A stretch of 64,000 nt of DNA, taken from the IMG/VR virus record IMGVR_UViG_3300025168_000039, positions 1 to 64,000 of that record. The stretch is one strand, 5' to 3'. Position numbers and translations under genes: made by a program. Positions 1-64,000 of the stretch are shown one piece after another. A model generated the notes under the pieces. The model saw nothing but the letters and a program-made list of their open reading frames with translations, did no database searches and was not told the origin of the DNA. Each line of letters begins with the position of its first letter. The first letter of the stretch is position 1. The DNA is from a virus.

Positions 1-1366
1 TAAGAGAAACTAATCCACCCTGTCGAAGAGATGCTACATTCTCTTCTTTATTCATATTAGCAACGGAAGCTAACCCACCAAAGTCAACAACTTCTGTACC
101 ACCAACCTCTGATACAAGTTCAGGATATTTTTCTTTAACTTCATTAGACATAGGACCAACAACTTTAGGATAAGTTTTAGGGTCATCTTTATATCTAAAC
201 GAATACATTGCTAAACCAGTAGCATCATCCATCCCTATTTTTTTAACATCTGTTTTTTCTCTAGGATCACTCTGTCCCATCGCACCAGCAGCCGATCCTA
301 ATGCTCCTATAAGTCCTGCAGTTTGTTGAAGATAAGTTGGTTGTGCTTGTCCTGGTCCTCTATTTGTAGTTGTACCGGCTGCACCTAATGCACCTTGAGT
401 AGGCTGAATAAACTGAGAGTACTGTTGAAGTGTAGCTTCTGGGAAAGTTCTTTCTTCTAAAAACTTTCTTTGTGTTATATCTAATTCAGCTTGGCTTTGT
501 CCTCTACGTGCTGCACCAACTGCTTCTAAACGTGCAAGCTCTTGTGCAGTCCCACTAGGTGCAACTTCTGCAAGTTGAGTAAGACTACGAGCAGCACCTA
601 ATCTACTCTCTTGTTGCGCTTGCGCTTGTTCCACTGCTTGTTTAAATGCTTGTCCTAAACCTGCAGTTCTTATATCGGTAATACCCTGCTCTAAATTACG
701 ACGGCGTTCTGCTTCTAGAATACCTTGCCTACTACCTCCAAATGCACCAGCCTTAACTGACTGTGCAGCTAATTCTTGTTCCTCTATGTCTCCTGCTCTC
801 CTACGCTCACGCTCTGCTATATCAATAACTTGAGAAGCATAAGGATTCATAAACCTTGAAATATCTGCATCAGTAGTTCCTAGACCAGCTAGTCCTGCAA
901 ACTGTGCAGCGGGTGTAGCAAAAGCTTGAGTTTGTCCTACTACATCAGAAGTAAGATCAAATGCTCTTTCTTGTTCTGTAGTAAAGTCAGCTATCTCTTG
1001 ACCCGTAAAAGGAACATAACCTTCTCCTTTACGAGTTTTATAAATGTCTTGTGCTTCAGAAAGAACTTCTTTAACATAAGGTTTTAATTCTTCAGGTATT
1101 TCTTTTGTTTGTACTGATGTTGTTTGAACAGGAGGAGGTGGGGGAGGTGAACCAAAGAACTGAACACACTTAGTATTTTCGTTTATCGTTCCTGCGCCAC
1201 CCATAGAACGAAGAACATCCATCTCATGTTTATTAACGTGAGCAAGTTCAGTATCTCCACATACGCCTTTACCAGATAAATCCTCATACAAGAAGTTGTA
1301 TAAGAATACTTTCTCCTCATTAGAGAAGTCAGACAAGACTTTGTTAAATTTATTTTTCATGCTCAT
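1..1366 (-). CDS. Internal virion/ejection (DNA transfer) protein with internal peptidase S74-like domain; runs off the window edge
   Basis: Manual translation MSMKNKFNKVL...GDTELAHVNKHE...EIPEELKPYV; homolog of 51951..54299; contains SDPREKTDVKKIG...MYSFRYK...VGPMSNEV...YPELV. Confidence 0.75.
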   Translation of the reverse strand, partial: MSMKNKFNKVLSDFSNEEKVFLYNFLYEDLSGKGVCGDTELAHVNKHEMDVLRSMGGAGTINENTKCVQFFGSPPPPPPVQTTSVQTKEIPEELKPYVKEVLSEAQDIYKTRKGEGYVPFTGQEIADFTTEQERAFDLTSDVVGQTQAFATPAAQFAGLAGLGTTDADISRFMNPYASQVIDIAERERRRAGDIEEQELAAQSVKAGAFGGSRQGILEAERRRNLEQGITDIRTAGLGQAFKQAVEQAQAQQESRLGAARSLTQLAEVAPSGTAQELARLEAVGAARRGQSQAELDITQRKFLEERTFPEATLQQYSQFIQPTQGALGAAGTTTNRGPGQAQPTYLQQTAGLIGALGSAAGAMGQSDPREKTDVKKIGMDDATGLAMYSFRYKDDPKTYPKVVGPMSNEVKEKYPELVSEVGGTEVVDFGGLASVANMNKEENVASLRQGGLVSL

Positions 1367-1368
1367 TG

Positions 1369-1797
1369 TTATAGTTCCTTAGTTAATACGGTGGCGTATT
1401 TTTTATAATTAAATTTCTCTAACTTTCTTTTCCAACCATCTCTTGCAATTATTTTAATATGCTTTACATTATTTTGTTTTGCATATTTAACAATGTCAGA
1501 GTTATCAGACACACAATAGTCTAACCATTTGCTTATCGTCCCTGTCTTCGCACCTACTAAACAGATAGTAAGAACATTATAATTAGGATATTTATCAAGT
1601 TGGGTTGTTGCAGCGACAACAATTCCATTCTCTTCATTAAGACCAACCCACAACGCCATTACTTCTGTTACTAATAAATTATAAATATCTTCTAAGTTGT
1701 ACTCTCCATGACTTCTCTCTAATGGTTTAGCTAGTAAATCTTTTACATGCGGCCATGTAACTTCTATACAGTTTGACCTTATCTTTGTAACTTCCAT
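1369..1797 (-). CDS. GNAT-like acyl/acetyltransferase of the virion morphogenesis module (P22 gp14/T7 gp13 position)
   Basis: 142 aa; LWV...YAKQNNVKHIKIIARDGWKR pattern; directly upstream of the ejection protein; homolog of 54301..54729. Confidence 0.55.
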   Translation of the reverse strand: MEVTKIRSNCIEVTWPHVKDLLAKPLERSHGEYNLEDIYNLLVTEVMALWVGLNEENGIVVAATTQLDKYPNYNVLTICLVGAKTGTISKWLDYCVSDNSDIVKYAKQNNVKHIKIIARDGWKRKLEKFNYKKYATVLTKEL

Positions 1798-3120
1798 TTA
1801 AGCTATCGAACTTAGTCCTTTCTCTGCATCAATTTCTTTTTGTTGCTCTTCTCTTCCAAATGCTTCTTTGCGAACATCTGTTAGAAAATCATCTAACTCA
1901 TCTGCACCAGCATCAGAAGAACCATTACCAAGCATAGACACTACATCAGCAGGTATAACATATTCATCTTTACTAAGAAGAGCAAAGTCAGGATTACCGC
2001 CTTCTACTCGGAAAGGTATTTCATCAGACATACCATCACCCTTTCCTTCTACTTGACCCTCAAAGTATTCTCCTACATCCCCGCCTTCTTGGAATCCTAA
2101 AAATTCTTTAACTTTAACACCATAAGATTTAATAGTATCTAGAATATCTCCATCAGAGTAATCTTTTAATTCTTCTGAGACTGCTTCCATTCTAGGTCTA
2201 ATTCCTGGCCTACCTCTTGCCACTGCCTTTCTATATTCGTCGTGATCTAAAAATTCTTTAGAGGCTTTATCAAATTTTCCTTGATTAATTAATCTTATAG
2301 TGTCAGTGCTTCCACCTAAACTTCCTCTAAACCATTCTCCTAATAAAGATACCTGTAAATCTTCTGGAAAAGAATCGAATTTTGGAATCCTTCTTCTAAT
2401 TTGAGGCAGTCTGTCTTTAATATCTTTTCTTAATAAAGTATCTGCTTCTTCTTCTGTTATTGTCTGTCCTGATTTTACATTAGCACTTGCGTGACCATGA
2501 CCTATGGTTAATCTATCACCTTTTGTAGGAATTTTTGCTGTTAGTAACAAACCTTCTTCATCTTTTAAAAAGTCTACAAATGGTTCTATGTTTTCATTTT
2601 CTATCCTGCCGCCTTCTTGCATAGGCATCATACTAGCTAATCCCTCTTGAGGAGCTACTTCACTGACTTGGATTTCTTCTTGCGCTTGAACCGGCCTATC
2701 CATTGGCATAGGCATTGCTGGCATAACTGTTCTAGTTCTATCGCGAAGTGATCCTGCCATACTTTTAACATCATCTAGATTTTCCTTTTCAGATTCTGCT
2801 TCTACACGTTTGTCTATCATGTTAGCTGCTTCACTACCCGCACCAAAAGCAGCCAGTGCTGCAGCAAATGGTCCTGTCTTCTGTGGGTTAGCCATAGCAT
2901 ACTGACCAGCTATATTAGTTACTTGACCAACAGCATCAGCAGGACTAAAGCCTACTGGCATACCTGTACCCATATCTACTTCTTGTTGACCTAAACTTTG
3001 TAAACCAGCTTGAGGAGAAGGCGTCTGCATTCGTTGTACTTCAGCAGGAGGACGTTGAGCAGCCTCACGTAAAACTTCTATTTCTGCCAGCTTATCTAAA
3101 CCGTCAATCATTATAAGCAT
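1798..3120 (-). CDS. Internal virion protein with embedded GH24-like lysozyme domain
   Basis: FLKDEEG...GDRLTIGHGH...ITEEEADTLLRKD lysozyme pattern between MQEGG and FQEGG; C-terminal GDGMSDEI..LLSKDEYVIPAD domain shared with 55429..57654. Confidence 0.75.
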   Translation of the reverse strand: MLIMIDGLDKLAEIEVLREAAQRPPAEVQRMQTPSPQAGLQSLGQQEVDMGTGMPVGFSPADAVGQVTNIAGQYAMANPQKTGPFAAALAAFGAGSEAANMIDKRVEAESEKENLDDVKSMAGSLRDRTRTVMPAMPMPMDRPVQAQEEIQVSEVAPQEGLASMMPMQEGGRIENENIEPFVDFLKDEEGLLLTAKIPTKGDRLTIGHGHASANVKSGQTITEEEADTLLRKDIKDRLPQIRRRIPKFDSFPEDLQVSLLGEWFRGSLGGSTDTIRLINQGKFDKASKEFLDHDEYRKAVARGRPGIRPRMEAVSEELKDYSDGDILDTIKSYGVKVKEFLGFQEGGDVGEYFEGQVEGKGDGMSDEIPFRVEGGNPDFALLSKDEYVIPADVVSMLGNGSSDAGADELDDFLTDVRKEAFGREEQQKEIDAEKGLSSIA

Positions 3121-3326
3121 CTCCTAATATCCATGTAGTTAGACTGTATCTTAGTCATATCTGCATGTAATGTATTTTCTTTATTATACAGCGAACCTTT
3201 TGAATATGCCATACCTTCAGCCTTGGTTGCTCCAAAAAAATCAGGCGGTTGTACTATACCTTTATTTACATTCTCAATAAATGTATTCTGATTTATTATC
3301 TCTAAAACTTTTTTATAATCGTGCAT
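3111..3326 (-). CDS. Hypothetical protein
   Basis: Tightly packed in the operon; no counterpart in segment B. Confidence 0.6.
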   Translation of the reverse strand: MHDYKKVLEIINQNTFIENVNKGIVQPPDFFGATKAEGMAYSKGSLYNKENTLHADMTKIQSNYMDIRRCL

Positions 3327-3592
3327 TAGTTAAAGTCCACCCAACTATTACCTACATAACCTCTAAACTTACTTGCGCTTACACAGAAAGCAATATCTCC
3401 ACTTGCAGGTCTACCTATTTCTGTTACCGTAGTCACACTAAATATCTTAGTAGCTGGCGTAGAGTCTACCTCTACATCCCTTGATTCTAAAAGAAACTTT
3501 AGTTCACCAGCATAAGATATAAGAGTATTGTATACTTCAGTTAAATCTTCTGTTGATTGATACTTAGGTAGTTCTGGGTAAAGGAAAGACAT
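3326..3592 (-). CDS. Small tail protein (needle/plug position)
   Basis: Homolog of 57713..57988; follows the tail nozzle gene. Confidence 0.55.
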   Translation of the reverse strand: MSFLYPELPKYQSTEDLTEVYNTLISYAGELKFLLESRDVEVDSTPATKIFSVTTVTEIGRPASGDIAFCVSASKFRGYVGNSWVDFN

Positions 3593-5460
3593 TACCGTTT
3601 ACCATCTCGTTGGACAGCCATACGAACACTACCCCATCTCCATGAAGTATTGAAACTATTACAAGAAACTCTTACGTTTGCTTGTCTACCTCTACCTCTG
3701 AAGTCTATCTTCTTTGTCCCTGAATTAATTTCAAACGGTCCTTTCTCAACCTCACTAGCAGCAGGAAACTCTTTAAAGTTAACAGACATATTTAGATCAC
3801 CTTGATTTATAGTATAGTCAGGAATAATCCTATCTGCAAAAAGTAAATCATTACCATCTTCTATATCAAAGTCTGCTGACTGTAAGAAGGAAGACAAAGC
3901 TACTCCATCTCCTGTAAACACTGATACAGGTTCATTATCCCAGATATGAGGTGTTGCTCCTGCAGATACCTTTCCTGTTGCTATGGTGTTAGTAAATACC
4001 GTAGCATCTTTAAAGGTTGTATAGAAACTAGTTCCAAATGCCCAGGTATTTTCTTCATAGTTATATAAAACATAAGCGTCAGGTTCTAATGAATTTTCTG
4101 TGGGATAGAACCAAATAATTTCATGAAACTCTGAGTTTACTGCAGCGTATACTTTATCTCCCTGTGTCGAGTTAAAGTCATCATATACATATCTACGAAC
4201 CGTACAATCTAGTTTATCTATTCTACCATCAAATCTATAGAAGTTATTATCCCCCATCCAATAAGAAATACCATCTACGTTAATAGCTCCATGTTGACCT
4301 ACTAACCCACAGTTAGTTCCTAGTTGTGATAAGGAAAATATGAATGGTGGACCAACATACTGTAAAGAGTATAAGGCTTGATCAGACCAAACATGAATTG
4401 TATTACGCGATCTAATACCGCCTTTAAGAGTTGTTCCGTCTACTACTTGTAACTCACCTGATGTAGAAGAAACTGATGGCGTCCAGTTAGTAAAGTCTTC
4501 TTGGTCTGACCATCTAATTAACAAAGGATTAAAAGCACTACCAGAAAACTCATTTGTTCCAAAAGCAATGACATGTCTATCATTAGGAGACACAACAATA
4601 CTGTTAATACTAACAGGAGCAGTAGTTACAATAGCTGCTCTTACTGGTGAAGTACTTGCATTAGCATCCCAGTGTAGTAAATTACCGCCTCTACGAACAG
4701 CTAATAAATCTTCTCCAAAGTTATCTAATGACCACTGACTAGCAGCAAAGACTATATCCGAAGCTGTAGAAGGTTTATTCCATGCTCTTTCTCCTGATGT
4801 AGATACACCAGCATTGTATACTCCTGCACTATAACCTAAACCTTGAATGTTATCACTCTGTCCTGTTCTTAAAAGAAAGTTAACTGTTCCTGTACCAGCA
4901 CTTGTACTTGTAGCTGTTGCTACACTTGTAGTACTAATAAGAAAACGATTAGTTCCACTTGTACTAACTGCTCTAAATACAGGTCCACCAAAACTACTTG
5001 CAGCAAAATTAGTACTAGCGAAGTTTCTTATAGATGCACTAGTAAAGAAAATAAAATCATTTACTGAAACACCGTTAGCATTAAGACTAACTGCAATTTT
5101 ATTAGAACCTGAAATAGTTCCTAACTTACCTATTGTTCCATCTGTCCCTACAGTTACTGTACTTACAATAGGAGTTATGTCATGTAAAACATCACTGGCA
5201 AGAAGATATAGTTTTTGTTCTGTACCAAAAGACAAAAGTTTTTCTGTATTATTATTCTGCCAAGTAAGTAAATCTCTTCCTGTACCATCAAAGGTAGTAG
5301 ACAAATGTTTTTGATAACCACGTAAATTTTCTGGTTTACCTGCTCTAAAACGTACACGATCACAATCATACCAAGAACCACCCTCAGAGTATTCTGTAGA
5401 CTCTCTGTGTATTCCAGGTCTAAGACTAAATTTAAATAAGTTTGCTGATGTACTTGCCAT
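3592..5460 (-). CDS. Tail nozzle / DNA stabilization protein (P22 gp10/T7 gp12-like)
   Basis: 622 aa beta-rich; IRWSDQED and WSLDNFGEDL motifs; homolog of 57988..59874. Confidence 0.75.
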   Translation of the reverse strand: MASTSANLFKFSLRPGIHRESTEYSEGGSWYDCDRVRFRAGKPENLRGYQKHLSTTFDGTGRDLLTWQNNNTEKLLSFGTEQKLYLLASDVLHDITPIVSTVTVGTDGTIGKLGTISGSNKIAVSLNANGVSVNDFIFFTSASIRNFASTNFAASSFGGPVFRAVSTSGTNRFLISTTSVATATSTSAGTGTVNFLLRTGQSDNIQGLGYSAGVYNAGVSTSGERAWNKPSTASDIVFAASQWSLDNFGEDLLAVRRGGNLLHWDANASTSPVRAAIVTTAPVSINSIVVSPNDRHVIAFGTNEFSGSAFNPLLIRWSDQEDFTNWTPSVSSTSGELQVVDGTTLKGGIRSRNTIHVWSDQALYSLQYVGPPFIFSLSQLGTNCGLVGQHGAINVDGISYWMGDNNFYRFDGRIDKLDCTVRRYVYDDFNSTQGDKVYAAVNSEFHEIIWFYPTENSLEPDAYVLYNYEENTWAFGTSFYTTFKDATVFTNTIATGKVSAGATPHIWDNEPVSVFTGDGVALSSFLQSADFDIEDGNDLLFADRIIPDYTINQGDLNMSVNFKEFPAASEVEKGPFEINSGTKKIDFRGRGRQANVRVSCNSFNTSWRWGSVRMAVQRDGKR

Positions 5461-5464
5461 TTTA

Positions 5465-6664
5465 TTATGGGGTATACTCTGTTATTTTAATATGCGACAT
5501 TGCAACACCATAATAAGGATCAGCGCCAGACACTAATCCATTAACTATACAAGTACCACCTTGAGCATTACCTATATGTACTTGAAAAGTTTTTTGAGAT
5601 GTGGCTCCTGCTGTAACTCTAACTCTTGCTACTAATGTAGATTGAGATGCTGCTCCAGCTTCAAAACTAAGACTACCACCTATTGCATTAGATACAGATG
5701 CATCAAATATAGCTATTCCTCTATTAGTATTATCACTAGCTATTCTTACCAACATTTCTACTTCAATAAGTAAAATATTGCTTGCAGATTGAGGTGTTAT
5801 AGTAATATCTAAAGCACTAACTCTATTACCTTCAGATAGTTGAGCAGGTGTACCCTCTTCAGGAAGAGCAGTATTCCCTACACCAACAACAGAAACCATA
5901 TCAACTGCTGTAACTTGAGCTACTAAATTAGTTGAGTTTGACCATTCAGGATTAGCACTTGAACCTTTAGTCTGCAAGAACTGACCGCTTGTACCTGCAG
6001 GAAGTCTTGCAATATTGCTTCCAGCATAATAATAAACATCTCCTTGAGCATCACTTCCAAAACTAAGTTTATTACCTAAACCATCAAATGCAGAAGCAGA
6101 TACTGTACCTGAAAATCTACCTGATACAGCAGATATAGAAGTGGTATGTATAGTAGTTGCAGATACAGTTGATGTTGTAATTTTAGTAGCATTAAGAACA
6201 CTAGTAGATACTGATGTAGCAGTAAGACTATTAGCGGTAAAAGAACTTACTGATGTTGGAAATGCAGTTTTATGTACATTAGTTCCATCAGTTGCTATCA
6301 TAACATTAGAACCTTGTTCTATTGTAATGGCTGTATTACCTGCAGTTTTAACTTTAAGAGCAAATGATCCAGATGTATTGTTTCTTACATAATACATCTT
6401 ATTAACAGAAGGAATAATAATAGAAGTTTCTGCGGTAAGTGTACCGTCAAAAGATAAGATAGCTTTACGTGATTGGTCTGTAGCACCATTAACCTGAGAA
6501 AGTGTTAAGGGCGTTGTTCCACTAACAGAGACTATTTGATATGCTGCAACCGCTTGATCAACTAGATCAATAACATTTGCATTGAGTATCGTTCCCCAAG
6601 AGTTAGGATTTTCTCCATCTCCTTGTTTCTCTAGTCTAATGTTTGTTGTAAATGTACTCGCCAT
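5465..6664 (-). CDS. Tail fibre / tail appendage protein
   Basis: N-terminal MASTFTTNIRLEKQGDGENPNSWG anchor shared with 59881..60855; divergent C-terminus; LARLPAGTSGQFL-type fibre motif (IARLPAGTSGQFL). Confidence 0.75.
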   Translation of the reverse strand: MASTFTTNIRLEKQGDGENPNSWGTILNANVIDLVDQAVAAYQIVSVSGTTPLTLSQVNGATDQSRKAILSFDGTLTAETSIIIPSVNKMYYVRNNTSGSFALKVKTAGNTAITIEQGSNVMIATDGTNVHKTAFPTSVSSFTANSLTATSVSTSVLNATKITTSTVSATTIHTTSISAVSGRFSGTVSASAFDGLGNKLSFGSDAQGDVYYYAGSNIARLPAGTSGQFLQTKGSSANPEWSNSTNLVAQVTAVDMVSVVGVGNTALPEEGTPAQLSEGNRVSALDITITPQSASNILLIEVEMLVRIASDNTNRGIAIFDASVSNAIGGSLSFEAGAASQSTLVARVRVTAGATSQKTFQVHIGNAQGGTCIVNGLVSGADPYYGVAMSHIKITEYTP

Positions 6665-6665
6665 T

Positions 6666-7046
6666 TTAAACTCCTAAGTGTGCTGTAGTCATAAACAAGA
6701 TATATCCTGTTTCTTCTAAACTTGTTTTAATTTTATAAGCTATTGCTTCTATCCCATAAATAACTTTAAATATATATATATCTTCAATAACTAGCCCTAT
6801 TAATTCTTCAGAATTTACGAAACATCTTTCTGATTTAGCCAGACTAAAAAACATAAGGTCTGCTTCTTTTTTAGATACTTCTAATGCCTGACCAATTCTT
6901 AATATTGCATCTTCATCTTCACAAAAACTTTTATATATTATAAAATCTTCAGACACAGGACTTTGTAAATGTTCTGCTTTTACAGGAAGAGACAAAAGAA
7001 AAACCTGTAAATAAAATATTGTAAAAACTATAATATATTTTAACAT
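6666..7046 (-). CDS. Exported protein with signal peptide and two Cys
   Basis: Hydrophobic N-terminus ending VKA; homolog of 60858..61196. Confidence 0.6.
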   Translation of the reverse strand: MLKYIIVFTIFYLQVFLLSLPVKAEHLQSPVSEDFIIYKSFCEDEDAILRIGQALEVSKKEADLMFFSLAKSERCFVNSEELIGLVIEDIYIFKVIYGIEAIAYKIKTSLEETGYILFMTTAHLGV

Positions 7047-7095
7047 TAATTTTCAAACTTTAAAAGGTAACTATCAAATTTCAAATTGTTTAGCA

Positions 7096-7416
7096 TCAAA
7101 CCCATTTTTTCATTGGTTCAAACCATACATATCGTTCACCGTCATCGGGATATGGAAAAGGTGCTTGCCACATATATTTATCATCTAAGACCCAGCTTGG
7201 ATAAGGTTGTGGAGCATAAAAAGCATCTTTTTCAGGATCATAAGTATCACCAATACCAGCAAAATTATATCTTATGTTATTATTATAACTTGTTTGTTTC
7301 CATGTACCACCCCAAAAATTAGCACACCAATTTTCACCATCAGCCTCCTGCGCATTATCAACTACGCAAACCCGTAGGACAATATTATTTTCATCTATTT
7401 CTGCAAAATGTGCCAT
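7096..7416 (-). CDS. Tail fibre-associated protein (chaperone-like)
   Basis: MAHFAEIDENNIV...WKQTSYN...PQPYPSW family commonly found next to Gly-rich fibre genes. Confidence 0.65.
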   Translation of the reverse strand: MAHFAEIDENNIVLRVCVVDNAQEADGENWCANFWGGTWKQTSYNNNIRYNFAGIGDTYDPEKDAFYAPQPYPSWVLDDKYMWQAPFPYPDDGERYVWFEPMKKWV

Positions 7417-7420
7417 TTTA

Positions 7421-8293
7421 TTATGCTGCCTGGAATTGATATCTAATTATAACTACGCCTGAACCGCCAGCACCACTAGCACTACTAGTAAAAAAAGCAC
7501 CACCACCACCGCCGCCGGTATTTACAGTCCCTGCTGTTCCAGGTCGAGAAGCATTTCTACCACCTGCACCACCACCACCAGCACCACCTGCGCCTGACAA
7601 GCCAGCACTGGCTCCACCACCGCCTCCTGCACGGGTAACACTTGACCCAGTAATTGAAGATGCTAAACCAGCGCCACCCGCACCGGCTGTTGGAGAACTT
7701 GACGCATCTTGTCCCGCAGCACCAGCACCACCTCCCCCAGGTGAATTACCATTACCGTCTAAACTATCTCCACCATCATTACCTTGTCCTGATGTAGCTG
7801 AACCTCCTGTTAAACCAGTCCCTGGACAGCAGCCTCCTCCTCCACCACCAGAGCCACCATCTTTACCATTAGAGTTGCTAGAATTACCAGATCCAGCTTC
7901 AGCACCGCCTCCACCGCCACCGTCCGATGTAATTGAAGAGAAGACGCTGTCTGATCCGTTATTCCCTTTTGTATTATTACTAGTTTGTGATGCACCACCA
8001 GCACCAACAGTAATGCTGTATGCTTGTTGAGCTACACTAAAACCAGTGGCTGTTCGGAAACCGCCAGCACCGCCGCCACCTCCATAATATCCTGCACCAC
8101 CTGAAGCGCCTCCAGCAACAACTAAGTATTGTACTACACCATCAGCCCCTAATTGTGTAATAGTAAATGTTCCACTAGAGTTAAAAGTATGTACTTTAAA
8201 ATTTCCATCCGTTGTTATTGTTCCACCAGTAGCTACAGTAAATGCAGCAGCTGAAGAAGAAATACCACCTTGTACTATAGGAAATAGTGACAT
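7421..8293 (-). CDS. Glycine-rich tail fibre tip / adhesin
   Basis: HTFNSSGTF, YLVVAGG, polyglycine runs, GGSGVVIIRY C-terminus. Confidence 0.8.
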   Translation of the reverse strand: MSLFPIVQGGISSSAAAFTVATGGTITTDGNFKVHTFNSSGTFTITQLGADGVVQYLVVAGGASGGAGYYGGGGGAGGFRTATGFSVAQQAYSITVGAGGASQTSNNTKGNNGSDSVFSSITSDGGGGGGAEAGSGNSSNSNGKDGGSGGGGGGCCPGTGLTGGSATSGQGNDGGDSLDGNGNSPGGGGAGAAGQDASSSPTAGAGGAGLASSITGSSVTRAGGGGGASAGLSGAGGAGGGGAGGRNASRPGTAGTVNTGGGGGGAFFTSSASGAGGSGVVIIRYQFQAA

Positions 8294-9796
8294 TTATTGT
8301 AGTGCTTTCACAGTCAGTAAGGAGAATGTAGTAGAACCATCATTTATTCTTGTAATATAAAAGAAAAATTCATGTCCATTTGTAGTTGTTATAGTATCTC
8401 CATCTGTAACAGTATAACCAGAAGTAGTTATAGTTCCTGCACTGGCATTATTTTTATATAATATAACCAGAGTACAATTTTTAGCAGGAACAGCTAATGT
8501 ATGTGCGCCTCCATTAGTTGCATACTGAAAATTTCCGTCATCAATATCAGGAGTAAATGTACCTGATGATTTTGTACCACAGTTATAAGCAGCAGCACTA
8601 AATCCTGCAGTTAGTTCATCTGGTGTATCAGCTTTTAAAATATCTGCATCAAAAGCCTCAACGTCACTTCCGATTGCTACCCCAAGATTTGTTCTAGCAG
8701 TACTATCACTAGCTAAACCTGAAAGATTATTTGCTTTTAATAGAGCAGCAGAATTAATAGATGTTATGGCTGCTTTGTTAACACTAGTTAATACACTTAC
8801 AGCAGCAATATTAGTATTACTATTACCTATGCTTGTTGCTAAAGCTGAAGAAGTATTAGCTATTCTTACTAAGTTGACACTTGTTAATGCACTAACTGCA
8901 GCAATATTAGTGTTACTATTACCTATGCTTGTAGCTAAAGCTGAAGAAGTATTAGCTACTCTTGTATTTACAGATGTTATAGCTGCTAAATTAACACTCG
9001 TTAACGCGCTAACAGCAGCTAGAGCAGAAGCACTAGGAACTGCAGCACCACCTATAAATACATTAGTAGCTGCAAATAAATTTGCCGCAGAAACATTACC
9101 ACTAAACTCTGCCGCAGTACCACTAACTTTGCCTGTAAAAGCTGCGCCATTTACAACAGTAAGTTGGTTAGTTGTAAAGGCTGCGACTGATGTAGCGGCA
9201 GATGCTTCAACGCCTGTTAAGTTTGATCCGTCACCAAAATAAGATGCTGCAGTTACATTACCAGTGAATTTAGCAGCAGTACCAAAGAATGTAGAAGCAG
9301 ATACTGCTCCTGTCATAGCAAGAGTTGTACCACTTACTTTACCTGTAAATATACCTGTTGCACCAGCGAATGTTGCTGCCGATACTATACCGCTAAACTC
9401 TGCAGTTGTTCCACTAACTTTACCTGTAAATGCTGCACCATTCACAACAGTAAGTTGATTAACAGTAAATGCTGCAACTGATGTAGCAGCAGATGCTTCA
9501 ACGCCTGTTAGATTAGAACCATCACCAAAATAAGTTGCTGCGCATACAGCAGCTATTATAGTAGCAGAGTCGCCTGTTATCTTTCCTGATGCACTAAGAG
9601 CAGCACCAACGGTTAGTTTACCTGTTGTCTCAACTTCAGAGTTACTTATTTTTAAAGCAGAGTTTGTCCCTTCACCATCTGAAACAAACCGTACAGTTGA
9701 ATCAACTCCGTCATTACTATTACTTACTTGAAGTAAATCTTTATAAGTGTTTGATATAAGTTTGCCAGTGAGTGTTGCCATTATATTAGATTCCAA
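8294..9796 (-). CDS. Long tail fibre protein with internal repeats (likely start 9781)
   Basis: YFGDGSNLTG twice; NNLSGLA...ARTNLGV fibre motif; Ala/Ser/Thr/Val-rich. Confidence 0.8.
   Translation of the reverse strand: MESNIMATLTGKLISNTYKDLLQVSNSNDGVDSTVRFVSDGEGTNSALKISNSEVETTGKLTVGAALSASGKITGDSATIIAAVCAATYFGDGSNLTGVEASAATSVAAFTVNQLTVVNGAAFTGKVSGTTAEFSGIVSAATFAGATGIFTGKVSGTTLAMTGAVSASTFFGTAAKFTGNVTAASYFGDGSNLTGVEASAATSVAAFTTNQLTVVNGAAFTGKVSGTAAEFSGNVSAANLFAATNVFIGGAAVPSASALAAVSALTSVNLAAITSVNTRVANTSSALATSIGNSNTNIAAVSALTSVNLVRIANTSSALATSIGNSNTNIAAVSVLTSVNKAAITSINSAALLKANNLSGLASDSTARTNLGVAIGSDVEAFDADILKADTPDELTAGFSAAAYNCGTKSSGTFTPDIDDGNFQYATNGGAHTLAVPAKNCTLVILYKNNASAGTITTSGYTVTDGDTITTTNGHEFFFYITRINDGSTTFSLLTVKALQ
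8778..8958 (-). repeat. Near-identical in-frame tandem repeat, 96-bp period (32 aa)
   Basis: ANTSSALATSIGNSNTNIAAVS twice; matching DNA starts at 8802 and 8898. Confidence 0.9.
9102..9536 (-). repeat. In-frame direct repeat of ~140 bp, 291-bp offset (97 aa)
   Basis: YFGDGSNLTGVEASAATSVAAFTxNQLTVVNGAAFTGKVSGTxAEFSG twice; copies ~9102-9245 and ~9393-9536. Confidence 0.9.
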
Positions 9797-10059
9797 AATT
9801 TATCTGTGTCTTCCCATTTAGTATTGGCGTTTTGCCATTCAAGATTTCTATCTGAGTTAGACGGTGGACGGGGATTACGAATATTTGTATCATCTCTTAC
9901 ATCAGGTGCTTTATTCTGTGGATGGTTTTTTAAATCATATGCTCCATCAAAGTCAGTAGGACAAACAAGTAAACCATAACTGTTAAGTTTCATTACTCTA
10001 TGTGGGTAGACAAAACCACACATATCACATACAGCTTTGGCATTCTTATTACTCGCCAT
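9781..10059 (-). CDS. Small virion protein with Zn-ribbon-like Cys motif
   Basis: CDMCG...LVCPTD...HPQ. Confidence 0.6.
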   Translation of the reverse strand: MASNKNAKAVCDMCGFVYPHRVMKLNSYGLLVCPTDFDGAYDLKNHPQNKAPDVRDDTNIRNPRPPSNSDRNLEWQNANTKWEDTDKFWNLI

Positions 10060-10061
10060 TA

Positions 10062-10736
10062 TTATACCCTATTTATTCGAGGTAAAAAATAAGCACTTGC
10101 TCTTTCTCTATCTTCATTCATAGCATTCGTAAGACGTTCTTCATACTCTGCTTTGAGAAGACCGATACGACCTACATCTATACCTGGACGTTTCATAGCC
10201 ATGTAGTAAGCTAACCCTGTAGTTAGGCAAGGCAAAAACCTACGAGATATGTCTGCATTCTGACCAGCAGATTTTGTTACATCTTCTGTATATTTAACCT
10301 GTTCTAGTTTTAAAATGTCTGTAGTATTCTCTGGGATAGGCCAAAGGAATAAAACAGGATTACCTCTTCCCCTACGAATAGCATATTGGTTAGGTCTTCC
10401 TGTTTGACTTTTACGAGGAATTTTTAAATACTCTTCCATTGTAATACGTTCAAGTTGAAGATCAACATCGTCTCGTCTAACAACTGCTTCAGTAATATCA
10501 ATGGTACTTGATGTTAAAGCATACGATGTTACACTAGTAGATACTGAAATAGCAGTTGTACCAGCAGTCCAAAGGAGAATGCCACGGTTCTGCCAATCTT
10601 GAAGAAGAAGATTAATCGACCTACGAGCAGATTTAGGTTCGTGTCCTAGTGTCTGCTCACCACCAATCATCTCCGTTGCTTCTTGAATAACTTCATCAAT
10701 GTCCATTGAGAAGTCGTATGTTCCGCTAGTAGCCAT
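10062..10736 (-). CDS. Head-tail adaptor-like protein
   Basis: SARRSINLL..DWQNRG, GRPNQY..LWPIP, FLPCLTTGLAYY pattern. Confidence 0.6.
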   Translation of the reverse strand: MATSGTYDFSMDIDEVIQEATEMIGGEQTLGHEPKSARRSINLLLQDWQNRGILLWTAGTTAISVSTSVTSYALTSSTIDITEAVVRRDDVDLQLERITMEEYLKIPRKSQTGRPNQYAIRRGRGNPVLFLWPIPENTTDILKLEQVKYTEDVTKSAGQNADISRRFLPCLTTGLAYYMAMKRPGIDVGRIGLLKAEYEERLTNAMNEDRERASAYFLPRINRV

Positions 10737-10746
10737 TTAGTTATTC

Positions 10747-10950
10747 CTAGTCTTTGTATTCTATGATTTTACCTGGATCATAGTCCACCACAACATCTTG
10801 TTCTTTGGCTTTAATCTGTGGACCTTTGCGTGCAGCGCCGTATCCCTGACCAGTAGGACGACCTGTCATCTTATCTATATCTTCTGCAGTACGAGGATTA
10901 CGAATATAATTATAAGTATATTCTTTTATTCCCTCTGGATTATTTGACAT
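10747..10950 (-). CDS. Small hypothetical protein with GQGYGAARKG motif
   Basis: ORF track; AGGAG RBS. Confidence 0.65.
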   Translation of the reverse strand: MSNNPEGIKEYTYNYIRNPRTAEDIDKMTGRPTGQGYGAARKGPQIKAKEQDVVVDYDPGKIIEYKD

Positions 10951-10952
10951 CT

Positions 10953-11081
10953 TTATCTCCTTTTAGACTTACCATTCCTATTTGTTTTTAAAGCAATTGA
11001 TCTAATAAGCTTATTTCTTTTTTTCTTTTTAGACGGTGCTTTAAGAATTTGTTGGCTTATCTTTGATCTATTTATTGCCAC
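10953..11081 (-). CDS. 42-aa basic peptide whose N-terminus mimics the major capsid protein
   Basis: GTG start; MAINRSKISQQILKAPSKKKKRNKLIRSIALKTNRNGKSKRR; fills the operon gap. Confidence 0.6.
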   Translation of the reverse strand: MAINRSKISQQILKAPSKKKKRNKLIRSIALKTNRNGKSKRR

Positions 11082-11095
11082 TCTACATGTCACAA

Positions 11096-11245
11096 TTAGT
11101 AAAGACGATTATGAGATGCTTTGCCTGTAGCGCCACCTTTAGACATATACTTGCTTTTCTTCACCGCTCCACCCTTAGACATATACTTTGTTTTTTTCAT
11201 AGCGCCGCCCTTTTTCATCTTTGACATATACTTACTTTTTTTCAT
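11096..11245 (-). CDS. 49-aa basic peptide built from KxKYMSKGGA repeats
   Basis: MKKSKYMSKMKKGGAMKKTKYMSKGGAVKKSKYMSKGGATGKASHNRLY; AAGGA RBS; repeats differ at synonymous positions. Confidence 0.8.
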   Translation of the reverse strand: MKKSKYMSKMKKGGAMKKTKYMSKGGAVKKSKYMSKGGATGKASHNRLY

Positions 11246-11909
11246 CTTCGGTTTCCTTTTGATATAAATTATTAAAAGTTAAATAAGGATTCATGTAGCT
11301 ATCATCTATTTCTGCTGAATGAATATACTGACTTGGTAAAAAGTCTGGCGCGCCTTCACCAGTTACCCATAAAGCAGGATTAGTTACTCTTACTCTATTG
11401 TTTGGTAATGCTACAATATTACCAGTATATTCTCCTGCATCAATTAATTCTAAAATATGCGACTGCTTATGTTGTGCAGGATCATCTGATATAGAACTAT
11501 CTGTATAATCTACCGTAAATAAATATCTCCCAGTGTGAAAAACATTGTCTATCTTACATAACCAAGGACTTGAAGATACTCTTTCCATTACTATTATAGC
11601 ATGATTTCTAGAAGAACAATCCCAAGGTTGAGCTAAATGGGTGGGCATTTTAACAGGCCATTCCTCTAACCTAGTATCAGCTACTAAAGCTGTGATGGGC
11701 ATCCTTGCCCACATTGCCCCACCATGTACATTTTCTTCTTCATCACATCCAGTAAATACAACATTAAAAGTTAATGATCTGTCTGGTATTGTATTAACTG
11801 CAATTACTAAAGCGTGTAAATATTCTCCTTCATAGTCCATATGGTTATTAGTAAATTCTTTACGCACCCAACATTTAAATTGTGGGATGTTTGAACTTAG
11901 ATATGTCAT
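11232..11909 (-). CDS. Conserved phage protein of unknown function (Cys/His-containing globular domain)
   Basis: 225 aa; WARMPITA, QPWDC, HKQSH, PNNR motifs. Confidence 0.7.
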   Translation of the reverse strand: MTYLSSNIPQFKCWVRKEFTNNHMDYEGEYLHALVIAVNTIPDRSLTFNVVFTGCDEEENVHGGAMWARMPITALVADTRLEEWPVKMPTHLAQPWDCSSRNHAIIVMERVSSSPWLCKIDNVFHTGRYLFTVDYTDSSISDDPAQHKQSHILELIDAGEYTGNIVALPNNRVRVTNPALWVTGEGAPDFLPSQYIHSAEIDDSYMNPYLTFNNLYQKETEDEKK

Positions 11910-11946
11910 TTTATTTTTTACTTTTATATTTGTAAGGTTTCTTTCT

Positions 11947-12258
11947 TTAACACTTCCATCTTTTTCTAGCTTGCCTAAGTCTTGAGTTAGGATTCTTAGC
12001 AGCTTTAGGAAACTTCTTCATCTGTCCTGCTGATCTAGCGCAATAACTCTTACGTCTTGCTGCTCTCTTACCAGTAGGTTTAGATTCAGTTACAGCAGTT
12101 TTAAGTTTACTACCAGGATTTTGTCTGCGGTATTTAGCTACTCCTTTAGCAGTTAGACCAGCACCAGATTTAGTAGGACGTTTATGACCACCACCGATAG
12201 TCATTCCTTTCATGCCTGTGCCTTTTCGTACACTTTTCTTTTTTGTTCTTACTGCCAT
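11947..12258 (-). CDS. Basic protein (DUF6321-like)
   Basis: GLTAKG...RRKSYCARS...RKRWKC. Confidence 0.65.
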   Translation of the reverse strand: MAVRTKKKSVRKGTGMKGMTIGGGHKRPTKSGAGLTAKGVAKYRRQNPGSKLKTAVTESKPTGKRAARRKSYCARSAGQMKKFPKAAKNPNSRLRQARKRWKC

Positions 12259-12266
12259 GCTATAAC

Positions 12267-12740
12267 CTATTTACCTTTCATAGCTCTGCCAAAACCTTTC
12301 TTGGCTACTCCACACCCTCTAGGCTTAATTTGACCACCTCCTGACTTAAATGTTTTTACCATTGTAGGCTTGCCGCCTACTCCTTGAGGTTTAGCTCTTT
12401 TCCTTTTAACAGCAGACTTCTTCTCAGAAGCTGACATACTTTTTGCTTTAGCAAGCGGCACACACTTAGGATATTTTCTTTTACTTCCTTTAGTAGATTT
12501 TCTACCACAAGGTTGATACTTACCATCCTTCTTTGGCGCACCAATGTCAACCCATTTCTCACCTACCCACTTCCGAAGACCGCCTCCCTTTTTCTTTTTA
12601 ACAGCCTTTTTCTTTTTCTTTCCACCAGGAGTTACTTTGCCACTACAAACTGCAGATGCATACATATTAGCATAAGCTGATGGATAAACATCAAACTTTC
12701 TTTTTGCTGCAGCTTTTCCTTTAGGACAAAGTTTAGCCAT
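12267..12740 (-). CDS. Basic protein (DUF5872-like)
   Basis: YPSAYAN, GLRKWVGEKWVD, YPKCVP motifs. Confidence 0.65.
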   Translation of the reverse strand: MAKLCPKGKAAAKRKFDVYPSAYANMYASAVCSGKVTPGGKKKKKAVKKKKGGGLRKWVGEKWVDIGAPKKDGKYQPCGRKSTKGSKRKYPKCVPLAKAKSMSASEKKSAVKRKRAKPQGVGGKPTMVKTFKSGGGQIKPRGCGVAKKGFGRAMKGK

Positions 12741-12742
12741 AC

Positions 12743-13714
12743 TTAAACCCAGCCGCCTCCTGTACCTCTAGTACGTTTATTTCCTTTACTAGCACCTATA
12801 TTAGGTTTAAAACCTCTGAGTGCAGCACGAACACCGCGAGGTGCTTTACTTACTTTCTTCTTCTTACCTTTTCCTACACGACCACCCTTTGAGTCGCCTT
12901 CATAATCTTCTGCTTCTTCTAGTCTTTCACGTACTTCATCAGACATTTTATTCCTGTCTACTTCATACATTGTTTCATATCCCTCTTTTCGAGATATTTT
13001 ACCAGGATAAAAAGCATAACGTCCACCTTCTGTTGGATCGTTTGTTTTAGTAGCACTAACAGTCGGTTCTTTTCTAGGTTTTTTTGTTTCAATAGTAGGA
13101 GTAGTAGTAGTAGGTTTTTCAATACGTTTCTTAGGAACAGGTTTTTTCTTTTCTCCATTTGTAAGAACAGCAGCGGTTCCTGCAACTGCTGCTGTAGCTG
13201 CGGCACCACGACGAATATTTTTAGCTTTTTTAACTACTCCTTTACCTACTGGTCTAGAACCTAGTGGTTTACCATCTGGTCCTTTACCAAATGTTGGTTT
13301 AACAAGATTACCTGGAGTTTTTTGAACTACTGTTTTTGTTTTACCATCTGCACTTTTAATAATTTTAGTTTTAGTCTTCCCACCAACTCTTTTATCTATT
13401 CCTAATGCTAATCTAACAGCATCTATATTATTTTTACCTACTGCTGCTTTAAGGTTTTTAATAGCTTTAGGTGCTAATGTTGCTAGTTTAGCAGTAATTT
13501 TTGCCATGCCTAATCCAGGAATAGCATACGAAAGTACCTCTGCAGCAAGTCTTGCATTCTTTCTTGTTTCTTGAGTTTTTGGTTTTGCTATTTGATTTTG
13601 TCTTTTAAGCTGGGCAGGAAAACCTGAGCGTAGTCTTTGACGAATAGTCATTTTTTCTACAGCTCTTTTTTGCTGTTCGTTCAGGTTTTTATATTTTTCT
13701 TCTTTTGTAGCCAT
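12743..13714 (-). CDS. Lys-rich low-complexity protein, probable internal head protein
   Basis: 323 aa; C-terminal DSKGGRVGKGK...RGVRAALRGF. Confidence 0.65.
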   Translation of the reverse strand: MATKEEKYKNLNEQQKRAVEKMTIRQRLRSGFPAQLKRQNQIAKPKTQETRKNARLAAEVLSYAIPGLGMAKITAKLATLAPKAIKNLKAAVGKNNIDAVRLALGIDKRVGGKTKTKIIKSADGKTKTVVQKTPGNLVKPTFGKGPDGKPLGSRPVGKGVVKKAKNIRRGAAATAAVAGTAAVLTNGEKKKPVPKKRIEKPTTTTPTIETKKPRKEPTVSATKTNDPTEGGRYAFYPGKISRKEGYETMYEVDRNKMSDEVRERLEEAEDYEGDSKGGRVGKGKKKKVSKAPRGVRAALRGFKPNIGASKGNKRTRGTGGGWV

Positions 13715-13729
13715 AGTAGTCTCCTCTAA

Positions 13730-14077
13730 TTAAAAGCCACGTAAAGCAACACCTGCTCCACGGCCTGAAAAGTTATTTCTTTTTTTAACTTTTTGTTTTT
13801 TATTCTTGCCTTTTCCTACACGACCACCGTCAGACTCACCAACAGAATCACTATTAGGACCACTAATGTTACTTGCTAAATCATAAAAGTCAGGCATACT
13901 TTCTTGTTGCTGTTCATAAGCTGTATCAAACTCTGCGTCTGACATACCATCACCTTTACCATCACCTTTTTTACGCTTTCTTTTTCCTCCTCCTTTATTC
14001 TTAGCATCCAACTCTCTTTGGTACTTTGTAGCAGGACTTTCATTAGGGTTAAGAGGATCAAAAATAGGACCGGCCAT
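13730..14077 (-). CDS. Low-complexity protein, probable internal head protein
   Basis: C-terminal ESDGGRVGKGK...RGAGVALRGF shared with the neighbouring gene. Confidence 0.65.
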   Translation of the reverse strand: MAGPIFDPLNPNESPATKYQRELDAKNKGGGKRKRKKGDGKGDGMSDAEFDTAYEQQQESMPDFYDLASNISGPNSDSVGESDGGRVGKGKNKKQKVKKRNNFSGRGAGVALRGF

Positions 14078-14088
14078 TATAGTCTCCT

Positions 14089-14745
14089 TTAATTAGTATT
14101 AGTTACTAGATTGTCATCTGCACCAGCAGGACTTGCAGGACTTTGCATATCATCTCTACGTGTTCTACGTGCCTGATTGCGCTGTAGTTCTAGAAGCTGT
14201 GCATATCGTTGTTCAAATAATTGTGAAGTAGGATAGTCTTTTTGAAAGACCATAGCCTCTATCATAGAAGCATTAAAAAGAAGGTCATAACAAAAGTCAG
14301 TATAATAGTTTTCAGGAGTTGCGGATGTTAATGTTACTGGGCGACTAACATGTACAACTTGTCCACTGTAAGTAGAAGCAGGAGTAGGCGCAATCAAAAC
14401 TGTAGAATTATTACGAGGAGCGTAATATCTTGGTTCATCAGTCGATGCGCTTACAGGCCAGTAGTCATTAATATATTCATCTGTTCTTTGCAACAAATTA
14501 ATTTTTGTAGAGTTACTTACAATATTAATATTCTTAACTATTCTTGTTCCTGTAGGTAAAGTAAGAATATTATTCCCAGAAGAAACAGCAACAGAAGTAT
14601 AAGAAACTAAACCATAGTCATCTAAGTCTTTTGTTAAACGCTCTTCAGCACGATTGACCATATTAGGAATATAGTTAACAAACTCTGTTCCTTCATTCTC
14701 AGATGCTTGAATAATATCGTTTACCAAATAAGTATAATTAACCAT
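14089..14745 (-). CDS. Head-tail adaptor/connector protein
   Basis: MxNYxxL, AEERL, PRYYA..IAPTP, DLLFNASMIEA pattern; downstream of MCP. Confidence 0.65.
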   Translation of the reverse strand: MVNYTYLVNDIIQASENEGTEFVNYIPNMVNRAEERLTKDLDDYGLVSYTSVAVSSGNNILTLPTGTRIVKNINIVSNSTKINLLQRTDEYINDYWPVSASTDEPRYYAPRNNSTVLIAPTPASTYSGQVVHVSRPVTLTSATPENYYTDFCYDLLFNASMIEAMVFQKDYPTSQLFEQRYAQLLELQRNQARRTRRDDMQSPASPAGADDNLVTNTN

Positions 14746-15043
14746 AGAACACTGCTATTGTTGCTGTCGAAGATGGAGCAGAAACCATAACTGCTCCTTT
14801 CATTGCAACACCTAAATCAGAAAAGTAAACCTCATTTGCATCACATGCTGTAGTATTTACAAATCGAATATTGTTTCCTTTAACTGTGCCTCTTGCATCA
14901 GTAGAAGTTCCAGTAATAAGAAACTGACCAACACCTGTAGCAAATACGGAACGAATACGAGTATCTGTAAGAGGAACACTCGTTACAGTATCAAGAGCCG
15001 CCCCACTCCCAGTTATAAATCCCTGTCGAATAGTAGTTGCCAT
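14738..15043 (-). CDS. Small virion structural protein
   Basis: Beta-rich 101 aa, directly after the MCP terminator. Confidence 0.6.
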   Translation of the reverse strand: MATTIRQGFITGSGAALDTVTSVPLTDTRIRSVFATGVGQFLITGTSTDARGTVKGNNIRFVNTTACDANEVYFSDLGVAMKGAVMVSAPSSTATIAVFYG

Positions 15044-15105
15044 GTTTTGTTCCTTTGCATAAATAGAATTTAATTATTTGTATTATATAACAAGACCAGT
15101 AATTA

Positions 15106-15155
15106 CAAAAGCAAAGGGTGAAGAAAAAGAAGTTTATGTCTTTCTCTCCACCCTT
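15106..15155 (-). terminator. Intrinsic terminator after the major capsid gene
   Basis: Minus strand AGGGTGGAGAGAAAGA/TCTTTTTCTTCACCCT stem followed by TTGCTTTTG. Confidence 0.7.
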
Positions 15156-15193
15156 ACTTAATTTAGTCTATATTAGCCTAATTTACGCTGCTC

Positions 15194-16138
15194 TTAGGAC
15201 GAACCAGAAGCACCATAATAGCTACGCCAATCAGAAAAGCCAAAGCTGTAACGCTCACGCGCTTTAAACCTAAGATTGCCTGTATCGAAATCAGGTTCCA
15301 TCTTAGTTTGAAGAGGCGAACGTACAAACATTTTAGCTCCGTTCGGACAATCAGTACGCAGATACCAAGCATTTCCATCTTGGAACCTACGGTTTACATA
15401 AAAGCCACCAGGAACTAGACCCTGATTACGGACGCTGTTAATGTCATTGACATTCGTTGCACCGTTTGCAGCAGTCGTTGGGTTAACCCCAATTGTCGTT
15501 GACATCGTGCTATTCAAAATTTGGTCTGCCGTAAAGGCAAGGTCCGAAGGCACATGAAGCGACTCAACCTGTAAACCAATAAGAATACCACGATCATCTG
15601 TTGCTTTTGAGATAGTGATCAACGCAGACTCAAGAGACGCTTCTGAAAGATCAGTAGCACCAAGAGAATTTGATTGAACACCACCACCAACTACAGGATG
15701 ACTAACGCTAAAGAAAGGCTGTCCGTCCCCACCAGGACTTCCTGCCGCAAAGCCGTTGTTGAAAACATCAGCAGCTTTAACTTGCTTAGTGTTAGCCATT
15801 GCACGGGCAAGACCACGCGCACGTAGTTTAGCAAAAGTGTCATAAAGATTATCTTCCATAGCTTCTTCAGTTACTGCAAAAGCAAGAGCTATAGTCTCGT
15901 GACTGTAACGAGAAGCATAGCCTTCTTGTGCATCATCAAACTGAACAGCAGCGCCTTCACTTTTAACAGGTGCTGTGCCAAAGCCGGTAAATAGAACTTC
16001 TTCCTCAAATGCACGATCTGATTGTTCAATATCAAAGAGTGAAGCATGTTCATTGTCCACATCCGTGTATTCAATACCAAATACAGCATTTAAACCAGGG
16101 AGCAGTTCTTTCGCAATACTAGAGCGATTAATAGCCAT
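15194..16138 (-). CDS. Major capsid protein (HK97 fold)
   Basis: MAINRSSIAKELLPGLNAVFG...FKARERYSFGFSDWR; position after scaffold and decoration genes. Confidence 0.9.
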   Translation of the reverse strand: MAINRSSIAKELLPGLNAVFGIEYTDVDNEHASLFDIEQSDRAFEEEVLFTGFGTAPVKSEGAAVQFDDAQEGYASRYSHETIALAFAVTEEAMEDNLYDTFAKLRARGLARAMANTKQVKAADVFNNGFAAGSPGGDGQPFFSVSHPVVGGGVQSNSLGATDLSEASLESALITISKATDDRGILIGLQVESLHVPSDLAFTADQILNSTMSTTIGVNPTTAANGATNVNDINSVRNQGLVPGGFYVNRRFQDGNAWYLRTDCPNGAKMFVRSPLQTKMEPDFDTGNLRFKARERYSFGFSDWRSYYGASGSS

Positions 16139-16156
16139 TTTTCATTACTCCCTTTC

Positions 16157-16744
16157 TTAGTTAGCCGATGAGTCAGCGGAGATGTAAGCATCTACGTGAC
16201 GAACGATACGAACTTCCAATTTTGGAAAAGCACGATCTGCACCAACAGTAATATCATTTCCTGGCTCATCTAATACAGAGATAGCACGAAGCATACCACC
16301 TGTAGTAGTAGTTCGAGAAGCAGCGGCAATTCCGAAGCCTGAACGACCAGTTACTGTAGAACCTGCACCTATTGTGCAACTAAAGCTCTGTGACATAATA
16401 TCACCAGCGGTGACAGAAGCATCAGCTTGAACTATAAAGGTAGCTTGTGGATCATCAACGACAAATGCTACCGCATCATCAGACGATGTCCCACTAGGCC
16501 AATAGTTGGCATACTTTACTTCACCATTGGCGGTATATTTACAACCCTGAAAAACACCTATAGCTTTTTGAGTTGAGACGCTTAAAACGACCACGTTTCC
16601 TGCTGCATTACAAACAATATCACCACTGAAAATATTGGTTCCGAAACCACTTGCAATGGGATATGTATTCGTAGCGGTACTGTTTGAGGCACCTCCACGT
16701 TTGCGAGAAGGACTAAGGCCGTTTAGTGCTTTTGTATCAGTCAT
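16157..16744 (-). CDS. Capsid decoration / minor capsid protein
   Basis: IFSGDIV, GVFQGCKY, VVDDP..FIVQ; immediately upstream of MCP. Confidence 0.65.
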   Translation of the reverse strand: MTDTKALNGLSPSRKRGGASNSTATNTYPIASGFGTNIFSGDIVCNAAGNVVVLSVSTQKAIGVFQGCKYTANGEVKYANYWPSGTSSDDAVAFVVDDPQATFIVQADASVTAGDIMSQSFSCTIGAGSTVTGRSGFGIAAASRTTTTGGMLRAISVLDEPGNDITVGADRAFPKLEVRIVRHVDAYISADSSAN

Positions 16745-16792
16745 TACACTATTCCTTTCCTTGTTTTAAAGTTACGATGACAAACAGAAAAG

Positions 16793-17293
16793 TTACTCTT
16801 GAAAAGAGGGTTGCTTTCCTGTAGTTACCCTTGAGCGACTAGTATTTGAAATTGGCATACGTGAATCTGAGTTACGCATTAATTGTGCGTTCACAGCGCC
16901 TACCGCTTCCCTACTTTTTTGCTCATAAAATTCTTGACGGGATTCAGCTAGGTCAGTTGGCATTTTTGCCAAAGCCAAGTCTCCACGACAGACTGCTCCT
17001 GAATATCGTCCTTCCTCTCTCACGACAGAGGAGTGTAACATTTCGGGAACTTCCTCGGATTGAACTATTTCCCAACCTTCTGCCTGACGCTTACTCATAT
17101 TTTGAATATCGTCATTACCTTTAATAGTCATACGAATCCAGCGCAAAGACATGCCTTCGTTCTTGAATCGTTCTATAGCAGTTGGTGGAATATCTAACCA
17201 GTTAGGTTCTTCAAAAGTCCTACGAGGTTTAGCTTCCCTTGTGCTTGTACTACGTGAGTTTGTATCTCGTGCCATTGTAATTTTTCCTTCCAC
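16793..17293 (-). CDS. Conserved head-module protein (likely start 17275)
   Basis: LRWIR, EGWE, GDLALAKMP motifs. Confidence 0.65.
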   Translation of the reverse strand: MEGKITMARDTNSRSTSTREAKPRRTFEEPNWLDIPPTAIERFKNEGMSLRWIRMTIKGNDDIQNMSKRQAEGWEIVQSEEVPEMLHSSVVREEGRYSGAVCRGDLALAKMPTDLAESRQEFYEQKSREAVGAVNAQLMRNSDSRMPISNTSRSRVTTGKQPSFQE

Positions 17294-17295
17294 GC

Positions 17296-18297
17296 CTAGT
17301 TAAAAATGCTTGTGTAGTCGCCTTCAGCTTTTTCAACTTTAAGCTTCTCAGCAGCATATTGTTCAAGTGATATCCCCCACTTATTAGCTAAACGAACGTC
17401 TTCTTGTGTTAGTTTAACTTTATTACCCTTAGAGGTTTTAGGTGTGCGTGATGCACCAGCTACTACTTGAGCAGAATTTGATGACGTATCCTGCAAACGA
17501 GGTGTTTCAGATTCTTGGGTAGAAGTGTCCTGAAACCTTTGAGGATAACGACCGTGTAGTCTACTGTCGATTTCCTCATAAAAATCATTATCAGAAGGAT
17601 CGTATCCTTCATCTTTTAGTTCTTGATCTATAGACAAAGCAGCGGTAGTCATTATTTGATCTTTACCAAACCAATCATTCTTAGCTGCCCAATCAACAGC
17701 TTTCGGATCATATTTAGTAGGTTGTTGTTGTGGTTGACTTACCTGTTGTTGTTCTGTCTGTGTAGTATAATTTTCTAATGCTGTACGTTGATTAGTTATC
17801 TGACTAAGTTCAGCGTGTGCTTTACTAATACTTTCTTGTGCTATAAGTTGAGCATCTACGTCACTATTTTCTATAGCTTGTTTATAGATACTCTTAGCAG
17901 CTTCTAGATTATTATTTAATTGAGACTCACTATTATCTATAGAACTTTTTAAAGAAGTAGATAATTGTTCTTCTTTATAATTTAGTTGTTGTTGAAGTGT
18001 GCCAAGACGCTCTTCCATTTTTTCTAGTTTTTCATCACGTTCTTTACGTTGACGAATTAACTGGCGGATACGTTTCTCTGCGCCTTTAGTCTCAATACCT
18101 TCTAATTCTTTTACAGGCTGTTCTTTGTCTTCAGCTTCTTCAGGCTGTGCAGCTACTACTTCTTCAGCTTTTTCTTCTACAACAGCTTGAACAGGTTCTT
18201 CTTTAGTCTCTCCACCCTCTACTTCAAACTCAACAGCTTCTTGTTTTTCTACACCATCAACCTTAATGGTTGACCACTCTTCTTGATTCTCACTCAT
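17296..18297 (-). CDS. Capsid scaffolding protein
   Basis: Acidic coiled coil; WAAKNDWFG; C-terminal KLTQEDVRLANKWGISLEQYA. Confidence 0.75.
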   Translation of the reverse strand: MSENQEEWSTIKVDGVEKQEAVEFEVEGGETKEEPVQAVVEEKAEEVVAAQPEEAEDKEQPVKELEGIETKGAEKRIRQLIRQRKERDEKLEKMEERLGTLQQQLNYKEEQLSTSLKSSIDNSESQLNNNLEAAKSIYKQAIENSDVDAQLIAQESISKAHAELSQITNQRTALENYTTQTEQQQVSQPQQQPTKYDPKAVDWAAKNDWFGKDQIMTTAALSIDQELKDEGYDPSDNDFYEEIDSRLHGRYPQRFQDTSTQESETPRLQDTSSNSAQVVAGASRTPKTSKGNKVKLTQEDVRLANKWGISLEQYAAEKLKVEKAEGDYTSIFN

Positions 18298-18313
18298 TCT
18301 TTTTCCTTTACAT

Positions 18314-18358
18314 ACCGCTAGAGGCGAACCTAACGAATTAAGGTTTATCCTACGCCGT
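18314..18358 (-). promoter_or_regulatory. Structured 5' leader of the scaffold gene (UUCG-capped hairpin)
   Basis: Minus strand GGCG-TAGGATA-AACC(T)TAA-TTCG-TTAGGTT-CGCC, GC-rich within an AT-rich spacer, just upstream of the RBS. Confidence 0.45.
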
Positions 18359-18394
18359 TACTATATTTTATATTATTAAATATAAATACACAAA

Positions 18395-18814
18395 TTAATT
18401 TGAAAGATTAAAAGTTGGGTCTAGTAATTCTGGACTTTGTACTTTCATAATTATTTGGTCATCAAACAAGAGAAGTAGTTTAAGACCTTTATATACAAGT
18501 TTTTGTCCGCTAAACTTTCCATAACAAACATAGTCACCTGTGGCACACCATTTTCCTAGCGGGAACTTATCTTCATCCCCATATGCTAGATCACCTAGCT
18601 TTAGTACTTTACCTACAGTTGTAAGGTATGCTATATCATCCTGTAATTTTTCAGGGATAATAATACCACCTTTAGTTTTTTCTTTAACTATTACTGGTTG
18701 AACTAAAACGTGATAACCAGGAATACCCGGCAAATCATTTACATCAATTAAACTATTATCTGGGTTTACCCAATCTGAATTATTAATTGACTTCTCTAGT
18801 TGTACGGATTGCAT
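18395..18814 (-). CDS. groES: Phage co-chaperonin GroES-like protein
   Basis: VLVQP..EKTKGGIIIPE..GKVLKLG..GDYVCYGKFSG..LLLFDDQII. Confidence 0.85.
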   Translation of the reverse strand: MQSVQLEKSINNSDWVNPDNSLIDVNDLPGIPGYHVLVQPVIVKEKTKGGIIIPEKLQDDIAYLTTVGKVLKLGDLAYGDEDKFPLGKWCATGDYVCYGKFSGQKLVYKGLKLLLLFDDQIIMKVQSPELLDPTFNLSN

Positions 18815-19008
18815 TAATCTTCTTCCTCATATATTCGATGTTTAACTATATGTTTTAGTAAGTCCTGTGCAAACTCAATACCTTCTATCAGACCTACTGC
18901 TTGACGATACTCATCGTAACTAGAAGCGTTTCCATACGCAAGAGATTTTTTTGTTTCCTCTATCTTTTCTTTATACTTTAAATTTAACTCGTCCCAAAAT
19001 TCCATCAC
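18814..19008 (-). CDS. Small head-module protein
   Basis: GNASSYDEYRQAVGLIEG; translationally coupled to both neighbours. Confidence 0.7.
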   Translation of the reverse strand: MMEFWDELNLKYKEKIEETKKSLAYGNASSYDEYRQAVGLIEGIEFAQDLLKHIVKHRIYEEED

Positions 19009-21533
19009 TATCCTTTATCAGTATCAGAGATAAACTTACCTAACATGTCTGCTGCTTTAAGAGTTTTGTCTCTGTCAATGTTTGCTTCAGTATCTGCTAA
19101 TTCAAGCAGCGCTTCCATAGCTGCAAGTGCCTTCTTAGATTCCCTGTCACGTTCAGAATCCTCTGCTTTAGCTGTGATGTTAGCACCCTCTTTAAACATA
19201 TCCAATTGAATTTGTAGTTCTTTAAGATCAAGCTCACGTTGCTTATTAGTAGAGTTAACTACTTCTTTAGCCGCCTGTGCCTGAATTTTTTGCTGCTCAA
19301 TACCAAGCTTCTGTGCTTCGATCTGAACAAGCTGCGCTTCAGGAGACATTGCCTGTTGTTGCATAGCGGCAGCTTGATTAGCTTGGAAAACTTGTTGAGC
19401 AGCAGTAGCCATAACTGCTTCAATAAGATCAGGATTATTAGGATCAATGCCCTGCTGTTCTGCATCATTACCATATGTAGAAATCATCTCTTCTGTTATA
19501 CCAGTAATTTGTTCCTGGTATTTCAGCATAAGATGTTCCTGCATATTTGCTTCTAAAATTGGAGCTATTCGTTGCATTAACGGATTAGCGCCATTAGCAG
19601 GGTCTTGTAGGTATATAGTTTTAACTTGAATATGAGCATCATGGTTTTGACCAGTAAATGCTCTGATAGGCATTCCTTTAACTGCTGCAGCAATATCACT
19701 TACAGGATCAAGCGGAACAGGTTTTGGTTTGCTCGGCATAATCTTGTCTAGATTAGGAATATTCGCTGCATTAAGAATTGTTTTATTTAGCTCTTCAATG
19801 TCAAACATGCCTGGGGGCGATGACTGAGAGAGTTGTAGTGCAAGTTGTGCCATCATCATGCGATGGGCAGAGGAGGGTATATTAGGATCAGACACAGGAA
19901 TAATATCAATCCTGCCATCGAAGTCATCACGATATATTTTTAATGTACCATTAGGAATATCACACATAGACTCTGAAGGAAGATACTCATAGTTAATTCT
20001 TCCTAAGAGTTTAAATTCTTCTTTCTGAGATTTATGCAAACGCTTATGGATAGCACTGAAGAACTTACTACTGGCTTCTAACAAAGCCATTGTAGTTCCA
20101 ACAGGACCATAGTTTACACCATCAGCTATAACTTGTTCTGTACTATCTGCAAACTTCTGTGCTGTAGCAGTTACAAAGTTGAGCATCTGTAGAAGTGTTT
20201 GAGAAGGTTCTTTGTAAGGCAGGTTAATAATCATCTTAGAGATATCATTACCTGTAGCTTCTACTTCTTTAAACTCACCAGGAGATATAGGATCATTATC
20301 CCCTACAATACGCATACCTTTTGCTTTGAAACCTCCAGGTAAATTAGCAAACTGACCAGCATCTACTAGGCTACGCATAGCTGCAGTCGCTGTCATAGTA
20401 AGATTACCCAGGAAATGTATTAGACCTAGACCATAAAAACCGAATCCAGGGACAAAACGATAGTGTGTGAAGAAGATTTTCTTTTCTTTTCGCGGATCAT
20501 CTTTGTCATAGTTCCTACGAATAGCCAGAATATTCCTGCTTTTCTCTTCTATGGTGACAATATAGGGAAGAGCAATATCTTCTTCGTCTTCAAAGCCTTC
20601 TAAGTCTAGGTAACAGTGCTGCTCTAGCAGTACATATTGTGGATCATTGTCTCCCGATGGGGATAAACCCATAATGTTATCCATCTTTTGAGACATAGCA
20701 CTGCTCTCTGGCGCAGAAGCATCAGGTAATTCTACGTCTCCATACATACCTGCAGCAATATCTCTACGCATCTCTACTGGAGAACGGTAAATTACATGCG
20801 TATACCTATCTGCTCGACGTAAGTCTGTAGCATAATAGGATACATAGAACTGATCTATAGGGACAAACTCAGATACAGGACGATTTAAACCTGAATCAAA
20901 GTAGATTTTCTTGAAGGCAGAACCTATCAGAGGTAGGTGAAAGAGCATACGTTCAAACTCATCAAAGTATTCTGACATCTGGTCAGTAACCTGATAGTTC
21001 ATAAACTCTTCTACACGTTGTGCCTGATCTTCTTTCTCTTCAGATACATTTCCTATGATCTGAGACTTAACAGGTCCACTGGCAGGAAATAATTCTTGTG
21101 TAGCTTTAGACTGAAACTTGACTGCTGACTCAATAAGAACAGGATGTACTGCTGTACATGCTCCCTCAAAAGGTTCTGAGGTTTCTTCTAACTTCAAACC
21201 AAGAAGATCGAAGCCACGCTCAAACATACTCTCCCATTCACCACGACTATCTTTGTCTGCTACAAAATTATCATAAACTTCTTGAGAGATATCTTGAAGA
21301 ACATCATCATCTATTTCATCTGCTAAGTTTCTGTAAAACTCATCATCAGTTTCTTCTATCTGTTCATCAGACAATAATTCTTCTGCTGGGTTTTTAAACT
21401 CTACTATCACACCGCCGTCAGAATCATCATATTCAATAGTAGTTTCTTGCTCTGTGTTTCCCTCTGGTTCAAGCTTTATTTGAGTAACTTGAACTTGTGG
21501 GATAGGATCAAAGGGATTACGTTCAGTTGCCAT
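19008..21533 (-). CDS. Portal protein (P22-like with C-terminal barrel)
   Basis: 841 aa after terL; PFEGACTAVHP, GSAFKK, GFYGLG, Gln-rich tail. Confidence 0.9.
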   Translation of the reverse strand: MATERNPFDPIPQVQVTQIKLEPEGNTEQETTIEYDDSDGGVIVEFKNPAEELLSDEQIEETDDEFYRNLADEIDDDVLQDISQEVYDNFVADKDSRGEWESMFERGFDLLGLKLEETSEPFEGACTAVHPVLIESAVKFQSKATQELFPASGPVKSQIIGNVSEEKEDQAQRVEEFMNYQVTDQMSEYFDEFERMLFHLPLIGSAFKKIYFDSGLNRPVSEFVPIDQFYVSYYATDLRRADRYTHVIYRSPVEMRRDIAAGMYGDVELPDASAPESSAMSQKMDNIMGLSPSGDNDPQYVLLEQHCYLDLEGFEDEEDIALPYIVTIEEKSRNILAIRRNYDKDDPRKEKKIFFTHYRFVPGFGFYGLGLIHFLGNLTMTATAAMRSLVDAGQFANLPGGFKAKGMRIVGDNDPISPGEFKEVEATGNDISKMIINLPYKEPSQTLLQMLNFVTATAQKFADSTEQVIADGVNYGPVGTTMALLEASSKFFSAIHKRLHKSQKEEFKLLGRINYEYLPSESMCDIPNGTLKIYRDDFDGRIDIIPVSDPNIPSSAHRMMMAQLALQLSQSSPPGMFDIEELNKTILNAANIPNLDKIMPSKPKPVPLDPVSDIAAAVKGMPIRAFTGQNHDAHIQVKTIYLQDPANGANPLMQRIAPILEANMQEHLMLKYQEQITGITEEMISTYGNDAEQQGIDPNNPDLIEAVMATAAQQVFQANQAAAMQQQAMSPEAQLVQIEAQKLGIEQQKIQAQAAKEVVNSTNKQRELDLKELQIQLDMFKEGANITAKAEDSERDRESKKALAAMEALLELADTEANIDRDKTLKAADMLGKFISDTDKG

Positions 21534-21578
21534 GTTGTATATTGCCTTTGCTAAATAAATAATTTTTTAATTATAGTC

Positions 21579-23198
21579 TCAAACTCGCCAGTATGCAACT
21601 CGCTTCTGACTTCTATAGCCTTGATCATCCTCCCAATCAGGATCATCAGGATGCTCTAAACGCCAGCTATCTTTTACATAATGTATTGCCATTGTCATGG
21701 CGTCAACCTGATCATCATGTTTACCATATGGAAACATTATCATCTCTTCGTAAAGTTCTGTTGACCAACCTTTTCCTTCTGGTAGCCATACCCTTCCTGA
21801 CTCTAGCATAGGAGATGCAGAGATAACTCTACTAACCTTGTCTCTATCAGGAGTATACTCCAGTACAGGCAAACCACTTCTACGCATATCCTGTATCAGA
21901 GACTGTCCACTAGCCTTCTTTTCTACAAGACAAAAATCTGGCCTATGTCTTTTATATTCTTCTTGTGCTATTCTCCTCAAGTCAGGATACTCATATCTGC
22001 CTCTTTTACTTCCCAGTAAGATAATATTAGAGGCTACGTTTTCTTCTCCTGTTTCCGAATTATCATCATGGAAATAGAATATACCCCATGTCTGTATTAC
22101 TGAATAGTCTGCGGTTGTCTTTGTAGAAAACGCTGTATCATATGTCTGTAGAATAAAATCACAGCCAGGAGGATCACCATACTCCCACCAGCTAACCCAA
22201 TCCTTCTTAATTAAGCTACCTTCGTCTGGTGTAGGATTCTGCATGTACAGGCTTTCCCAGTACTTTGATCCATTAGTAGACCTTATCTCCATTTCATCTT
22301 GTTTTAAAATTGCATCACTTTTCCATTCAGGAAAGTAACTTGTTCCTATAGGTAAGCCTAGTAACTTACTGGAATCTTCATCTACCCATGCAGGTATACT
22401 AACTACATCCCAACGAATATCTGTATCTATATCAAACTTATCTTGTTGCTTTAGCAGCCACCCGCAAAGATCATCATAATGATAACGAGTATTAATAATA
22501 ATTATTGCACCATTAGGCATGATACGTGTGCGTAAACCTGACGGCCACCACTGCTTAATATACCTTCTACCTGCATCAGAGAAACTATCTTCTTCTGACA
22601 TTGCATCATCAAGAATAGCTACATGTGCGCCACGACCCGCGATCTGACTACGAACACCTGCAGCATAGTAGCTGCCATTCAGGTTTGTCTTCCACTTACC
22701 TGCTGCCCGTACATCCTGTCTAAGGTTTACTTCAGGAAATATATCTCTGAATTCTTCTGTTCCTACTATGTCCCTGACTGATCTACCAAAGTCACTGGAT
22801 AGTTGATCAGAGTGACTGACTGTCAATATCTCATGGTTAGGATTTTTACCTATGTACCATGCAGGGAATAACTTAGAACATATTACTGACTTACTACTAC
22901 GAGGAGGGAGAAACACCATAAGGCGTTTTATTTTACCATCTACTACCTTCTGCAGTTTGTCTGATATAACTTCAATATGCTTACCCATCTCCCAATCAGA
23001 TATCAGGGTAGGTGCCATTAACTTAACAAATGTTAAGAAGTCGCTCTCACACTTTGACGATGTTATATCTTTTAGATTATTTCTTACTTGAAGAAGTGTA
23101 GCGTACTTAAACTCTTGTTCCTGTATAGCTTCTTCCTGACTAGCAGTTAGCTGGGTGACGCCATCCTTCTCTTCCTTATGGTCTTCTGACAATGACAT
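21579..23198 (-). CDS. terL: Terminase large subunit
   Basis: Walker A PPRSSKS, Walker B AILDD, DTAF..K..ADYS, HDDQVDA nuclease motif. Confidence 0.95.
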   Translation of the reverse strand: MSLSEDHKEEKDGVTQLTASQEEAIQEQEFKYATLLQVRNNLKDITSSKCESDFLTFVKLMAPTLISDWEMGKHIEVISDKLQKVVDGKIKRLMVFLPPRSSKSVICSKLFPAWYIGKNPNHEILTVSHSDQLSSDFGRSVRDIVGTEEFRDIFPEVNLRQDVRAAGKWKTNLNGSYYAAGVRSQIAGRGAHVAILDDAMSEEDSFSDAGRRYIKQWWPSGLRTRIMPNGAIIIINTRYHYDDLCGWLLKQQDKFDIDTDIRWDVVSIPAWVDEDSSKLLGLPIGTSYFPEWKSDAILKQDEMEIRSTNGSKYWESLYMQNPTPDEGSLIKKDWVSWWEYGDPPGCDFILQTYDTAFSTKTTADYSVIQTWGIFYFHDDNSETGEENVASNIILLGSKRGRYEYPDLRRIAQEEYKRHRPDFCLVEKKASGQSLIQDMRRSGLPVLEYTPDRDKVSRVISASPMLESGRVWLPEGKGWSTELYEEMIMFPYGKHDDQVDAMTMAIHYVKDSWRLEHPDDPDWEDDQGYRSQKRVAYWRV

Positions 23199-23201
23199 GT
23201 T

Positions 23202-23327
23202 TTACTTTCTTTCTTTAGCTGCTCTCTCTTCTCTACAGCATTTGCAGTTACAGTCTCCCTCTGTATGTTCTATATGAAGTTTCCCACAAGTACAATAGTC
23301 TTCTTTGTTATCGCAATCTTTGTCCAT
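23202..23327 (-). CDS. 41-aa Cys/His-rich peptide (metallothionein-like)
   Basis: MDKDCDNKEDYCTCGKLHIEHTEGDCNCKCCREERAAKERK; GAGGT RBS; ends 3 nt before the terL start. Confidence 0.6.
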   Translation of the reverse strand: MDKDCDNKEDYCTCGKLHIEHTEGDCNCKCCREERAAKERK

Positions 23328-24360
23328 GACAATACCTCTTACATTATCTTAAAAATATTATTCTAACACCCTCCCCTTATGAAGACAACAAAAAGACTAT
23401 CAGTACACACTATACCCATTACTCATACCTTTTTTGAATACATTCTTATATGGTAGCGATGTTGCATAAATGCAACACTAATATATTATTTTTATTTTTT
23501 TATTATTTTTTCTTGATAATGTTATTTTTGTCTGTTATAATTATATATATAGAGACACTACAGAGTAGAAATTCTAATAGCAGTTAGAAGATAATAAATA
23601 ATAATAATAAAGATAAAGTTAGAATACCTGTTACATAGAGTTTATATAATATCTATATATATAGCGACATAATAAAAAAGTTTAACAAGCCTTATTTTTA
23701 AAATTAATTTTACTGTACGTGAATTGCTGAAAATAAACTAAGGGGGTGTTTCCTAGATTGGATGCACCTCTTTTTTTGTTTGAATTTTAGTAGGTTTATC
23801 AAGCCTTGTATTTTTGGTCTGTATATGTCATAGGCATATATATATAATACAACAAAGCAAAATTTTTTTGCAGGGGTATAGCTAAAAAAATCCCTAGAAA
23901 ATCCGTAGAGCGTTCAGCGTTTCCCTTTTTCAGGTTGTCTAGATTTAAATGATGGCTTGCGTGTCCTGACCAAAACGGTCGAGAGAACAAAACGTGAACA
24001 TACAGAAAGCACCACATGCCCCCTTATGCTCACTTAGAGTATATACCCCTCCCCCATATATAAAGATATCCTTATGCTTATATGTATATAAAGAATTCTT
24101 TATATAAAAGGATGCTTTTCTTCTTATGTCTTCACACCACACAATCCCCAAGCTTTCCAGGTTTATCCGCATAGCTAATGCATAACTCATGCGCTTAATG
24201 CATAGCTCCATGCTTATGGTTTTGTATATTATATAGACGCCGAATGATTATAAAAAAAGTGTTAATTAATTAATTTAATCCTTGACGTTCATTTGTTCAT
24301 ATGTTCTATTATGAATACACCAATGTTAAAACATTAACCAAACTCATAAGGAAATTAAAA
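23328..24360. promoter_or_regulatory. Non-coding divergent control region; probable physical genome end/pac region
   Basis: About 1 kb, very AT-rich, no credible ORF, at the switch from minus-strand late genes to plus-strand early genes. Confidence 0.6.
23985..23999 (+). promoter_or_regulatory. Alphaproteobacterial-type LexA box (GAAC-N7-GAAC)
   Basis: GAACAAAACGTGAAC is an exact match, in non-coding DNA. Confidence 0.45.
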
Positions 24361-24362
24361 CA

Positions 24363-24518
24363 ATGTTGAACTCTAAAGAAACACAACAAGCATCTAATTT
24401 CATTAAATCCATAAAAGATTTAGATAATATGGAATTAAAAAACAATTTTGAAAAACTAACCTCGAACTCGAAAAAGACACTAAAAGGAATTGTTCAAAAA
24501 ATAGATGCAATAAAGTAG
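24363..24518 (+). CDS. First early gene, 51-aa hypothetical protein
   Basis: MLNSKETQQASNFIKSIKDLDNMELK...; AAGGA RBS; TTGACG upstream at 24282. Confidence 0.55.
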   Translation: MLNSKETQQASNFIKSIKDLDNMELKNNFEKLTSNSKKTLKGIVQKIDAIK

Positions 24519-24835
24519 TAACACGGGGGAGGTGTGAAAGCCTCCCCACTACCACCAACACAAGGGCAGAAAAATGATAAATATAAACGAAATGCTGACA
24601 AAATATAATCTTGTTGAACTTCAAAACCACGCCAACAATGTAGAGCAAGATCATCTTTCGTTTTGTTCCTTGTTCAAAACAGAAGCACAATTCGAAGCAC
24701 TAGCGGCAAAGCTGACAAAACGGAGCAAGCGTTAATGTTCAATTTAAATACTTTAATCCTTGCAATCCTCACAGCCGCCTTTATTGTGGGCGTACATTAT
24801 ACAACAAACTACTTTTTTAGTTAGGAGCTAAGACA

Positions 24836-25528
24836 ATGGCAAAGGTGAACGGTTTAAAATTATTAGGCGTGGGCAATAATGCAAAGACAATCAAAGGCGA
24901 TGGTTCGGAGTATCTAACGGCTATTATGTATCTACTGCCGGATGATTTCCTATGCCCGATGGCACGGCTTGCAGGATGTAAAACTGGCTGTCTTAATACA
25001 GCAGGACGCGGCGCATTCAATAACGTGCAAGCTGCTAGGCATAGAAAGTCTAAACTGCTATTACAAGTGCCAGAAGAATTTGACGCGCTATTGCGTAAAG
25101 ATTTGGACAAGTTCCAGAAGTATTGCGAACGTAAAGATATAAAACCCGTTGTGCGATTGAATGGGACAAGCGACTATAACTGGCTAAAGATTATTAGAGA
25201 CTATCCTGCTATTCAGTTTTATGATTATACCAAGGTCTATAATCGAGTAGCTAAAGACTGGCCTAGTAACTACCACCTAACCTTGTCCTACTCAGAAGCT
25301 AACGATACATACCGCGACAAGGTTATAGAGTATGCCAACAACTACGGCGCCAACATGGCGGTAGTATTCAGGGATAAAAATAATATTCCTAAGAAGTTTT
25401 TAGGCCGCAAGGTTATAGATGGTGATAAGGATGATATGCGCTTTCTCGATCCATCTAATGTTGTGGTGGCGCTGTATGCCAAGGGCAAGGCTAAGAAAGA
25501 TGCAAGCGGATTTGTTGTTGACGCATAA
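24836..25528 (+). CDS. Gp88-family protein (Cys-triad, radical-SAM-like Fe-S motif)
   Basis: CPMARLAGCKTGCLNTAGRG, VRLNGTSD, QFYDYTK, NYHLTLS, DGDKDDMRFLDP. Confidence 0.8.
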   Translation: MAKVNGLKLLGVGNNAKTIKGDGSEYLTAIMYLLPDDFLCPMARLAGCKTGCLNTAGRGAFNNVQAARHRKSKLLLQVPEEFDALLRKDLDKFQKYCERKDIKPVVRLNGTSDYNWLKIIRDYPAIQFYDYTKVYNRVAKDWPSNYHLTLSYSEANDTYRDKVIEYANNYGANMAVVFRDKNNIPKKFLGRKVIDGDKDDMRFLDPSNVVVALYAKGKAKKDASGFVVDA

Positions 25529-25749
25529 CTTTAACTTAGGAGAATAGGACAATGGCTATTAAATATTATGCAAGCGATTTTGATAGGAGAGACGACCAAT
25601 ACTTTAACAACTCACCTGATATAGGCATGACTAAGGAAGACGTTAAGCAATGGATTGAATATATTATGAGAGAAGAAAATGAAACCGCGCCTTAATTACG
25701 ACACATTTATAGCCATAATGGAATTAGAAACTAATAGAGAGATAAACCA

Positions 25750-26013
25750 ATGCCAACGAATTTCATACTCAACTGCGACGATTGCAACGGTAGTGGAGAG
25801 ATACGATACGGCGACCATGGTGGCGCAGAAGGTACAGCACAACCATGTGAATATTGTGAAGGGACAGGCGTCAAATGGTTCAGCGACTACTATCCTACAT
25901 GGGGCGATCTATTGCTAGATGTACCTAATGCAATGACGTTGAAGCAATGCCGAAATGTATTAGGTACTGAACCAAACTGGCCGCCTGAGAACACAACAAG
26001 AGGAGACTTTTAG
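25750..26013 (+). CDS. Small protein with DnaJ-type zinc finger
   Basis: CDDCNGSG and CEYCEGTG. Confidence 0.7.
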   Translation: MPTNFILNCDDCNGSGEIRYGDHGGAEGTAQPCEYCEGTGVKWFSDYYPTWGDLLLDVPNAMTLKQCRNVLGTEPNWPPENTTRGDF

Positions 26014-26015
26014 AT

Positions 26016-26210
26016 ATGGAGAAGAAACTAATAACACTATTGGAGAAACAGCGGCCACTATCAACGGGTAGCATCCATCATTATTATGAAGTTTCAACCC
26101 TACGCAATACTTGTGAGTTCCATATAGGTGAAGTAGTAAAAGCAACGAAAGTGCGCGCCATGTGTATGGATAGGGATAGCTATAGAGTAACAATAAGAGG
26201 CGACAAGTAA
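26016..26210 (+). CDS. Hypothetical early protein
   Basis: AGGAG RBS; operon packing. Confidence 0.55.
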   Translation: MEKKLITLLEKQRPLSTGSIHHYYEVSTLRNTCEFHIGEVVKATKVRAMCMDRDSYRVTIRGDK

Positions 26211-26530
26211 TGGTATGCAGAACTAAAAAGAATAGCTATGCAGATAAGATATTCGTAACTAATACACATTCGGCAGTAGCACATGTGACTAGGCCAAAGG
26301 AAATACCTATGAGAATTAAAAAAGAAAATAGCATCATTGACGATAGCTCGGAATGGTACAACACCTTCGTAGATGTTCGCTACCGGCTAGACAAAGAATA
26401 TGAAACAGTATGCAAGCGATATGATATAGATCAAGACAATAGAATTTACAACAAGATAGAAGATGTATCGAGAGAAATAACTAACGCAATACATTACCAG
26501 GAAACTACTGCTAACACTAAACAATATTAG
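26210..26530 (+). CDS. Hypothetical early protein
   Basis: Translationally coupled to the previous ORF. Confidence 0.55.
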   Translation: MVCRTKKNSYADKIFVTNTHSAVAHVTRPKEIPMRIKKENSIIDDSSEWYNTFVDVRYRLDKEYETVCKRYDIDQDNRIYNKIEDVSREITNAIHYQETTANTKQY

Positions 26531-26641
26531 AGGTATAAAATATGTTTGATGTTTTACTCTGGGTTATTCCCTTCACAATTTTAGGCGTAGTCTTATACAG
26601 AACTTGTCCCTTTAGATATTTTTAGAGTAGGAAATTAAATT

Positions 26642-27238
26642 ATGCATGAATATAAATGTAGGATAGTTAGGGTAGTAGATGGCGACACGGTAGACGTTGA
26701 CATTGATCTAGGCTTTGGCGTGTGGTTAAACAATCAACGTGTTCGGCTGTATGGAATAGACACGCCAGAGTGTAGGACAAGGGATAGAGAAGAGAAGTAT
26801 TACGGCTTCATGGCGAAGGCTTTAGTTAAAGACTTCTTGCCTGAAGGATCGACACAACGGCTGTCGACACGGCTAAAGGGTAAAGGTAGAGGAAAATTTG
26901 GCAGGATACTAGGTGAATTCTGGGTCTACGATGCTTGGACAGACAGGGAGACAACTCTAAACAAGGCGCTGCTAGTCAGAAATTATGCAGTTAAGTACGA
27001 TGGACAATCGAAAAAAGAAATAGAAGATAGCCATAAATTAAATAGAGAAACTATTTGTAAGAGGTTAGGTTATGAAAAAGACTTCTTTAAAAGCAAGTAC
27101 TCTGCAGAGAATTATAAAAAGCAGAGAGAAGATATTATCCTACAGCCCGCCCGATGTTCTGCACAAATCGGACAACCTTTTGCAGCGCCATGGCAACTTT
27201 CGCAACTCGGGCCAGAAGCGAAGAAGAAGAGGAAGTGA
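26642..27238 (+). CDS. Thermonuclease (SNase-like)
   Basis: RVVDGDTVDV, RVRLYGIDTPE, GKFGRILG. Confidence 0.9.
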   Translation: MHEYKCRIVRVVDGDTVDVDIDLGFGVWLNNQRVRLYGIDTPECRTRDREEKYYGFMAKALVKDFLPEGSTQRLSTRLKGKGRGKFGRILGEFWVYDAWTDRETTLNKALLVRNYAVKYDGQSKKEIEDSHKLNRETICKRLGYEKDFFKSKYSAENYKKQREDIILQPARCSAQIGQPFAAPWQLSQLGPEAKKKRK

Positions 27239-27239
27239 T

Positions 27240-27413
27240 ATGACAACCACCTGTTTTCTAGCGGTGATGACGACGGCGGCTATATGTTACGCAGTAGGTT
27301 CGGCTGTTGGGTGGCACATAAGAAAGTCCGTGGTTCCTGATAGAAAGAAGACTACCGTGAAGCGAGAGCAAAAGGGTAAGGCAAGCGCCATGAAGAAAGC
27401 AGGACTAAGATAA
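27240..27413 (+). CDS. 57-aa membrane peptide with basic tail
   Basis: MTTTCFLAV...AVGWHIRKSVVP...; homolog of 47199..47360. Confidence 0.7.
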   Translation: MTTTCFLAVMTTAAICYAVGSAVGWHIRKSVVPDRKKTTVKREQKGKASAMKKAGLR

Positions 27414-27414
27414 A

Positions 27415-27633
27415 ATGAAGAACGAAGATGACGACAAAGTAAAAGCTTTCGTGAAGCGAGACATAACTCACGATACCTTTGAGGTTATGTACAACAACTT
27501 CTTAACCTATGGAATACTTTTCCCTGAGTTAGCGGGAAGAGAACAGAACATCTTGATGGCTTTAGCAGATAGATATAGCGATGCTATTTATGAAATAGTT
27601 ATGAAGAATAGGAAGGATAATAACGAATGCTAG
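27415..27633 (+). CDS. Hypothetical protein
   Basis: ORF track; operon packing. Confidence 0.55.
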   Translation: MKNEDDDKVKAFVKRDITHDTFEVMYNNFLTYGILFPELAGREQNILMALADRYSDAIYEIVMKNRKDNNEC

Positions 27634-27777
27634 ATATACCATATGAAATCTGGGAAGAAACTTATAAAAGAAACATAAGACCTTTACCAATATGGTGGAG
27701 TAGCGAAGAGAATAAAAGAAAAGAGTACGAAGCATTCACAAGGTTCTGTGTAACAGGAAAGGTAGAGAAAAAATATT

Positions 27778-28068
27778 ATGATAAAAGTTAACAAAGAAAA
27801 TATAAACTTTTCAACAGAACATAAAGAACAGGTTACAGCATACATCGAACATACACCCAGTTATGAGAGAAAAGAAGTATGCTCCCGAATATTTTGGAAG
27901 GAAGAAGAGGAGAAATTAAAGAGAGAGTTTATCGCATCCATGATAAATTTAGTAGTGGATACTAGAGATAACATTATCATAACTCGTTGCCCAGTTACCG
28001 GAGAGACTGCAGATAGAGGCAAAGAGATAACCATTTATTCTTGGATAGGAAAAGGATTAAAGAAATGA
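27778..28068 (+). CDS. Hypothetical protein
   Basis: ORF track; operon packing. Confidence 0.55.
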   Translation: MIKVNKENINFSTEHKEQVTAYIEHTPSYERKEVCSRIFWKEEEEKLKREFIASMINLVVDTRDNIIITRCPVTGETADRGKEITIYSWIGKGLKK

Positions 28069-28418
28069 AGAAGCTTATAATTTTAACTTTGTTAGTTACA
28101 ACTGCTAGTGGTTGTGCGCCTTTGCTTTTGGCTGGTGGCGGGGCTGTCAGTATAAAGGGAGCCGTTAACGACACAGAACACAGCGACAAGTTGAGAAAAC
28201 ATTCGACAACACTTGACGATAACCTCTCAAAAGTAAAGGAACACTCTAAAACAATTAACAGCAACCTTTTGAAAACTAACGTAAATATAAAAGACATAAT
28301 GTCTTTACATAATAAAATAAAAATGTTAGAAGTTAAAATAATTAATTTACAAAAACCACTACCCGAAAAACCACAACCAACCCAAGTGATTGGAGGCAGC
28401 GACAATGTTGTACGGTAA
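28065..28418 (+). CDS. Lipoprotein with coiled coil
   Basis: MKKLIILTLLVTTASG|C lipobox; ATGA overlap with the upstream stop. Confidence 0.7.
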   Translation: MKKLIILTLLVTTASGCAPLLLAGGGAVSIKGAVNDTEHSDKLRKHSTTLDDNLSKVKEHSKTINSNLLKTNVNIKDIMSLHNKIKMLEVKIINLQKPLPEKPQPTQVIGGSDNVVR

Positions 28419-28464
28419 TCAGAACACACATCATGAATCAGCATTAAATGCAGGAGAAAGTAAT

Positions 28465-29352
28465 ATGTTAGATCATCTTACTACTACAAACGGTAGGGAA
28501 GTATTCTTTAAGGTTTATGAGCAAGACGTAGTAGGTGAAGCTACTGGCTGTGAAGCTTATAAGCATAAGATGTTAACGCGAGGTGACGGTATCTCTGGAG
28601 AGGATAGTTTTCTGTCTATAGTAAAGTCTAACTATAGGATAGTAGAGAACGAAGAAATACTTATGCCTCTACAAGAGCAGATGATTAATTACTTTGACCC
28701 TACAGTCCTGGCTGATGTTCAGATCAAAGACCACATTGCCAAAGATGGTGCTGTATGTTTCTCGGAGTATATCTTCCCTGGCGTAAAGAAACCTGTCGAG
28801 ACAGACACCGGACATAAAACAAATATGATGCTTCGATTTATTCTAAAGAATACTTTTAATGGATCATCCTCTGTTGTCTTTTATGGTGGGTTAATAGATG
28901 TTTTCTGCACCAACGGTATGATCTTAGGTGACTACGATGTGACTAGGCGTAAGCACACAAAGAACTTTACTATAGATGGTTTCATGAAAGCCTTTGATGA
29001 TTGCATGGTTAACTATAAAAATGTAGCAGATACATATCAAAAATGGGCTGACACTAAGATTAGTTACAAACATGACGTACCTCTCTTGTTTTCTAAACTC
29101 ACTAACAACCAAGACCCTAAGAAGAAAAATACTTTAGCGGATAGGTTGTATGCTCAATGCATAGATGAGGTTACTAATCGAGGTAATAATTTGTTTGCTG
29201 TAACGTCAGCCATGACACACTATGCTAGTCACAATGATAATAGGTTCCCATTGCGTAGCAACGCTGACAATGATAGCTTATTTAAGCGGCAAGAAACTGT
29301 ACGCAAATGGTTTAACTCTAAAACATTTGAGGAGTTTCTTGAAGCAGCATAA
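28465..29352 (+). CDS. DUF932-family phage/plasmid protein
   Basis: VKSNYRIVENEE, KNTFNGSSS, FCTNGM, RKHT; AGGAG RBS before 28465. Confidence 0.75.
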   Translation: MLDHLTTTNGREVFFKVYEQDVVGEATGCEAYKHKMLTRGDGISGEDSFLSIVKSNYRIVENEEILMPLQEQMINYFDPTVLADVQIKDHIAKDGAVCFSEYIFPGVKKPVETDTGHKTNMMLRFILKNTFNGSSSVVFYGGLIDVFCTNGMILGDYDVTRRKHTKNFTIDGFMKAFDDCMVNYKNVADTYQKWADTKISYKHDVPLLFSKLTNNQDPKKKNTLADRLYAQCIDEVTNRGNNLFAVTSAMTHYASHNDNRFPLRSNADNDSLFKRQETVRKWFNSKTFEEFLEAA

Positions 29353-29380
29353 TAACAATTAGATTAGAAAGGAAGTTGAA

Positions 29381-29569
29381 ATGGTTTATGATTATAAAAC
29401 CCATGAGGAAATTCCATCTTACATGAAGGATTATATTCTAGGTGTCGCTGACTGTGTTGCTATAGAGCAGTTAGACTTAGACGACATCAACGACTTTCTA
29501 AATGGTCTTGAGGAGTGGGCTAGTGATGATCAAGATTACATCCATACTACTCTGAGAACCATTCACTAG
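29381..29569 (+). CDS. Acidic hypothetical protein
   Basis: AAGGA RBS. Confidence 0.6.
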   Translation: MVYDYKTHEEIPSYMKDYILGVADCVAIEQLDLDDINDFLNGLEEWASDDQDYIHTTLRTIH

Positions 29570-29574
29570 TTGTC

Positions 29575-29610
29575 AGGGACAGGTTTATTTAAGTCAATAA
29601 GCCTGTCCCT
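29575..29610 (+). terminator. 15-bp stem-loop (terminator or RNase III/stability hairpin)
   Basis: AGGGACAGGTTTATT/AATAAGCCTGTCCCT; weak U tract. Confidence 0.5.
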
Positions 29611-29657
29611 TCTACCCACCTTCCCACTAGTACACATAAACACAATGGAGAGCCACC

Positions 29658-29978
29658 ATGAAAAAGATTAGAATTGGAGAGGAAGTTTTCTTAAAGTACG
29701 AAAGAGAGAATCATGATTGGAAACATGAGGGTAGTAAAGGTGCAGCAAATATTCCTTATATATCTTTATACAGAGATAACTTAGACCACCCACCATCTAG
29801 AGTAAGTAGTGTGTCTTTAAAGAAATTAATTCTTGGTTCTTTAAATTTAAAATCATTTAAAAGTATAAGTCAGAAAGAAATAGAAGATGTTATTAAAGAT
29901 TTAAAAAAGATACAAGAAGACTTAGAACGGTATCTTAGTGATGACTATCCTGAGTTTGGCTTCGGAGATAATACATAA
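29658..29978 (+). CDS. Hypothetical protein
   Basis: GGAG RBS. Confidence 0.6.
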   Translation: MKKIRIGEEVFLKYERENHDWKHEGSKGAANIPYISLYRDNLDHPPSRVSSVSLKKLILGSLNLKSFKSISQKEIEDVIKDLKKIQEDLERYLSDDYPEFGFGDNT

Positions 29979-30253
29979 TGAGTTATAATCTAAGCACAGT
30001 AATAAGAGACTTATCTCTCAGCGGTAAGGAGAATAAATTAATAGCCCCGGATAAAATTAAGACAGGGTTACTTAAAATAATGGAAGACGATAAGGAGAAC
30101 GATGCTTACATCATAGCAACCCTTAACGAAACACTAGATAAGGTAAACGATATTGTTTTTCTAAGCCTTGCACAAGAACAAAAGCTACACGACTTAGCTA
30201 CAAGAATACAAGTATTGAGAGATGAGGTGCTTAAAATTCATAGAGACAGGTAA
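29978..30253 (+). CDS. Hypothetical helical protein
   Basis: Weak similarity and synteny with 33490..33789. Confidence 0.6.
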   Translation: MSYNLSTVIRDLSLSGKENKLIAPDKIKTGLLKIMEDDKENDAYIIATLNETLDKVNDIVFLSLAQEQKLHDLATRIQVLRDEVLKIHRDR

Positions 30254-30258
30254 GTAAG

Positions 30259-30441
30259 ATGGATGAGAAATCAACTATAAAAATTTTGAAAGAGCAAATA
30301 TCACAGATGACTTCTGCTACTTACTCGCACTATAAAAGAATAGCAGAGTTAGTAGAAGAGAACGAATACCTAAGAAAGAGAGTAAATTATTTAGATAATA
30401 AACTAGAACAAATATCAGATAGGAGACTAAATGAAAGTTGA
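30259..30441 (+). CDS. Small coiled-coil protein
   Basis: RIAELVEEN matches RIKELVEEN of 33791..33976. Confidence 0.65.
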   Translation: MDEKSTIKILKEQISQMTSATYSHYKRIAELVEENEYLRKRVNYLDNKLEQISDRRLNES

Positions 30442-31168
30442 ACTTATAAATAAATTGGGAGATGATCTTACAGTTGTTGATGCGGCAAGGGTTTCTTTTG
30501 ACAAGCAGTCTGAGTGGAAGAAGGACATAAACTCTCCACCAACTGATAAAGAACTTTATGAGAAAGATATAAAGCTAATTAAATACTTAGCTAGACACGA
30601 CCACTTCACTCCATTCACTCATTGTTCTATAACTTTAAGAGAAACTGTACCTATATTTGTTGCGAGGCAAAGATTTAAACACACGGTCGGTTTTACTTAC
30701 AACGAAGTGAGTAGAAGATATGTGGATAGTGATCCTGAATTTTATTCTCCTGATATATGGAGGTTTAGGGCAGACAATATCAAGCAAGGTTCTGATAAAG
30801 AAGGTGTTTTAGATGAACGGTTAGATAGAAAGATTTGGTTTGTTGATGGGGTTTCTCGCGCCATAGATCAAACTACAAGCACTCCAAAAGAAATATACTA
30901 TACATGCATGAAAACTTACGAGGCATTGTTAGCATTAAATATCTGTCCTGAACAAGCGAGAATGGTTTTACCACAAGCAATGTATACAAGTTATTATGTT
31001 ACGGGTTCACTAGCTGCATTTGCTAGAGCATATAATCTACGAAGTGAAGACACGGCACAACAAGAAATTAAAGAGTTGGCTACAGAATGGGATAAAATAA
31101 TTAGCAAGTTGTTTCCTGAAAGCTGGGAAGCATTGACAAATAATAACAATAAAGAGGTAGTTAACTAA
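30431..31168 (+). CDS. thyX: FAD-dependent thymidylate synthase
   Basis: VVDAARVSF, HFTPF, ARQRFKH..YNEVSRRY, EQARMVLP, AQQEI. Confidence 0.92.
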   Translation: MKVELINKLGDDLTVVDAARVSFDKQSEWKKDINSPPTDKELYEKDIKLIKYLARHDHFTPFTHCSITLRETVPIFVARQRFKHTVGFTYNEVSRRYVDSDPEFYSPDIWRFRADNIKQGSDKEGVLDERLDRKIWFVDGVSRAIDQTTSTPKEIYYTCMKTYEALLALNICPEQARMVLPQAMYTSYYVTGSLAAFARAYNLRSEDTAQQEIKELATEWDKIISKLFPESWEALTNNNNKEVVN

Positions 31169-31314
31169 TGGCTACAAGAAAAACTAAAGAATTAAAAACT
31201 AAATCTGAAATGAAAAGACACATGAAAACAAGTATAGGTAATTCAATTAATACTAGTCCTAAAAGTAAACATAAAAAAAGGGATTGGAAAGCGTATCGTG
31301 GACAGGGAAAATGA
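31168..31314 (+). CDS. 48-aa basic peptide ending YRGQGK
   Basis: MATRKTKELK...RHMKTSIGNS...KAYRGQGK; GAGGT RBS; homolog of 43396..43545. Confidence 0.75.
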   Translation: MATRKTKELKTKSEMKRHMKTSIGNSINTSPKSKHKKRDWKAYRGQGK

Positions 31315-31490
31315 AACATCTGTGGGAAAAAGATAGAAAAACAATTTATAGAGAACTATTAGATTTATATCTTGATGAAGGCTATTCTAAAAAAGAAGCT
31401 AGACGATTAGCGACGGAGGAGACGGATGAAATAAAAGCTGGTGACTTTTCTTTTGTGTCTAACATCATGGATGAACAGGAAGATTGTTAA
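31311..31490 (+). CDS. Small conserved protein upstream of primase
   Basis: LWE..K..EGYS..EAR.LA..E.DE; homolog of 33984..34166. Confidence 0.7.
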   Translation: MKHLWEKDRKTIYRELLDLYLDEGYSKKEARRLATEETDEIKAGDFSFVSNIMDEQEDC

Positions 31491-31619
31491 GATTTTATAT
31501 ACAGCTCTCTCATACGTGAATAATTTTTTAAGCTATTGATTTTAATATATAAAAATAAATTATTGATTAAGTTTTTTAAATATGTTATTTAGTTATTCAC
31601 CACTAGCTAAGAGGAAAGC

Positions 31620-33287
31620 ATGGACAACGAAGAGAACGTATTGATTGAAGCACATAGGTCGTGCGATAGTTGCGGTTCATCAGATGCAAGAGCGTTGTAC
31701 TCTGATGGACATGAGTATTGTTTTAGTTGTCAAACAAGATTTGAAGGCGAAGGAGATTACCCTATCATGTCTAAACCTATCACCACTAATGTCACCCCAT
31801 TAAAATCTACTGAAGGAACAATAGCTTCAATACCTGATAGAAAGATAGCTTCTAACACTTGTAAAAAATACAATGTTAGAGTAGTTAAAGATCAAGAAGG
31901 TAATATAACAAAACATCGTTATCCTTATTATGATGTTAAAGGTAACCACATTGCTGACAAGGTTCGTATCGTAGAGACAAAAGACTTTCCAACAGAGCCG
32001 GTAGGAGCATTAGGTAAGGCTGTTCTGTTTGGTCAGAACCTTTTCAGTTCTGGTGGTAAATACGTTACAATTTGCGAAGGCGAGTTGGATGCCTTGTCTG
32101 CATTTGAAATGCTTGGAAGCAAATGGCCTGTGTTGTCTATCAAGAATGGTGTTCATTCTGCATTCAAAGATTGTAAGGCTAACTTAGAATACCTTTCAAA
32201 GTTTGATAATGTAGTCTTGTGTTTTGATGCGGATGACAAGGGAAAGAACGCATCACAACAAGTAGCCACACTGTTCGAGCCAAACACTTGCCGCATTGTT
32301 AACATGACTGATGGTAAGGATGCGTCCGAATACCTACAGGGTGGCAAGCGTGAACAGTTTTCCCAAGCATGGTGGAACGCCAAAGTCTACACCCCCGCCG
32401 GTATCCTTAATCTGGCTGACATGGGTGATGGCCTGTACGATGAAGGTGAGTACAAGACTTGTCTGTATCCATTCGAGGGTTTGAATGAGAAGCTGTATGG
32501 TATTCGTACAGGTGAGCTAGTAACATTCACGGCGGGTACAGGTACTGGTAAGTCCAGTGTCATGCGTGAACTTATGCATCATGTACTGAACAACACAGAA
32601 GAAAACATTGGCGTGATATCTTTGGAAGAGAATGTCAGGTCCACCATCTTCCACCTCATGTCAGTCGAGGCGAACGCTAGGCTGTACATTCGAGAGGTGC
32701 GTGACCAGTTTAGCATGAGTGACTTACGCACTTGGCAGGACGCAACGGTAGGCACTCGTAGATTCTTTGCCTTCGATCACTTTGGAAGCATGAAGACTGA
32801 TGAGATACTATCCCGTGTACGTTACATGGTGAAAGCGTTAGACTGTAAGTGGATATTCTTGGATCACTTATCAATCCTGGTGTCTGGTCTGGAAGGTGAT
32901 GATGAACGTAGGAACATTGATAATCTGATGACCAAGCTAAGATCGATTGTCGAGGAGACAAACGTAGCAATGCTTCTTGTCTCCCACCTACGCCGCGCAC
33001 AAGGCGACAACGGCCATGAGAATGGTAGAGAGGTTAGCTTGTCACACCTTAGAGGTAGCCAGAGCATAGCGCAGCTTAGTGATGCAGTGGTGGCTATGGA
33101 GCGTGACCAACAGTCTGATGATCCTAACATAGCCAACACAACAACCATCAGAGTATTGAAGAACAGGTATGCGGGAGATACAGGTGTAGCTTCTCACTTA
33201 TTCTTTAACAAAGATACGGGAAGGTTGACAGAGGTACACAATCTAGGTGATGATCCAGAAGGAGATAGTTCAGATAAAGAACTTTAA
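31620..33287 (+). CDS. T7 gp4-like primase-helicase (copy A)
   Basis: CDSCGSSD...YCFSC Zn finger, EGELD TOPRIM, AGTGTGKS, LDHL, LRGSQSIAQLSD, LKNR. Confidence 0.95.
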   Translation: MDNEENVLIEAHRSCDSCGSSDARALYSDGHEYCFSCQTRFEGEGDYPIMSKPITTNVTPLKSTEGTIASIPDRKIASNTCKKYNVRVVKDQEGNITKHRYPYYDVKGNHIADKVRIVETKDFPTEPVGALGKAVLFGQNLFSSGGKYVTICEGELDALSAFEMLGSKWPVLSIKNGVHSAFKDCKANLEYLSKFDNVVLCFDADDKGKNASQQVATLFEPNTCRIVNMTDGKDASEYLQGGKREQFSQAWWNAKVYTPAGILNLADMGDGLYDEGEYKTCLYPFEGLNEKLYGIRTGELVTFTAGTGTGKSSVMRELMHHVLNNTEENIGVISLEENVRSTIFHLMSVEANARLYIREVRDQFSMSDLRTWQDATVGTRRFFAFDHFGSMKTDEILSRVRYMVKALDCKWIFLDHLSILVSGLEGDDERRNIDNLMTKLRSIVEETNVAMLLVSHLRRAQGDNGHENGREVSLSHLRGSQSIAQLSDAVVAMERDQQSDDPNIANTTTIRVLKNRYAGDTGVASHLFFNKDTGRLTEVHNLGDDPEGDSSDKEL

Positions 33288-33305
33288 CTACATGGTGGAG
33301 TGACT

Positions 33306-33357
33306 ATGAAAAAAATAATTCATGTAAACATGCATGTCATTCGTAAAAATAAAAAGA
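33306..33357 (+). pseudogene. 5' fragment of a conserved phage gene, truncated at the junction
   Basis: GGAG RBS; MKKIIHVNMHVIRKNKK matches the IHVNxHxIxxN family start as recalled; the frame then loses resemblance and stops at 33428. Confidence 0.55.
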
Positions 33358-33483
33358 AAAGAGATGCGAAATGCAGGGAGCATTATTGTGTTTCCTTCTT
33401 TTATGTGGCATCAAATAACTCCAGTTAAGTACGGCGACAGATATTCTATTGTCTGTTGGTACAAAGGACCACAATTTATGTGA
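33358..33483 (+). pseudogene. 3' fragment of a 2OG-Fe(II) oxygenase
   Basis: KEMRNAGSIIVFPSFMWHQITPVKYGDRYSIVCWYKGPQFM*; upstream in-frame TAA at 33325, so the HxD half is missing. Confidence 0.8.
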
Positions 33484-33489
33484 GGGATT

Positions 33490-33789
33490 ATGTTACAGTC
33501 ATTAAAAAATATTACTAAGGATATTAAATTAAAAGAAAAAGAGTTAAGTGGACGACCTGTTGGGATATTCTTATCATCAGCAAAGAGTTCGGAGCTATTT
33601 AACGAACTAAATAAAATAGATGAGCGGTTAGAACAGGACTTAATCTATTATAGAAAAACAATTATAGATATATTAGATGATGTTAATTCTATTAAGTTTT
33701 TAAATTTAAATCAGGAACGGTCCTTAAATAAAGTAGCAACACAATTAAATGTTTTGTTTGACGAAATAACTGCATCGCAGGATTCATAA
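33490..33789 (+). CDS. Hypothetical helical protein
   Basis: Syntenic with 29978..30253. Confidence 0.6.
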   Translation: MLQSLKNITKDIKLKEKELSGRPVGIFLSSAKSSELFNELNKIDERLEQDLIYYRKTIIDILDDVNSIKFLNLNQERSLNKVATQLNVLFDEITASQDS

Positions 33790-33790
33790 A

Positions 33791-33976
33791 ATGGATGACT
33801 TAGATATTTTAAAAAGAAATGTACTTGAGTTGAATACACAATTATTTAATGCTAATATTAGAATTAAAGAGTTAGTAGAAGAGAATAATTATTGTAGATT
33901 AAAATTAGAAGTTACAGAAGATAGTTTAGAAAAACTATCACAACAAGCCTTGGGCTACCGACAAAAATTTAAATGA
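33791..33976 (+). CDS. Small coiled-coil protein
   Basis: Homolog of 30259..30441. Confidence 0.65.
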   Translation: MDDLDILKRNVLELNTQLFNANIRIKELVEENNYCRLKLEVTEDSLEKLSQQALGYRQKFK

Positions 33977-33983
33977 GATAGAC

Positions 33984-34166
33984 ATGTCTAAAAATTTATG
34001 GGAATCAGACTACAAAAATATTTTTAAGAAACTTACAAGAGAGTATCAACGAGAAGGATATTCTTTAAGAGAGGCTAGAAGCTTATCTAAAAGAGAAGCA
34101 GACGAATTGATGGCTGATAGAAAATATTTTGTTGATAACTTATTAGATAATGCAGAGGACCAATGA
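33984..34166 (+). CDS. Small conserved protein
   Basis: Homolog of 31311..31490. Confidence 0.7.
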   Translation: MSKNLWESDYKNIFKKLTREYQREGYSLREARSLSKREADELMADRKYFVDNLLDNAEDQ

Positions 34167-34861
34167 GTGTATCTTTAATATCTTATACAAACCCTGCAAA
34201 ATTAGAATTAAATTCTGAGTATTTACCCGCTCATTTAAATTTTCAAAAACTTATAACATTCTGTGCTAGGGTTTCTAACCCTAACAATCAAGATAACTCT
34301 GAGACTGGTGAAAAATTATTAAGTTATTTAATAAAACATCAACACTGGTCACCGTTTGAGATGGTTAATGTTTGTCTTGAGATAGAGACAACAAGAGATA
34401 TCGCACGACAAATACTACGGCATAGATCTTTTTCTTTTCAAGAGTTTAGTCAAAGATATGCTGATCCCGTAAAAGAATTAAACTTTGTAACAAGAGAAGC
34501 AAGGCTTCAAGACCGTACCAATAGGCAAAACTCTGTTGAGGTAGATGATGACCTGCTTAGAATAGAATGGGAATGGGCGCAGAAAAGAGTTCTCTGGGCT
34601 GTGAAAAAAGAGTATGAATGGGCTATTAAAAAAGGTATAGCCAAAGAACAGGCGAGAGCTATCCTGCCGGAAGGCTTAACGATGTCTCGTATGTATATGA
34701 ATGGAACCTTACGATCATGGATACATTACATTCAACTACGCACAGATAAGGCTACTCAAAAAGAACATAGAGAAATAGCGCTTGAATGTTTACAAAAATT
34801 GAGTATAATATTTCCATTGATTAAAACACTAGGAGATAGAGATGAAGCGAAGAACATATAA
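34163..34861 (+). CDS. thyX: FAD-dependent thymidylate synthase (second, different subtype)
   Basis: CARVSNP, HWSPFE, ARQILRHRSFSFQEFSQRY, TQKEHR. Confidence 0.95.
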   Translation: MSVSLISYTNPAKLELNSEYLPAHLNFQKLITFCARVSNPNNQDNSETGEKLLSYLIKHQHWSPFEMVNVCLEIETTRDIARQILRHRSFSFQEFSQRYADPVKELNFVTREARLQDRTNRQNSVEVDDDLLRIEWEWAQKRVLWAVKKEYEWAIKKGIAKEQARAILPEGLTMSRMYMNGTLRSWIHYIQLRTDKATQKEHREIALECLQKLSIIFPLIKTLGDRDEAKNI

Positions 34862-35000
34862 AATATGTTTTGATGGTAAAAAAACAAACATCTCCTTTGA
34901 AAATAGAAAGGAGGCAGAGGCTTTTATCAACGACAGAAAATCACTTCTTGTTGCTTTAAAGGCTGGGCCTAACAGTTATGCAATTGTAAGTACCAGATAA
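34842..35000 (+). CDS. 52-aa hypothetical protein
   Basis: MKRRTYKICFDGKK...; AGGAG RBS. Confidence 0.5.
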   Translation: MKRRTYKICFDGKKTNISFENRKEAEAFINDRKSLLVALKAGPNSYAIVSTR

Positions 35001-35082
35001 GATTTTAAAATTCCAGAACTAATTAAAAAACCTACAGTAAGTTCTTACGAACTGTAGGTTATTTAATTATAAGGAGAAATAC

Positions 35083-36744
35083 ATGAAGAAAGATGCTAAG
35101 TTTGTAAAGCATGTTAATTGTGATGAGTGCGGATCGTCAGACGGTAATGCCTTGTATGATGATGGTAGTGCTTTTTGCTTTGTTTGTAAAACATATTCAA
35201 AGGATTCTAGTATGCAAGATCAGGAACAAGTTAAACCCTCTAATACTAACCTTAAAGTTTACTCTAAAAACATGACTGAAGATAAAAACTATCAAGATAT
35301 TCCAGACCGCAAACTCACTGCCGCCACTTGTAAAGCCTACGGCATTTCTGTTGTTAAGGATGAAAGTGGAAATATTATTAAACATGTGTATCCTTATTAT
35401 AATACTGATGGTTCTCATGTAGCCAATAAGTTTCGAGTTGTCGCAAACAAAACCTTTCCTACTGAAGGTAACATCGCTAACGCATCTTTGTTCGGACAGA
35501 AAAACTTTCCTGCTAGAGGTAAATACGTTACGATTACCGAGGGAGAGTTGGACGCTGCATCAACATACCAAATGTTTGGTAGTCAGTGGCCTTGTGTTTC
35601 TGTAAGGTCTTCCACTACAGCGCTATCTGATTGTCAAAAGAATATGGATTATCTTAATTCATTTGATACTGTTGTTTTATGTTTTGATAAAGACAAAGCT
35701 GGAAGGGAGGCAGCGAACAAGGTTGCAGCTTTATTCGAGCCTAATAAATGTAGAATTGTAAAGCTTACAACATTTAAAGATGCTTCAGATTATTTGAAGG
35801 CTGGTTGCCGAGAAGAATTTACTAAAGCTTGGTGGAACGCTGAACCCTACACACCCGCTGGCATTATTAATTTAGGTCAGCTAGGAGACTCTCTCTATGA
35901 AGAAGATTTCTGTGAGAGTGTTGCCTATCCTTGGCCTTCTTTAAATGAAAAGACTTTTGGCTGTAGAACTGGAGAGCTTGTGACCTGGACTTCGGGTTCT
36001 GGTATGGGTAAGAGTTCTGTGTTAAGGGAACTTATGCATTATTTTCTACATCATACTAAAGATAATATAGGTATCCTTGCGCTTGAGGAGAACACTAAGA
36101 AGACGGCCTTCAACTTGATGGCAGTGGAAGCTAACCAAAGATTATATATTAAAGAAATTAGAGATCAATTTACCAGAGAACAGATGACTCGTTGGGAGGA
36201 GAAGACTATTGGGACAGGGAGATTTTTCGCTTTTGACCATTTTGGTTCTATATCTAACGATGAGATACTGTCTAGAATCCGGTATATGGCAAAAGCTTTA
36301 GACTGTAAATGGATATTCTTAGATCACTTGTCTATCCTTGTGTCTGGTCAAGAAGATGGGGATGAGAGGAGAGGTATAGATGTTCTGATGACTAAGCTAA
36401 GAAGCTTGGTTGAGGAGACAGGTATATCTTTAAACCTTGTGTCTCACCTACGTCGAGCAAACTCTTCAAAGTCCCACGAAGAAGGTGGAGAGGTTAGCCT
36501 TGCCCATCTTAGGGGTAGCCATAGCATAGCTCAATTATCAGACATGGTATACGCCTTGGAAAGAAATCAACAAGAGACAGATGAGACTCTTGCTAATACA
36601 ACACTTGTTAGGGTTCTTAAAAATAGATATAGTGGTGAGGTAGGTCCATCAACATATCTTTTCTATGATAAAGAGACAGGACGTTTAACCGAGATATCCA
36701 ATCCATTCGAAGTTAGAGAAGAAGAAGAAGGAGAAGCATTTTGA
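35083..36744 (+). CDS. T7 gp4-like primase-helicase (copy B)
   Basis: CDECGSSD...FCFVC, EGELD, SGSGMGKS, LRGSHSIAQLSD. Confidence 0.95.
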   Translation: MKKDAKFVKHVNCDECGSSDGNALYDDGSAFCFVCKTYSKDSSMQDQEQVKPSNTNLKVYSKNMTEDKNYQDIPDRKLTAATCKAYGISVVKDESGNIIKHVYPYYNTDGSHVANKFRVVANKTFPTEGNIANASLFGQKNFPARGKYVTITEGELDAASTYQMFGSQWPCVSVRSSTTALSDCQKNMDYLNSFDTVVLCFDKDKAGREAANKVAALFEPNKCRIVKLTTFKDASDYLKAGCREEFTKAWWNAEPYTPAGIINLGQLGDSLYEEDFCESVAYPWPSLNEKTFGCRTGELVTWTSGSGMGKSSVLRELMHYFLHHTKDNIGILALEENTKKTAFNLMAVEANQRLYIKEIRDQFTREQMTRWEEKTIGTGRFFAFDHFGSISNDEILSRIRYMAKALDCKWIFLDHLSILVSGQEDGDERRGIDVLMTKLRSLVEETGISLNLVSHLRRANSSKSHEEGGEVSLAHLRGSHSIAQLSDMVYALERNQQETDETLANTTLVRVLKNRYSGEVGPSTYLFYDKETGRLTEISNPFEVREEEEGEAF

Positions 36745-37220
36745 CTTATCGAGTAAATAGGATTAGTCCCATAGCCAGTGTCAGAAAAAGGTTTAGTCAA
36801 GATTTATATAATGAAACTAATAATAAAGGTATCAAAAAGGGAGTAGCATATCTAAAGTCAGAAGGTCATAAGATTTTAGATAAGACAGAAACTTATGGGC
36901 CTGATATTGTTAGTGAGAAAGCTGGTAAGCTGTACTATACAGAAGTAGAAACAAAGCTTGTATGGTCTGGAGATTGGCCTGAGTCTTGGGAAGATGTACG
37001 TCTTCCTGAAAGAAAGAAGAGGTTGATTGCATTGGCAAAAAATAATGAGGCATCACTAAGCTTTATTATTTTTAATAAGGAATATAAACAAGCTTGGAAA
37101 ATTTCTTCTGATGTAGTAGACTCTTCTCCTTTAGAGGAGATATCAAACAAGTATGTTAGCAAGGGAGAATACTTCTTTGTCATTCCTTTAAAGAAAGCAA
37201 AGCTTTTAAAAATTAAATAA
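36741..37220 (+). CDS. PD-(D/E)XK-like nuclease
   Basis: GPDIV...YTEVETK. Confidence 0.55.
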   Translation: MTYRVNRISPIASVRKRFSQDLYNETNNKGIKKGVAYLKSEGHKILDKTETYGPDIVSEKAGKLYYTEVETKLVWSGDWPESWEDVRLPERKKRLIALAKNNEASLSFIIFNKEYKQAWKISSDVVDSSPLEEISNKYVSKGEYFFVIPLKKAKLLKIK

Positions 37221-37250
37221 GGATTTCACTTACGGAGGTTAGGTATAGTT

Positions 37251-38912
37251 ATGAGTGTAGTTCTTGACATAGAAACAGATGCTATTGATGCAACAAAAAT
37301 TCATTGTATTGTTGCTTATGATATTGAAAGTAAAAAGCCATATACCTTTGTAGGAGATGAGTGTTACATTAAGTTTCCTAATTTTGCTAAAAGTGTGTCG
37401 CAATTTGTGATGCATAATGGTATATCTTTTGATGCTCCTGTACTTAACAGGCTTACCGGAACTGACATTCAATATGATAGGATCATAGACACAATGATCT
37501 TATCACAACTTTATAATCCAATAATAGATAACGGTCATAGCTTAAAATCTTGGGGCGTTAGATTAGGAATCCATAAAGGTGAGGTTGAAAGCTTCAGTAA
37601 TTTCTCTGAAGATATGCTGGACTATTGTAAACAAGATGTTAATGTAACATACTCTTTATATAAATATTTTAAACAACAACAAAATATATTCTCTGCTAGA
37701 TCAATTCAACTTGAGCATAAGATAAAAAGTATTATTGATGAGCAGGAGCGTAATGGGTTTTATTTAGACTTACAAAAGTCTACTACGTTTGTGTCCTCTG
37801 TTGAAGATAAGATGGACACCATTGAGAATGAATTACAAAATATATTTCCACCCCATGTCATCTCTGGCAGAACACATAAAAGATCAGGCAAACCTCTTGC
37901 TGATATTGTAACTCCATTTAATCCTGCATCTCGAAAGCAAATAGCAGATAGATTACAAGGGCTTGGATGGAAGCCAGAAAAGAAAACAGACAAAGGAAAT
38001 ATAATTGTAGATGAGGCAGTCTTAGAGACAATTGATTTGCCAGAGGCAAAGAAAATATCTGAATACCTTTTGTTAGGTAAGAGATACTCTCAAGTTAAAT
38101 CTTGGATCGAAGCTTCTGATTCTTCAAGTAGAGTTCATGGGAGAGTTCTAACTCTCAGGACTGTTACAGGTAGGATGGCTCACACCTCTCCAAACATGGC
38201 TCAAGTTCCCGCTGTTTATTCTCCTATGGGGAAGGAGTGTCGAGGAATGTGGGGCGTATCTGATCCTGATAATTATTCCCTAATAGGTACAGACGCATCA
38301 GGTCTAGAGCTTAGAGGTCTAGCACATATGATGGATGATCCTATCTTTATTAAAGAAATATTAGAAGGTGATGTACATACAGCCAACCAGAAGATGGCCG
38401 GTCTTGATAATAGAGATCAGGCGAAAACATTTATCTATGCATTAATGTATGGAGCAGGTGCTGCAAAGATTGGTAAAATTGTAGGTGGCACCGCAAGAGA
38501 GGGAGAGGAATTAATATCTAAGTTTATGAAAAATATGCCTAAGTTTTCCTCTCTTAAAAATAATTTAAATCAAACTGTAGAAAAGAATGGAGTCATACCT
38601 GGACTAGATGGTAGAACCCTACAGGTTCGATCTCCTCATGCTGCTTTAAATACTTTAATACAGGGAGCTGGTGCTGTTATATGTAAGCAGTGGCTTGTTC
38701 AGATTAATGAGGCATACAAAAGAAAAGGACTAGATGTAAAACTTGTAGCTAGTATTCACGATGAGTACCAATTTGAGGTACACAATAAAGACTGTGAAGA
38801 GTTCGGTAAGATAACTAAAACTGCAATAAAGGAGGTAGAAGAAATATATTCGTTTAGATGTCCATTAGATTCCGAATATAAAGTTGGAAAAAACTGGGCT
38901 GATACACATTAA
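37251..38912 (+). CDS. T7-like family A DNA polymerase with 3'-5' exonuclease
   Basis: DIETD, HNGISFD, YCKQDV; motif A DASGLELR; motif B AKTFIYALMYG; motif C IHDEYQ. Confidence 0.95.
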   Translation: MSVVLDIETDAIDATKIHCIVAYDIESKKPYTFVGDECYIKFPNFAKSVSQFVMHNGISFDAPVLNRLTGTDIQYDRIIDTMILSQLYNPIIDNGHSLKSWGVRLGIHKGEVESFSNFSEDMLDYCKQDVNVTYSLYKYFKQQQNIFSARSIQLEHKIKSIIDEQERNGFYLDLQKSTTFVSSVEDKMDTIENELQNIFPPHVISGRTHKRSGKPLADIVTPFNPASRKQIADRLQGLGWKPEKKTDKGNIIVDEAVLETIDLPEAKKISEYLLLGKRYSQVKSWIEASDSSSRVHGRVLTLRTVTGRMAHTSPNMAQVPAVYSPMGKECRGMWGVSDPDNYSLIGTDASGLELRGLAHMMDDPIFIKEILEGDVHTANQKMAGLDNRDQAKTFIYALMYGAGAAKIGKIVGGTAREGEELISKFMKNMPKFSSLKNNLNQTVEKNGVIPGLDGRTLQVRSPHAALNTLIQGAGAVICKQWLVQINEAYKRKGLDVKLVASIHDEYQFEVHNKDCEEFGKITKTAIKEVEEIYSFRCPLDSEYKVGKNWADTH

Positions 38913-38916
38913 ATTG

Positions 38917-38945
38917 TTGACACATATTTTTATGTGGAGTAAAGT
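38917..38945 (+). promoter_or_regulatory. Sigma70-type promoter
   Basis: TTGACA-17 bp-TAAAGT with internal CACATA/TATGTG inverted repeat. Confidence 0.55.
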
Positions 38946-38978
38946 GTGTAATCTTTTTAACTTAAAGGAGAAAATTCT

Positions 38979-39188
38979 ATGAAGGACTGTCAGAAAAAAA
39001 CCCTAACCGCTTTGAAGAAACGTATGCGAGTAACTCGTAAGACGGCTATTCAACATGGCTGGTGTGAGAACCTGACTGCTACTATCTCTGACCTACGAGA
39101 TCGAGGTCATAACATTGAGACTATCAAAGCTAAAACTGATGATGGCTCTCACTATACCCGCTATCGCCTCCTTCAGGCGGCAGCTTAA
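38979..39188 (+). CDS. Winged helix-turn-helix protein
   Basis: LTATISDLRDRGHNIET...YTRYRL. Confidence 0.75.
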   Translation: MKDCQKKTLTALKKRMRVTRKTAIQHGWCENLTATISDLRDRGHNIETIKAKTDDGSHYTRYRLLQAAA

Positions 39189-39228
39189 ATTAAAATTATA
39201 TTAACGTACATTAAGGAGAAATTAAATT

Positions 39229-39735
39229 ATGGCTACCGAAAAAACAGAAGCACAAAGCGCTGACAATTATATGTATGCAACAGGTGTTGCGTATTGGACT
39301 TCTATTGTCGCACCTAATACTAAGTTCGAAGAAAGTGGTGTGTGGGAATGTACTCTTGCACAACTAGAGGGAGAAGCTAAAGCTATCTTTGAAGAGTCCG
39401 GTCTTGAGATTAAAAATGTCGGAGATGAAAAAGGAGACTTTGTTAAGTTAAAAAGAAAAGTGATGCGTAAGGATGGGGTTCTTAATCAAAGACCTTCAGT
39501 GGTCGATTCTCAAAATTCGCCTATGGATGATACCTACATAGGGAATGGATCACTGGTTACAGTTAAGTTCCGGCCTTATGATTGGGCGTGGGGTAATCGA
39601 AAGGGTCGAGGTGGTGATCTCTGTGCTATCCAAGTAGTTGATTTGGTTGAGTACAAACCACAGATTGATTCTTTTGATACCATTAAAGGAGGTTATGTTG
39701 CACCTGCCTCCGATGATGTACCGTTTCCTGCGTAA
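39229..39735 (+). CDS. Single-stranded DNA-binding protein (T7 gp2.5-like)
   Basis: IGNGSLVTV, AIQVVDLVEY, acidic DDVPF tip. Confidence 0.8.
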   Translation: MATEKTEAQSADNYMYATGVAYWTSIVAPNTKFEESGVWECTLAQLEGEAKAIFEESGLEIKNVGDEKGDFVKLKRKVMRKDGVLNQRPSVVDSQNSPMDDTYIGNGSLVTVKFRPYDWAWGNRKGRGGDLCAIQVVDLVEYKPQIDSFDTIKGGYVAPASDDVPFPA

Positions 39736-39743
39736 CCAAAAGG

Positions 39744-39786
39744 AGTGGGAGGGGGAGAGTAAAATCTCCTTCTCCCTACTTTCATT
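39744..39786 (+). terminator. Intrinsic terminator after ssb
   Basis: GTGGGAGGGGGAGA/TCTCCTTCTCCCTAC stem followed by TTTCATT. Confidence 0.65.
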
Positions 39787-40647
39787 ATGAAAAAATTATC
39801 CTCGCTTATTAAAGATATCTATACTGTTTTACAAGATGGAAAAGGTTCACCCCGATCTGATCAAGACCTTCAAGAATTTGCAGAGGAAGCAGGTAAGAAT
39901 ATTGCAGGTCATCTCGTTAATGCAATTAAGGAAGATCGATCTAATCGAAAACCATATCTAAGAATTTCTAATATAGGTAAACCTTTACGACAACTCTGGT
40001 ATGATTTAAAAGACTCACCGAGAGTTGATGAGATGAAACCTCACGATCAAATCAGATTTTTATATGGTCATATTTTAGAAGATATAGTTTTATTTTTATG
40101 CTATGCTTCCGGCCATGAGGTAACTGAACAACAGAAAGAAGTTATTGTTGAGGGTGTTGTAGGACATAAAGATTGTCGTATTGATGGTGTTACCATTGAT
40201 GTAAAGAGTGCGTCACCGTATGGGTTTAAAAAGTTTAAAGAAAAAACTCTATATGATGACGATCCCTTTGGATATATAAGCCAGCTATCTGGTTATCTCA
40301 AAGGAGAGGGAGATACGAATGGTGGATTCCTTGCGATAGACAAATCGTCAGGAGAGTTAGCACTGCTTGAAGTGCATCCAATGGAGTTACATGATGTTAA
40401 AACAAAAATCGAAACTATCAAAAGTTATCTTAAAGAAGATAAGAAGCCTCCTAGATGCTATGATGATGTTCCTTATGGCAAGTCTGGCAATCGTCAGCTT
40501 TGTACCGCTTGCCGCTTTTGCGCTTTTAAATATTCTTGTTGGGAAGATTGTAATGCCGGTGTTGGGATTCGTAAATTTAATTATAATAACGGTATCGCCT
40601 ATCTTACAGAAGTTCAACTTGAGCCGAAAGTCGAGGAGTTGAAATGA
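39787..40647 (+). CDS. Cas4-like PD-(D/E)XK exonuclease
   Basis: GHILE, GHKD, IDVKS, QLSGY, C-terminal CRFCAFKYSC. Confidence 0.8.
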   Translation: MKKLSSLIKDIYTVLQDGKGSPRSDQDLQEFAEEAGKNIAGHLVNAIKEDRSNRKPYLRISNIGKPLRQLWYDLKDSPRVDEMKPHDQIRFLYGHILEDIVLFLCYASGHEVTEQQKEVIVEGVVGHKDCRIDGVTIDVKSASPYGFKKFKEKTLYDDDPFGYISQLSGYLKGEGDTNGGFLAIDKSSGELALLEVHPMELHDVKTKIETIKSYLKEDKKPPRCYDDVPYGKSGNRQLCTACRFCAFKYSCWEDCNAGVGIRKFNYNNGIAYLTEVQLEPKVEELK

Positions 40648-40973
40648 AAACCCAAAGCGCTAAAGCTAAAGGAAGACGTTTACAACAATGGGTTAGAGAT
40701 CAGTTAATAAAAGTTTTAGATATATCAGACGAAGATATAGAGAGTAGGAGTATGGGGGCTGGAGGAGAAGATTTGATCATGGCGAAAGCTGCTCGACAGA
40801 AGTTTCCTTACTCTATTGAATGTAAGAATCAAGAAAAACTAAACATATGGAAATCGTATGAACAGTCAGAAGATAACTCTGGTAAGAATGAACCCCTATT
40901 AATTATAAAGAAGAACAATAAAAATCCATTGGCTATAGTAGATGCAAGATATTTTTTTAAATTACACGGATGA
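40644..40973 (+). CDS. Holliday junction resolvase-like nuclease
   Basis: KAKGRRLQQW, GEDL, SIECKN. Confidence 0.75.
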   Translation: MKTQSAKAKGRRLQQWVRDQLIKVLDISDEDIESRSMGAGGEDLIMAKAARQKFPYSIECKNQEKLNIWKSYEQSEDNSGKNEPLLIIKKNNKNPLAIVDARYFFKLHG

Positions 40974-41280
40974 AGAGTTCGAGGATATTTTAGATGATCG
41001 GTTAATAGATAAATCTAAAGACCCACACACCGCATTGTTTAATGGTGTGATCGTTCAAGCATTGATAGATGTTTGTAATGATAAATCTTCTAAAGAAAAA
41101 GAGGAGGCCACTGTTTGGTTCTTCTCTTCTGTTGTTTCAGTTATTGATAATTTTGAAACGGTATGTGACCTTGCAAGTGTAAATCCTGTAAGGGTGCGAA
41201 GCTTTGCAATTAGAATTTTAGAGAGTGAAAACAAAAGTAAACTTAGAAAGCACATGAGTTTTCTTTTACATGATAATTAG
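40942..41280 (+). CDS. Hypothetical protein
   Basis: VIVQALID, WF, FETVCDLA pattern seen in phage replication modules. Confidence 0.65.
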   Translation: MQDIFLNYTDEEFEDILDDRLIDKSKDPHTALFNGVIVQALIDVCNDKSSKEKEEATVWFFSSVVSVIDNFETVCDLASVNPVRVRSFAIRILESENKSKLRKHMSFLLHDN

Positions 41281-41290
41281 GAGGTGCCAA

Positions 41291-41536
41291 ATGAATAAGC
41301 TTCAAGATACGATTGATAAAAGTCTTCAAACTCAAATAGGAGGAGATCACTATAGCCACTGTATGATACAACCGGCAGAGTATATCTCTGCTAATAACCT
41401 TAGTTTTTTTGAAGGAAATATTGTTAAGTATATAACAAGACATAAAAGTAAGGGTCGAGCAGAAGATATTAAAAAGATTATTCAGTATGCTGAAATGATT
41501 TTAGAGTTTGAATATTCCAGAGAGAAAAGGGACTAG
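41291..41536 (+). CDS. DUF3310 family (T7 gp1.7-like nucleotide kinase)
   Basis: QIGGDHY, IQP, GNIVKYITR, EDIKK; GGAGG RBS. Confidence 0.8.
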   Translation: MNKLQDTIDKSLQTQIGGDHYSHCMIQPAEYISANNLSFFEGNIVKYITRHKSKGRAEDIKKIIQYAEMILEFEYSREKRD

Positions 41537-41537
41537 C

Positions 41538-43238
41538 ATGTTTAAGTCTAATAAAAATCCACAGTTTAGATCAAAGTTTTCTGAAGATATCTTTTACGCA
41601 AAGTACGCACATAAAGATGCAGAGACTATGCATGAGTTAGCAGCTACCCTGGTTGAGGATGTGTGCCAGGATCAGTTGCGTAAGTCAGAGAAGGATGAGT
41701 TGATCAGTCACATCTCGGAGCTTCGGTTTATTCCTGGCGGTAGATATTTATATTACGCTGGTCGCCCGTCTAAGTTTTTTAATAACTGTTATCTTTTAGA
41801 TTGCGAAGAAGATACAAGAGAGGATTGGGCTAACCTATCTTGGAAGGCAGAGTCTTGTCTAATGACAGGCGGTGGTATTGGTGCTGATTATTCTGTGTAT
41901 AGAGCAGAAGGTAAGGAGCTAGGTGGTACTGGAGGCATTGCTAGTGGTCCTCTACCTAAGATGCAGATGATCAATGAGATTGGCCGAAGGGTTATGCAGG
42001 GTGGTAGTCGTCGCTCTGCTATTTATGCCAGTTTGAATTGGAAGCATGAAGATATAGACAAGTTTCTTTTGTCTAAGAACTGGAAAGATATGCCTATCGG
42101 AACTACGGGACAGTCTTTGTTTGATGTAAAACAAGATGACTTTAATTTCCCTGCACCTTTAGACATGACAAATATAAGTGTTAACTATGATACCGAATGG
42201 CTTTTAAACTATTGGAACACAGGGGATGTGGGAGATGTCTTTTTAAATAATGTACGACAAGCACTCTCCACTGCTGAACCTGGATTTAGTTTTAACTTTT
42301 TTGAGAAAGAGAATGAAACTTTACGAAATGCTTGTACAGAAGTTACTGCCAACAATCGTAATGCTTCGGATGGCGGAGATGACTCAGATGTTTGTAATCT
42401 GGGAAGCCTTAACTTTGCTAGGATTGCTGATGTTTCTCAGCTACGAAATGTAGTAGAACTAGCTACTAAGTTTCTTATCTGTGGAACTTTAAGAGCGCAG
42501 CTTCCTTATGATAAAGTTCACAAGACAAGAGAGAAAAATCGTAGGCTTGGACTAGGCTTGATGGGTTTACATGAATGGTTGATTCAGAGAGGTAGTCGAT
42601 ACGAGACAACAGAAGAGATGCATCGTTGGCTCAAGATTTATAAGTCAGAGTCTGATAGAGTTTCAGATTCTTTTGCTGATGAGATAGGAGTATCTCGTCC
42701 CGTAGCTAAACGAGCAGTAGCTCCAACAGGTACTATAGGAATTATTGCTGGAACATCTACAGGAGTAGAGCCTATCTTTGCTGTAGCATATAAGCGACGA
42801 TATCTAAAGAATCGTAGATGGCATTATCAATATGTTATAGATAGTGCGGCACAAGAGATGATCGAATTGTATGGGGCTAACCCAGATGATATTGAGTCAG
42901 CTATAGATTTAGCTACAGATTATGAGCGTAGACTTTCTTTTCAAGCTAACATTCAAGAGTATGTAGATATGTCTATCTCCAGTACAATTAATCTACCAGC
43001 TTGGGGATCAAAAGATAATAATGAAGACCTTGTAGTTCCCTTCGCTAACACTCTTGCAAAATATGCACACCGTCTTAGAGGATTTACCTGCTACCCTGAT
43101 GGTAGTAGAGGAGGACAACCATTAACATGTGTTCCTTATAAAGAAGCGGTAGCTAAATTAGGTGAAGAGTTTGAAGAGAATATTCAAGCGCATGACATTT
43201 GTGAGATTTCTGGAGCGGGAGGTACTTGCGGAGTTTAG
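41538..43238 (+). CDS. nrdJ: Class II (adenosylcobalamin-dependent) ribonucleotide reductase
   Basis: NNCY, GGGIG, RRSA, NACTE, CNLGS, APTGT, C-terminal Cys pair; no beta subunit or activase gene in the window. Confidence 0.85.
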   Translation: MFKSNKNPQFRSKFSEDIFYAKYAHKDAETMHELAATLVEDVCQDQLRKSEKDELISHISELRFIPGGRYLYYAGRPSKFFNNCYLLDCEEDTREDWANLSWKAESCLMTGGGIGADYSVYRAEGKELGGTGGIASGPLPKMQMINEIGRRVMQGGSRRSAIYASLNWKHEDIDKFLLSKNWKDMPIGTTGQSLFDVKQDDFNFPAPLDMTNISVNYDTEWLLNYWNTGDVGDVFLNNVRQALSTAEPGFSFNFFEKENETLRNACTEVTANNRNASDGGDDSDVCNLGSLNFARIADVSQLRNVVELATKFLICGTLRAQLPYDKVHKTREKNRRLGLGLMGLHEWLIQRGSRYETTEEMHRWLKIYKSESDRVSDSFADEIGVSRPVAKRAVAPTGTIGIIAGTSTGVEPIFAVAYKRRYLKNRRWHYQYVIDSAAQEMIELYGANPDDIESAIDLATDYERRLSFQANIQEYVDMSISSTINLPAWGSKDNNEDLVVPFANTLAKYAHRLRGFTCYPDGSRGGQPLTCVPYKEAVAKLGEEFEENIQAHDICEISGAGGTCGV

Positions 43239-43249
43239 ATATTATCCTA

Positions 43250-43326
43250 ACTCTCGTAGCTCAACTGGACAGAGCAACAGATTTCTAATCTGTAGGTTGC
43301 AGGTTCGAGTCCTGCCGAGAGTGCCA
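43250..43326 (+). tRNA. trnR: tRNA-Arg(UCU) with encoded CCA
   Basis: ACTCTCG/CGAGAGT acceptor stem, ACAGA-TTTCTAA-TCTGT anticodon arm, GCAGG-TTCGAGT-CCTGC T arm. Confidence 0.95.
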
Positions 43327-43335
43327 GATAAAATC

Positions 43336-43365
43336 TTGACACAAATATAAAAGTGTGAATATAAT
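43336..43365 (+). promoter_or_regulatory. Sigma70-type promoter for the glycosyltransferase-terS operon
   Basis: TTGACA-18 bp-TATAAT. Confidence 0.75.
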
Positions 43366-43395
43366 GTATGATATTAAAAGAATGCAGGAGTTATA

Positions 43396-43545
43396 ATGGC
43401 GGCTAGAAAGTCAATTGGACTATCAACAAAGGTAAATACAACCAGACATATGAGAACTTCTATCGGTTCTTCCACTAATTCAAGACCTAAAAATAAAAAT
43501 ACAAAAAGATTACATGGTAAAAAATACAGGGGGCAGGGAATATGA
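43396..43545 (+). CDS. 49-aa basic peptide ending YRGQGI
   Basis: AGGAG RBS; RHMRTSIGSS...KKYRGQG; ATGA overlap with the GT gene. Confidence 0.75.
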   Translation: MAARKSIGLSTKVNTTRHMRTSIGSSTNSRPKNKNTKRLHGKKYRGQGI

Positions 43546-44339
43546 ATGACATTCCAACAGTTTATATTGGCTACGATAAAAAAGAAGATGATGCTTTTCA
43601 AATTTTAAAAGAATCAATTATTGATACCTCTTCCCAACCTGTTAGAGTAGTCCCTTTAGATCAAGAAACATTACGGCGTATTAATTTATATCGTAGATCA
43701 TTTCAAATTCAAAAAACTGATAACGGTTCTGTTAAAATTGATTGGCAAGATAATAAACCTTTTTCAACTGAGTTCTCTTTCACAAGATTTTTAATTCCAT
43801 TTGTTAATAATCTAAAAGGACTTGCTCTTTTTATGGATTCTGATATGATGGTACGGACTGACATAATGGAAGTCTTTAAGTATGCTTCTAGAGAAGACAA
43901 AGCCGTCTGGTGTGTCAAGCATAACTACAATCCATCAGATGATTATAAAATGGATAATCAAGTTCAGACTAGATACAATCGAAAGAATTGGTCTAGCTTT
44001 GTGCTATGGAATTGTGAGCATGAAGCCCACAAAGATTTAACAATTGACGATGTTAATTTAAAGTCAGGTTATTATTTACATAACTTTCAGTGGTTATCGG
44101 ATGATCTAATTGGAGATATCCCTGAAGAATGGAACTGGTTAGATGGTCATTCTCCAGAAGAGATAGAAGCAAAGAACGTACACTTCACTACTGGTGGACC
44201 TTGGTTTCCTAAGTGGAAACCTAAGAGATCAATCGATGCTAAGTATGCATTAGAGTGGACTAACTTTAGAGATTCTCTTTCAATAGAAGAGGTGTTAGGA
44301 AAAACAAAAACAATGAAGTGGAATAAAACTTATGAGTAA
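43542..44339 (+). CDS. GT-A fold glycosyltransferase (CDI/GT8-like)
   Basis: YIGYD, STEFSFTRF, FMDSD (DxD), RKNWSS, EWNWL, HFTTGGPW. Confidence 0.85.
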   Translation: MNDIPTVYIGYDKKEDDAFQILKESIIDTSSQPVRVVPLDQETLRRINLYRRSFQIQKTDNGSVKIDWQDNKPFSTEFSFTRFLIPFVNNLKGLALFMDSDMMVRTDIMEVFKYASREDKAVWCVKHNYNPSDDYKMDNQVQTRYNRKNWSSFVLWNCEHEAHKDLTIDDVNLKSGYYLHNFQWLSDDLIGDIPEEWNWLDGHSPEEIEAKNVHFTTGGPWFPKWKPKRSIDAKYALEWTNFRDSLSIEEVLGKTKTMKWNKTYE

Positions 44340-46656
44340 CAAAAATAAAGTGACGGTGGTAACATCCTTTTCGGAGGATGGCTGGGAAACCTATGCCGAG
44401 AGAATGATTAAGTCTGCTGCAAAATATTGGGAACCGTCCATCAAGCTTGTTGCTTACTACCATGACTTTGATATTAATTCTAAAGACATACCAGAGTGTG
44501 ACCATATTGAGTTTAGAAATTTAAATGATCTAGAAGAACTACACCAATTCAGAAATACCTACAAAGATTTTAATGGTACAGGTAAGGATAGTCAGGGTTA
44601 TAACTGGCGTATGGATGGTATTAAGTTTAGTCATAAAGTATTTGCTATTGCTGACTGTGCGTTTAATTTAAAGAGCGATAGTGACGAGGCAGAGGGTGAT
44701 CATGATCCTGGCTGGTTAGTATGGATGGATGCTGATACGGTTACAGAAAAAAATCTATCAAAGAAAGCCCTTCTTAAATCCTTACCAGAGAAAGTTAATC
44801 TAGTACATCTAGGAAGAAAACATTTTACCTATAGTGAAACTTCTTTTATTGGTTTTAATTTAAATAGCGACACAGCTCTAGAATTTATTGGTGACTTTAT
44901 TGGCGCTTATCTAACAGGAGAAGTTTTTAATTATAGAGAATGGCATGACGGGTTTCTGTTTGAACGACTTTTAATTATCTATAAAGCTCATGGCTTAAAG
45001 TTCCATGATTGGACCGGATCAAAAGATATAAAGTCACAAGTAAAAGGTGAACAAGCCTTTGATTTATTTCCTCTTAGTAGTTATGTAAAACATTTTAAAG
45101 GTAGTAGAAAGAAAGCTTCTTCTCAAGGCGTAGCCCCAGATGTTAATGGACCTCAAAGATATGCTAAGTTAATTGAATTAGTAGAGCTTTACCAACCTAG
45201 TACTATTGCTGAAACAGGTACATGGAACGGTGGTCGAGCTATTCAAATGTCAGAGGCTGCATTTAAATCTTCATATGAAGTAACTTATTATGGTTATGAT
45301 CTCTTTGAGGATGCTACCACAGAGATCGATGAGAAAGAACTGAACAGCAAACAACATAATTTTTTCGCTGCAGTAAACGCAAGACTTAAAGAGTATCAAG
45401 AGAACTGTAAAAATGCTGGTCGTAAGTTTAACTTCGAATTGTTTAAGGGAGATACAAAAGATACACTTCAAGAAAAGAAAGTTGACTTTGCTTACATCGA
45501 TGGGGGTCACTCTGAAGAAACTGTAACCCATGATTATGAGATGTTAAAAGAAAGTAAGGTTGTTGTCTTCGATGATTATATTTCCAAAGATGAAAAAGGA
45601 AATGATCCAGGCAAAGAATTTTATGGTGTTAATAAACTGATCGAAAAGATTGATCACCGAAAGAAAGTGTTACCATCTGCTGATAGAATTATCGAAGGAG
45701 GTATCACTCACCTAGCTGTAGTTCTAACGGATGATACCCTTGAAGATATTCCAGAAACTCTTGGCCGATCACCTATTATTGTACAGCCTAGAGATTGTAT
45801 GCCTAAAGAAGACATTCTTAAAAATGTTAAAAAGAATACTTCTGTTATTGATACATGGGTTACAAAAGCAAAGCCTCATTCAGAAGTTGCTATTATTATT
45901 TCTGGTGGAGGCAGCACTGATTGGAAAGAGGTAAAACGTACAATTAGAAAGGTCGGAAAGAAAAGAGCTAAAGTTATTTGTGTTAAGCATTCTTATCCAG
46001 AGTTATTGAAAAATGACATTAAACCTTTTGGATGTGTCATTCTAGACCCTCGTCCAATTACAGGAACAAGTACTCATGGAGTTGTCCGAAAAGATTTGTT
46101 TAAAAAGATTGATGATAGTACTTTATTTATGGCAGCATCTATGACTGATCCTTCTGTTATAGACTTACTGCGAAAGAAAACAAAAAACATTGTAGGGTGG
46201 CATGCATATACCAACGCACTACAAGAAAATATTAAAGATCAAGTTAAGAACGATGCCGTAAAAATTGACGAGAAGTTAGGTATCAAAGAAGGAGCTACGA
46301 TGATTATCGGTGGTACTTGTGCAGCCATGCGATCAATTGGCATCATGCATACTCTAGGCTTTAGAGAGTTCCATCTCTTTGGATATGACTGTTCCTTTCC
46401 TGAACCTTCTAAAAAAGAACAGAAAGAAACAACGGATGAGGGTAAGCCAAAGTATCTAAAGGTAGGTGTAGGGAATGAGAGCTTCTGGACTACCGGAGAA
46501 CTCCTGGCAATGGCACAAGACTGCGAGAAGTTATTCGAGAAGGAAGATGTAAACCTTAGTATAAACTTTCATGGAACTGGTACACTTGTTTCTAAGCTCT
46601 GGGAAATATCTGATACTCATAAGTTACGCACATACAAAGAGGTTCTTTCTTTATAA
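44332..46656 (+). CDS. Trimodular glycosyltransferase / SAM methyltransferase / Maf(DUF115)-like protein
   Basis: N: VVTSF, FSHKVFA, WMDADT; middle: ETGTWNG, YGYDLF, YIDGGHS, VVFDDY; C: IISGGGS, ILDPRP, GGTCAAMR, LGFREFHLFGYDCS. Confidence 0.75.
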   Translation: MSNKNKVTVVTSFSEDGWETYAERMIKSAAKYWEPSIKLVAYYHDFDINSKDIPECDHIEFRNLNDLEELHQFRNTYKDFNGTGKDSQGYNWRMDGIKFSHKVFAIADCAFNLKSDSDEAEGDHDPGWLVWMDADTVTEKNLSKKALLKSLPEKVNLVHLGRKHFTYSETSFIGFNLNSDTALEFIGDFIGAYLTGEVFNYREWHDGFLFERLLIIYKAHGLKFHDWTGSKDIKSQVKGEQAFDLFPLSSYVKHFKGSRKKASSQGVAPDVNGPQRYAKLIELVELYQPSTIAETGTWNGGRAIQMSEAAFKSSYEVTYYGYDLFEDATTEIDEKELNSKQHNFFAAVNARLKEYQENCKNAGRKFNFELFKGDTKDTLQEKKVDFAYIDGGHSEETVTHDYEMLKESKVVVFDDYISKDEKGNDPGKEFYGVNKLIEKIDHRKKVLPSADRIIEGGITHLAVVLTDDTLEDIPETLGRSPIIVQPRDCMPKEDILKNVKKNTSVIDTWVTKAKPHSEVAIIISGGGSTDWKEVKRTIRKVGKKRAKVICVKHSYPELLKNDIKPFGCVILDPRPITGTSTHGVVRKDLFKKIDDSTLFMAASMTDPSVIDLLRKKTKNIVGWHAYTNALQENIKDQVKNDAVKIDEKLGIKEGATMIIGGTCAAMRSIGIMHTLGFREFHLFGYDCSFPEPSKKEQKETTDEGKPKYLKVGVGNESFWTTGELLAMAQDCEKLFEKEDVNLSINFHGTGTLVSKLWEISDTHKLRTYKEVLSL

Positions 46657-47063
46657 TGCTAACAGAAAAGCAAGAGAAGTTTGCACAGTCATATGTACTA
46701 AATAATAATGCTACTGATGCAGCAAAGAGTGCAGGGTATTCTGATAGGTCAGCTTACAATCAAGGCTATCGTTTATTACAAAATGACTTTATCGTAGAAA
46801 GAATAGAAGAGCTATCTAGAGAATTAAAAACTAGTGTGGATGTTGTAGCTGAGATTGAAGATCAATATACCTTTGCTAAAACCAATGGTCATGTGAACAG
46901 CGCCATCAAAGCTCTAGAACTTTTATCTAGAGTCAGAGGTAATAAAGTTGAAGATGGAAAGAATGTTAGTAAAGAAGAGTTGATTACTCTTATTGTTTCA
47001 ACCTTTGAGGTTCTTGGAAAGGAACAAGTAGAAGATATGGTTAAACGCTGTAAATTCGACTAG
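46656..47063 (+). CDS. terS: Terminase small subunit
   Basis: LTEKQEKFAQSY..NATDAAKSAGYS..AYNQGYRLL, AIKALELL. Confidence 0.85.
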   Translation: MLTEKQEKFAQSYVLNNNATDAAKSAGYSDRSAYNQGYRLLQNDFIVERIEELSRELKTSVDVVAEIEDQYTFAKTNGHVNSAIKALELLSRVRGNKVEDGKNVSKEELITLIVSTFEVLGKEQVEDMVKRCKFD

Positions 47064-47198
47064 CAGTAAAAAATAAGCCCCTACGTTGACCATTGAGTAG
47101 GGGTGAAGACAGTCTCGGCTACCTACCCACCAGGAAGAACCCTAAGTTTACCAGTGATCCTTATACGGTCTTACAGAGCATTTACTAAAAAATAAGAC

Positions 47199-47360
47199 CT
47201 ATCTTCCTCTACGACGGTTGGGACCGTTCCTTTTTTTAGGTTGAGGTTGTTTTCTTACAGGAGGGACCAGTGATTTCTTTAGATGCCATCCAACTGCTAC
47301 ACCTCCAACATAAGATATTGCAATAAGAGTAAGGTATATTACAAATACAGTGACTGTCAT
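47199..47360 (-). CDS. 53-aa membrane peptide with basic tail
   Basis: MTVTVFVIYLTLIAISYVGGVAVGWHLKKSLVPPVRKQPQPKKRNGPNRRRGR; homolog of 27240..27413. Confidence 0.7.
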   Translation of the reverse strand: MTVTVFVIYLTLIAISYVGGVAVGWHLKKSLVPPVRKQPQPKKRNGPNRRRGR

Positions 47361-47361
47361 T

Positions 47362-47703
47362 CTACTTCTCTACAAAAGGGTGGCGGCCATTATGCATTTT
47401 TTGTAATGCTGTAATTTCAGATTCTGTTTTTTTCAATCTTTCAGAAACAAAACCTCTCCATTTATTTTGCCCCTCTAAATTACTCGGACTTAAAATATTA
47501 GACAAGACTTCTATCTGTTGTTGTAAAACTGCAACAACATTTTTAACACCATCAAACTTTCTGTTTAATTCATCAAAATATTTTCTTTGTTCGTCTTGTC
47601 TTTGTTTTAGAGATGACACTTGATTGCGAACCAATCCCCATGCACCAGCTAATGAAGCTATGACTGCCCCAATCTGGATCGCCATCCTTGCATCTAGTTC
47701 CAT
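47362..47703 (-). CDS. Membrane-anchored coiled-coil protein (holin/spanin-like)
   Basis: N-terminal TM helix then heptads; near the end of the late operon. Confidence 0.5.
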   Translation of the reverse strand: MELDARMAIQIGAVIASLAGAWGLVRNQVSSLKQRQDEQRKYFDELNRKFDGVKNVVAVLQQQIEVLSNILSPSNLEGQNKWRGFVSERLKKTESEITALQKMHNGRHPFVEK

Positions 47704-50700
47704 TATTTCTCTACCTCTACCAAAGGCTTCTGAATATATTCTACAAATATATTAGTTAACCCATCTTGTAATTTACTAGATAGTTCAGGGCTAACCTGTC
47801 TATCTTCTAAAGCTTTAAATATACTCATATCCCCAATTAAATTATCAGGCATAAACACACCACTTTCTACACTGCTTGCGACATCTGCAATTAATGGTAA
47901 AATTAATTCGTCGTTAGCAGTATACCAGAACTTATTTGTAGCTGCTTCTAAAACTCCACTTATACCTAATATTTTTGGCTTAGTTAAATCAGCTTCAGAT
48001 TTACCTTTTGGTATTTCATAGTATTCAACATTTTTAAATTCATTAAGTCTCTTTGTAAATTTTTGCATACCTTTATATTTACGGTCTTGTAAATTTTTAT
48101 AGCTTTTTAAAAGCTGGTCTATATCTTCATTAGTTATTTCTCTTCTAGGAAGTTTTCTTACATCAGCTAAAAAATTATCTTTTGTTTTAGCTATAGCTTT
48201 TAATCTACTAGACATGTCATAACCCATAGACTTTTGTACGTCTACGGTTATTGGTCGAATACCTGTCTTAACATAAAATTTTAAATCCGTAGAACTTAAT
48301 GGAAAGCCAGAAGCTCTTTGCCCCTGTCCTTCTCCTAAGAGTTCTTCTGAACTTACAGACTCCGCATATTGTCTAATAGCTTTAATAGTTCCTGGCTCTA
48401 AAAATTTTCCAATCTCCGTTAATGCTGATATAACTTTATCTTTAGTTGTGACACCTACTGCATCATCGTAAATTGGTTTACCTGTTTTCAGATTTGTTCC
48501 GCTTACAACATTAACTAATGCTTCTGTTAAAAACTTAGGAGATAGATATGCACCAGCAAGTCCCTTTGTTGCATTACCTACAGCATCATCTATTTCAGAG
48601 TCAGAAACAAATCCATTCTTCATTAACTTAGCTTGAAGCAAACGAAGAGGTGATTTAAGTACATCAAAAGTATCAGCAGATGTAGAGCCAATATACCTAG
48701 ATGTTATTCTAGGGTCTGCTTGATTGTTATCTTTAACAAATGGTTGAAGCCAAAACTGTTTCGCACCCTTTGTCCAATCTGGAGATACAGCATTTACAAA
48801 CTTTTTATTAGCTTCTGTTATTTGATAAGCATCTTCATTTTGACTAGCAACCATATCCCAACCACCAGCAACAACTCCGGCACCTGCGAATCTTCTTGCC
48901 CCATGTGCAATCAATGCAGGGTTTCCTGTTTTCGTTCCCTCCACTATGTCTTTCACACTAGTCTTTAAAATATTTTTAGTATTTCTTATTACCTCACTGG
49001 GAAACAATACATAGTTACCTATCAAAGGAGTCTTGGCTATTTCTCTAGCTAGTGGAGCAGCATCGCCATATGTAGGCATAGTCTCTCTAACATATCTAGC
49101 AGCTCTTTCATCTAAATCATTATCATATATTTTTTTAGCTGCCTTACGTTTAATACTACGCTCTTTCATAATATTACTTATTGTTGGTCCTTCTTTAAAT
49201 ATCTTTTTTAAAGCTGCTCTTTCACTTTCATAAGCAACTAATTTTAGATAGGCATCAGGTTGACCATACAAAGAACCTAGCTTACTCATTGTTTTTCGAT
49301 AAGCTTTGCTTACTGTGCCAGTGGCATTTTGCATTTGAGAAGCACCAGCCTTTATTAGTTCTCCAGTAACATCTTGCTCAATAACACCAAGCCTTCTTAG
49401 CTTTGCTAATTTTGCAACAGCTACAGGATTTTTTAAAGTAAGCTGATTTCCTAAAGTTCCTATTTCTTTTACTGCTGCTTTATAAGCAATCGGATTTAAG
49501 AAGTGACCATTTGCAATAAGACTTTGAGTGCCACCAATAAGGTTTAGTGCATACGCAGGTAGATCAAGCAAAGTCTCTTTTGCCTGTGCTAGTGATGCAG
49601 CATTAACCCAAATACTTCTAATTCTACCAGAGCTATTAAATAACTCAAGACCTTGATTAATAGCCCTACCCATCTCAGGACTTGTGTAGATATCTTTTAG
49701 TATTTGCCTTGAGTCACCTCCAAATTTTCCAATTGAATCTTTAGCAACTTGCTCTAAACCAAATTCAATATTTGGAGCAGAACCTTTTTGAAAGGTTGTT
49801 TTTACTGATGGTAATATAGGAAAGAAACCTTTTAAATCTACTTCTTTTCCTACATTTTCTCTAGCAAATTTTTCTACATCTTTTAAATATTTTAATTCTG
49901 CTATTAATTTATTCTGTTGAATTAAACTAGTAGCAAGATTTTGTTTACCAGATTTATTTTGACCAAGCAAATCTAATACAGAATCATCTAAGTCTTGTTT
50001 TTTTCTTAAAACTTTTATAGTTGCGGGACGATATCCCTGTTGTGCAGTCCCACTAAATATTTTATCTATCAGAGGTCTATCCTCTTTAGACAATCTATAA
50101 ACCATGTTAGTAATAACACTATCAACATCAGCAGAATCAACTCCCTGCTTTTTTAAATATGATCTTGCGTTCTCTACCTTCGTAAGAAAAACAGGATCAG
50201 GAGATTTATCTAGAAGTGCCTTTTTAATTTCAGCATAATATTTAGGATTATTAGCAGATTGAAAAGTTCTAGATAAGTAGAAACCGTTTCGATCTCTATT
50301 AACTCCAATTTTTGCATTACCTGTTAATCCTAATTGAGTATTAATTAATGTTTCATTACTATTAATTTGTTTTTTAATATTATCTACTTGATCTAATACA
50401 GTATCAGGGATACCCCTTTCGACAAATGATTGTCTATTTTTAGCGCCAGAATTTATATATTCATTTAAAATATCTTCATCAACATCACTATCTTTAATTG
50501 ATCGTTCTAAATCTTTTATCTGTTTTTTAATTTCAATTTCAGAACCAGCCTTTGACCTAGTTCTTTTTCTTGCAGCATCCGCTAAATCTTGCGAAAGATT
50601 AGCATCAGACCGTAATAGTTTTCCTGCAGCGGTATTTATTTTAGCAATCGGATCTTTTAATGGACGAAATAAGTTTCCTGCCCCAGTTTTTAATCTAGCA

Positions 50701-51929
50701 ATATTTTGCGTCGTAAAAAGTTTTTTAGCTCCAACTCCTATTGTTTTAAATGCCGCTGCACCAACAGCAGTGTCTGCTATCGCTCCAAAATATTTAAGAA
50801 GTTCGTCTTTTCTAGTAGTTGAATTTGGATTTACTCTAAACTTTTTAATTTCCTCTACTACAGATTCAGGTAAACTGTCTACCAATCCTAGATCAGCATT
50901 GGTTGCAAAGTCAATAAGTAGCCCTTGTTGTCCTTCGTTAAAATCTGTAATTTGTACAAAGCCTTGAACCACCCCTACGTTTGCACCACTAGCTTTTACT
51001 AATCTTTCTACTCTTTTAGAAAAATCTTTTCCTCTACGCTTTGCTATATAAGCAAGTCCTTTTCTAGCAAGTTTTGCGCCTATGCCAGCTATAGAAGCTA
51101 AAGCTATTAACTCGCTAACCATTTTCTCTTCATCGTTTAAATTAGGTTCTAATATTTCATTAACTTTTGCCACCGCTTTACCAAAAGGAGATTCTTTTAG
51201 TAGTTTAGCTGTTGCTGGATCTGTAATTGTTATTACAGACATTGCTATTTCACCGGGTGTTTTCCCTATTTCCAAAGCTGCTTTGCCGAAAATTCTTGCC
51301 GCTTGTCCTTGTCCATATACATTCATATAAATAGCTAAAAGTTTTCTTTCAGGTATTGTAAGAGATGCTGGGTCTTTCTTAGCTTTGTCCTGTAATTTTT
51401 TTAGTAATTCAGTTCCTGCTTTACCTGCAACCTCAAGTGGTTTATTTTCTGTCTGCTCTGGAGTAGAGACTCCTTCTACTGAACCTTCTCCAGATTTAAT
51501 TGACTCTGAAAATATAATTCCAAATTCATTAGGCGTTTCTACTTCTGAAGAAACTCCAGCACCTTCTATTGGCACAGAGGTAGCCTCAACAGGAGGAGTA
51601 GCCTCAACAGGAGGAGTAGCCTGGACAGGGGGAGCCGTTTCAACAGGAGTAGATATAGATTGATCTACTGCTGAAATAAGTTCTTGAGGAGGAACTTTTA
51701 TAGGATTTGCTTTTATTAAAGGAACTTCAGGTTCTTTTACATCTACAGAAGGAGCTTCAGGTTCTTCTTTAGGTTTAAGCATATTAGAAGGAACTTCTTT
51801 CCATTCCGCTCCGTTATATAAATACACCTGTCCTGTATCAGGATTTACTGCTTTTTCAGTTGGAATGTATTCTTTACCTTCCAACCTATGTCCCTCTCCA
51901 TTATCTGGATTATAGGTTATTTCAGACAT
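47703..51929 (-). CDS. Large internal virion/ejection protein
   Basis: 1408 aa helical, last large gene of the late module (T7 gp16/P22 gp16 position); TPPVEA-type repeats near 51575-51640. Confidence 0.7.
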   Translation of the reverse strand: MSEITYNPDNGEGHRLEGKEYIPTEKAVNPDTGQVYLYNGAEWKEVPSNMLKPKEEPEAPSVDVKEPEVPLIKANPIKVPPQELISAVDQSISTPVETAPPVQATPPVEATPPVEATSVPIEGAGVSSEVETPNEFGIIFSESIKSGEGSVEGVSTPEQTENKPLEVAGKAGTELLKKLQDKAKKDPASLTIPERKLLAIYMNVYGQGQAARIFGKAALEIGKTPGEIAMSVITITDPATAKLLKESPFGKAVAKVNEILEPNLNDEEKMVSELIALASIAGIGAKLARKGLAYIAKRRGKDFSKRVERLVKASGANVGVVQGFVQITDFNEGQQGLLIDFATNADLGLVDSLPESVVEEIKKFRVNPNSTTRKDELLKYFGAIADTAVGAAAFKTIGVGAKKLFTTQNIARLKTGAGNLFRPLKDPIAKINTAAGKLLRSDANLSQDLADAARKRTRSKAGSEIEIKKQIKDLERSIKDSDVDEDILNEYINSGAKNRQSFVERGIPDTVLDQVDNIKKQINSNETLINTQLGLTGNAKIGVNRDRNGFYLSRTFQSANNPKYYAEIKKALLDKSPDPVFLTKVENARSYLKKQGVDSADVDSVITNMVYRLSKEDRPLIDKIFSGTAQQGYRPATIKVLRKKQDLDDSVLDLLGQNKSGKQNLATSLIQQNKLIAELKYLKDVEKFARENVGKEVDLKGFFPILPSVKTTFQKGSAPNIEFGLEQVAKDSIGKFGGDSRQILKDIYTSPEMGRAINQGLELFNSSGRIRSIWVNAASLAQAKETLLDLPAYALNLIGGTQSLIANGHFLNPIAYKAAVKEIGTLGNQLTLKNPVAVAKLAKLRRLGVIEQDVTGELIKAGASQMQNATGTVSKAYRKTMSKLGSLYGQPDAYLKLVAYESERAALKKIFKEGPTISNIMKERSIKRKAAKKIYDNDLDERAARYVRETMPTYGDAAPLAREIAKTPLIGNYVLFPSEVIRNTKNILKTSVKDIVEGTKTGNPALIAHGARRFAGAGVVAGGWDMVASQNEDAYQITEANKKFVNAVSPDWTKGAKQFWLQPFVKDNNQADPRITSRYIGSTSADTFDVLKSPLRLLQAKLMKNGFVSDSEIDDAVGNATKGLAGAYLSPKFLTEALVNVVSGTNLKTGKPIYDDAVGVTTKDKVISALTEIGKFLEPGTIKAIRQYAESVSSEELLGEGQGQRASGFPLSSTDLKFYVKTGIRPITVDVQKSMGYDMSSRLKAIAKTKDNFLADVRKLPRREITNEDIDQLLKSYKNLQDRKYKGMQKFTKRLNEFKNVEYYEIPKGKSEADLTKPKILGISGVLEAATNKFWYTANDELILPLIADVASSVESGVFMPDNLIGDMSIFKALEDRQVSPELSSKLQDGLTNIFVEYIQKPLVEVEK

Positions 51930-51950
51930 TTAATATTCCTATTTAATAAT

Positions 51951-54299
51951 CTATCGAGTGGAAGTGGGTACTATGTTAGAACCAGTAGGCGGGGTAGGCA
52001 TTAGACTAGGAGGTTTCTCGCCCATTAGCCTTGTATATTCTGCTATTATTTTTTCTTTACTACCTAATAATATAGGATCATTTAATACTTTACCAGCAAA
52101 GATTACCGCAACCGAAGAATCTCTTTTTGCTGCAGCATCACCCATTAAAGCTTGAACAGTTGCAATATTCTGTTCTATAGTTGCTGCGTCTTGTTCGTTG
52201 TCAGTTGCATAAACTTTCAGTTGACCTTTATTGATTCTGGTTCCTATAACCCTTCCCTGATCATTTGCAATAGGCAGCATAAAGGGAAGACCCGAAACCA
52301 TTTTTGGGGCAACCTGTCCAATAACAAACTTTCTTCTGTCCCGTTTACTTTTATTCTTATTATCATGTGCTTTAGCAGCAGCTTTCGCCCCAGCCGTCAA
52401 TCTATCTGCTTGCTGTTCATGTATTTTGAGAGCAACATTAGCAACTCTAGTACTTGCCTCATCCACTGTTTTGGCTAAACGATCTTTATCACCAGTACTA
52501 TCTATCTGTAGATTTAATCCAGCTATCTTACCCTGCCTCACTTGTTTAGCTTGAGCTTCTGTGATATTAGATATTCCGGCTAAGTTAGCTAACTCTTTAT
52601 CTTTAATACCTTGTAAGTTTTTTCTCTTTTCTCTTAATAATTTTCTTTCATCTTTATAACTACCTCGTAAATCACTCAATGCTTTTGAATCTAGAAAGCC
52701 AGATGCTACTGCTTGAAGAGGAGTCTTACCAGCAGGGTCTGCTCCTAGTATACCAAGACCTCCCTTGATAAGAGCAAAGTATTTTTCTCTACTAAGATCG
52801 TCTTTTTCTTTATCATACGCTTCTGTTAGATCAGTTCTTCGTTTACCAAAATCAACATTCTTTAAAGCTTCTAAATAATCTTTACGCTCTTGAGTTTGGG
52901 TTGGTGTTAATAATGGGTTTATCTTACCTCTTATAGCTTCTCTCTGTCTTGCTGATTCTAATCGTCTATCAACCATATCTTTTTGAGTTCTTTGGTATGC
53001 GCTTAAAAAAGATTCTGGGTCTGGACCAACTGGAAGAATTGGTTGCATTGCATAGCCTTTATAAGGGTCTACACTAGGATCACCATAAATAGAAGTCGTT
53101 TGGCGACTACCAGCTATATTTCTAGGATTACCTACATTGCCAGCCTGTGCATATTTACCAATCTTACCACCATTAGCAAGACCAACAAGCCCACCTTCTT
53201 TTTTACTAAAAGCTCCAAAAGCACCAGCCGTACCTAAAGCAGCTAAACCAAGACCTCCTATCTGTTGAAAGGCAGATGGAGTTGCAGTTGTTCCTGTATC
53301 TCTTTTAACTGTACTAGCAGGAATTGGTGCAGAATAACCTCTAATAATAGATTGATAATCTTGAAGAGTTCTTTCAGGAAAAGTTCTTGCAACTTCATAT
53401 TCTTGTTGTGCAATATCCAATGCCTGTTGTCCAACACCTCTTCGTTGAGCGCCGGTAGTTTCAAGTGCTGTTAGTTCTCGCATAGTTTGGCCTGGAACAG
53501 CCGTAGCTAAAGAACCAAACTGTGATCCAGCACTTCTCTCTCTGTTTCTTTGTTGAGCAAGTCTATTCTGTGCATCTTCAAATGCCGCTGCTTGTCCCTT
53601 CGCTTGAATATCTCCCAACCTTTGTTGTAAATTTCTATTTGCTTCAGCCTCTAAAATCCCTTGTCGAGAACCTCCAAATGCTCCAGCGGCAACAGCCTTC
53701 TGTCCTATTCTTTGTCTCTCAACATCACCTGTTCTTTCAAGTTCTCTCTTTTGAATGTCAATTACATTTTGAATATAGGGATTCATAAACTGACCAACAG
53801 ATGCAGCATTAGGTGCTAATGCACTTGAGGCAGTTAAAGCTTCTGCTGTTCTAAAGTAAGGTTGACTTGCTCCTTGTAGATTTTGAACCCCTGCAAATGC
53901 TTGTTCTTGCTCTGGACTAAAGGAAGCAATACGAGGGCCAGCAAAGGGAACATAGCCTTCTTCTTCTCTTCTCTCTGATAGAGCTTTTGATTTTTCTAGA
54001 ATATCCGTAACAAATGGTTTTAATTCATCAGGAATAGTTTCCTTCTGAATAGTACTTTGAGAAGGAGCAGGAGCAGAACCTCCACCTGGACTACCACCCA
54101 TGAACTGAATTAATCCTGTATTTGGATTGATTGTACCAGACCCACCCATGTCTCGAAGAACTTGCATTTCTTCAGTATTGACATGAGCTAGTTCAGTATC
54201 TCCTCCTATACCTTCACCAGAAAGATCAGTATATAAACAATTATATAACTCTATCTTTTCAGTTGTAGATAATTTAGAAACAATATTTTTTACAGACAT
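51951..54299 (-). CDS. Internal virion/ejection (DNA transfer) protein
   Basis: GDTELAHVN leader, FMNPYIQNV, AGAFGGSRQG; homolog of 1..1366. Confidence 0.75.
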   Translation of the reverse strand: MSVKNIVSKLSTTEKIELYNCLYTDLSGEGIGGDTELAHVNTEEMQVLRDMGGSGTINPNTGLIQFMGGSPGGGSAPAPSQSTIQKETIPDELKPFVTDILEKSKALSERREEEGYVPFAGPRIASFSPEQEQAFAGVQNLQGASQPYFRTAEALTASSALAPNAASVGQFMNPYIQNVIDIQKRELERTGDVERQRIGQKAVAAGAFGGSRQGILEAEANRNLQQRLGDIQAKGQAAAFEDAQNRLAQQRNRERSAGSQFGSLATAVPGQTMRELTALETTGAQRRGVGQQALDIAQQEYEVARTFPERTLQDYQSIIRGYSAPIPASTVKRDTGTTATPSAFQQIGGLGLAALGTAGAFGAFSKKEGGLVGLANGGKIGKYAQAGNVGNPRNIAGSRQTTSIYGDPSVDPYKGYAMQPILPVGPDPESFLSAYQRTQKDMVDRRLESARQREAIRGKINPLLTPTQTQERKDYLEALKNVDFGKRRTDLTEAYDKEKDDLSREKYFALIKGGLGILGADPAGKTPLQAVASGFLDSKALSDLRGSYKDERKLLREKRKNLQGIKDKELANLAGISNITEAQAKQVRQGKIAGLNLQIDSTGDKDRLAKTVDEASTRVANVALKIHEQQADRLTAGAKAAAKAHDNKNKSKRDRRKFVIGQVAPKMVSGLPFMLPIANDQGRVIGTRINKGQLKVYATDNEQDAATIEQNIATVQALMGDAAAKRDSSVAVIFAGKVLNDPILLGSKEKIIAEYTRLMGEKPPSLMPTPPTGSNIVPTSTR

Positions 54300-54300
54300 T

Positions 54301-54729
54301 CTATAGTTCCCTCGTAATAACTGTTGTATATTTTTTAAAATCATATTTAGGTGTAAACTTTAACCAGCCATCTCTAGCATATCCTTCAAGTCTTTTTACA
54401 CCTTGTTCTCTTGCAAACTTAATAATAGGAGAATCTTCACTCATTCCATAATCAAACCATTTATGAAGTGTGTGAGACTTCGTTCCAATGTAAGGCATTG
54501 CTAAAACTTTATACTGTGGAAAAGTAATAAGTTGTGTTATGCAAATTCCTAAGATACCATCTTCTTCATCTGCACCTACCCAAAGTTGTAAGTAATCACC
54601 TAATAACTCTTTGTAGATATCATTTAAATCTTTTTCCCCTTGAGTTCTTTTTAAAGGTTTTTCTATAAACTCAACAACATGAGGCCATGTTACATCAACA
54701 CAGTTAGGTTCAATTTTTATTAACTTCAA
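54301..54729 (-). CDS. GNAT-like acyl/acetyltransferase
   Basis: Homolog of 1369..1797; FAREQGVKRLEGYARDGW. Confidence 0.55.
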   Translation of the reverse strand: MKLIKIEPNCVDVTWPHVVEFIEKPLKRTQGEKDLNDIYKELLGDYLQLWVGADEEDGILGICITQLITFPQYKVLAMPYIGTKSHTLHKWFDYGMSEDSPIIKFAREQGVKRLEGYARDGWLKFTPKYDFKKYTTVITREL

Positions 54730-54732
54730 TTT

Positions 54733-55419
54733 TTAATCACCGCCTGAGTCGTAATCGTCCTCTGGCTCTATAATTGGCGCTCCGGCTTTTGGCGCTCTAA
54801 TGTCTTCATCACTTTGCACTTCTTCAACTGGCCCTTCTACAAGTGATCCTGGTTGAATAGATCGAGATAAATCTCCAAGAGACTGCCTACTATCCTCTGC
54901 CGCTTTTATATAACTATCTAAATAACCTGAACCACTAGCAGTATTACCTGTATCATATACAATAGGTGTATATGCAGGAGAGAATAAACTATAAATTCCT
55001 CTGTCTGGTAATGTTGTTCTTCCTGATCCTTTACCTCCCGAAGTAGGATTAGTTCCTTGAGGAGGAGAAGCATTTACTGCATCAAAAGGAGAGCGTTCTA
55101 TACTTGTAACAGGAGGTATAGGTAGATTAGGTGGAGTACCAAGAACAATTGATCGACCATCACCAATTGGATCAGAAGGCTGATTAACTGGGGGTTGATC
55201 TCCTACAAAACCTGTTGGAGAAATAGGAATAGATGAAAGTCCACCTCCTGCTGCAGAGGCATTAACCGCATCAAAAGGAGATCGTTGTATACTAGTTACA
55301 GGAACTGGAGATGCAATCGCTGGCTGTACAGTTGGTACACCATTGATAAACTGCTGCGAAGGAGTAGTCTGCCCTGTATCTTGTAAATATTGTTGTTGCT
55401 CACTAGTAAGAACTGCCAT
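54733..55419 (-). CDS. Pro/Ser-rich disordered protein with a duplicated 16-aa motif
   Basis: PVTSI(Q/E)RSPFDAVNAS twice; absent from segment A. Confidence 0.6.
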   Translation of the reverse strand: MAVLTSEQQQYLQDTGQTTPSQQFINGVPTVQPAIASPVPVTSIQRSPFDAVNASAAGGGLSSIPISPTGFVGDQPPVNQPSDPIGDGRSIVLGTPPNLPIPPVTSIERSPFDAVNASPPQGTNPTSGGKGSGRTTLPDRGIYSLFSPAYTPIVYDTGNTASGSGYLDSYIKAAEDSRQSLGDLSRSIQPGSLVEGPVEEVQSDEDIRAPKAGAPIIEPEDDYDSGGD

Positions 55420-55428
55420 AACTTAATC

Positions 55429-57654
55429 CTATGCTAAAAATGATTCTAAGCCCTGTTTAATAGGCTTCTGCTGTTTTTTATTTCCTGTTGCTTTATGTCT
55501 TATGTTTTTAACAAAACCATCTAACTTCTTTGCACCTGAAGTAGAAGACCCACTTCCTATCATAGCAACTGTATCTGCAGGTATAACATATTCATCTGGA
55601 CTTAATAAAGCCATATCAGGATTATCACCTTCTACTTCAAATAAAACTTGATCTGATTGTCCATCTCCAGGTCCAATTACTTTACCTTCGAAGTATTGTC
55701 CAATCCCTCCTCCTTTATTATAAAGTTCGACATCAGGAATCCGATGAAACATATTTAAACTTTCTTCCATTCGTCTTTCTATGTGAGGTACTCCAGGACG
55801 TAAAAAAAGATCTGATATAGCTTTAGCTCTATCTTCTACTGCTCCCATTCCTTTACCTAATAAAATTTTTCTTAGCCTTTGTCTATTTCCTGGACCAGCA
55901 TCATATGGAAGTACTCCTTCTCCTTCAGTACTAGTCATTTGTTCATGGGCATATTCCATTTGATTTTGTTCATTATTTGGTAATTTATTATCTTTTAGAT
56001 ATCTTTTATAATCTTTCTGTCTACCTTGTGTAAATTGAAACAAGCCCAGACCTTGATTTAATCCTTTTTTCTTTCCACTCTCTCTTTGAGTACCTTTAAA
56101 GGTAGGTGCCTCAACTGCTATATTACCCATAATAGCAGCTATGCTTTCACTAGGATACTTTTTTTCTTTATAAAAATCATAAACTACTTTTTGTTTAGGA
56201 GTAAAAGAATTTTTTTTTGAGCCATTGCGGGGAGTACCCCCATTAGCAAGGCCAATAAGACCACCTTTATTAAACCCGAAATCTGCTCCAACATTAAAAC
56301 CATCTCCTCCTTGACCATAAGGTGTAGCGATAGCTCCAGGGTCTTGATTTACCTGTCCTACCATAGCATTTAATGTTGCTCCACCTACTGCATCCGAAAT
56401 AAATTTATCAACTTCCGATGCTGCTTTCTTCTTCTGTAAAATTTCTTCTTCTTTTCTTTTATTTTCTGAATCAACCGTTTCTTCTTCGACAACTGTATCG
56501 GTTTCTTCTACAGCCACTTCACCTCCTTCAGCTAATGTAACTGTATCATCATCAACATATCTAAATGGTGTTAAGCCTTGGCTAATCCCACCTTCTAAAG
56601 CAAGTCTAGTATAATCTTCTTGTGTAAAACCTTCTTGAGTAGGTTCACCACCTTCTAGGCGTAAAGGTCTACGAGTATATGTATCTTCTAATGCAGCTAA
56701 ACCTCCATCTGCATTAGGATCAAATTCTGGAGGAGTCATCACAGCTTCCATCGCACCAAATGCTAGAGGAGTATAGGTTGATGGTCTTTGCAGTAATGCA
56801 CCTGCCATTTGAGTAGTTGTTAGTGGTGCCCCACCCGCTTGTTCTAAAGCTTTTTGAGCAGCCACCGCACCTTTTATGCCAAAGTCTCTAACAAATGTTG
56901 TTGCTGGAATATTTTGACCAGCAGCAAATGGGGCAGCATAGGCGACTCCTGATTGTTTAGCTATTTCTGCAGTAACAGGAACCGTTTGAAATCCTTGTGA
57001 TGCACCTGCCATTTGAGTAGTTGTTAGTGGTGCCTGACCCGCTGCCGGGAAAAAGGATGGTGATACTGGTCCCACAGATACTGGTCCCATGTTTGAAAGA
57101 GCCGTTCCAGCATTTGCTCCTGCAGAAGCAACATTAGTACCAGTTTGAAGTCCTTGTGAAGTTAGTGCCTGATTAGATGCCTGTTGTGCTGCTGCTGTAG
57201 AAGCACCTTCAACGCCAAGTCCTGCTTCTAATGCAGCCGAACTTGGACCCATCATACCTGTCATAACACCAGCGGTAGCACCAGATATTAAACCACCTAC
57301 AAGAGCATCAGTTGGTGATTGACCTGCCGCAAGTCCACCAGCAAATGAACCAACACCAGCACCAACACCAGCACCGGCAGCAGCACCAAAAGCACTACCT
57401 CCAAATGCTGTACCAAGACCCGGACCAAGCAATACAGTACCAGCAATCGCACCTACGGCTGGTAACAATGATCTAAAATTAAAAGCTTCTGGTAATCCCG
57501 TTTCTGGATTTACAGTTAGTTGGCCCATACTAGATAGACCAGCTAATTCATCTGGGCGCACATGCAACAGTTCTGTATCACCATACCGTCCTTGCGCAGC
57601 CATTAGCCCTGCTATGCCACTATACGGAGCCTCTTGATTCCTCATCGCTACCAT
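55429..57654 (-). CDS. Internal virion protein with hydrophobic Gly-rich segment and embedded phage-tail-lysozyme-like domain
   Basis: GRYGDTELLHV leader; SIAAIMGNIAVE..GLGLFQFT lysozyme pattern; C-terminal domain shared with 1798..3120. Confidence 0.75.
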   Translation of the reverse strand: MVAMRNQEAPYSGIAGLMAAQGRYGDTELLHVRPDELAGLSSMGQLTVNPETGLPEAFNFRSLLPAVGAIAGTVLLGPGLGTAFGGSAFGAAAGAGVGAGVGSFAGGLAAGQSPTDALVGGLISGATAGVMTGMMGPSSAALEAGLGVEGASTAAAQQASNQALTSQGLQTGTNVASAGANAGTALSNMGPVSVGPVSPSFFPAAGQAPLTTTQMAGASQGFQTVPVTAEIAKQSGVAYAAPFAAGQNIPATTFVRDFGIKGAVAAQKALEQAGGAPLTTTQMAGALLQRPSTYTPLAFGAMEAVMTPPEFDPNADGGLAALEDTYTRRPLRLEGGEPTQEGFTQEDYTRLALEGGISQGLTPFRYVDDDTVTLAEGGEVAVEETDTVVEEETVDSENKRKEEEILQKKKAASEVDKFISDAVGGATLNAMVGQVNQDPGAIATPYGQGGDGFNVGADFGFNKGGLIGLANGGTPRNGSKKNSFTPKQKVVYDFYKEKKYPSESIAAIMGNIAVEAPTFKGTQRESGKKKGLNQGLGLFQFTQGRQKDYKRYLKDNKLPNNEQNQMEYAHEQMTSTEGEGVLPYDAGPGNRQRLRKILLGKGMGAVEDRAKAISDLFLRPGVPHIERRMEESLNMFHRIPDVELYNKGGGIGQYFEGKVIGPGDGQSDQVLFEVEGDNPDMALLSPDEYVIPADTVAMIGSGSSTSGAKKLDGFVKNIRHKATGNKKQQKPIKQGLESFLA
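56796..57034. repeat. Exact 35-bp direct repeat in coding sequence (APLTTTQMAGA)
   Basis: ATGCACCTGCCATTTGAGTAGTTGTTAGTGGTGCC at 56796-56830 and 57000-57034. Confidence 0.9.
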
Positions 57655-57681
57655 TTATAATTCTCCAAGTTAGATTTGTAT

Positions 57682-57710
57682 ATTATACAATAAAAATAAG
57701 TTCAGTGCAA
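57682..57710 (-). promoter_or_regulatory. Sigma70-type promoter for the ejection-protein operon
   Basis: Minus strand TTGCAC-17 bp-TATAAT followed by GGAG RBS. Confidence 0.65.
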
Positions 57711-57712
57711 AA

Positions 57713-57988
57713 TTAATTAAAGTTTACCCAACCAGTACCGCCTACATATCCTTTAAACTTTCCAGTACTTGCGGAATATGCTACATCTCCACTTGCTGGT
57801 CTTCCTATTTCATTTACACTAACAACAGAATAAATTTTAGTTGATGGTGAAGATTCAATCTCTATATCTCTACTCTCTAATAAAAACTTTATCTCTGATG
57901 CCCATGAATTAATATCATTATATAGTTGACGTAATTCGTCATTTGTAATATTATAATTAACAGAGAAGTTAGGATAAGAAAAAGACAT
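57713..57988 (-). CDS. Small tail protein
   Basis: Homolog of 3326..3592. Confidence 0.6.
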   Translation of the reverse strand: MSFSYPNFSVNYNITNDELRQLYNDINSWASEIKFLLESRDIEIESSPSTKIYSVVSVNEIGRPASGDVAYSASTGKFKGYVGGTGWVNFN

Positions 57989-59874
57989 TACCTTTTACCT
58001 GCTGGTTGAATAGCTACTCGAACACTACCCCATTTCCAAGATGTATTTAAATCAGATGTTGATACTCTAAAATTAGCCTGTCTTCCTCTTGCTCTCATGT
58101 CAATTTTTTGTGTAGCATCTGTTATATCAAAGGGACCAATCTCTTTTGTAGTTCCTGCAGGATAATCTTTTATATTAATTGAAAATTTAATTGTACCCGT
58201 ATTAATATCATAATCAGGAATAATCTTATCAATAAACATAATATCATCACCATCACCTATATCGATATCAGCACTCTCAATAAATGATGTTAGTGGTTGA
58301 TTGTTACCAGAGAATACAGAAGTTGGTTCATTATACCAAATAAACTGTGGGTTAGTTGCTGAAACATTTCCAGTTACTGCTCCTGTAGCAATAGTGTTAA
58401 GAAATACTGAGTCATCAATAAAAGTTGTATAGAAGTTAGAACCATAGACCCAAGTATTTTCCATGTAGTTATATATTACATAACTATCTGGTTCATTAGA
58501 CCCAGACTTTGGATATAACCAAATGATCTCATGGAACTCTGAATTAAGACCAGCAAACACTTTAGATTTTTGAGTCATATTAAAATCGTCATATAGATAT
58601 CTACGAATAGTACAATCTAATTTTTTAACTGAACCATCGAACATAAAGAAGTCTGTGTCACCCATCCAATATGTTCTACCCCCTACATCAATAGCTGCAT
58701 GTGATCCTATCAAGCCACAGTTTGTACCGACTTGAGACATTCTAAATATAAAGGGAGGACCAACAAATTGCAGAGTATAAAGAGCATTATCTGTATAAAC
58801 TAGAATTGCATTACGTCCTCGTACACCACCAACAATTCTAGTACCATCAATAAGTTGAAGCTCACCTGATGTAGATGATACTGAAGGAATCCAGTTAGCA
58901 TAATCTTCTTGATCTGACCATCTTACAAGAAGAGGATTAAAGACTGATGTTGCAAACTCTTCTGTTCCAAGAGCAATCACATGACGATCATTAGGAGATA
59001 TAACAATACTATTAATTTTTGATGGTGCAGTACCCACAACAGAAGACCTAACCGGCGCTAAACTTGCATTAGCGTCCCAATGAATTAAGTTTCCTCCTTG
59101 TCTAGCAGCAAGTAAATCTTCACCAAAGTTATCTAAAGACCACTGTGTTCCTAAGAAAATAATGTTAGAAGATTCTGCTGGTTGATTCCAAGCTCTTTCT
59201 CCTGTCGCTGAAACACCCGCATTATATATACCTGCACCATATCCCAATCCTTGAATTGGATTTGATTGACCTGTAGCTAAAAGAAAGAAAGCAATACCTG
59301 AACCCTGATTTGATTCTGTACTAGCGGCTACACTAGTTACACTAATAAAAAAGTTATTTACTCCTTGAACACTTACTACTTCAAATGTAGGTCCACCAAA
59401 TGAAGATACAGAAAAATCTAGTCCGTTTGTGGTAAAACCGTTAATAGAAGTATTAGAAAACTCAACGTAATCTCCGACGTTTCTTCCATTATTATTAGAA
59501 CTAACCTCAATTAAAGGAGAGCCAGCAGCCGTATCAAAACTCCCTGCACTCCCTAAGTTACCAATACTAACTGTACTAACTACTGGTGTTATATCATAAG
59601 GATAATCATTATAAACAACATATAATTTACTTTCAGTACCATAACCTAAAAGTTTTTCTGTATTATTATTTGTCCAGGCAAGTAAATCTCTAGCAGTTCC
59701 GGTAAAAGAAGTATCAATAAATTTTTGATATCCTCTTAAATTTTCAGGCTTACCTTCTCGAAAGCGTACTCGATCTCCATCAAACCATTTACCTTCCTCA
59801 GAATACTGAGTAGACTCACGGTGAAATCCCGGCTTTAAATTTAATTTTTGTAATTTAGAAAGAGTAGAGGCCAT
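57988..59874 (-). CDS. Tail nozzle / DNA stabilization protein (copy B)
   Basis: Full-length homolog of 3592..5460. Confidence 0.75.
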   Translation of the reverse strand: MASTLSKLQKLNLKPGFHRESTQYSEEGKWFDGDRVRFREGKPENLRGYQKFIDTSFTGTARDLLAWTNNNTEKLLGYGTESKLYVVYNDYPYDITPVVSTVSIGNLGSAGSFDTAAGSPLIEVSSNNNGRNVGDYVEFSNTSINGFTTNGLDFSVSSFGGPTFEVVSVQGVNNFFISVTSVAASTESNQGSGIAFFLLATGQSNPIQGLGYGAGIYNAGVSATGERAWNQPAESSNIIFLGTQWSLDNFGEDLLAARQGGNLIHWDANASLAPVRSSVVGTAPSKINSIVISPNDRHVIALGTEEFATSVFNPLLVRWSDQEDYANWIPSVSSTSGELQLIDGTRIVGGVRGRNAILVYTDNALYTLQFVGPPFIFRMSQVGTNCGLIGSHAAIDVGGRTYWMGDTDFFMFDGSVKKLDCTIRRYLYDDFNMTQKSKVFAGLNSEFHEIIWLYPKSGSNEPDSYVIYNYMENTWVYGSNFYTTFIDDSVFLNTIATGAVTGNVSATNPQFIWYNEPTSVFSGNNQPLTSFIESADIDIGDGDDIMFIDKIIPDYDINTGTIKFSINIKDYPAGTTKEIGPFDITDATQKIDMRARGRQANFRVSTSDLNTSWKWGSVRVAIQPAGKR

Positions 59875-59880
59875 ATGCTT

Positions 59881-60855
59881 TTATCCAAATGAAGAAACTA
59901 AAATCATATCAATAGCACTAACGCCTCGTACATTGTATACCAACATATCAACAGCACTAGCTACTGTAGACAATACAGGAACTTCTGCATCAGGGAAATT
60001 ATAACTATTCCCATAAGACAATGTTCTTGATCCAGTACCGTCTTGAAAAACATAAATAAATCCACTTTGTCCTGGCTGGGCATTAGCACCATTTCCAAGT
60101 GTTCTATTACCTGCTAAAGAAACAAAGAATGTTGTTGCTGTAGATAAGTCTAAAGCAATTGAAGCAGCATCTGTAAGTGTAACCGGAGGTATAACTAGCT
60201 GACCACTAAAAGTTGCTGTAGAAACAAACGTAGCAGGACCATTAACGCAGACATCTGCAGTAAATAATGCACTAGATACTTGCATTGAATTAGCAGCTAT
60301 TGAAGTTACAAATATATTTGTTGCTGAAACACTTGTTGCAAAACCAACAGCAGATGCAAAGGCAACTGCCTTATTAAAAGTATTTGCTTCAGTAAAAGTA
60401 TTTGCTACAGAGAGTTTTGCAAAACCTGTAGTTGTATCTGCAGTTAAATAATCTAAACCAAAAACAGATACAGTATCACATAAGAACATCTTTCTACTAC
60501 CAGCAGCAACAGTACTGCCTGTACCCGCTGCTGTTTTTAATGTAATAGCTGCAGAATTTTGTCTGGTTGTTTTATCATTAATAACATAACTCTTTGACTT
60601 TTGTGGAACAAGAACATTTAGACTAGCAGAGACTGTTCCTGAAAGTTCAAGAAAAGGACTGCGAGATTGATCTGTTGTTCCGTCATTAGCTGTTAGAGTT
60701 ACATCTGCACTAGATACAACAACTGTCGTATAAGCAGCAATAGCTTCGTCTACTAGATCAATAACATTTTGATTTAAAACTGTACCCCAGCTATTAGGAT
60801 TTTCTCCATCTCCCTGCTTCTCTAGTCTAATCCTAGTTGTGTAACTACTTACCAT
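59881..60855 (-). CDS. Tail fibre / appendage protein (copy B)
   Basis: Same N-terminal anchor as 5465..6664; different C-terminal domain (QDGTGSRTLSYG). Confidence 0.75.
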   Translation of the reverse strand: MVSSYTTRIRLEKQGDGENPNSWGTVLNQNVIDLVDEAIAAYTTVVVSSADVTLTANDGTTDQSRSPFLELSGTVSASLNVLVPQKSKSYVINDKTTRQNSAAITLKTAAGTGSTVAAGSRKMFLCDTVSVFGLDYLTADTTTGFAKLSVANTFTEANTFNKAVAFASAVGFATSVSATNIFVTSIAANSMQVSSALFTADVCVNGPATFVSTATFSGQLVIPPVTLTDAASIALDLSTATTFFVSLAGNRTLGNGANAQPGQSGFIYVFQDGTGSRTLSYGNSYNFPDAEVPVLSTVASAVDMLVYNVRGVSAIDMILVSSFG

Positions 60856-60857
60856 TC

Positions 60858-61196
60858 TTATATTCCTTTTTCATTCTCTAAAACTATTGTGTAAACTTCT
60901 ATACCTCCAAGAAGTAAAACCTTTCTAAGACTAAAAAGTCTTCCTTGTGTGTCTACAAAATTATTATACATTGTATTTGTTATTCCTGGAATAGGTTCTT
61001 CGTTAAATACACACTCACCTTCTATAAGATATTTTCTAAGAACATAGTGATAATCTTCTTCTGATACTGTTTGTGATTCTGCTATTGATACAATAGCTTC
61101 TTCAGAACGACAAAAATTCCAAATTAAAACATCATGATGTGCATTAGCAACAGAAGTTGTTAAGAATACCATTAAAAAAATTATATATTTTATCAT
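60858..61196 (-). CDS. Exported protein with signal peptide and two Cys
   Basis: MIKYIIFLMVFLTTSVANA|HH; FCxxExAI and ECxxNxE pattern shared with 6666..7046. Confidence 0.65.
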   Translation of the reverse strand: MIKYIIFLMVFLTTSVANAHHDVLIWNFCRSEEAIVSIAESQTVSEEDYHYVLRKYLIEGECVFNEEPIPGITNTMYNNFVDTQGRLFSLRKVLLLGGIEVYTIVLENEKGI

Positions 61197-61212
61197 TGTA
61201 ATCAGCTTTATA

Positions 61213-62919
61213 TTAGTTAATAAACTTTTGTAAAGAATCTCCATATTTATCTTTAAGTAGACTAGTATTAGTAGAAGTATCTCCTGCGTAAATAATATTA
61301 TTTTTATTATCTATTCCTAAAGAATGACCCCATCTAACTTTTAATGAACCAATTTTTAGTTTATTGTCTCTATAATCTTCATCAGATGTATAATCATATA
61401 TATAATCTTTTGCCGTAAACTTATAGCTTTTCAATGTATCTTTAAGTTTTTTATCAGGATTCATTACAGACCACTTTTGAAAATTATCTGTTCTAAAGAA
61501 ATGACGAACATTATTAATATTATTACTATTTTTAACCATAGCTAATGAACGATAAGATACTTCTTCCCATTTTAAATTAAAATTCCACCACCAAAATAAA
61601 TCTTTAATAGACGATATTGTATATGGACATTTAGAATTAAACAATTTGATATCCTCAATATCATTAGGATATTTATTTTTAATAAACTCATCTACTGTCA
61701 TTTTTAATATTTCAGGATGAGATATAAATCCTGATGATCCAAAAAGTTGATCACCACATTCTCCTGTAATTGTTAAACCTTTATTTAAATTATCCGCAAT
61801 ATGTCTTATAACTGGAGAATAAAAAGGTTTATCCATATAATATTTATTAGCATCTCTCTCTGTCATTAAGACTTCTTCTGTTTGAATTTTATCTTTAATA
61901 TAATTATTCCAAAATAAAGGATACTCTTCAATAGAATTTAAAGTATAGATAATTTTTAATTTATCATGCCAATCAGAAGGTTTACTTTTTAGTAAACTTA
62001 CCAGAGCTACTGTACTATCTATTCCTCCGCTCCAATATACTTTTAATTCTTTATCTTCATTCCAAAGCTCTACACCTTTTTCATCTGCTACTTCTGCAAA
62101 GGATTTTGTAAATCCTGTTGCATCAGGTATAGGACTTGCTTCTAATTTTAAGTTACTTGTTAAAGTATTTGTTCTATCATTTGGAGTCCAAAGACAATGA
62201 ATAGCTTCTCCGATTAAATCTAGTGTTGTTTTTTTATATTCTCCTGATCCAACTCTTAAAAAATCTGGACGAGCAATAATAAGTTTATCACCTAATATAT
62301 CTGTTGACTTATCTACTGAAGATGTATTTTCAAAATTAAATATACTTGTAAATTTATCTAAAACTTTAATGCTACAATCAATATCTAAATAATTAAACAC
62401 ATTTCTAATTTGTCCTACACCTACGGCAGTATGTAAAAGAACTGAACATTCTACACATTCCTCTTCAGGCACAGGATTAATAAATATATCTTGATCATTC
62501 AATATGTCTACACAAGTTTGCGGGTCAGAAGCATTTAAAATTTCTTGTCTTTTAGTTTTATATAATTCTTCAACAAATAATCTAGATGCATTTTTTTTAA
62601 ACTGATCTAATGCATCAGTAGCTTTATCTTCTACTGTATCTCCTAAAATAGTAGTCGCTTGATCTTTAGTTATTTCTGATCGAAGAAACTGTTCAACTTG
62701 TGTCATGCTCTTAGGCTCTGGAAAATACCAATTTATATTTCTTACATATTGATCATCAAATCTTTCTAACACAACTTTTTTAACAGTCGCTAAATCTTTC
62801 CACTGCTCTTCAAAAGCTGTCTTAGCTTCATTAAGAACCATAACTTTTAAACCAATATCAGAAGGTGACTTGTCACTTCCTGGTAAAGGATTGTCCCTTT
62901 TTTTTAATACTAGACTCAT
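61213..62919 (-). CDS. Asparagine-synthetase-like PP-loop ATP-dependent ligase fused to an unknown N-terminal domain
   Basis: VYWSGGIDST PP-loop, ITGECGDQLFGS, FFRTDNFQKWS, YKFTAKDYIY; no N-terminal Cys glutaminase domain. Confidence 0.75.
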   Translation of the reverse strand: MSLVLKKRDNPLPGSDKSPSDIGLKVMVLNEAKTAFEEQWKDLATVKKVVLERFDDQYVRNINWYFPEPKSMTQVEQFLRSEITKDQATTILGDTVEDKATDALDQFKKNASRLFVEELYKTKRQEILNASDPQTCVDILNDQDIFINPVPEEECVECSVLLHTAVGVGQIRNVFNYLDIDCSIKVLDKFTSIFNFENTSSVDKSTDILGDKLIIARPDFLRVGSGEYKKTTLDLIGEAIHCLWTPNDRTNTLTSNLKLEASPIPDATGFTKSFAEVADEKGVELWNEDKELKVYWSGGIDSTVALVSLLKSKPSDWHDKLKIIYTLNSIEEYPLFWNNYIKDKIQTEEVLMTERDANKYYMDKPFYSPVIRHIADNLNKGLTITGECGDQLFGSSGFISHPEILKMTVDEFIKNKYPNDIEDIKLFNSKCPYTISSIKDLFWWWNFNLKWEEVSYRSLAMVKNSNNINNVRHFFRTDNFQKWSVMNPDKKLKDTLKSYKFTAKDYIYDYTSDEDYRDNKLKIGSLKVRWGHSLGIDNKNNIIYAGDTSTNTSLLKDKYGDSLQKFIN

Positions 62920-63056
62920 TTTGTAAAACTTTCTTCCAGTTGATGAAGTTGAACTATTACTCTAACCTGTTCTGTAGAATATGCAAAACAACCATAAAAG
63001 GCAAAACACAAACCTAAAACTTTAAACGTATTTATTATATATTTTTTATACTGCAT
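62916..63056 (-). CDS. 46-aa hydrophobic peptide
   Basis: MQYKKYIINTFKVLGLCFAFYGCFAYSTEQVRVIVQLHQLEESFTK; ATGA overlap with the ligase start. Confidence 0.45.
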   Translation of the reverse strand: MQYKKYIINTFKVLGLCFAFYGCFAYSTEQVRVIVQLHQLEESFTK

Positions 63057-63630
63057 GAGTTCCTAACATCATAGGATGGTTAAACTCGTCATTAGTACTA
63101 GACCATATATGCATTGGAACAACAATTAAATCTTGGTTATCTGTTTCAAAGTGATGTGGCTCCATAGCATCTAAGATTAAAGTTTTTCCTTCAATTAATT
63201 TATGTTTCTCTGTATTAGAACCTACACCTGAAACTGCTGTACCGCTTCCTGATAAAACATATACCACTCTATCTGTCGAATGAATATGATGTTTTTGTTC
63301 TGAACATCCGGCGGGTATCTTTAATAGTTGCATACAAGGATCACCAGATCGAATTGGAGGTAAAATATTGTTAGTGCTGCATCCATTAATATATGGTAGA
63401 TAAGTGTTTAAATTAATTTCAGCAGTTCTGTTTGGTGGTATATACCCGTATATAGTAATAATAACTCTACCAAAACATACGCCCCAATTTTTGACTGATA
63501 CACTTTCTTTATTTATAATCCATGCTGAACTATTTTTAGGTATTTTATATTCGTTTCCTGAAGTATCTACTTCGTAGTAGTATAAACTATTTTGTTTTGG
63601 AATGTAACTACGATTATTTAAAAATAACAT
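63046..63630 (-). CDS. Cupin-domain protein
   Basis: QKHHIHSTDRVVYVLSGSG...EPHHFET cupin motifs 1 and 2. Confidence 0.85.
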   Translation of the reverse strand: MLFLNNRSYIPKQNSLYYYEVDTSGNEYKIPKNSSAWIINKESVSVKNWGVCFGRVIITIYGYIPPNRTAEINLNTYLPYINGCSTNNILPPIRSGDPCMQLLKIPAGCSEQKHHIHSTDRVVYVLSGSGTAVSGVGSNTEKHKLIEGKTLILDAMEPHHFETDNQDLIVVPMHIWSSTNDEFNHPMMLGTHAV

Positions 63631-64000
63631 CTATGATGTAGCTCCAAAAACATTTCCACTATTTGTTACATTTACTGTTGCACCTGAATTTAATCTAACT
63701 GCTTTTCCTGCTGCTCCTCCTGATCCACCTGAGCCAGCGACTCTACAGTTTGCATTTCCACCAGGACCACTACCACCAGCGCCGCCATTACCTACATTAC
63801 CCCAAGTTCCCCCAGTTCCTCCTGTTGAGGCTCCACCTGAAGAACCACTAGTTGCACTATTTGTGGGAGGATCATTAATACTTGCACCAGCACCTCCATT
63901 ACCTCCTGTTAAATTAGTGCAATCACTACAACTCTGCGCTTCAGAATCATAGGTAGTACAACTACGGTAGCCACCACCACCACCGCCGCCTCCACCACCG
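63631..64000 (-). CDS. Polyglycine adhesin, T-even gp38-like C-terminus (5' end outside the window)
   Basis: Manual translation G10-YRSCTTYDSEAQSCSDC...GGTWG...GGAAGKAVRLNSGATVNVTNSGNVFGATS*. Confidence 0.75.
   Translation of the reverse strand, partial: GGGGGGGGGGYRSCTTYDSEAQSCSDCTNLTGGNGGAGASINDPPTNSATSGSSGGASTGGTGGTWGNVGNGGAGGSGPGGNANCRVAGSGGSGGAAGKAVRLNSGATVNVTNSGNVFGATS

What the first reader, a model, noticed from the sequence alone, without database searches (positions are those of the whole stretch)
1..57654. A shared diglycine motif marks putative internal virion proteins: candidate processing or capsid-targeting system
Seen: the pattern [MFYLK]-x-[KENDQS]-G-G-x-[VIL], with some variants, recurs in otherwise unrelated proteins. 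Examples: LRQGGLV (gene 1..1366); MQEGGRI and FQEGGDV (1798..3120); MKKGGAM, MSKGGAV, MSKGGAT (11096..11245, which is little else); KKKGGGL and FKSGGGQI (12267); DSKGGRV (12743); ESDGGRV (13730); KKEGGLV-GLANGGKI (51951); LAEGGEV, FNKGGLI-GLANGG, YNKGGGI (55429). In the large proteins it sits at domain boundaries. I did not notice it in MCP, scaffold, adaptors or nozzle. Known: adenovirus protease cleaves (M/L/I)xGG|x and the ASFV protease cleaves GG|x in core polyproteins. From memory, lambda tape-measure gpH has FATGG/YATGG around its processed C-terminal part. Inference: the motif is a maturation cleavage site or a docking signal that loads cargo into the prohead.
Basis: partly seen in the sequence, partly recalled or inferred. 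Interest (0 to 1): 0.8.

Follow-up and report, generated by a model that had tools for sequence, protein, structure and literature searches.

The report
Gly-Gly junction tag on phage ejection proteins
A short peptide (bulky residue, any, polar, Gly, Gly, any, Val/Ile/Leu) really does mark the joints between modules of the proteins this marine short-tailed phage probably packs in its head and injects. The same tag sits at the one precisely mapped cutting site of a phage tape-measure protein (T5), so it may explain how such proteins are loaded or cut, but which of the two is still open.

Summary
All listed instances are at the stated places. On the whole contig it is confined to the ejection-protein block (8 vs 0.76) and the small basic proteins (6 vs 0.36).

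Corrections:
- The contig is two related ~54-kb phage genomes joined head to tail, so several "unrelated" carriers are orthologs.
- One hit is the GroES mobile loop.

The tag is conserved at the peptide level. It brackets swappable cell-wall cassettes (GH24, tail lysozyme, SLT, LysM) in a family of at least 3,260 protein clusters. It is enriched out of sample in Pelagibacter phage HTVC027P.

No adenain-like, Ulp-like, C39, HK97-type, T4-type or ClpP/S49 protease is encoded.

Precedents I checked myself:
- T5 pb2 is cut at R1127|AEGGMM.
- P22 gp7 is cut at E20|KGGKGG by host OpdA.
- Lambda gpH has FATGG…YATGG in its processed Gly-rich region.
- The tags bracket the resolved modules of crAss001 gp45.

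Best reading: a hinge-plus-docking junction tag, clipped by a non-phage protease at some joints (0.42). Obligate cleavage site is the main rival (0.30).

The scan has found this tag before on other DNA. I found no published description.

The parts
8..28 (-). Tag LRQGGLV in ejection protein ej1 (gene 2..1366, cut by the contig end; full length 656 aa in a near-identical relative)
113..271 (-). Peptidase_S74 (self-cleaving intramolecular chaperone) domain of ej1, starting ...FAKM|SDPREKTDIQKI. It is inserted at the joint where the ortholog ej2 has only the tag.
2602..2622 (-). Tag MQEGGRI, 14 residues upstream of the GH24 lysozyme cassette of the 440-aa internal protein (1798..3120)
   Evidence: G170 and G171 invariant
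2227..2562 (-). Phage_lysozyme (GH24) cassette, aa 187-298
2074..2094 (-). Tag FQEGGDV opening the conserved C-terminal module (G346 and G347 invariant)
1801..2115 (-). Conserved C-terminal module GG-x-[VI]-G-x-Y-F-E-G..GDGMSD..ALLSKDEYVIPADVV..; at least 3,260 protein clusters carry it
11096..11245 (-). 49-aa basic peptide made of three KYMSKGGA[MV]KK repeats, ending HNRLY; conserved in 8 distinct variants in relatives
12267..12740 (-). 157-aa basic protein (pI 10.6): tags KKKGGGL and FKSGGGQI, then tail RGCGVAKKGFG
12743..13714 (-). 323-aa basic protein: DSKGGRVGKGKKKK...RGVRAALRGF, C-terminus GTGGGWV
13730..14077 (-). 115-aa basic protein: ESDGGRVGKGK...GRGAGVALRGF-COOH
53160..53204 (-). 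Double tag KKEGGLVGLANGGKI between the N-domain and the variable C-part of ejection protein ej2 (51951..54344)
56515..56535 (-). Tag LAEGGEV in the 741-aa internal protein (55429..57654)
56236..56274 (-). Double tag FNKGGLIGLANGG, 15 residues upstream of the tail-lysozyme cassette
55765..56193 (-). Phage_lysozyme2 cassette, aa 488-630. It is a different family from the cassette in the ortholog 1798..3120.
55702..55722 (-). Tag YNKGGGI opening the conserved C-terminal module (55432..55746)
18659..18679 (-). KTKGGII: mobile loop of the phage GroES homolog. It matches the regex and is not an internal-protein tag. It is a possible lead (resembles GGIVLTG).

Best explanation
The motif is a conserved short linear 'junction tag', roughly bulky/basic - x - polar - G - G - x - V/I/L/M - G/A/S. 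It is carried by proteins that this HTVC023P-type marine podovirus most likely packs in the head and expels through the tail.

Shown:
- It joins modules of the two large ejection-type proteins.
- It brackets a cell-wall-degrading cassette that is freely exchanged between relatives.
- It separates the conserved N-domain of the 'DNA ejection protein' from its variable C-part.
- In a set of very basic small proteins encoded between the two adaptor genes, it heads a Lys-rich C-terminal tail that ends G-x-G-x-A-x-[RK]-G-[FY].

Inferred mechanism: the Gly-Gly acts as a hinge or turn, and the following x-V-x-(L/Y) makes a short strand. That strand docks by strand addition on a shared partner inside the prohead, portal or tail lumen. 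The modules are thereby loaded, held extended and released in order.

Also inferred: at some joints, above all in front of the muralytic cassette and at short N-terminal leaders, the exposed residues just ahead of the GG are clipped. The enzyme is not encoded by the phage (a host enzyme, or an assembly-dependent event). T5 pb2 and P22 gp7 are the precedents.
For: 1. Enrichment and restriction to the internal and basic proteins. Out-of-sample enrichment in HTVC027P and RW. 42 vs 3.1 in 20 database homologs.
2. Peptide-level selection. Both diglycines are invariant in 14 homologs at 29-85% identity while the domain between them changes. The two GGL[VI]GLANGG copies differ at synonymous sites. 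Both classes share G at +3, which background GG sites lack.
3. Cassette exchange at the tags: GH24, Phage_lysozyme2, SLT and LysM sit in the same scaffold, with tags 12-17 residues before and 13-51 after.
4. The tag is kept where the joint is already severed. HTVC027P gp83 ends at the joint and gp84 begins MKTLRRPMFRKGGNVG. RW GP064c begins MFEDETEEETGGAL. ej1 has a self-cleaving S74 domain and still keeps LRQGGLV.
5. Tags occur where a cut would be pointless: GTGGGWV-COOH and RW GP066c ...YMDGGRV-COOH.
6. In solved virions, tags lie at the edges of docked pieces. In crAss001 gp45, GG427 opens and GG562 follows the portal-bound domain 425-552, and GG209 precedes the tail-bound helix 214-245 (PMC10172136). 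Lambda gpH MRDGGLF lies inside residues 818-849, which are bound to gpI (PMC12617516).
7. Clipping precedents: T5 pb2 R1127|AEGGMM. pb2 has only 2 GG.[VILM] sites in 1219 aa, so the chance of a cut 0-3 residues upstream of one is about 0.007 (PMC10038345). P22 gp7 E20|KGGKGG is cut by host OpdA (PMC8402733).
8. No phage protease of the usual kinds is present.
9. Both tags of the 440-aa protein fall in coil of pLDDT 26-34, flanking the only moderately confident domain (weak evidence).
Against: - No direct evidence that any of these proteins is in the virion, that the tag binds anything, or that it is cut in this phage.
- No docking partner is identified.
- Both AlphaFold models are of low confidence (pLDDT 42.5 and 42.7).
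- Homology of the C-terminal module to the tape-measure C-terminal module or to the crAss001 gp45 portal-bound domain is not demonstrated.
- CRP-901, a relative with the same head genes, shows no enrichment.
- The explanation is composite (dock plus occasional clip), so it is harder to refute than a single claim.
- The regex and the protein categories were partly defined after seeing the data.
- The two genome units in the contig are not independent samples.
Confidence: 0.42

Rival explanations
1. Obligate maturation cleavage site. The large internal proteins are polyproteins and the basic proteins are precursors. All are cut at or just before each tag, during or after assembly, by a host protease or an unrecognised phage or autocatalytic activity. 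This releases the muralytic enzyme, membrane-active parts and small basic peptides.
For: - The T5 pb2 cut at R1127|AEGGMM separates its muralytic domain (PMC10038345). The identical RAEGGM[ML] occurs as the first tag of relatives of the 741-aa protein (L093).
- P22 gp7 is cut E20|KGGKGG by host OpdA.
- Lambda gpH loses about 14 kDa from the Gly-rich region that holds FATGG, and the catalyst is unknown (PMC12617516).
- Tags sit in predicted coil at domain edges.
- An S74 self-cleaving domain at the same joint in ej1, and gene fission there in HTVC027P and RW, show that the parts work as separate chains.
- The 49-aa peptide is nothing but three tags.
Against: - No protease family was detected.
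- The tag is retained after fission and after the S74 domain, where a cut is no longer needed.
- Tags 2-3 residues from C-termini cannot be useful cleavage sites.
- Conservation is strongest on the C-terminal side of the GG (x-[VI]-G), which suits recognition of the downstream piece rather than a GG|x protease.
- crAss001 gp45, with six or more tags, is described as one chain spanning tail and capsid, with no cleavage reported (PMC10172136).
- By my own knowledge of the enzyme, not tested here, OpdA acts on short peptides, so it suits N-terminal leaders but not internal joints.
Confidence: 0.3
2. Inherited flexible linkers without specific function. Gly-rich joints were simply carried along with modules that spread by recombination. 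The K/G-rich composition of basic proteins produces KGG[KR]V by chance.
For: - Many carriers are homologs, including the two genome units in one contig.
- Class A tails are low-complexity K/G-rich sequence.
- CRP-901 lacks enrichment.
- The loose pattern [KENDQS]GG is not enriched (57 vs 52.7).
Against: - Within-protein shuffles control for composition and still give 6 vs 0.36 in basic proteins and 8 vs 0.76 in the internal block.
- Diglycines and the +2 V/I/L are invariant while flanking domains are replaced by unrelated families.
- The same tag occurs in proteins with no detectable homology: HTVC027P gp41 and gp84, T5 pb2, lambda gpH, crAss001 gp45.
Confidence: 0.12
3. Chaperonin handle. The tag mimics the GroES mobile loop (GGIVLTG) and lets host GroEL, working with the phage's own GroES, hold these long metastable proteins until they are loaded.
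For: - The regex hits the GroES mobile loop in all four genomes examined (KTKGGII, KTKGGLI, KTKGGII, TKGGIY).
- Class B consensus GG-[LM]-[VIL]-[GAS]-L resembles GGIVLTG, the GroEL-binding part of the loop (PMC3521247).
- A GroES gene is conserved in the head module of the whole phage group.
[quoted passage not shown] This is cited as chaperonin dependence (Zweig & Cummings 1973, as cited in PMC5649160 and PMC3357383).
Against: - The third hydrophobic residue of the GroES loop is usually G/A/S in the tag.
- Class A tags have K/R at +1.
- CRP-901 has GroES but no tag enrichment.
- Lambda and P22 carry tags but no GroES gene (my knowledge).
- The resemblance spans only about 5 residues and could be chance.
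Confidence: 0.07
4. DNA-level recombination joint. The tag-coding DNA is conserved as microhomology that promotes cassette swapping, as proposed for the glycine-rich motifs of T-even gp38 adhesins.
For: - Cassettes are exchanged exactly at the tags.
- An earlier first-reader note calls the two GGL[VI]GLANGG copies near-identical 30-bp segments.
Against: - The two copies share 26 of 30 nt and differ at three synonymous third positions.
- Other tags use different Gly codons (GGC GGC, GGT GGA, GGA GGT, GGC GGG), so nothing beyond amino-acid conservation is seen.
- A 6-15-nt identity is too short for efficient homologous exchange.
Confidence: 0.05

Closest known systems
C-terminal Gly-rich module of siphovirus tape measure proteins: T5 pb2 (cut after R1127) and lambda gpH (gpH* + gpHC)
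   Same: - The tag sequence is the same: T5 PR|AEGGMMYPG; lambda HFATGGFTG ... GYATGGYVG ... MRDGGLF.
- The layout is the same: tag, then an 'x-G-E-[FY]-V' core, then tag. Compare ALLSKDEYVIPADVV here and LSDGEYVIDAETV ... YMDGGRV in phage RW.
- The order is the same: hydrophobic or TM stretch, tag, muralytic domain.
- Both are proteins that leave through the tail.
- Cleavage is documented, with an unknown catalyst (PMC10038345, PMC12617516).
   Different: - No detectable sequence homology. hhalign E=0.14 for lambda, with no PHROG or Pfam link.
- Those are tail-lumen proteins of long-tailed phages. These are head-packed proteins of a podovirus.
- Here there are many tags per protein and a separate set of small basic carriers.
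P22 ejection proteins gp7 and gp20
   Same: - A podovirus without a prohead protease.
- gp7 loses 20 N-terminal residues just before KGGKGG, through host OpdA.
- gp20 begins MATWQQGINSGGFLAG, with GG at residues 11-12 as in HTVC027P gp84 and RW GP064c.
- The procapsid-binding fragments (gp7 21-154, gp20 1-314) start at these tags (PMC8402733).
- gp7 has the same Q/A-rich middle and Gly-zipper end as proteins here.
   Different: - No homology shown.
- P22 has one tag per protein, not strings of tags.
- Removing the gp7 leader has little effect on function.
Cargo protein C1 (gp45) of Bacteroides phage crAss001 (PF25725; Bayfield et al. 2023, PMC10172136)
   Same: - Tags (SAYGGPLEF, AFAEGGGL, KAFGGSLF, NAFGGWL, FAYGGDT) bracket the two resolved, docked pieces.
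- The C-terminus KAKGGKVRTKKKKGLTY resembles the class A basic tails.
- It is a confirmed virion cargo that spans the portal.
   Different: - No sequence homology.
- The bulky residue sits closer to the GG (φ-GG or φ-x-GG).
- No cleavage is reported.
- The host and phage order are different.
Adenovirus AVP (M/L/I)xGG|x and ASFV pS273R GG|x polyprotein processing
   Same: A diglycine in core or internal proteins, including small basic ones.
   Different: - No CE-clan protease is encoded.
- The register differs. The hydrophobic residue is at -3 from the first G, which would be P5.
- Documented phage cuts lie before, not after, the GG.
- There is strong conservation after the GG.
T4 capsid targeting sequence of internal proteins
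   Same: A short peptide proposed to load cargo into the prohead.
   Different: - The T4 CTS is N-terminal and is removed by the phage prohead protease gp21 at L/I-x-E (my knowledge).
- No such protease is here.
- The tags here are internal, repeated or C-terminal.

Membership tests
Adenain/Ulp-type (clan CE) GG|x viral polyprotein processing | A virus-encoded CE-clan cysteine protease (Peptidase_C5 / C48) | tested here: not met
   PF00770 and PF02902 searched in six frames over the whole 106,894-bp contig at E<=10: no match.
Adenain/Ulp-type (clan CE) GG|x viral polyprotein processing | Site consensus (M/L/I)-x-G-G|x, with the hydrophobic residue at P4 | tested here: not met
   The bulky residue is three positions before the first G, which would be P5. 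Known phage cuts at this tag lie 1-2 residues before the GG.
Prohead-protease maturation (HK97 S78, T4 S77, ClpP/S49 types) | A prohead protease gene in the head module | tested here: not met
   PF04586, PF03420, PF00574 and PF01343 give no match at E<=10. The 333-aa gene after GroES has no Pfam or PDB match, and its nearest named Atlas clusters are scaffold-like at a weak 0.87.
Double-glycine leader peptides (C39 peptidase / ABC exporter) | C39 peptidase domain; N-terminal leader ending GG | tested here: not met
   PF03412 is absent. Most tags are internal or C-terminal.
Tape-measure C-terminal Gly-rich module (lambda gpH / T5 pb2 type) | Tag - GE[FY]V core - tag layout in a protein expelled through the tail | tested here: met
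   FQEGGDV...ALLSKDEYVIPADVV here. NMARGGYAV...LSDGEYVIDAETV...YMDGGRV in RW GP066c. FATGG...HRGEFVFTKEA...YATGG in gpH.
Tape-measure C-terminal Gly-rich module (lambda gpH / T5 pb2 type) | Detectable sequence homology to tape-measure families | tested here: not met
   PHROGs and Pfam give no hit for the C-terminal module, while the gpH C-terminus hits 10+ TMP PHROGs. hhalign probability is below 1%. Only one relative's annotation calls it a tape measure.
Tape-measure C-terminal Gly-rich module (lambda gpH / T5 pb2 type) | Proteolytic processing at the tag during assembly | not testable with these tools
   Needs virion mass spectrometry of a cultured relative.
Peptidase_S74 intramolecular chaperone (self-cleaving) | S74 domain with the S-D-x-R-x-K start | tested here: met
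   Only in ej1: PF13884, 30.5 bits (cut-off 22), at nt 113-271, starting SDPREKTDIQKI. It is not present at any other tag, so S74 does not explain the motif.
crAss cargo protein 1 domain (PF25725) | Sequence match to PF25725 / gp45 residues 425-552 | tested here: not met
   Pfam, the PDB profile search and hhalign are all negative. The fold test was inconclusive because the model has pLDDT 42.7.
GroES mobile-loop-like GroEL-binding segment | GG followed by three hydrophobic residues (GGIVL) | tested here: inconclusive
   Class B has GG-[LM]-[VIL], then G/A/S, then L. Class A has K/R at +1. Binding cannot be tested here.

The most novel reading that the evidence does not exclude
One short Gly-Gly tag is a common, so far undescribed signal of proteins that travel through phage tails: podovirus ejection proteins, crAss cargo and siphovirus tape measures. 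It specifies where these proteins dock in the particle and where a host-dependent activity clips them. A stronger form adds that the tag works by mimicking the GroES mobile loop, which would tie the old observation of GroE-dependent T5 tail-protein cleavage to a defined sequence. If so, it would answer how lambda gpH and T5 pb2 are cut, which the 2025 Ur-lambda paper states is unknown. It would also give a portable tag for loading foreign cargo into phage heads.
Probability: 0.2. Interest if true: 0.85.

Novelty: new variant of a known kind. Interest (0 to 1): 0.68.

Why it matters
- Ejected internal proteins are the least understood parts of tailed phages. How they are recruited, kept unfolded enough to pass the portal, and processed is open.
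- For lambda gpH the catalyst of cleavage is explicitly stated to be unknown (PMC12617516).
- A sequence tag shared by HTVC023P-type pelagiphage relatives (among the most abundant viruses in the sea), P22, T5, lambda and crAss001 would turn these separate puzzles into one testable question.
- The tag also gives a practical rule for parsing giant modular virion proteins into modules.
- It predicts cleavage or docking sites for mass spectrometry and cryo-EM.
- It suggests where cargo can be grafted into internal proteins.
- The bracketing of interchangeable GH24, tail-lysozyme, SLT and LysM cassettes shows how these phages retool their cell-wall-piercing enzyme.

Tried and rejected
1. DNA microhomology as the conserved entity. 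Rejected: the copies differ at synonymous sites.
2. Asn-dependent self-cleavage at LANGG. Rejected: the residue before the second GG varies (N, E, R, A, T, G).
3. Phage-encoded protease. Eight protease families were searched over the contig and only S74 was found, once. The 333-aa gene after GroES gave nothing in Pfam, PDB or the Atlas beyond weak scaffold-like neighbours.
4. Solved relatives of the 797-aa, 741-aa and 333-aa proteins: none.
5. AlphaFold2 of the 440-aa protein and, with a deeper alignment, of the 105-aa C-terminal module. Both had pLDDT of about 42, so no fold search was run, because it would be meaningless.
6. Homology of the C-terminal module to crAss001 gp45, lambda gpH or T5 pb2C by hmmsearch against PDB, Pfam, PHROGs and hhalign. 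All were negative or non-significant.
7. OMP beta-signal or PDZ-ligand reading of the ...ALRGF-COOH and ...GGxV-COOH ends. Considered by eye only. The register does not fit the beta-signal, so it was dropped.
8. Literature search for a prior description of the tag: none found in the searchable library. This does not prove there is none.
Both were repeated correctly.

Full report
WHAT THE WINDOW IS

The window is the first 64 kb of a 106,894-bp viral contig. PHROGs and Pfam identify these podovirus genes:
- large terminase, 21579..23198
- portal, 19008..21533
- a GroES homolog, 18395..18814
- major capsid protein, 15194..16138
- two SU10-type adaptors, 14089..14745 and 10062..10736
- a 622-aa virion protein
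- 'DNA ejection protein' homologs, 2..1366 and 51951..54344

The nearest cultured relatives are Pelagibacter phages HTVC027P and HTVC023P, Roseobacter phages CRP-901/902 and Caulobacter phages such as RW. Portal identity is 33-43%.

The contig holds two co-linear genome units that have diverged to 25-75% amino-acid identity. A 491-bp segment is 99.8% identical at 33357-33847 and 88081-88571. Near-identical relatives of unit 1 come from 54,081-bp and 53,175-bp contigs. In one of them, the gene cut by the contig's left end continues as a 656-aa protein followed by the giant gene seen at the contig's right end. The contig is therefore most simply two related ~54-kb phages joined through a shared segment. 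This matters for the finding because several 'unrelated' motif carriers are orthologs from the two units.

THE OBSERVATION

Over the whole contig the matches are sharply partitioned:

| Category | Observed | Expected |
|---|---|---|
| Ejection-protein block | 8 | 0.76 |
| Small basic proteins | 6 | 0.36 |
| Other virion-module proteins (51) | 1 | 1.0 |
| Non-structural proteins (81) | 1 | 1.05 |

The one hit among the other virion-module proteins is the GroES mobile loop.

The regex was fitted to these data, so I applied it unchanged to three cultured relatives:

| Genome | Observed | Expected | P |
|---|---|---|---|
| HTVC027P | 8 | 1.6 | <0.002 |
| RW | 5 | 1.3 | 0.01 |
| CRP-901 | 1 | 1.5 | not significant |

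In 20 database homologs of the lysozyme-bearing protein it gives 42 against 3.1. The motif is real but specific to certain lineages.

TWO FLAVOURS OF ONE TAG

Class B sits in the large proteins. Its consensus is [LFV]-x-x-[LF]-[ANK]-[EQK]-G-G-[LM]-[VIL]-[GAS]-L-x-x-G-G. It often comes as a doublet such as KKEGGLVGLANGGKI, and there are up to about seven copies per protein in relatives.

Class A heads the C-terminal tails of very basic proteins (pI 9.6-12, 19-37% K+R) encoded between the two adaptor genes. Its form is [KS]-G-G-[KRQ]-[VI]-G-K, then a Lys-rich spacer, then G-x-G-x-A-x-[RK]-G-[FY]. I found 51 distinct such tails in 80 related loci. The 49-aa gene 11096..11245 is three KYMSKGGA[MV]KK repeats plus ...HNRLY, and it is conserved in eight variants.

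Both classes share G at the third position after the GG, which ordinary GG sites in the other proteins lack. Hybrids such as GGKVNYRKAGGKV and GGRVNYAMG link the two classes.

SELECTION IS ON THE PEPTIDE, AT MODULE JOINTS

In an alignment of 14 homologs of the 440-aa protein (29-85% identity), both diglycines are invariant while the sequence between them is not alignable.
- The 440-aa protein carries a GH24 lysozyme (aa 187-298) between tags at 167 and 343.
- Its ortholog in the other unit carries an unrelated 'tail lysozyme' (aa 488-630) between tags at 461 and 645.

A profile of the conserved C-terminal module finds at least 3,260 protein clusters. In these the cassette is GH24, Phage_lysozyme2, SLT and/or LysM, or something Pfam does not recognise. 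The tag lies 12-17 residues before the first cassette domain and 13-51 after the last.

The two GGL[VI]GLANGG copies share 26 of 30 nucleotides and differ at synonymous positions. Other tags use different glycine codons. I therefore see no conservation beyond that of the peptide.

AlphaFold2 places both tags of the 440-aa protein in coil of pLDDT 26-34 next to the only moderately confident domain. The model is poor overall (pLDDT 42.5).

THE JOINT IN THE EJECTION PROTEIN

The N-domain (about 90-370) is conserved, and the tag follows it in 51951..54344.
- In 2..1366, a Peptidase_S74 self-cleaving chaperone domain (...FAKM|SDPREKTDIQKI) is inserted at exactly that joint, and the tag LRQGGLV follows it.
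- Homologs of this N-domain in other phages are often annotated as S74 or endosialidase-chaperone proteins.
- In HTVC027P the protein is split. gp83 ends at the joint and gp84 begins MKTLRRPMFRKGGNVG.
- In RW, GP065c is followed by GP064c, which begins MFEDETEEETGGAL.

The two halves therefore work as separate chains in several lineages. Yet the tag is kept on the downstream half even when nothing remains to be cut apart.

RW's counterpart of the lysozyme protein ends ...YMDGGRV-COOH, and 12743..13714 ends GTGGGWV-COOH. A cut at either place would remove two or three residues.

IS THERE A PROTEASE?

Six-frame searches of the whole contig found nothing at E<=10 for Peptidase_C5 (adenain), C48 (Ulp), C39, S78 (HK97), S77 (T4), ClpP or S49. 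Controls in reference genomes responded. The adenovirus/ASFV analogy fails its defining test.

KNOWN CASES, CHECKED HERE

An earlier follow-up in this scan, on another genome, claimed that T5 cuts its tape measure just in front of such a tag. I verified it. The published site is 'after R1127' (PMC10038345), and the sequence reads ...NSFVPR|AEGGMMYPG.... pb2 has only two GG.[VILM] sites in 1219 residues, so the chance of a cut 0-3 residues upstream of one is about 0.007. The cut separates the muralytic domain from a hydrophobic stretch. That is the same order as in the 741-aa protein here. RAEGGM[ML] is also the first tag in relatives of that protein.

[quoted passage not shown] By mass, a 14-kDa fragment implies a cut near residues 710-720.

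P22 gp7 is cut E20|KGGKGG by host OpdA. Deleting the leader has little effect. The procapsid-binding fragments of gp7 (21-154) and gp20 (1-314) begin at tag-like sequences (PMC8402733). gp20 has GG at residues 11-12, like HTVC027P gp84 and RW GP064c. None of the 92 proteins of 100 aa or more on this contig has GG.[VILM] within residues 5-24. This comparison was made after the fact.

In crAss001 gp45, a confirmed cargo protein, tags bracket the two resolved docked pieces. The C-terminus is KAKGGKVRTKKKKGLTY, like class A. No cleavage is reported (PMC10172136).

In lambda, the last tag MRDGGLF lies inside residues 818-849, which are bound to the hub protein gpI.

WHAT I COULD NOT SHOW

Homology between the C-terminal module here and the tape-measure module or gp45's portal-bound domain is not supported by HMMER, PHROGs, Pfam or hhalign. 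The likeness is one of layout. A second AlphaFold2 run on the module with a deeper alignment again gave pLDDT 42.7, so I ran no fold search. Nothing here shows that these proteins are in the virion, that the tag binds a partner, or that it is cut in this phage.

READING

The evidence fits a junction tag with a docking or hinge role best. At some joints it is also the place where a non-phage activity clips the chain (0.42).

The main rival is that every tag is an obligate cleavage site (0.30). The difference is directly testable by virion mass spectrometry of a cultured relative.

Minor rivals:
- functionless inherited linkers (0.12)
- a GroES-mobile-loop mimic that recruits GroEL (0.07); this is interesting because T5 tail assembly and tail-protein cleavage are host-chaperonin dependent according to PMC5649160 and PMC3357383, which cite Zweig & Cummings 1973
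- a DNA-level recombination joint (0.05)

NOVELTY

I found no published description of the tag. The scan has noted it on other phage genomes. This window adds:
- the cassette-bracketing evidence at scale
- the fission and S74 comparison at one joint
- the class A basic tails
- independent confirmation of the T5, lambda, P22 and crAss001 correspondences

I rate it a new variant of a known kind, the known kind being processing and junction sites of tail-transiting phage proteins. Interest is about 0.68.

Noticed in passing
window 1-64000 and contig 64001-106894; repeats at 33357-33847 and 88081-88571: The 107-kb contig is two co-linear, diverged (25-75% aa identity) ~54-kb podovirus genomes joined through a 491-bp segment that is 99.8% identical. 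Near-identical relatives of unit 1 are 53-54-kb contigs. Most likely this is an assembly path through a shared segment, or a real insertion of one genome into the other. Another IMG/VR relative sits on a 100,092-bp contig (L071), so the same thing may recur.
   Followed up: partly
window 11947-12258 vs contig 68245-68556; also 12267-12740 vs 68564-69088: The 103-aa basic DUF6321 protein is 98% identical between the two units, which are otherwise 45-65% identical, and the neighbouring gene is 89% identical at DNA level. This suggests recent exchange or very strong constraint. PHROGs finds this ~70-aa domain at the C-terminal end of proteins of 99 to 928 aa.
   Followed up: no
window 12267-12740 (first 37 aa): The N-terminal MAKLCPKGKAAAKRKF[DK]VYPSAYANMYAS..CSGK domain (weak DUF5872 match) is 92% identical to HTVC027P gp49. 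That phage otherwise shares 30-40% identity.
   Followed up: no
window 18395-18814 and 17296-18297: A GroES homolog with a ~30-aa N-terminal extension sits in the head module. It is followed by a conserved 333-aa protein with no family, which is probably the 'kinesin-like' gene reported downstream of viral GroES in virioplankton (PMC5649160). The pair is conserved in HTVC027P, CRP-901 and RW.
   Followed up: partly
window 54200-54300 and 57550-57640 (N-termini of 51951..54344 and 55429..57654); also 2..1366: Both large internal proteins share an N-terminal motif G-x-x-GD[TS]-x-L-[AL]-H-V-x-x-x-E-[ML]-x-x-L-[RS]-[SA]-[ML]-G-x-x-T-[IV]-NP-x-T-G (42% identity over 45 aa). It is conserved in all relatives and of unknown function, and could be another loading or anchoring element.
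   Followed up: no
window 29978-33287 vs 33490-36744: A tandem block of five paralogous genes. The 555-aa and 553-aa proteins are 57% identical, and four small neighbours have two positions swapped. The block lies immediately on either side of the 491-bp shared segment, so it may be the two phages' versions of the same genes brought side by side by the join.
   Followed up: no
window 7421-8293 and 63631-63999 (continues to 64386): Glycine-rich proteins (42 and 19 GG pairs; Pfam Gly_rich_2). They are probably gp38-like adhesins. I excluded them from the motif statistics because of low complexity.
   Followed up: no
window 11232-11909; contig 70452-71573: Unit-specific insertions among the basic-protein genes. 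Unit 1 has a 225-aa protein (phrog_3704, labelled 'ferredoxin'). Unit 2 has a 373-aa PP-loop (SGGFDS) ATPase-like protein. Neither is shared, so neither can be a conserved partner of the tag.
   Followed up: no
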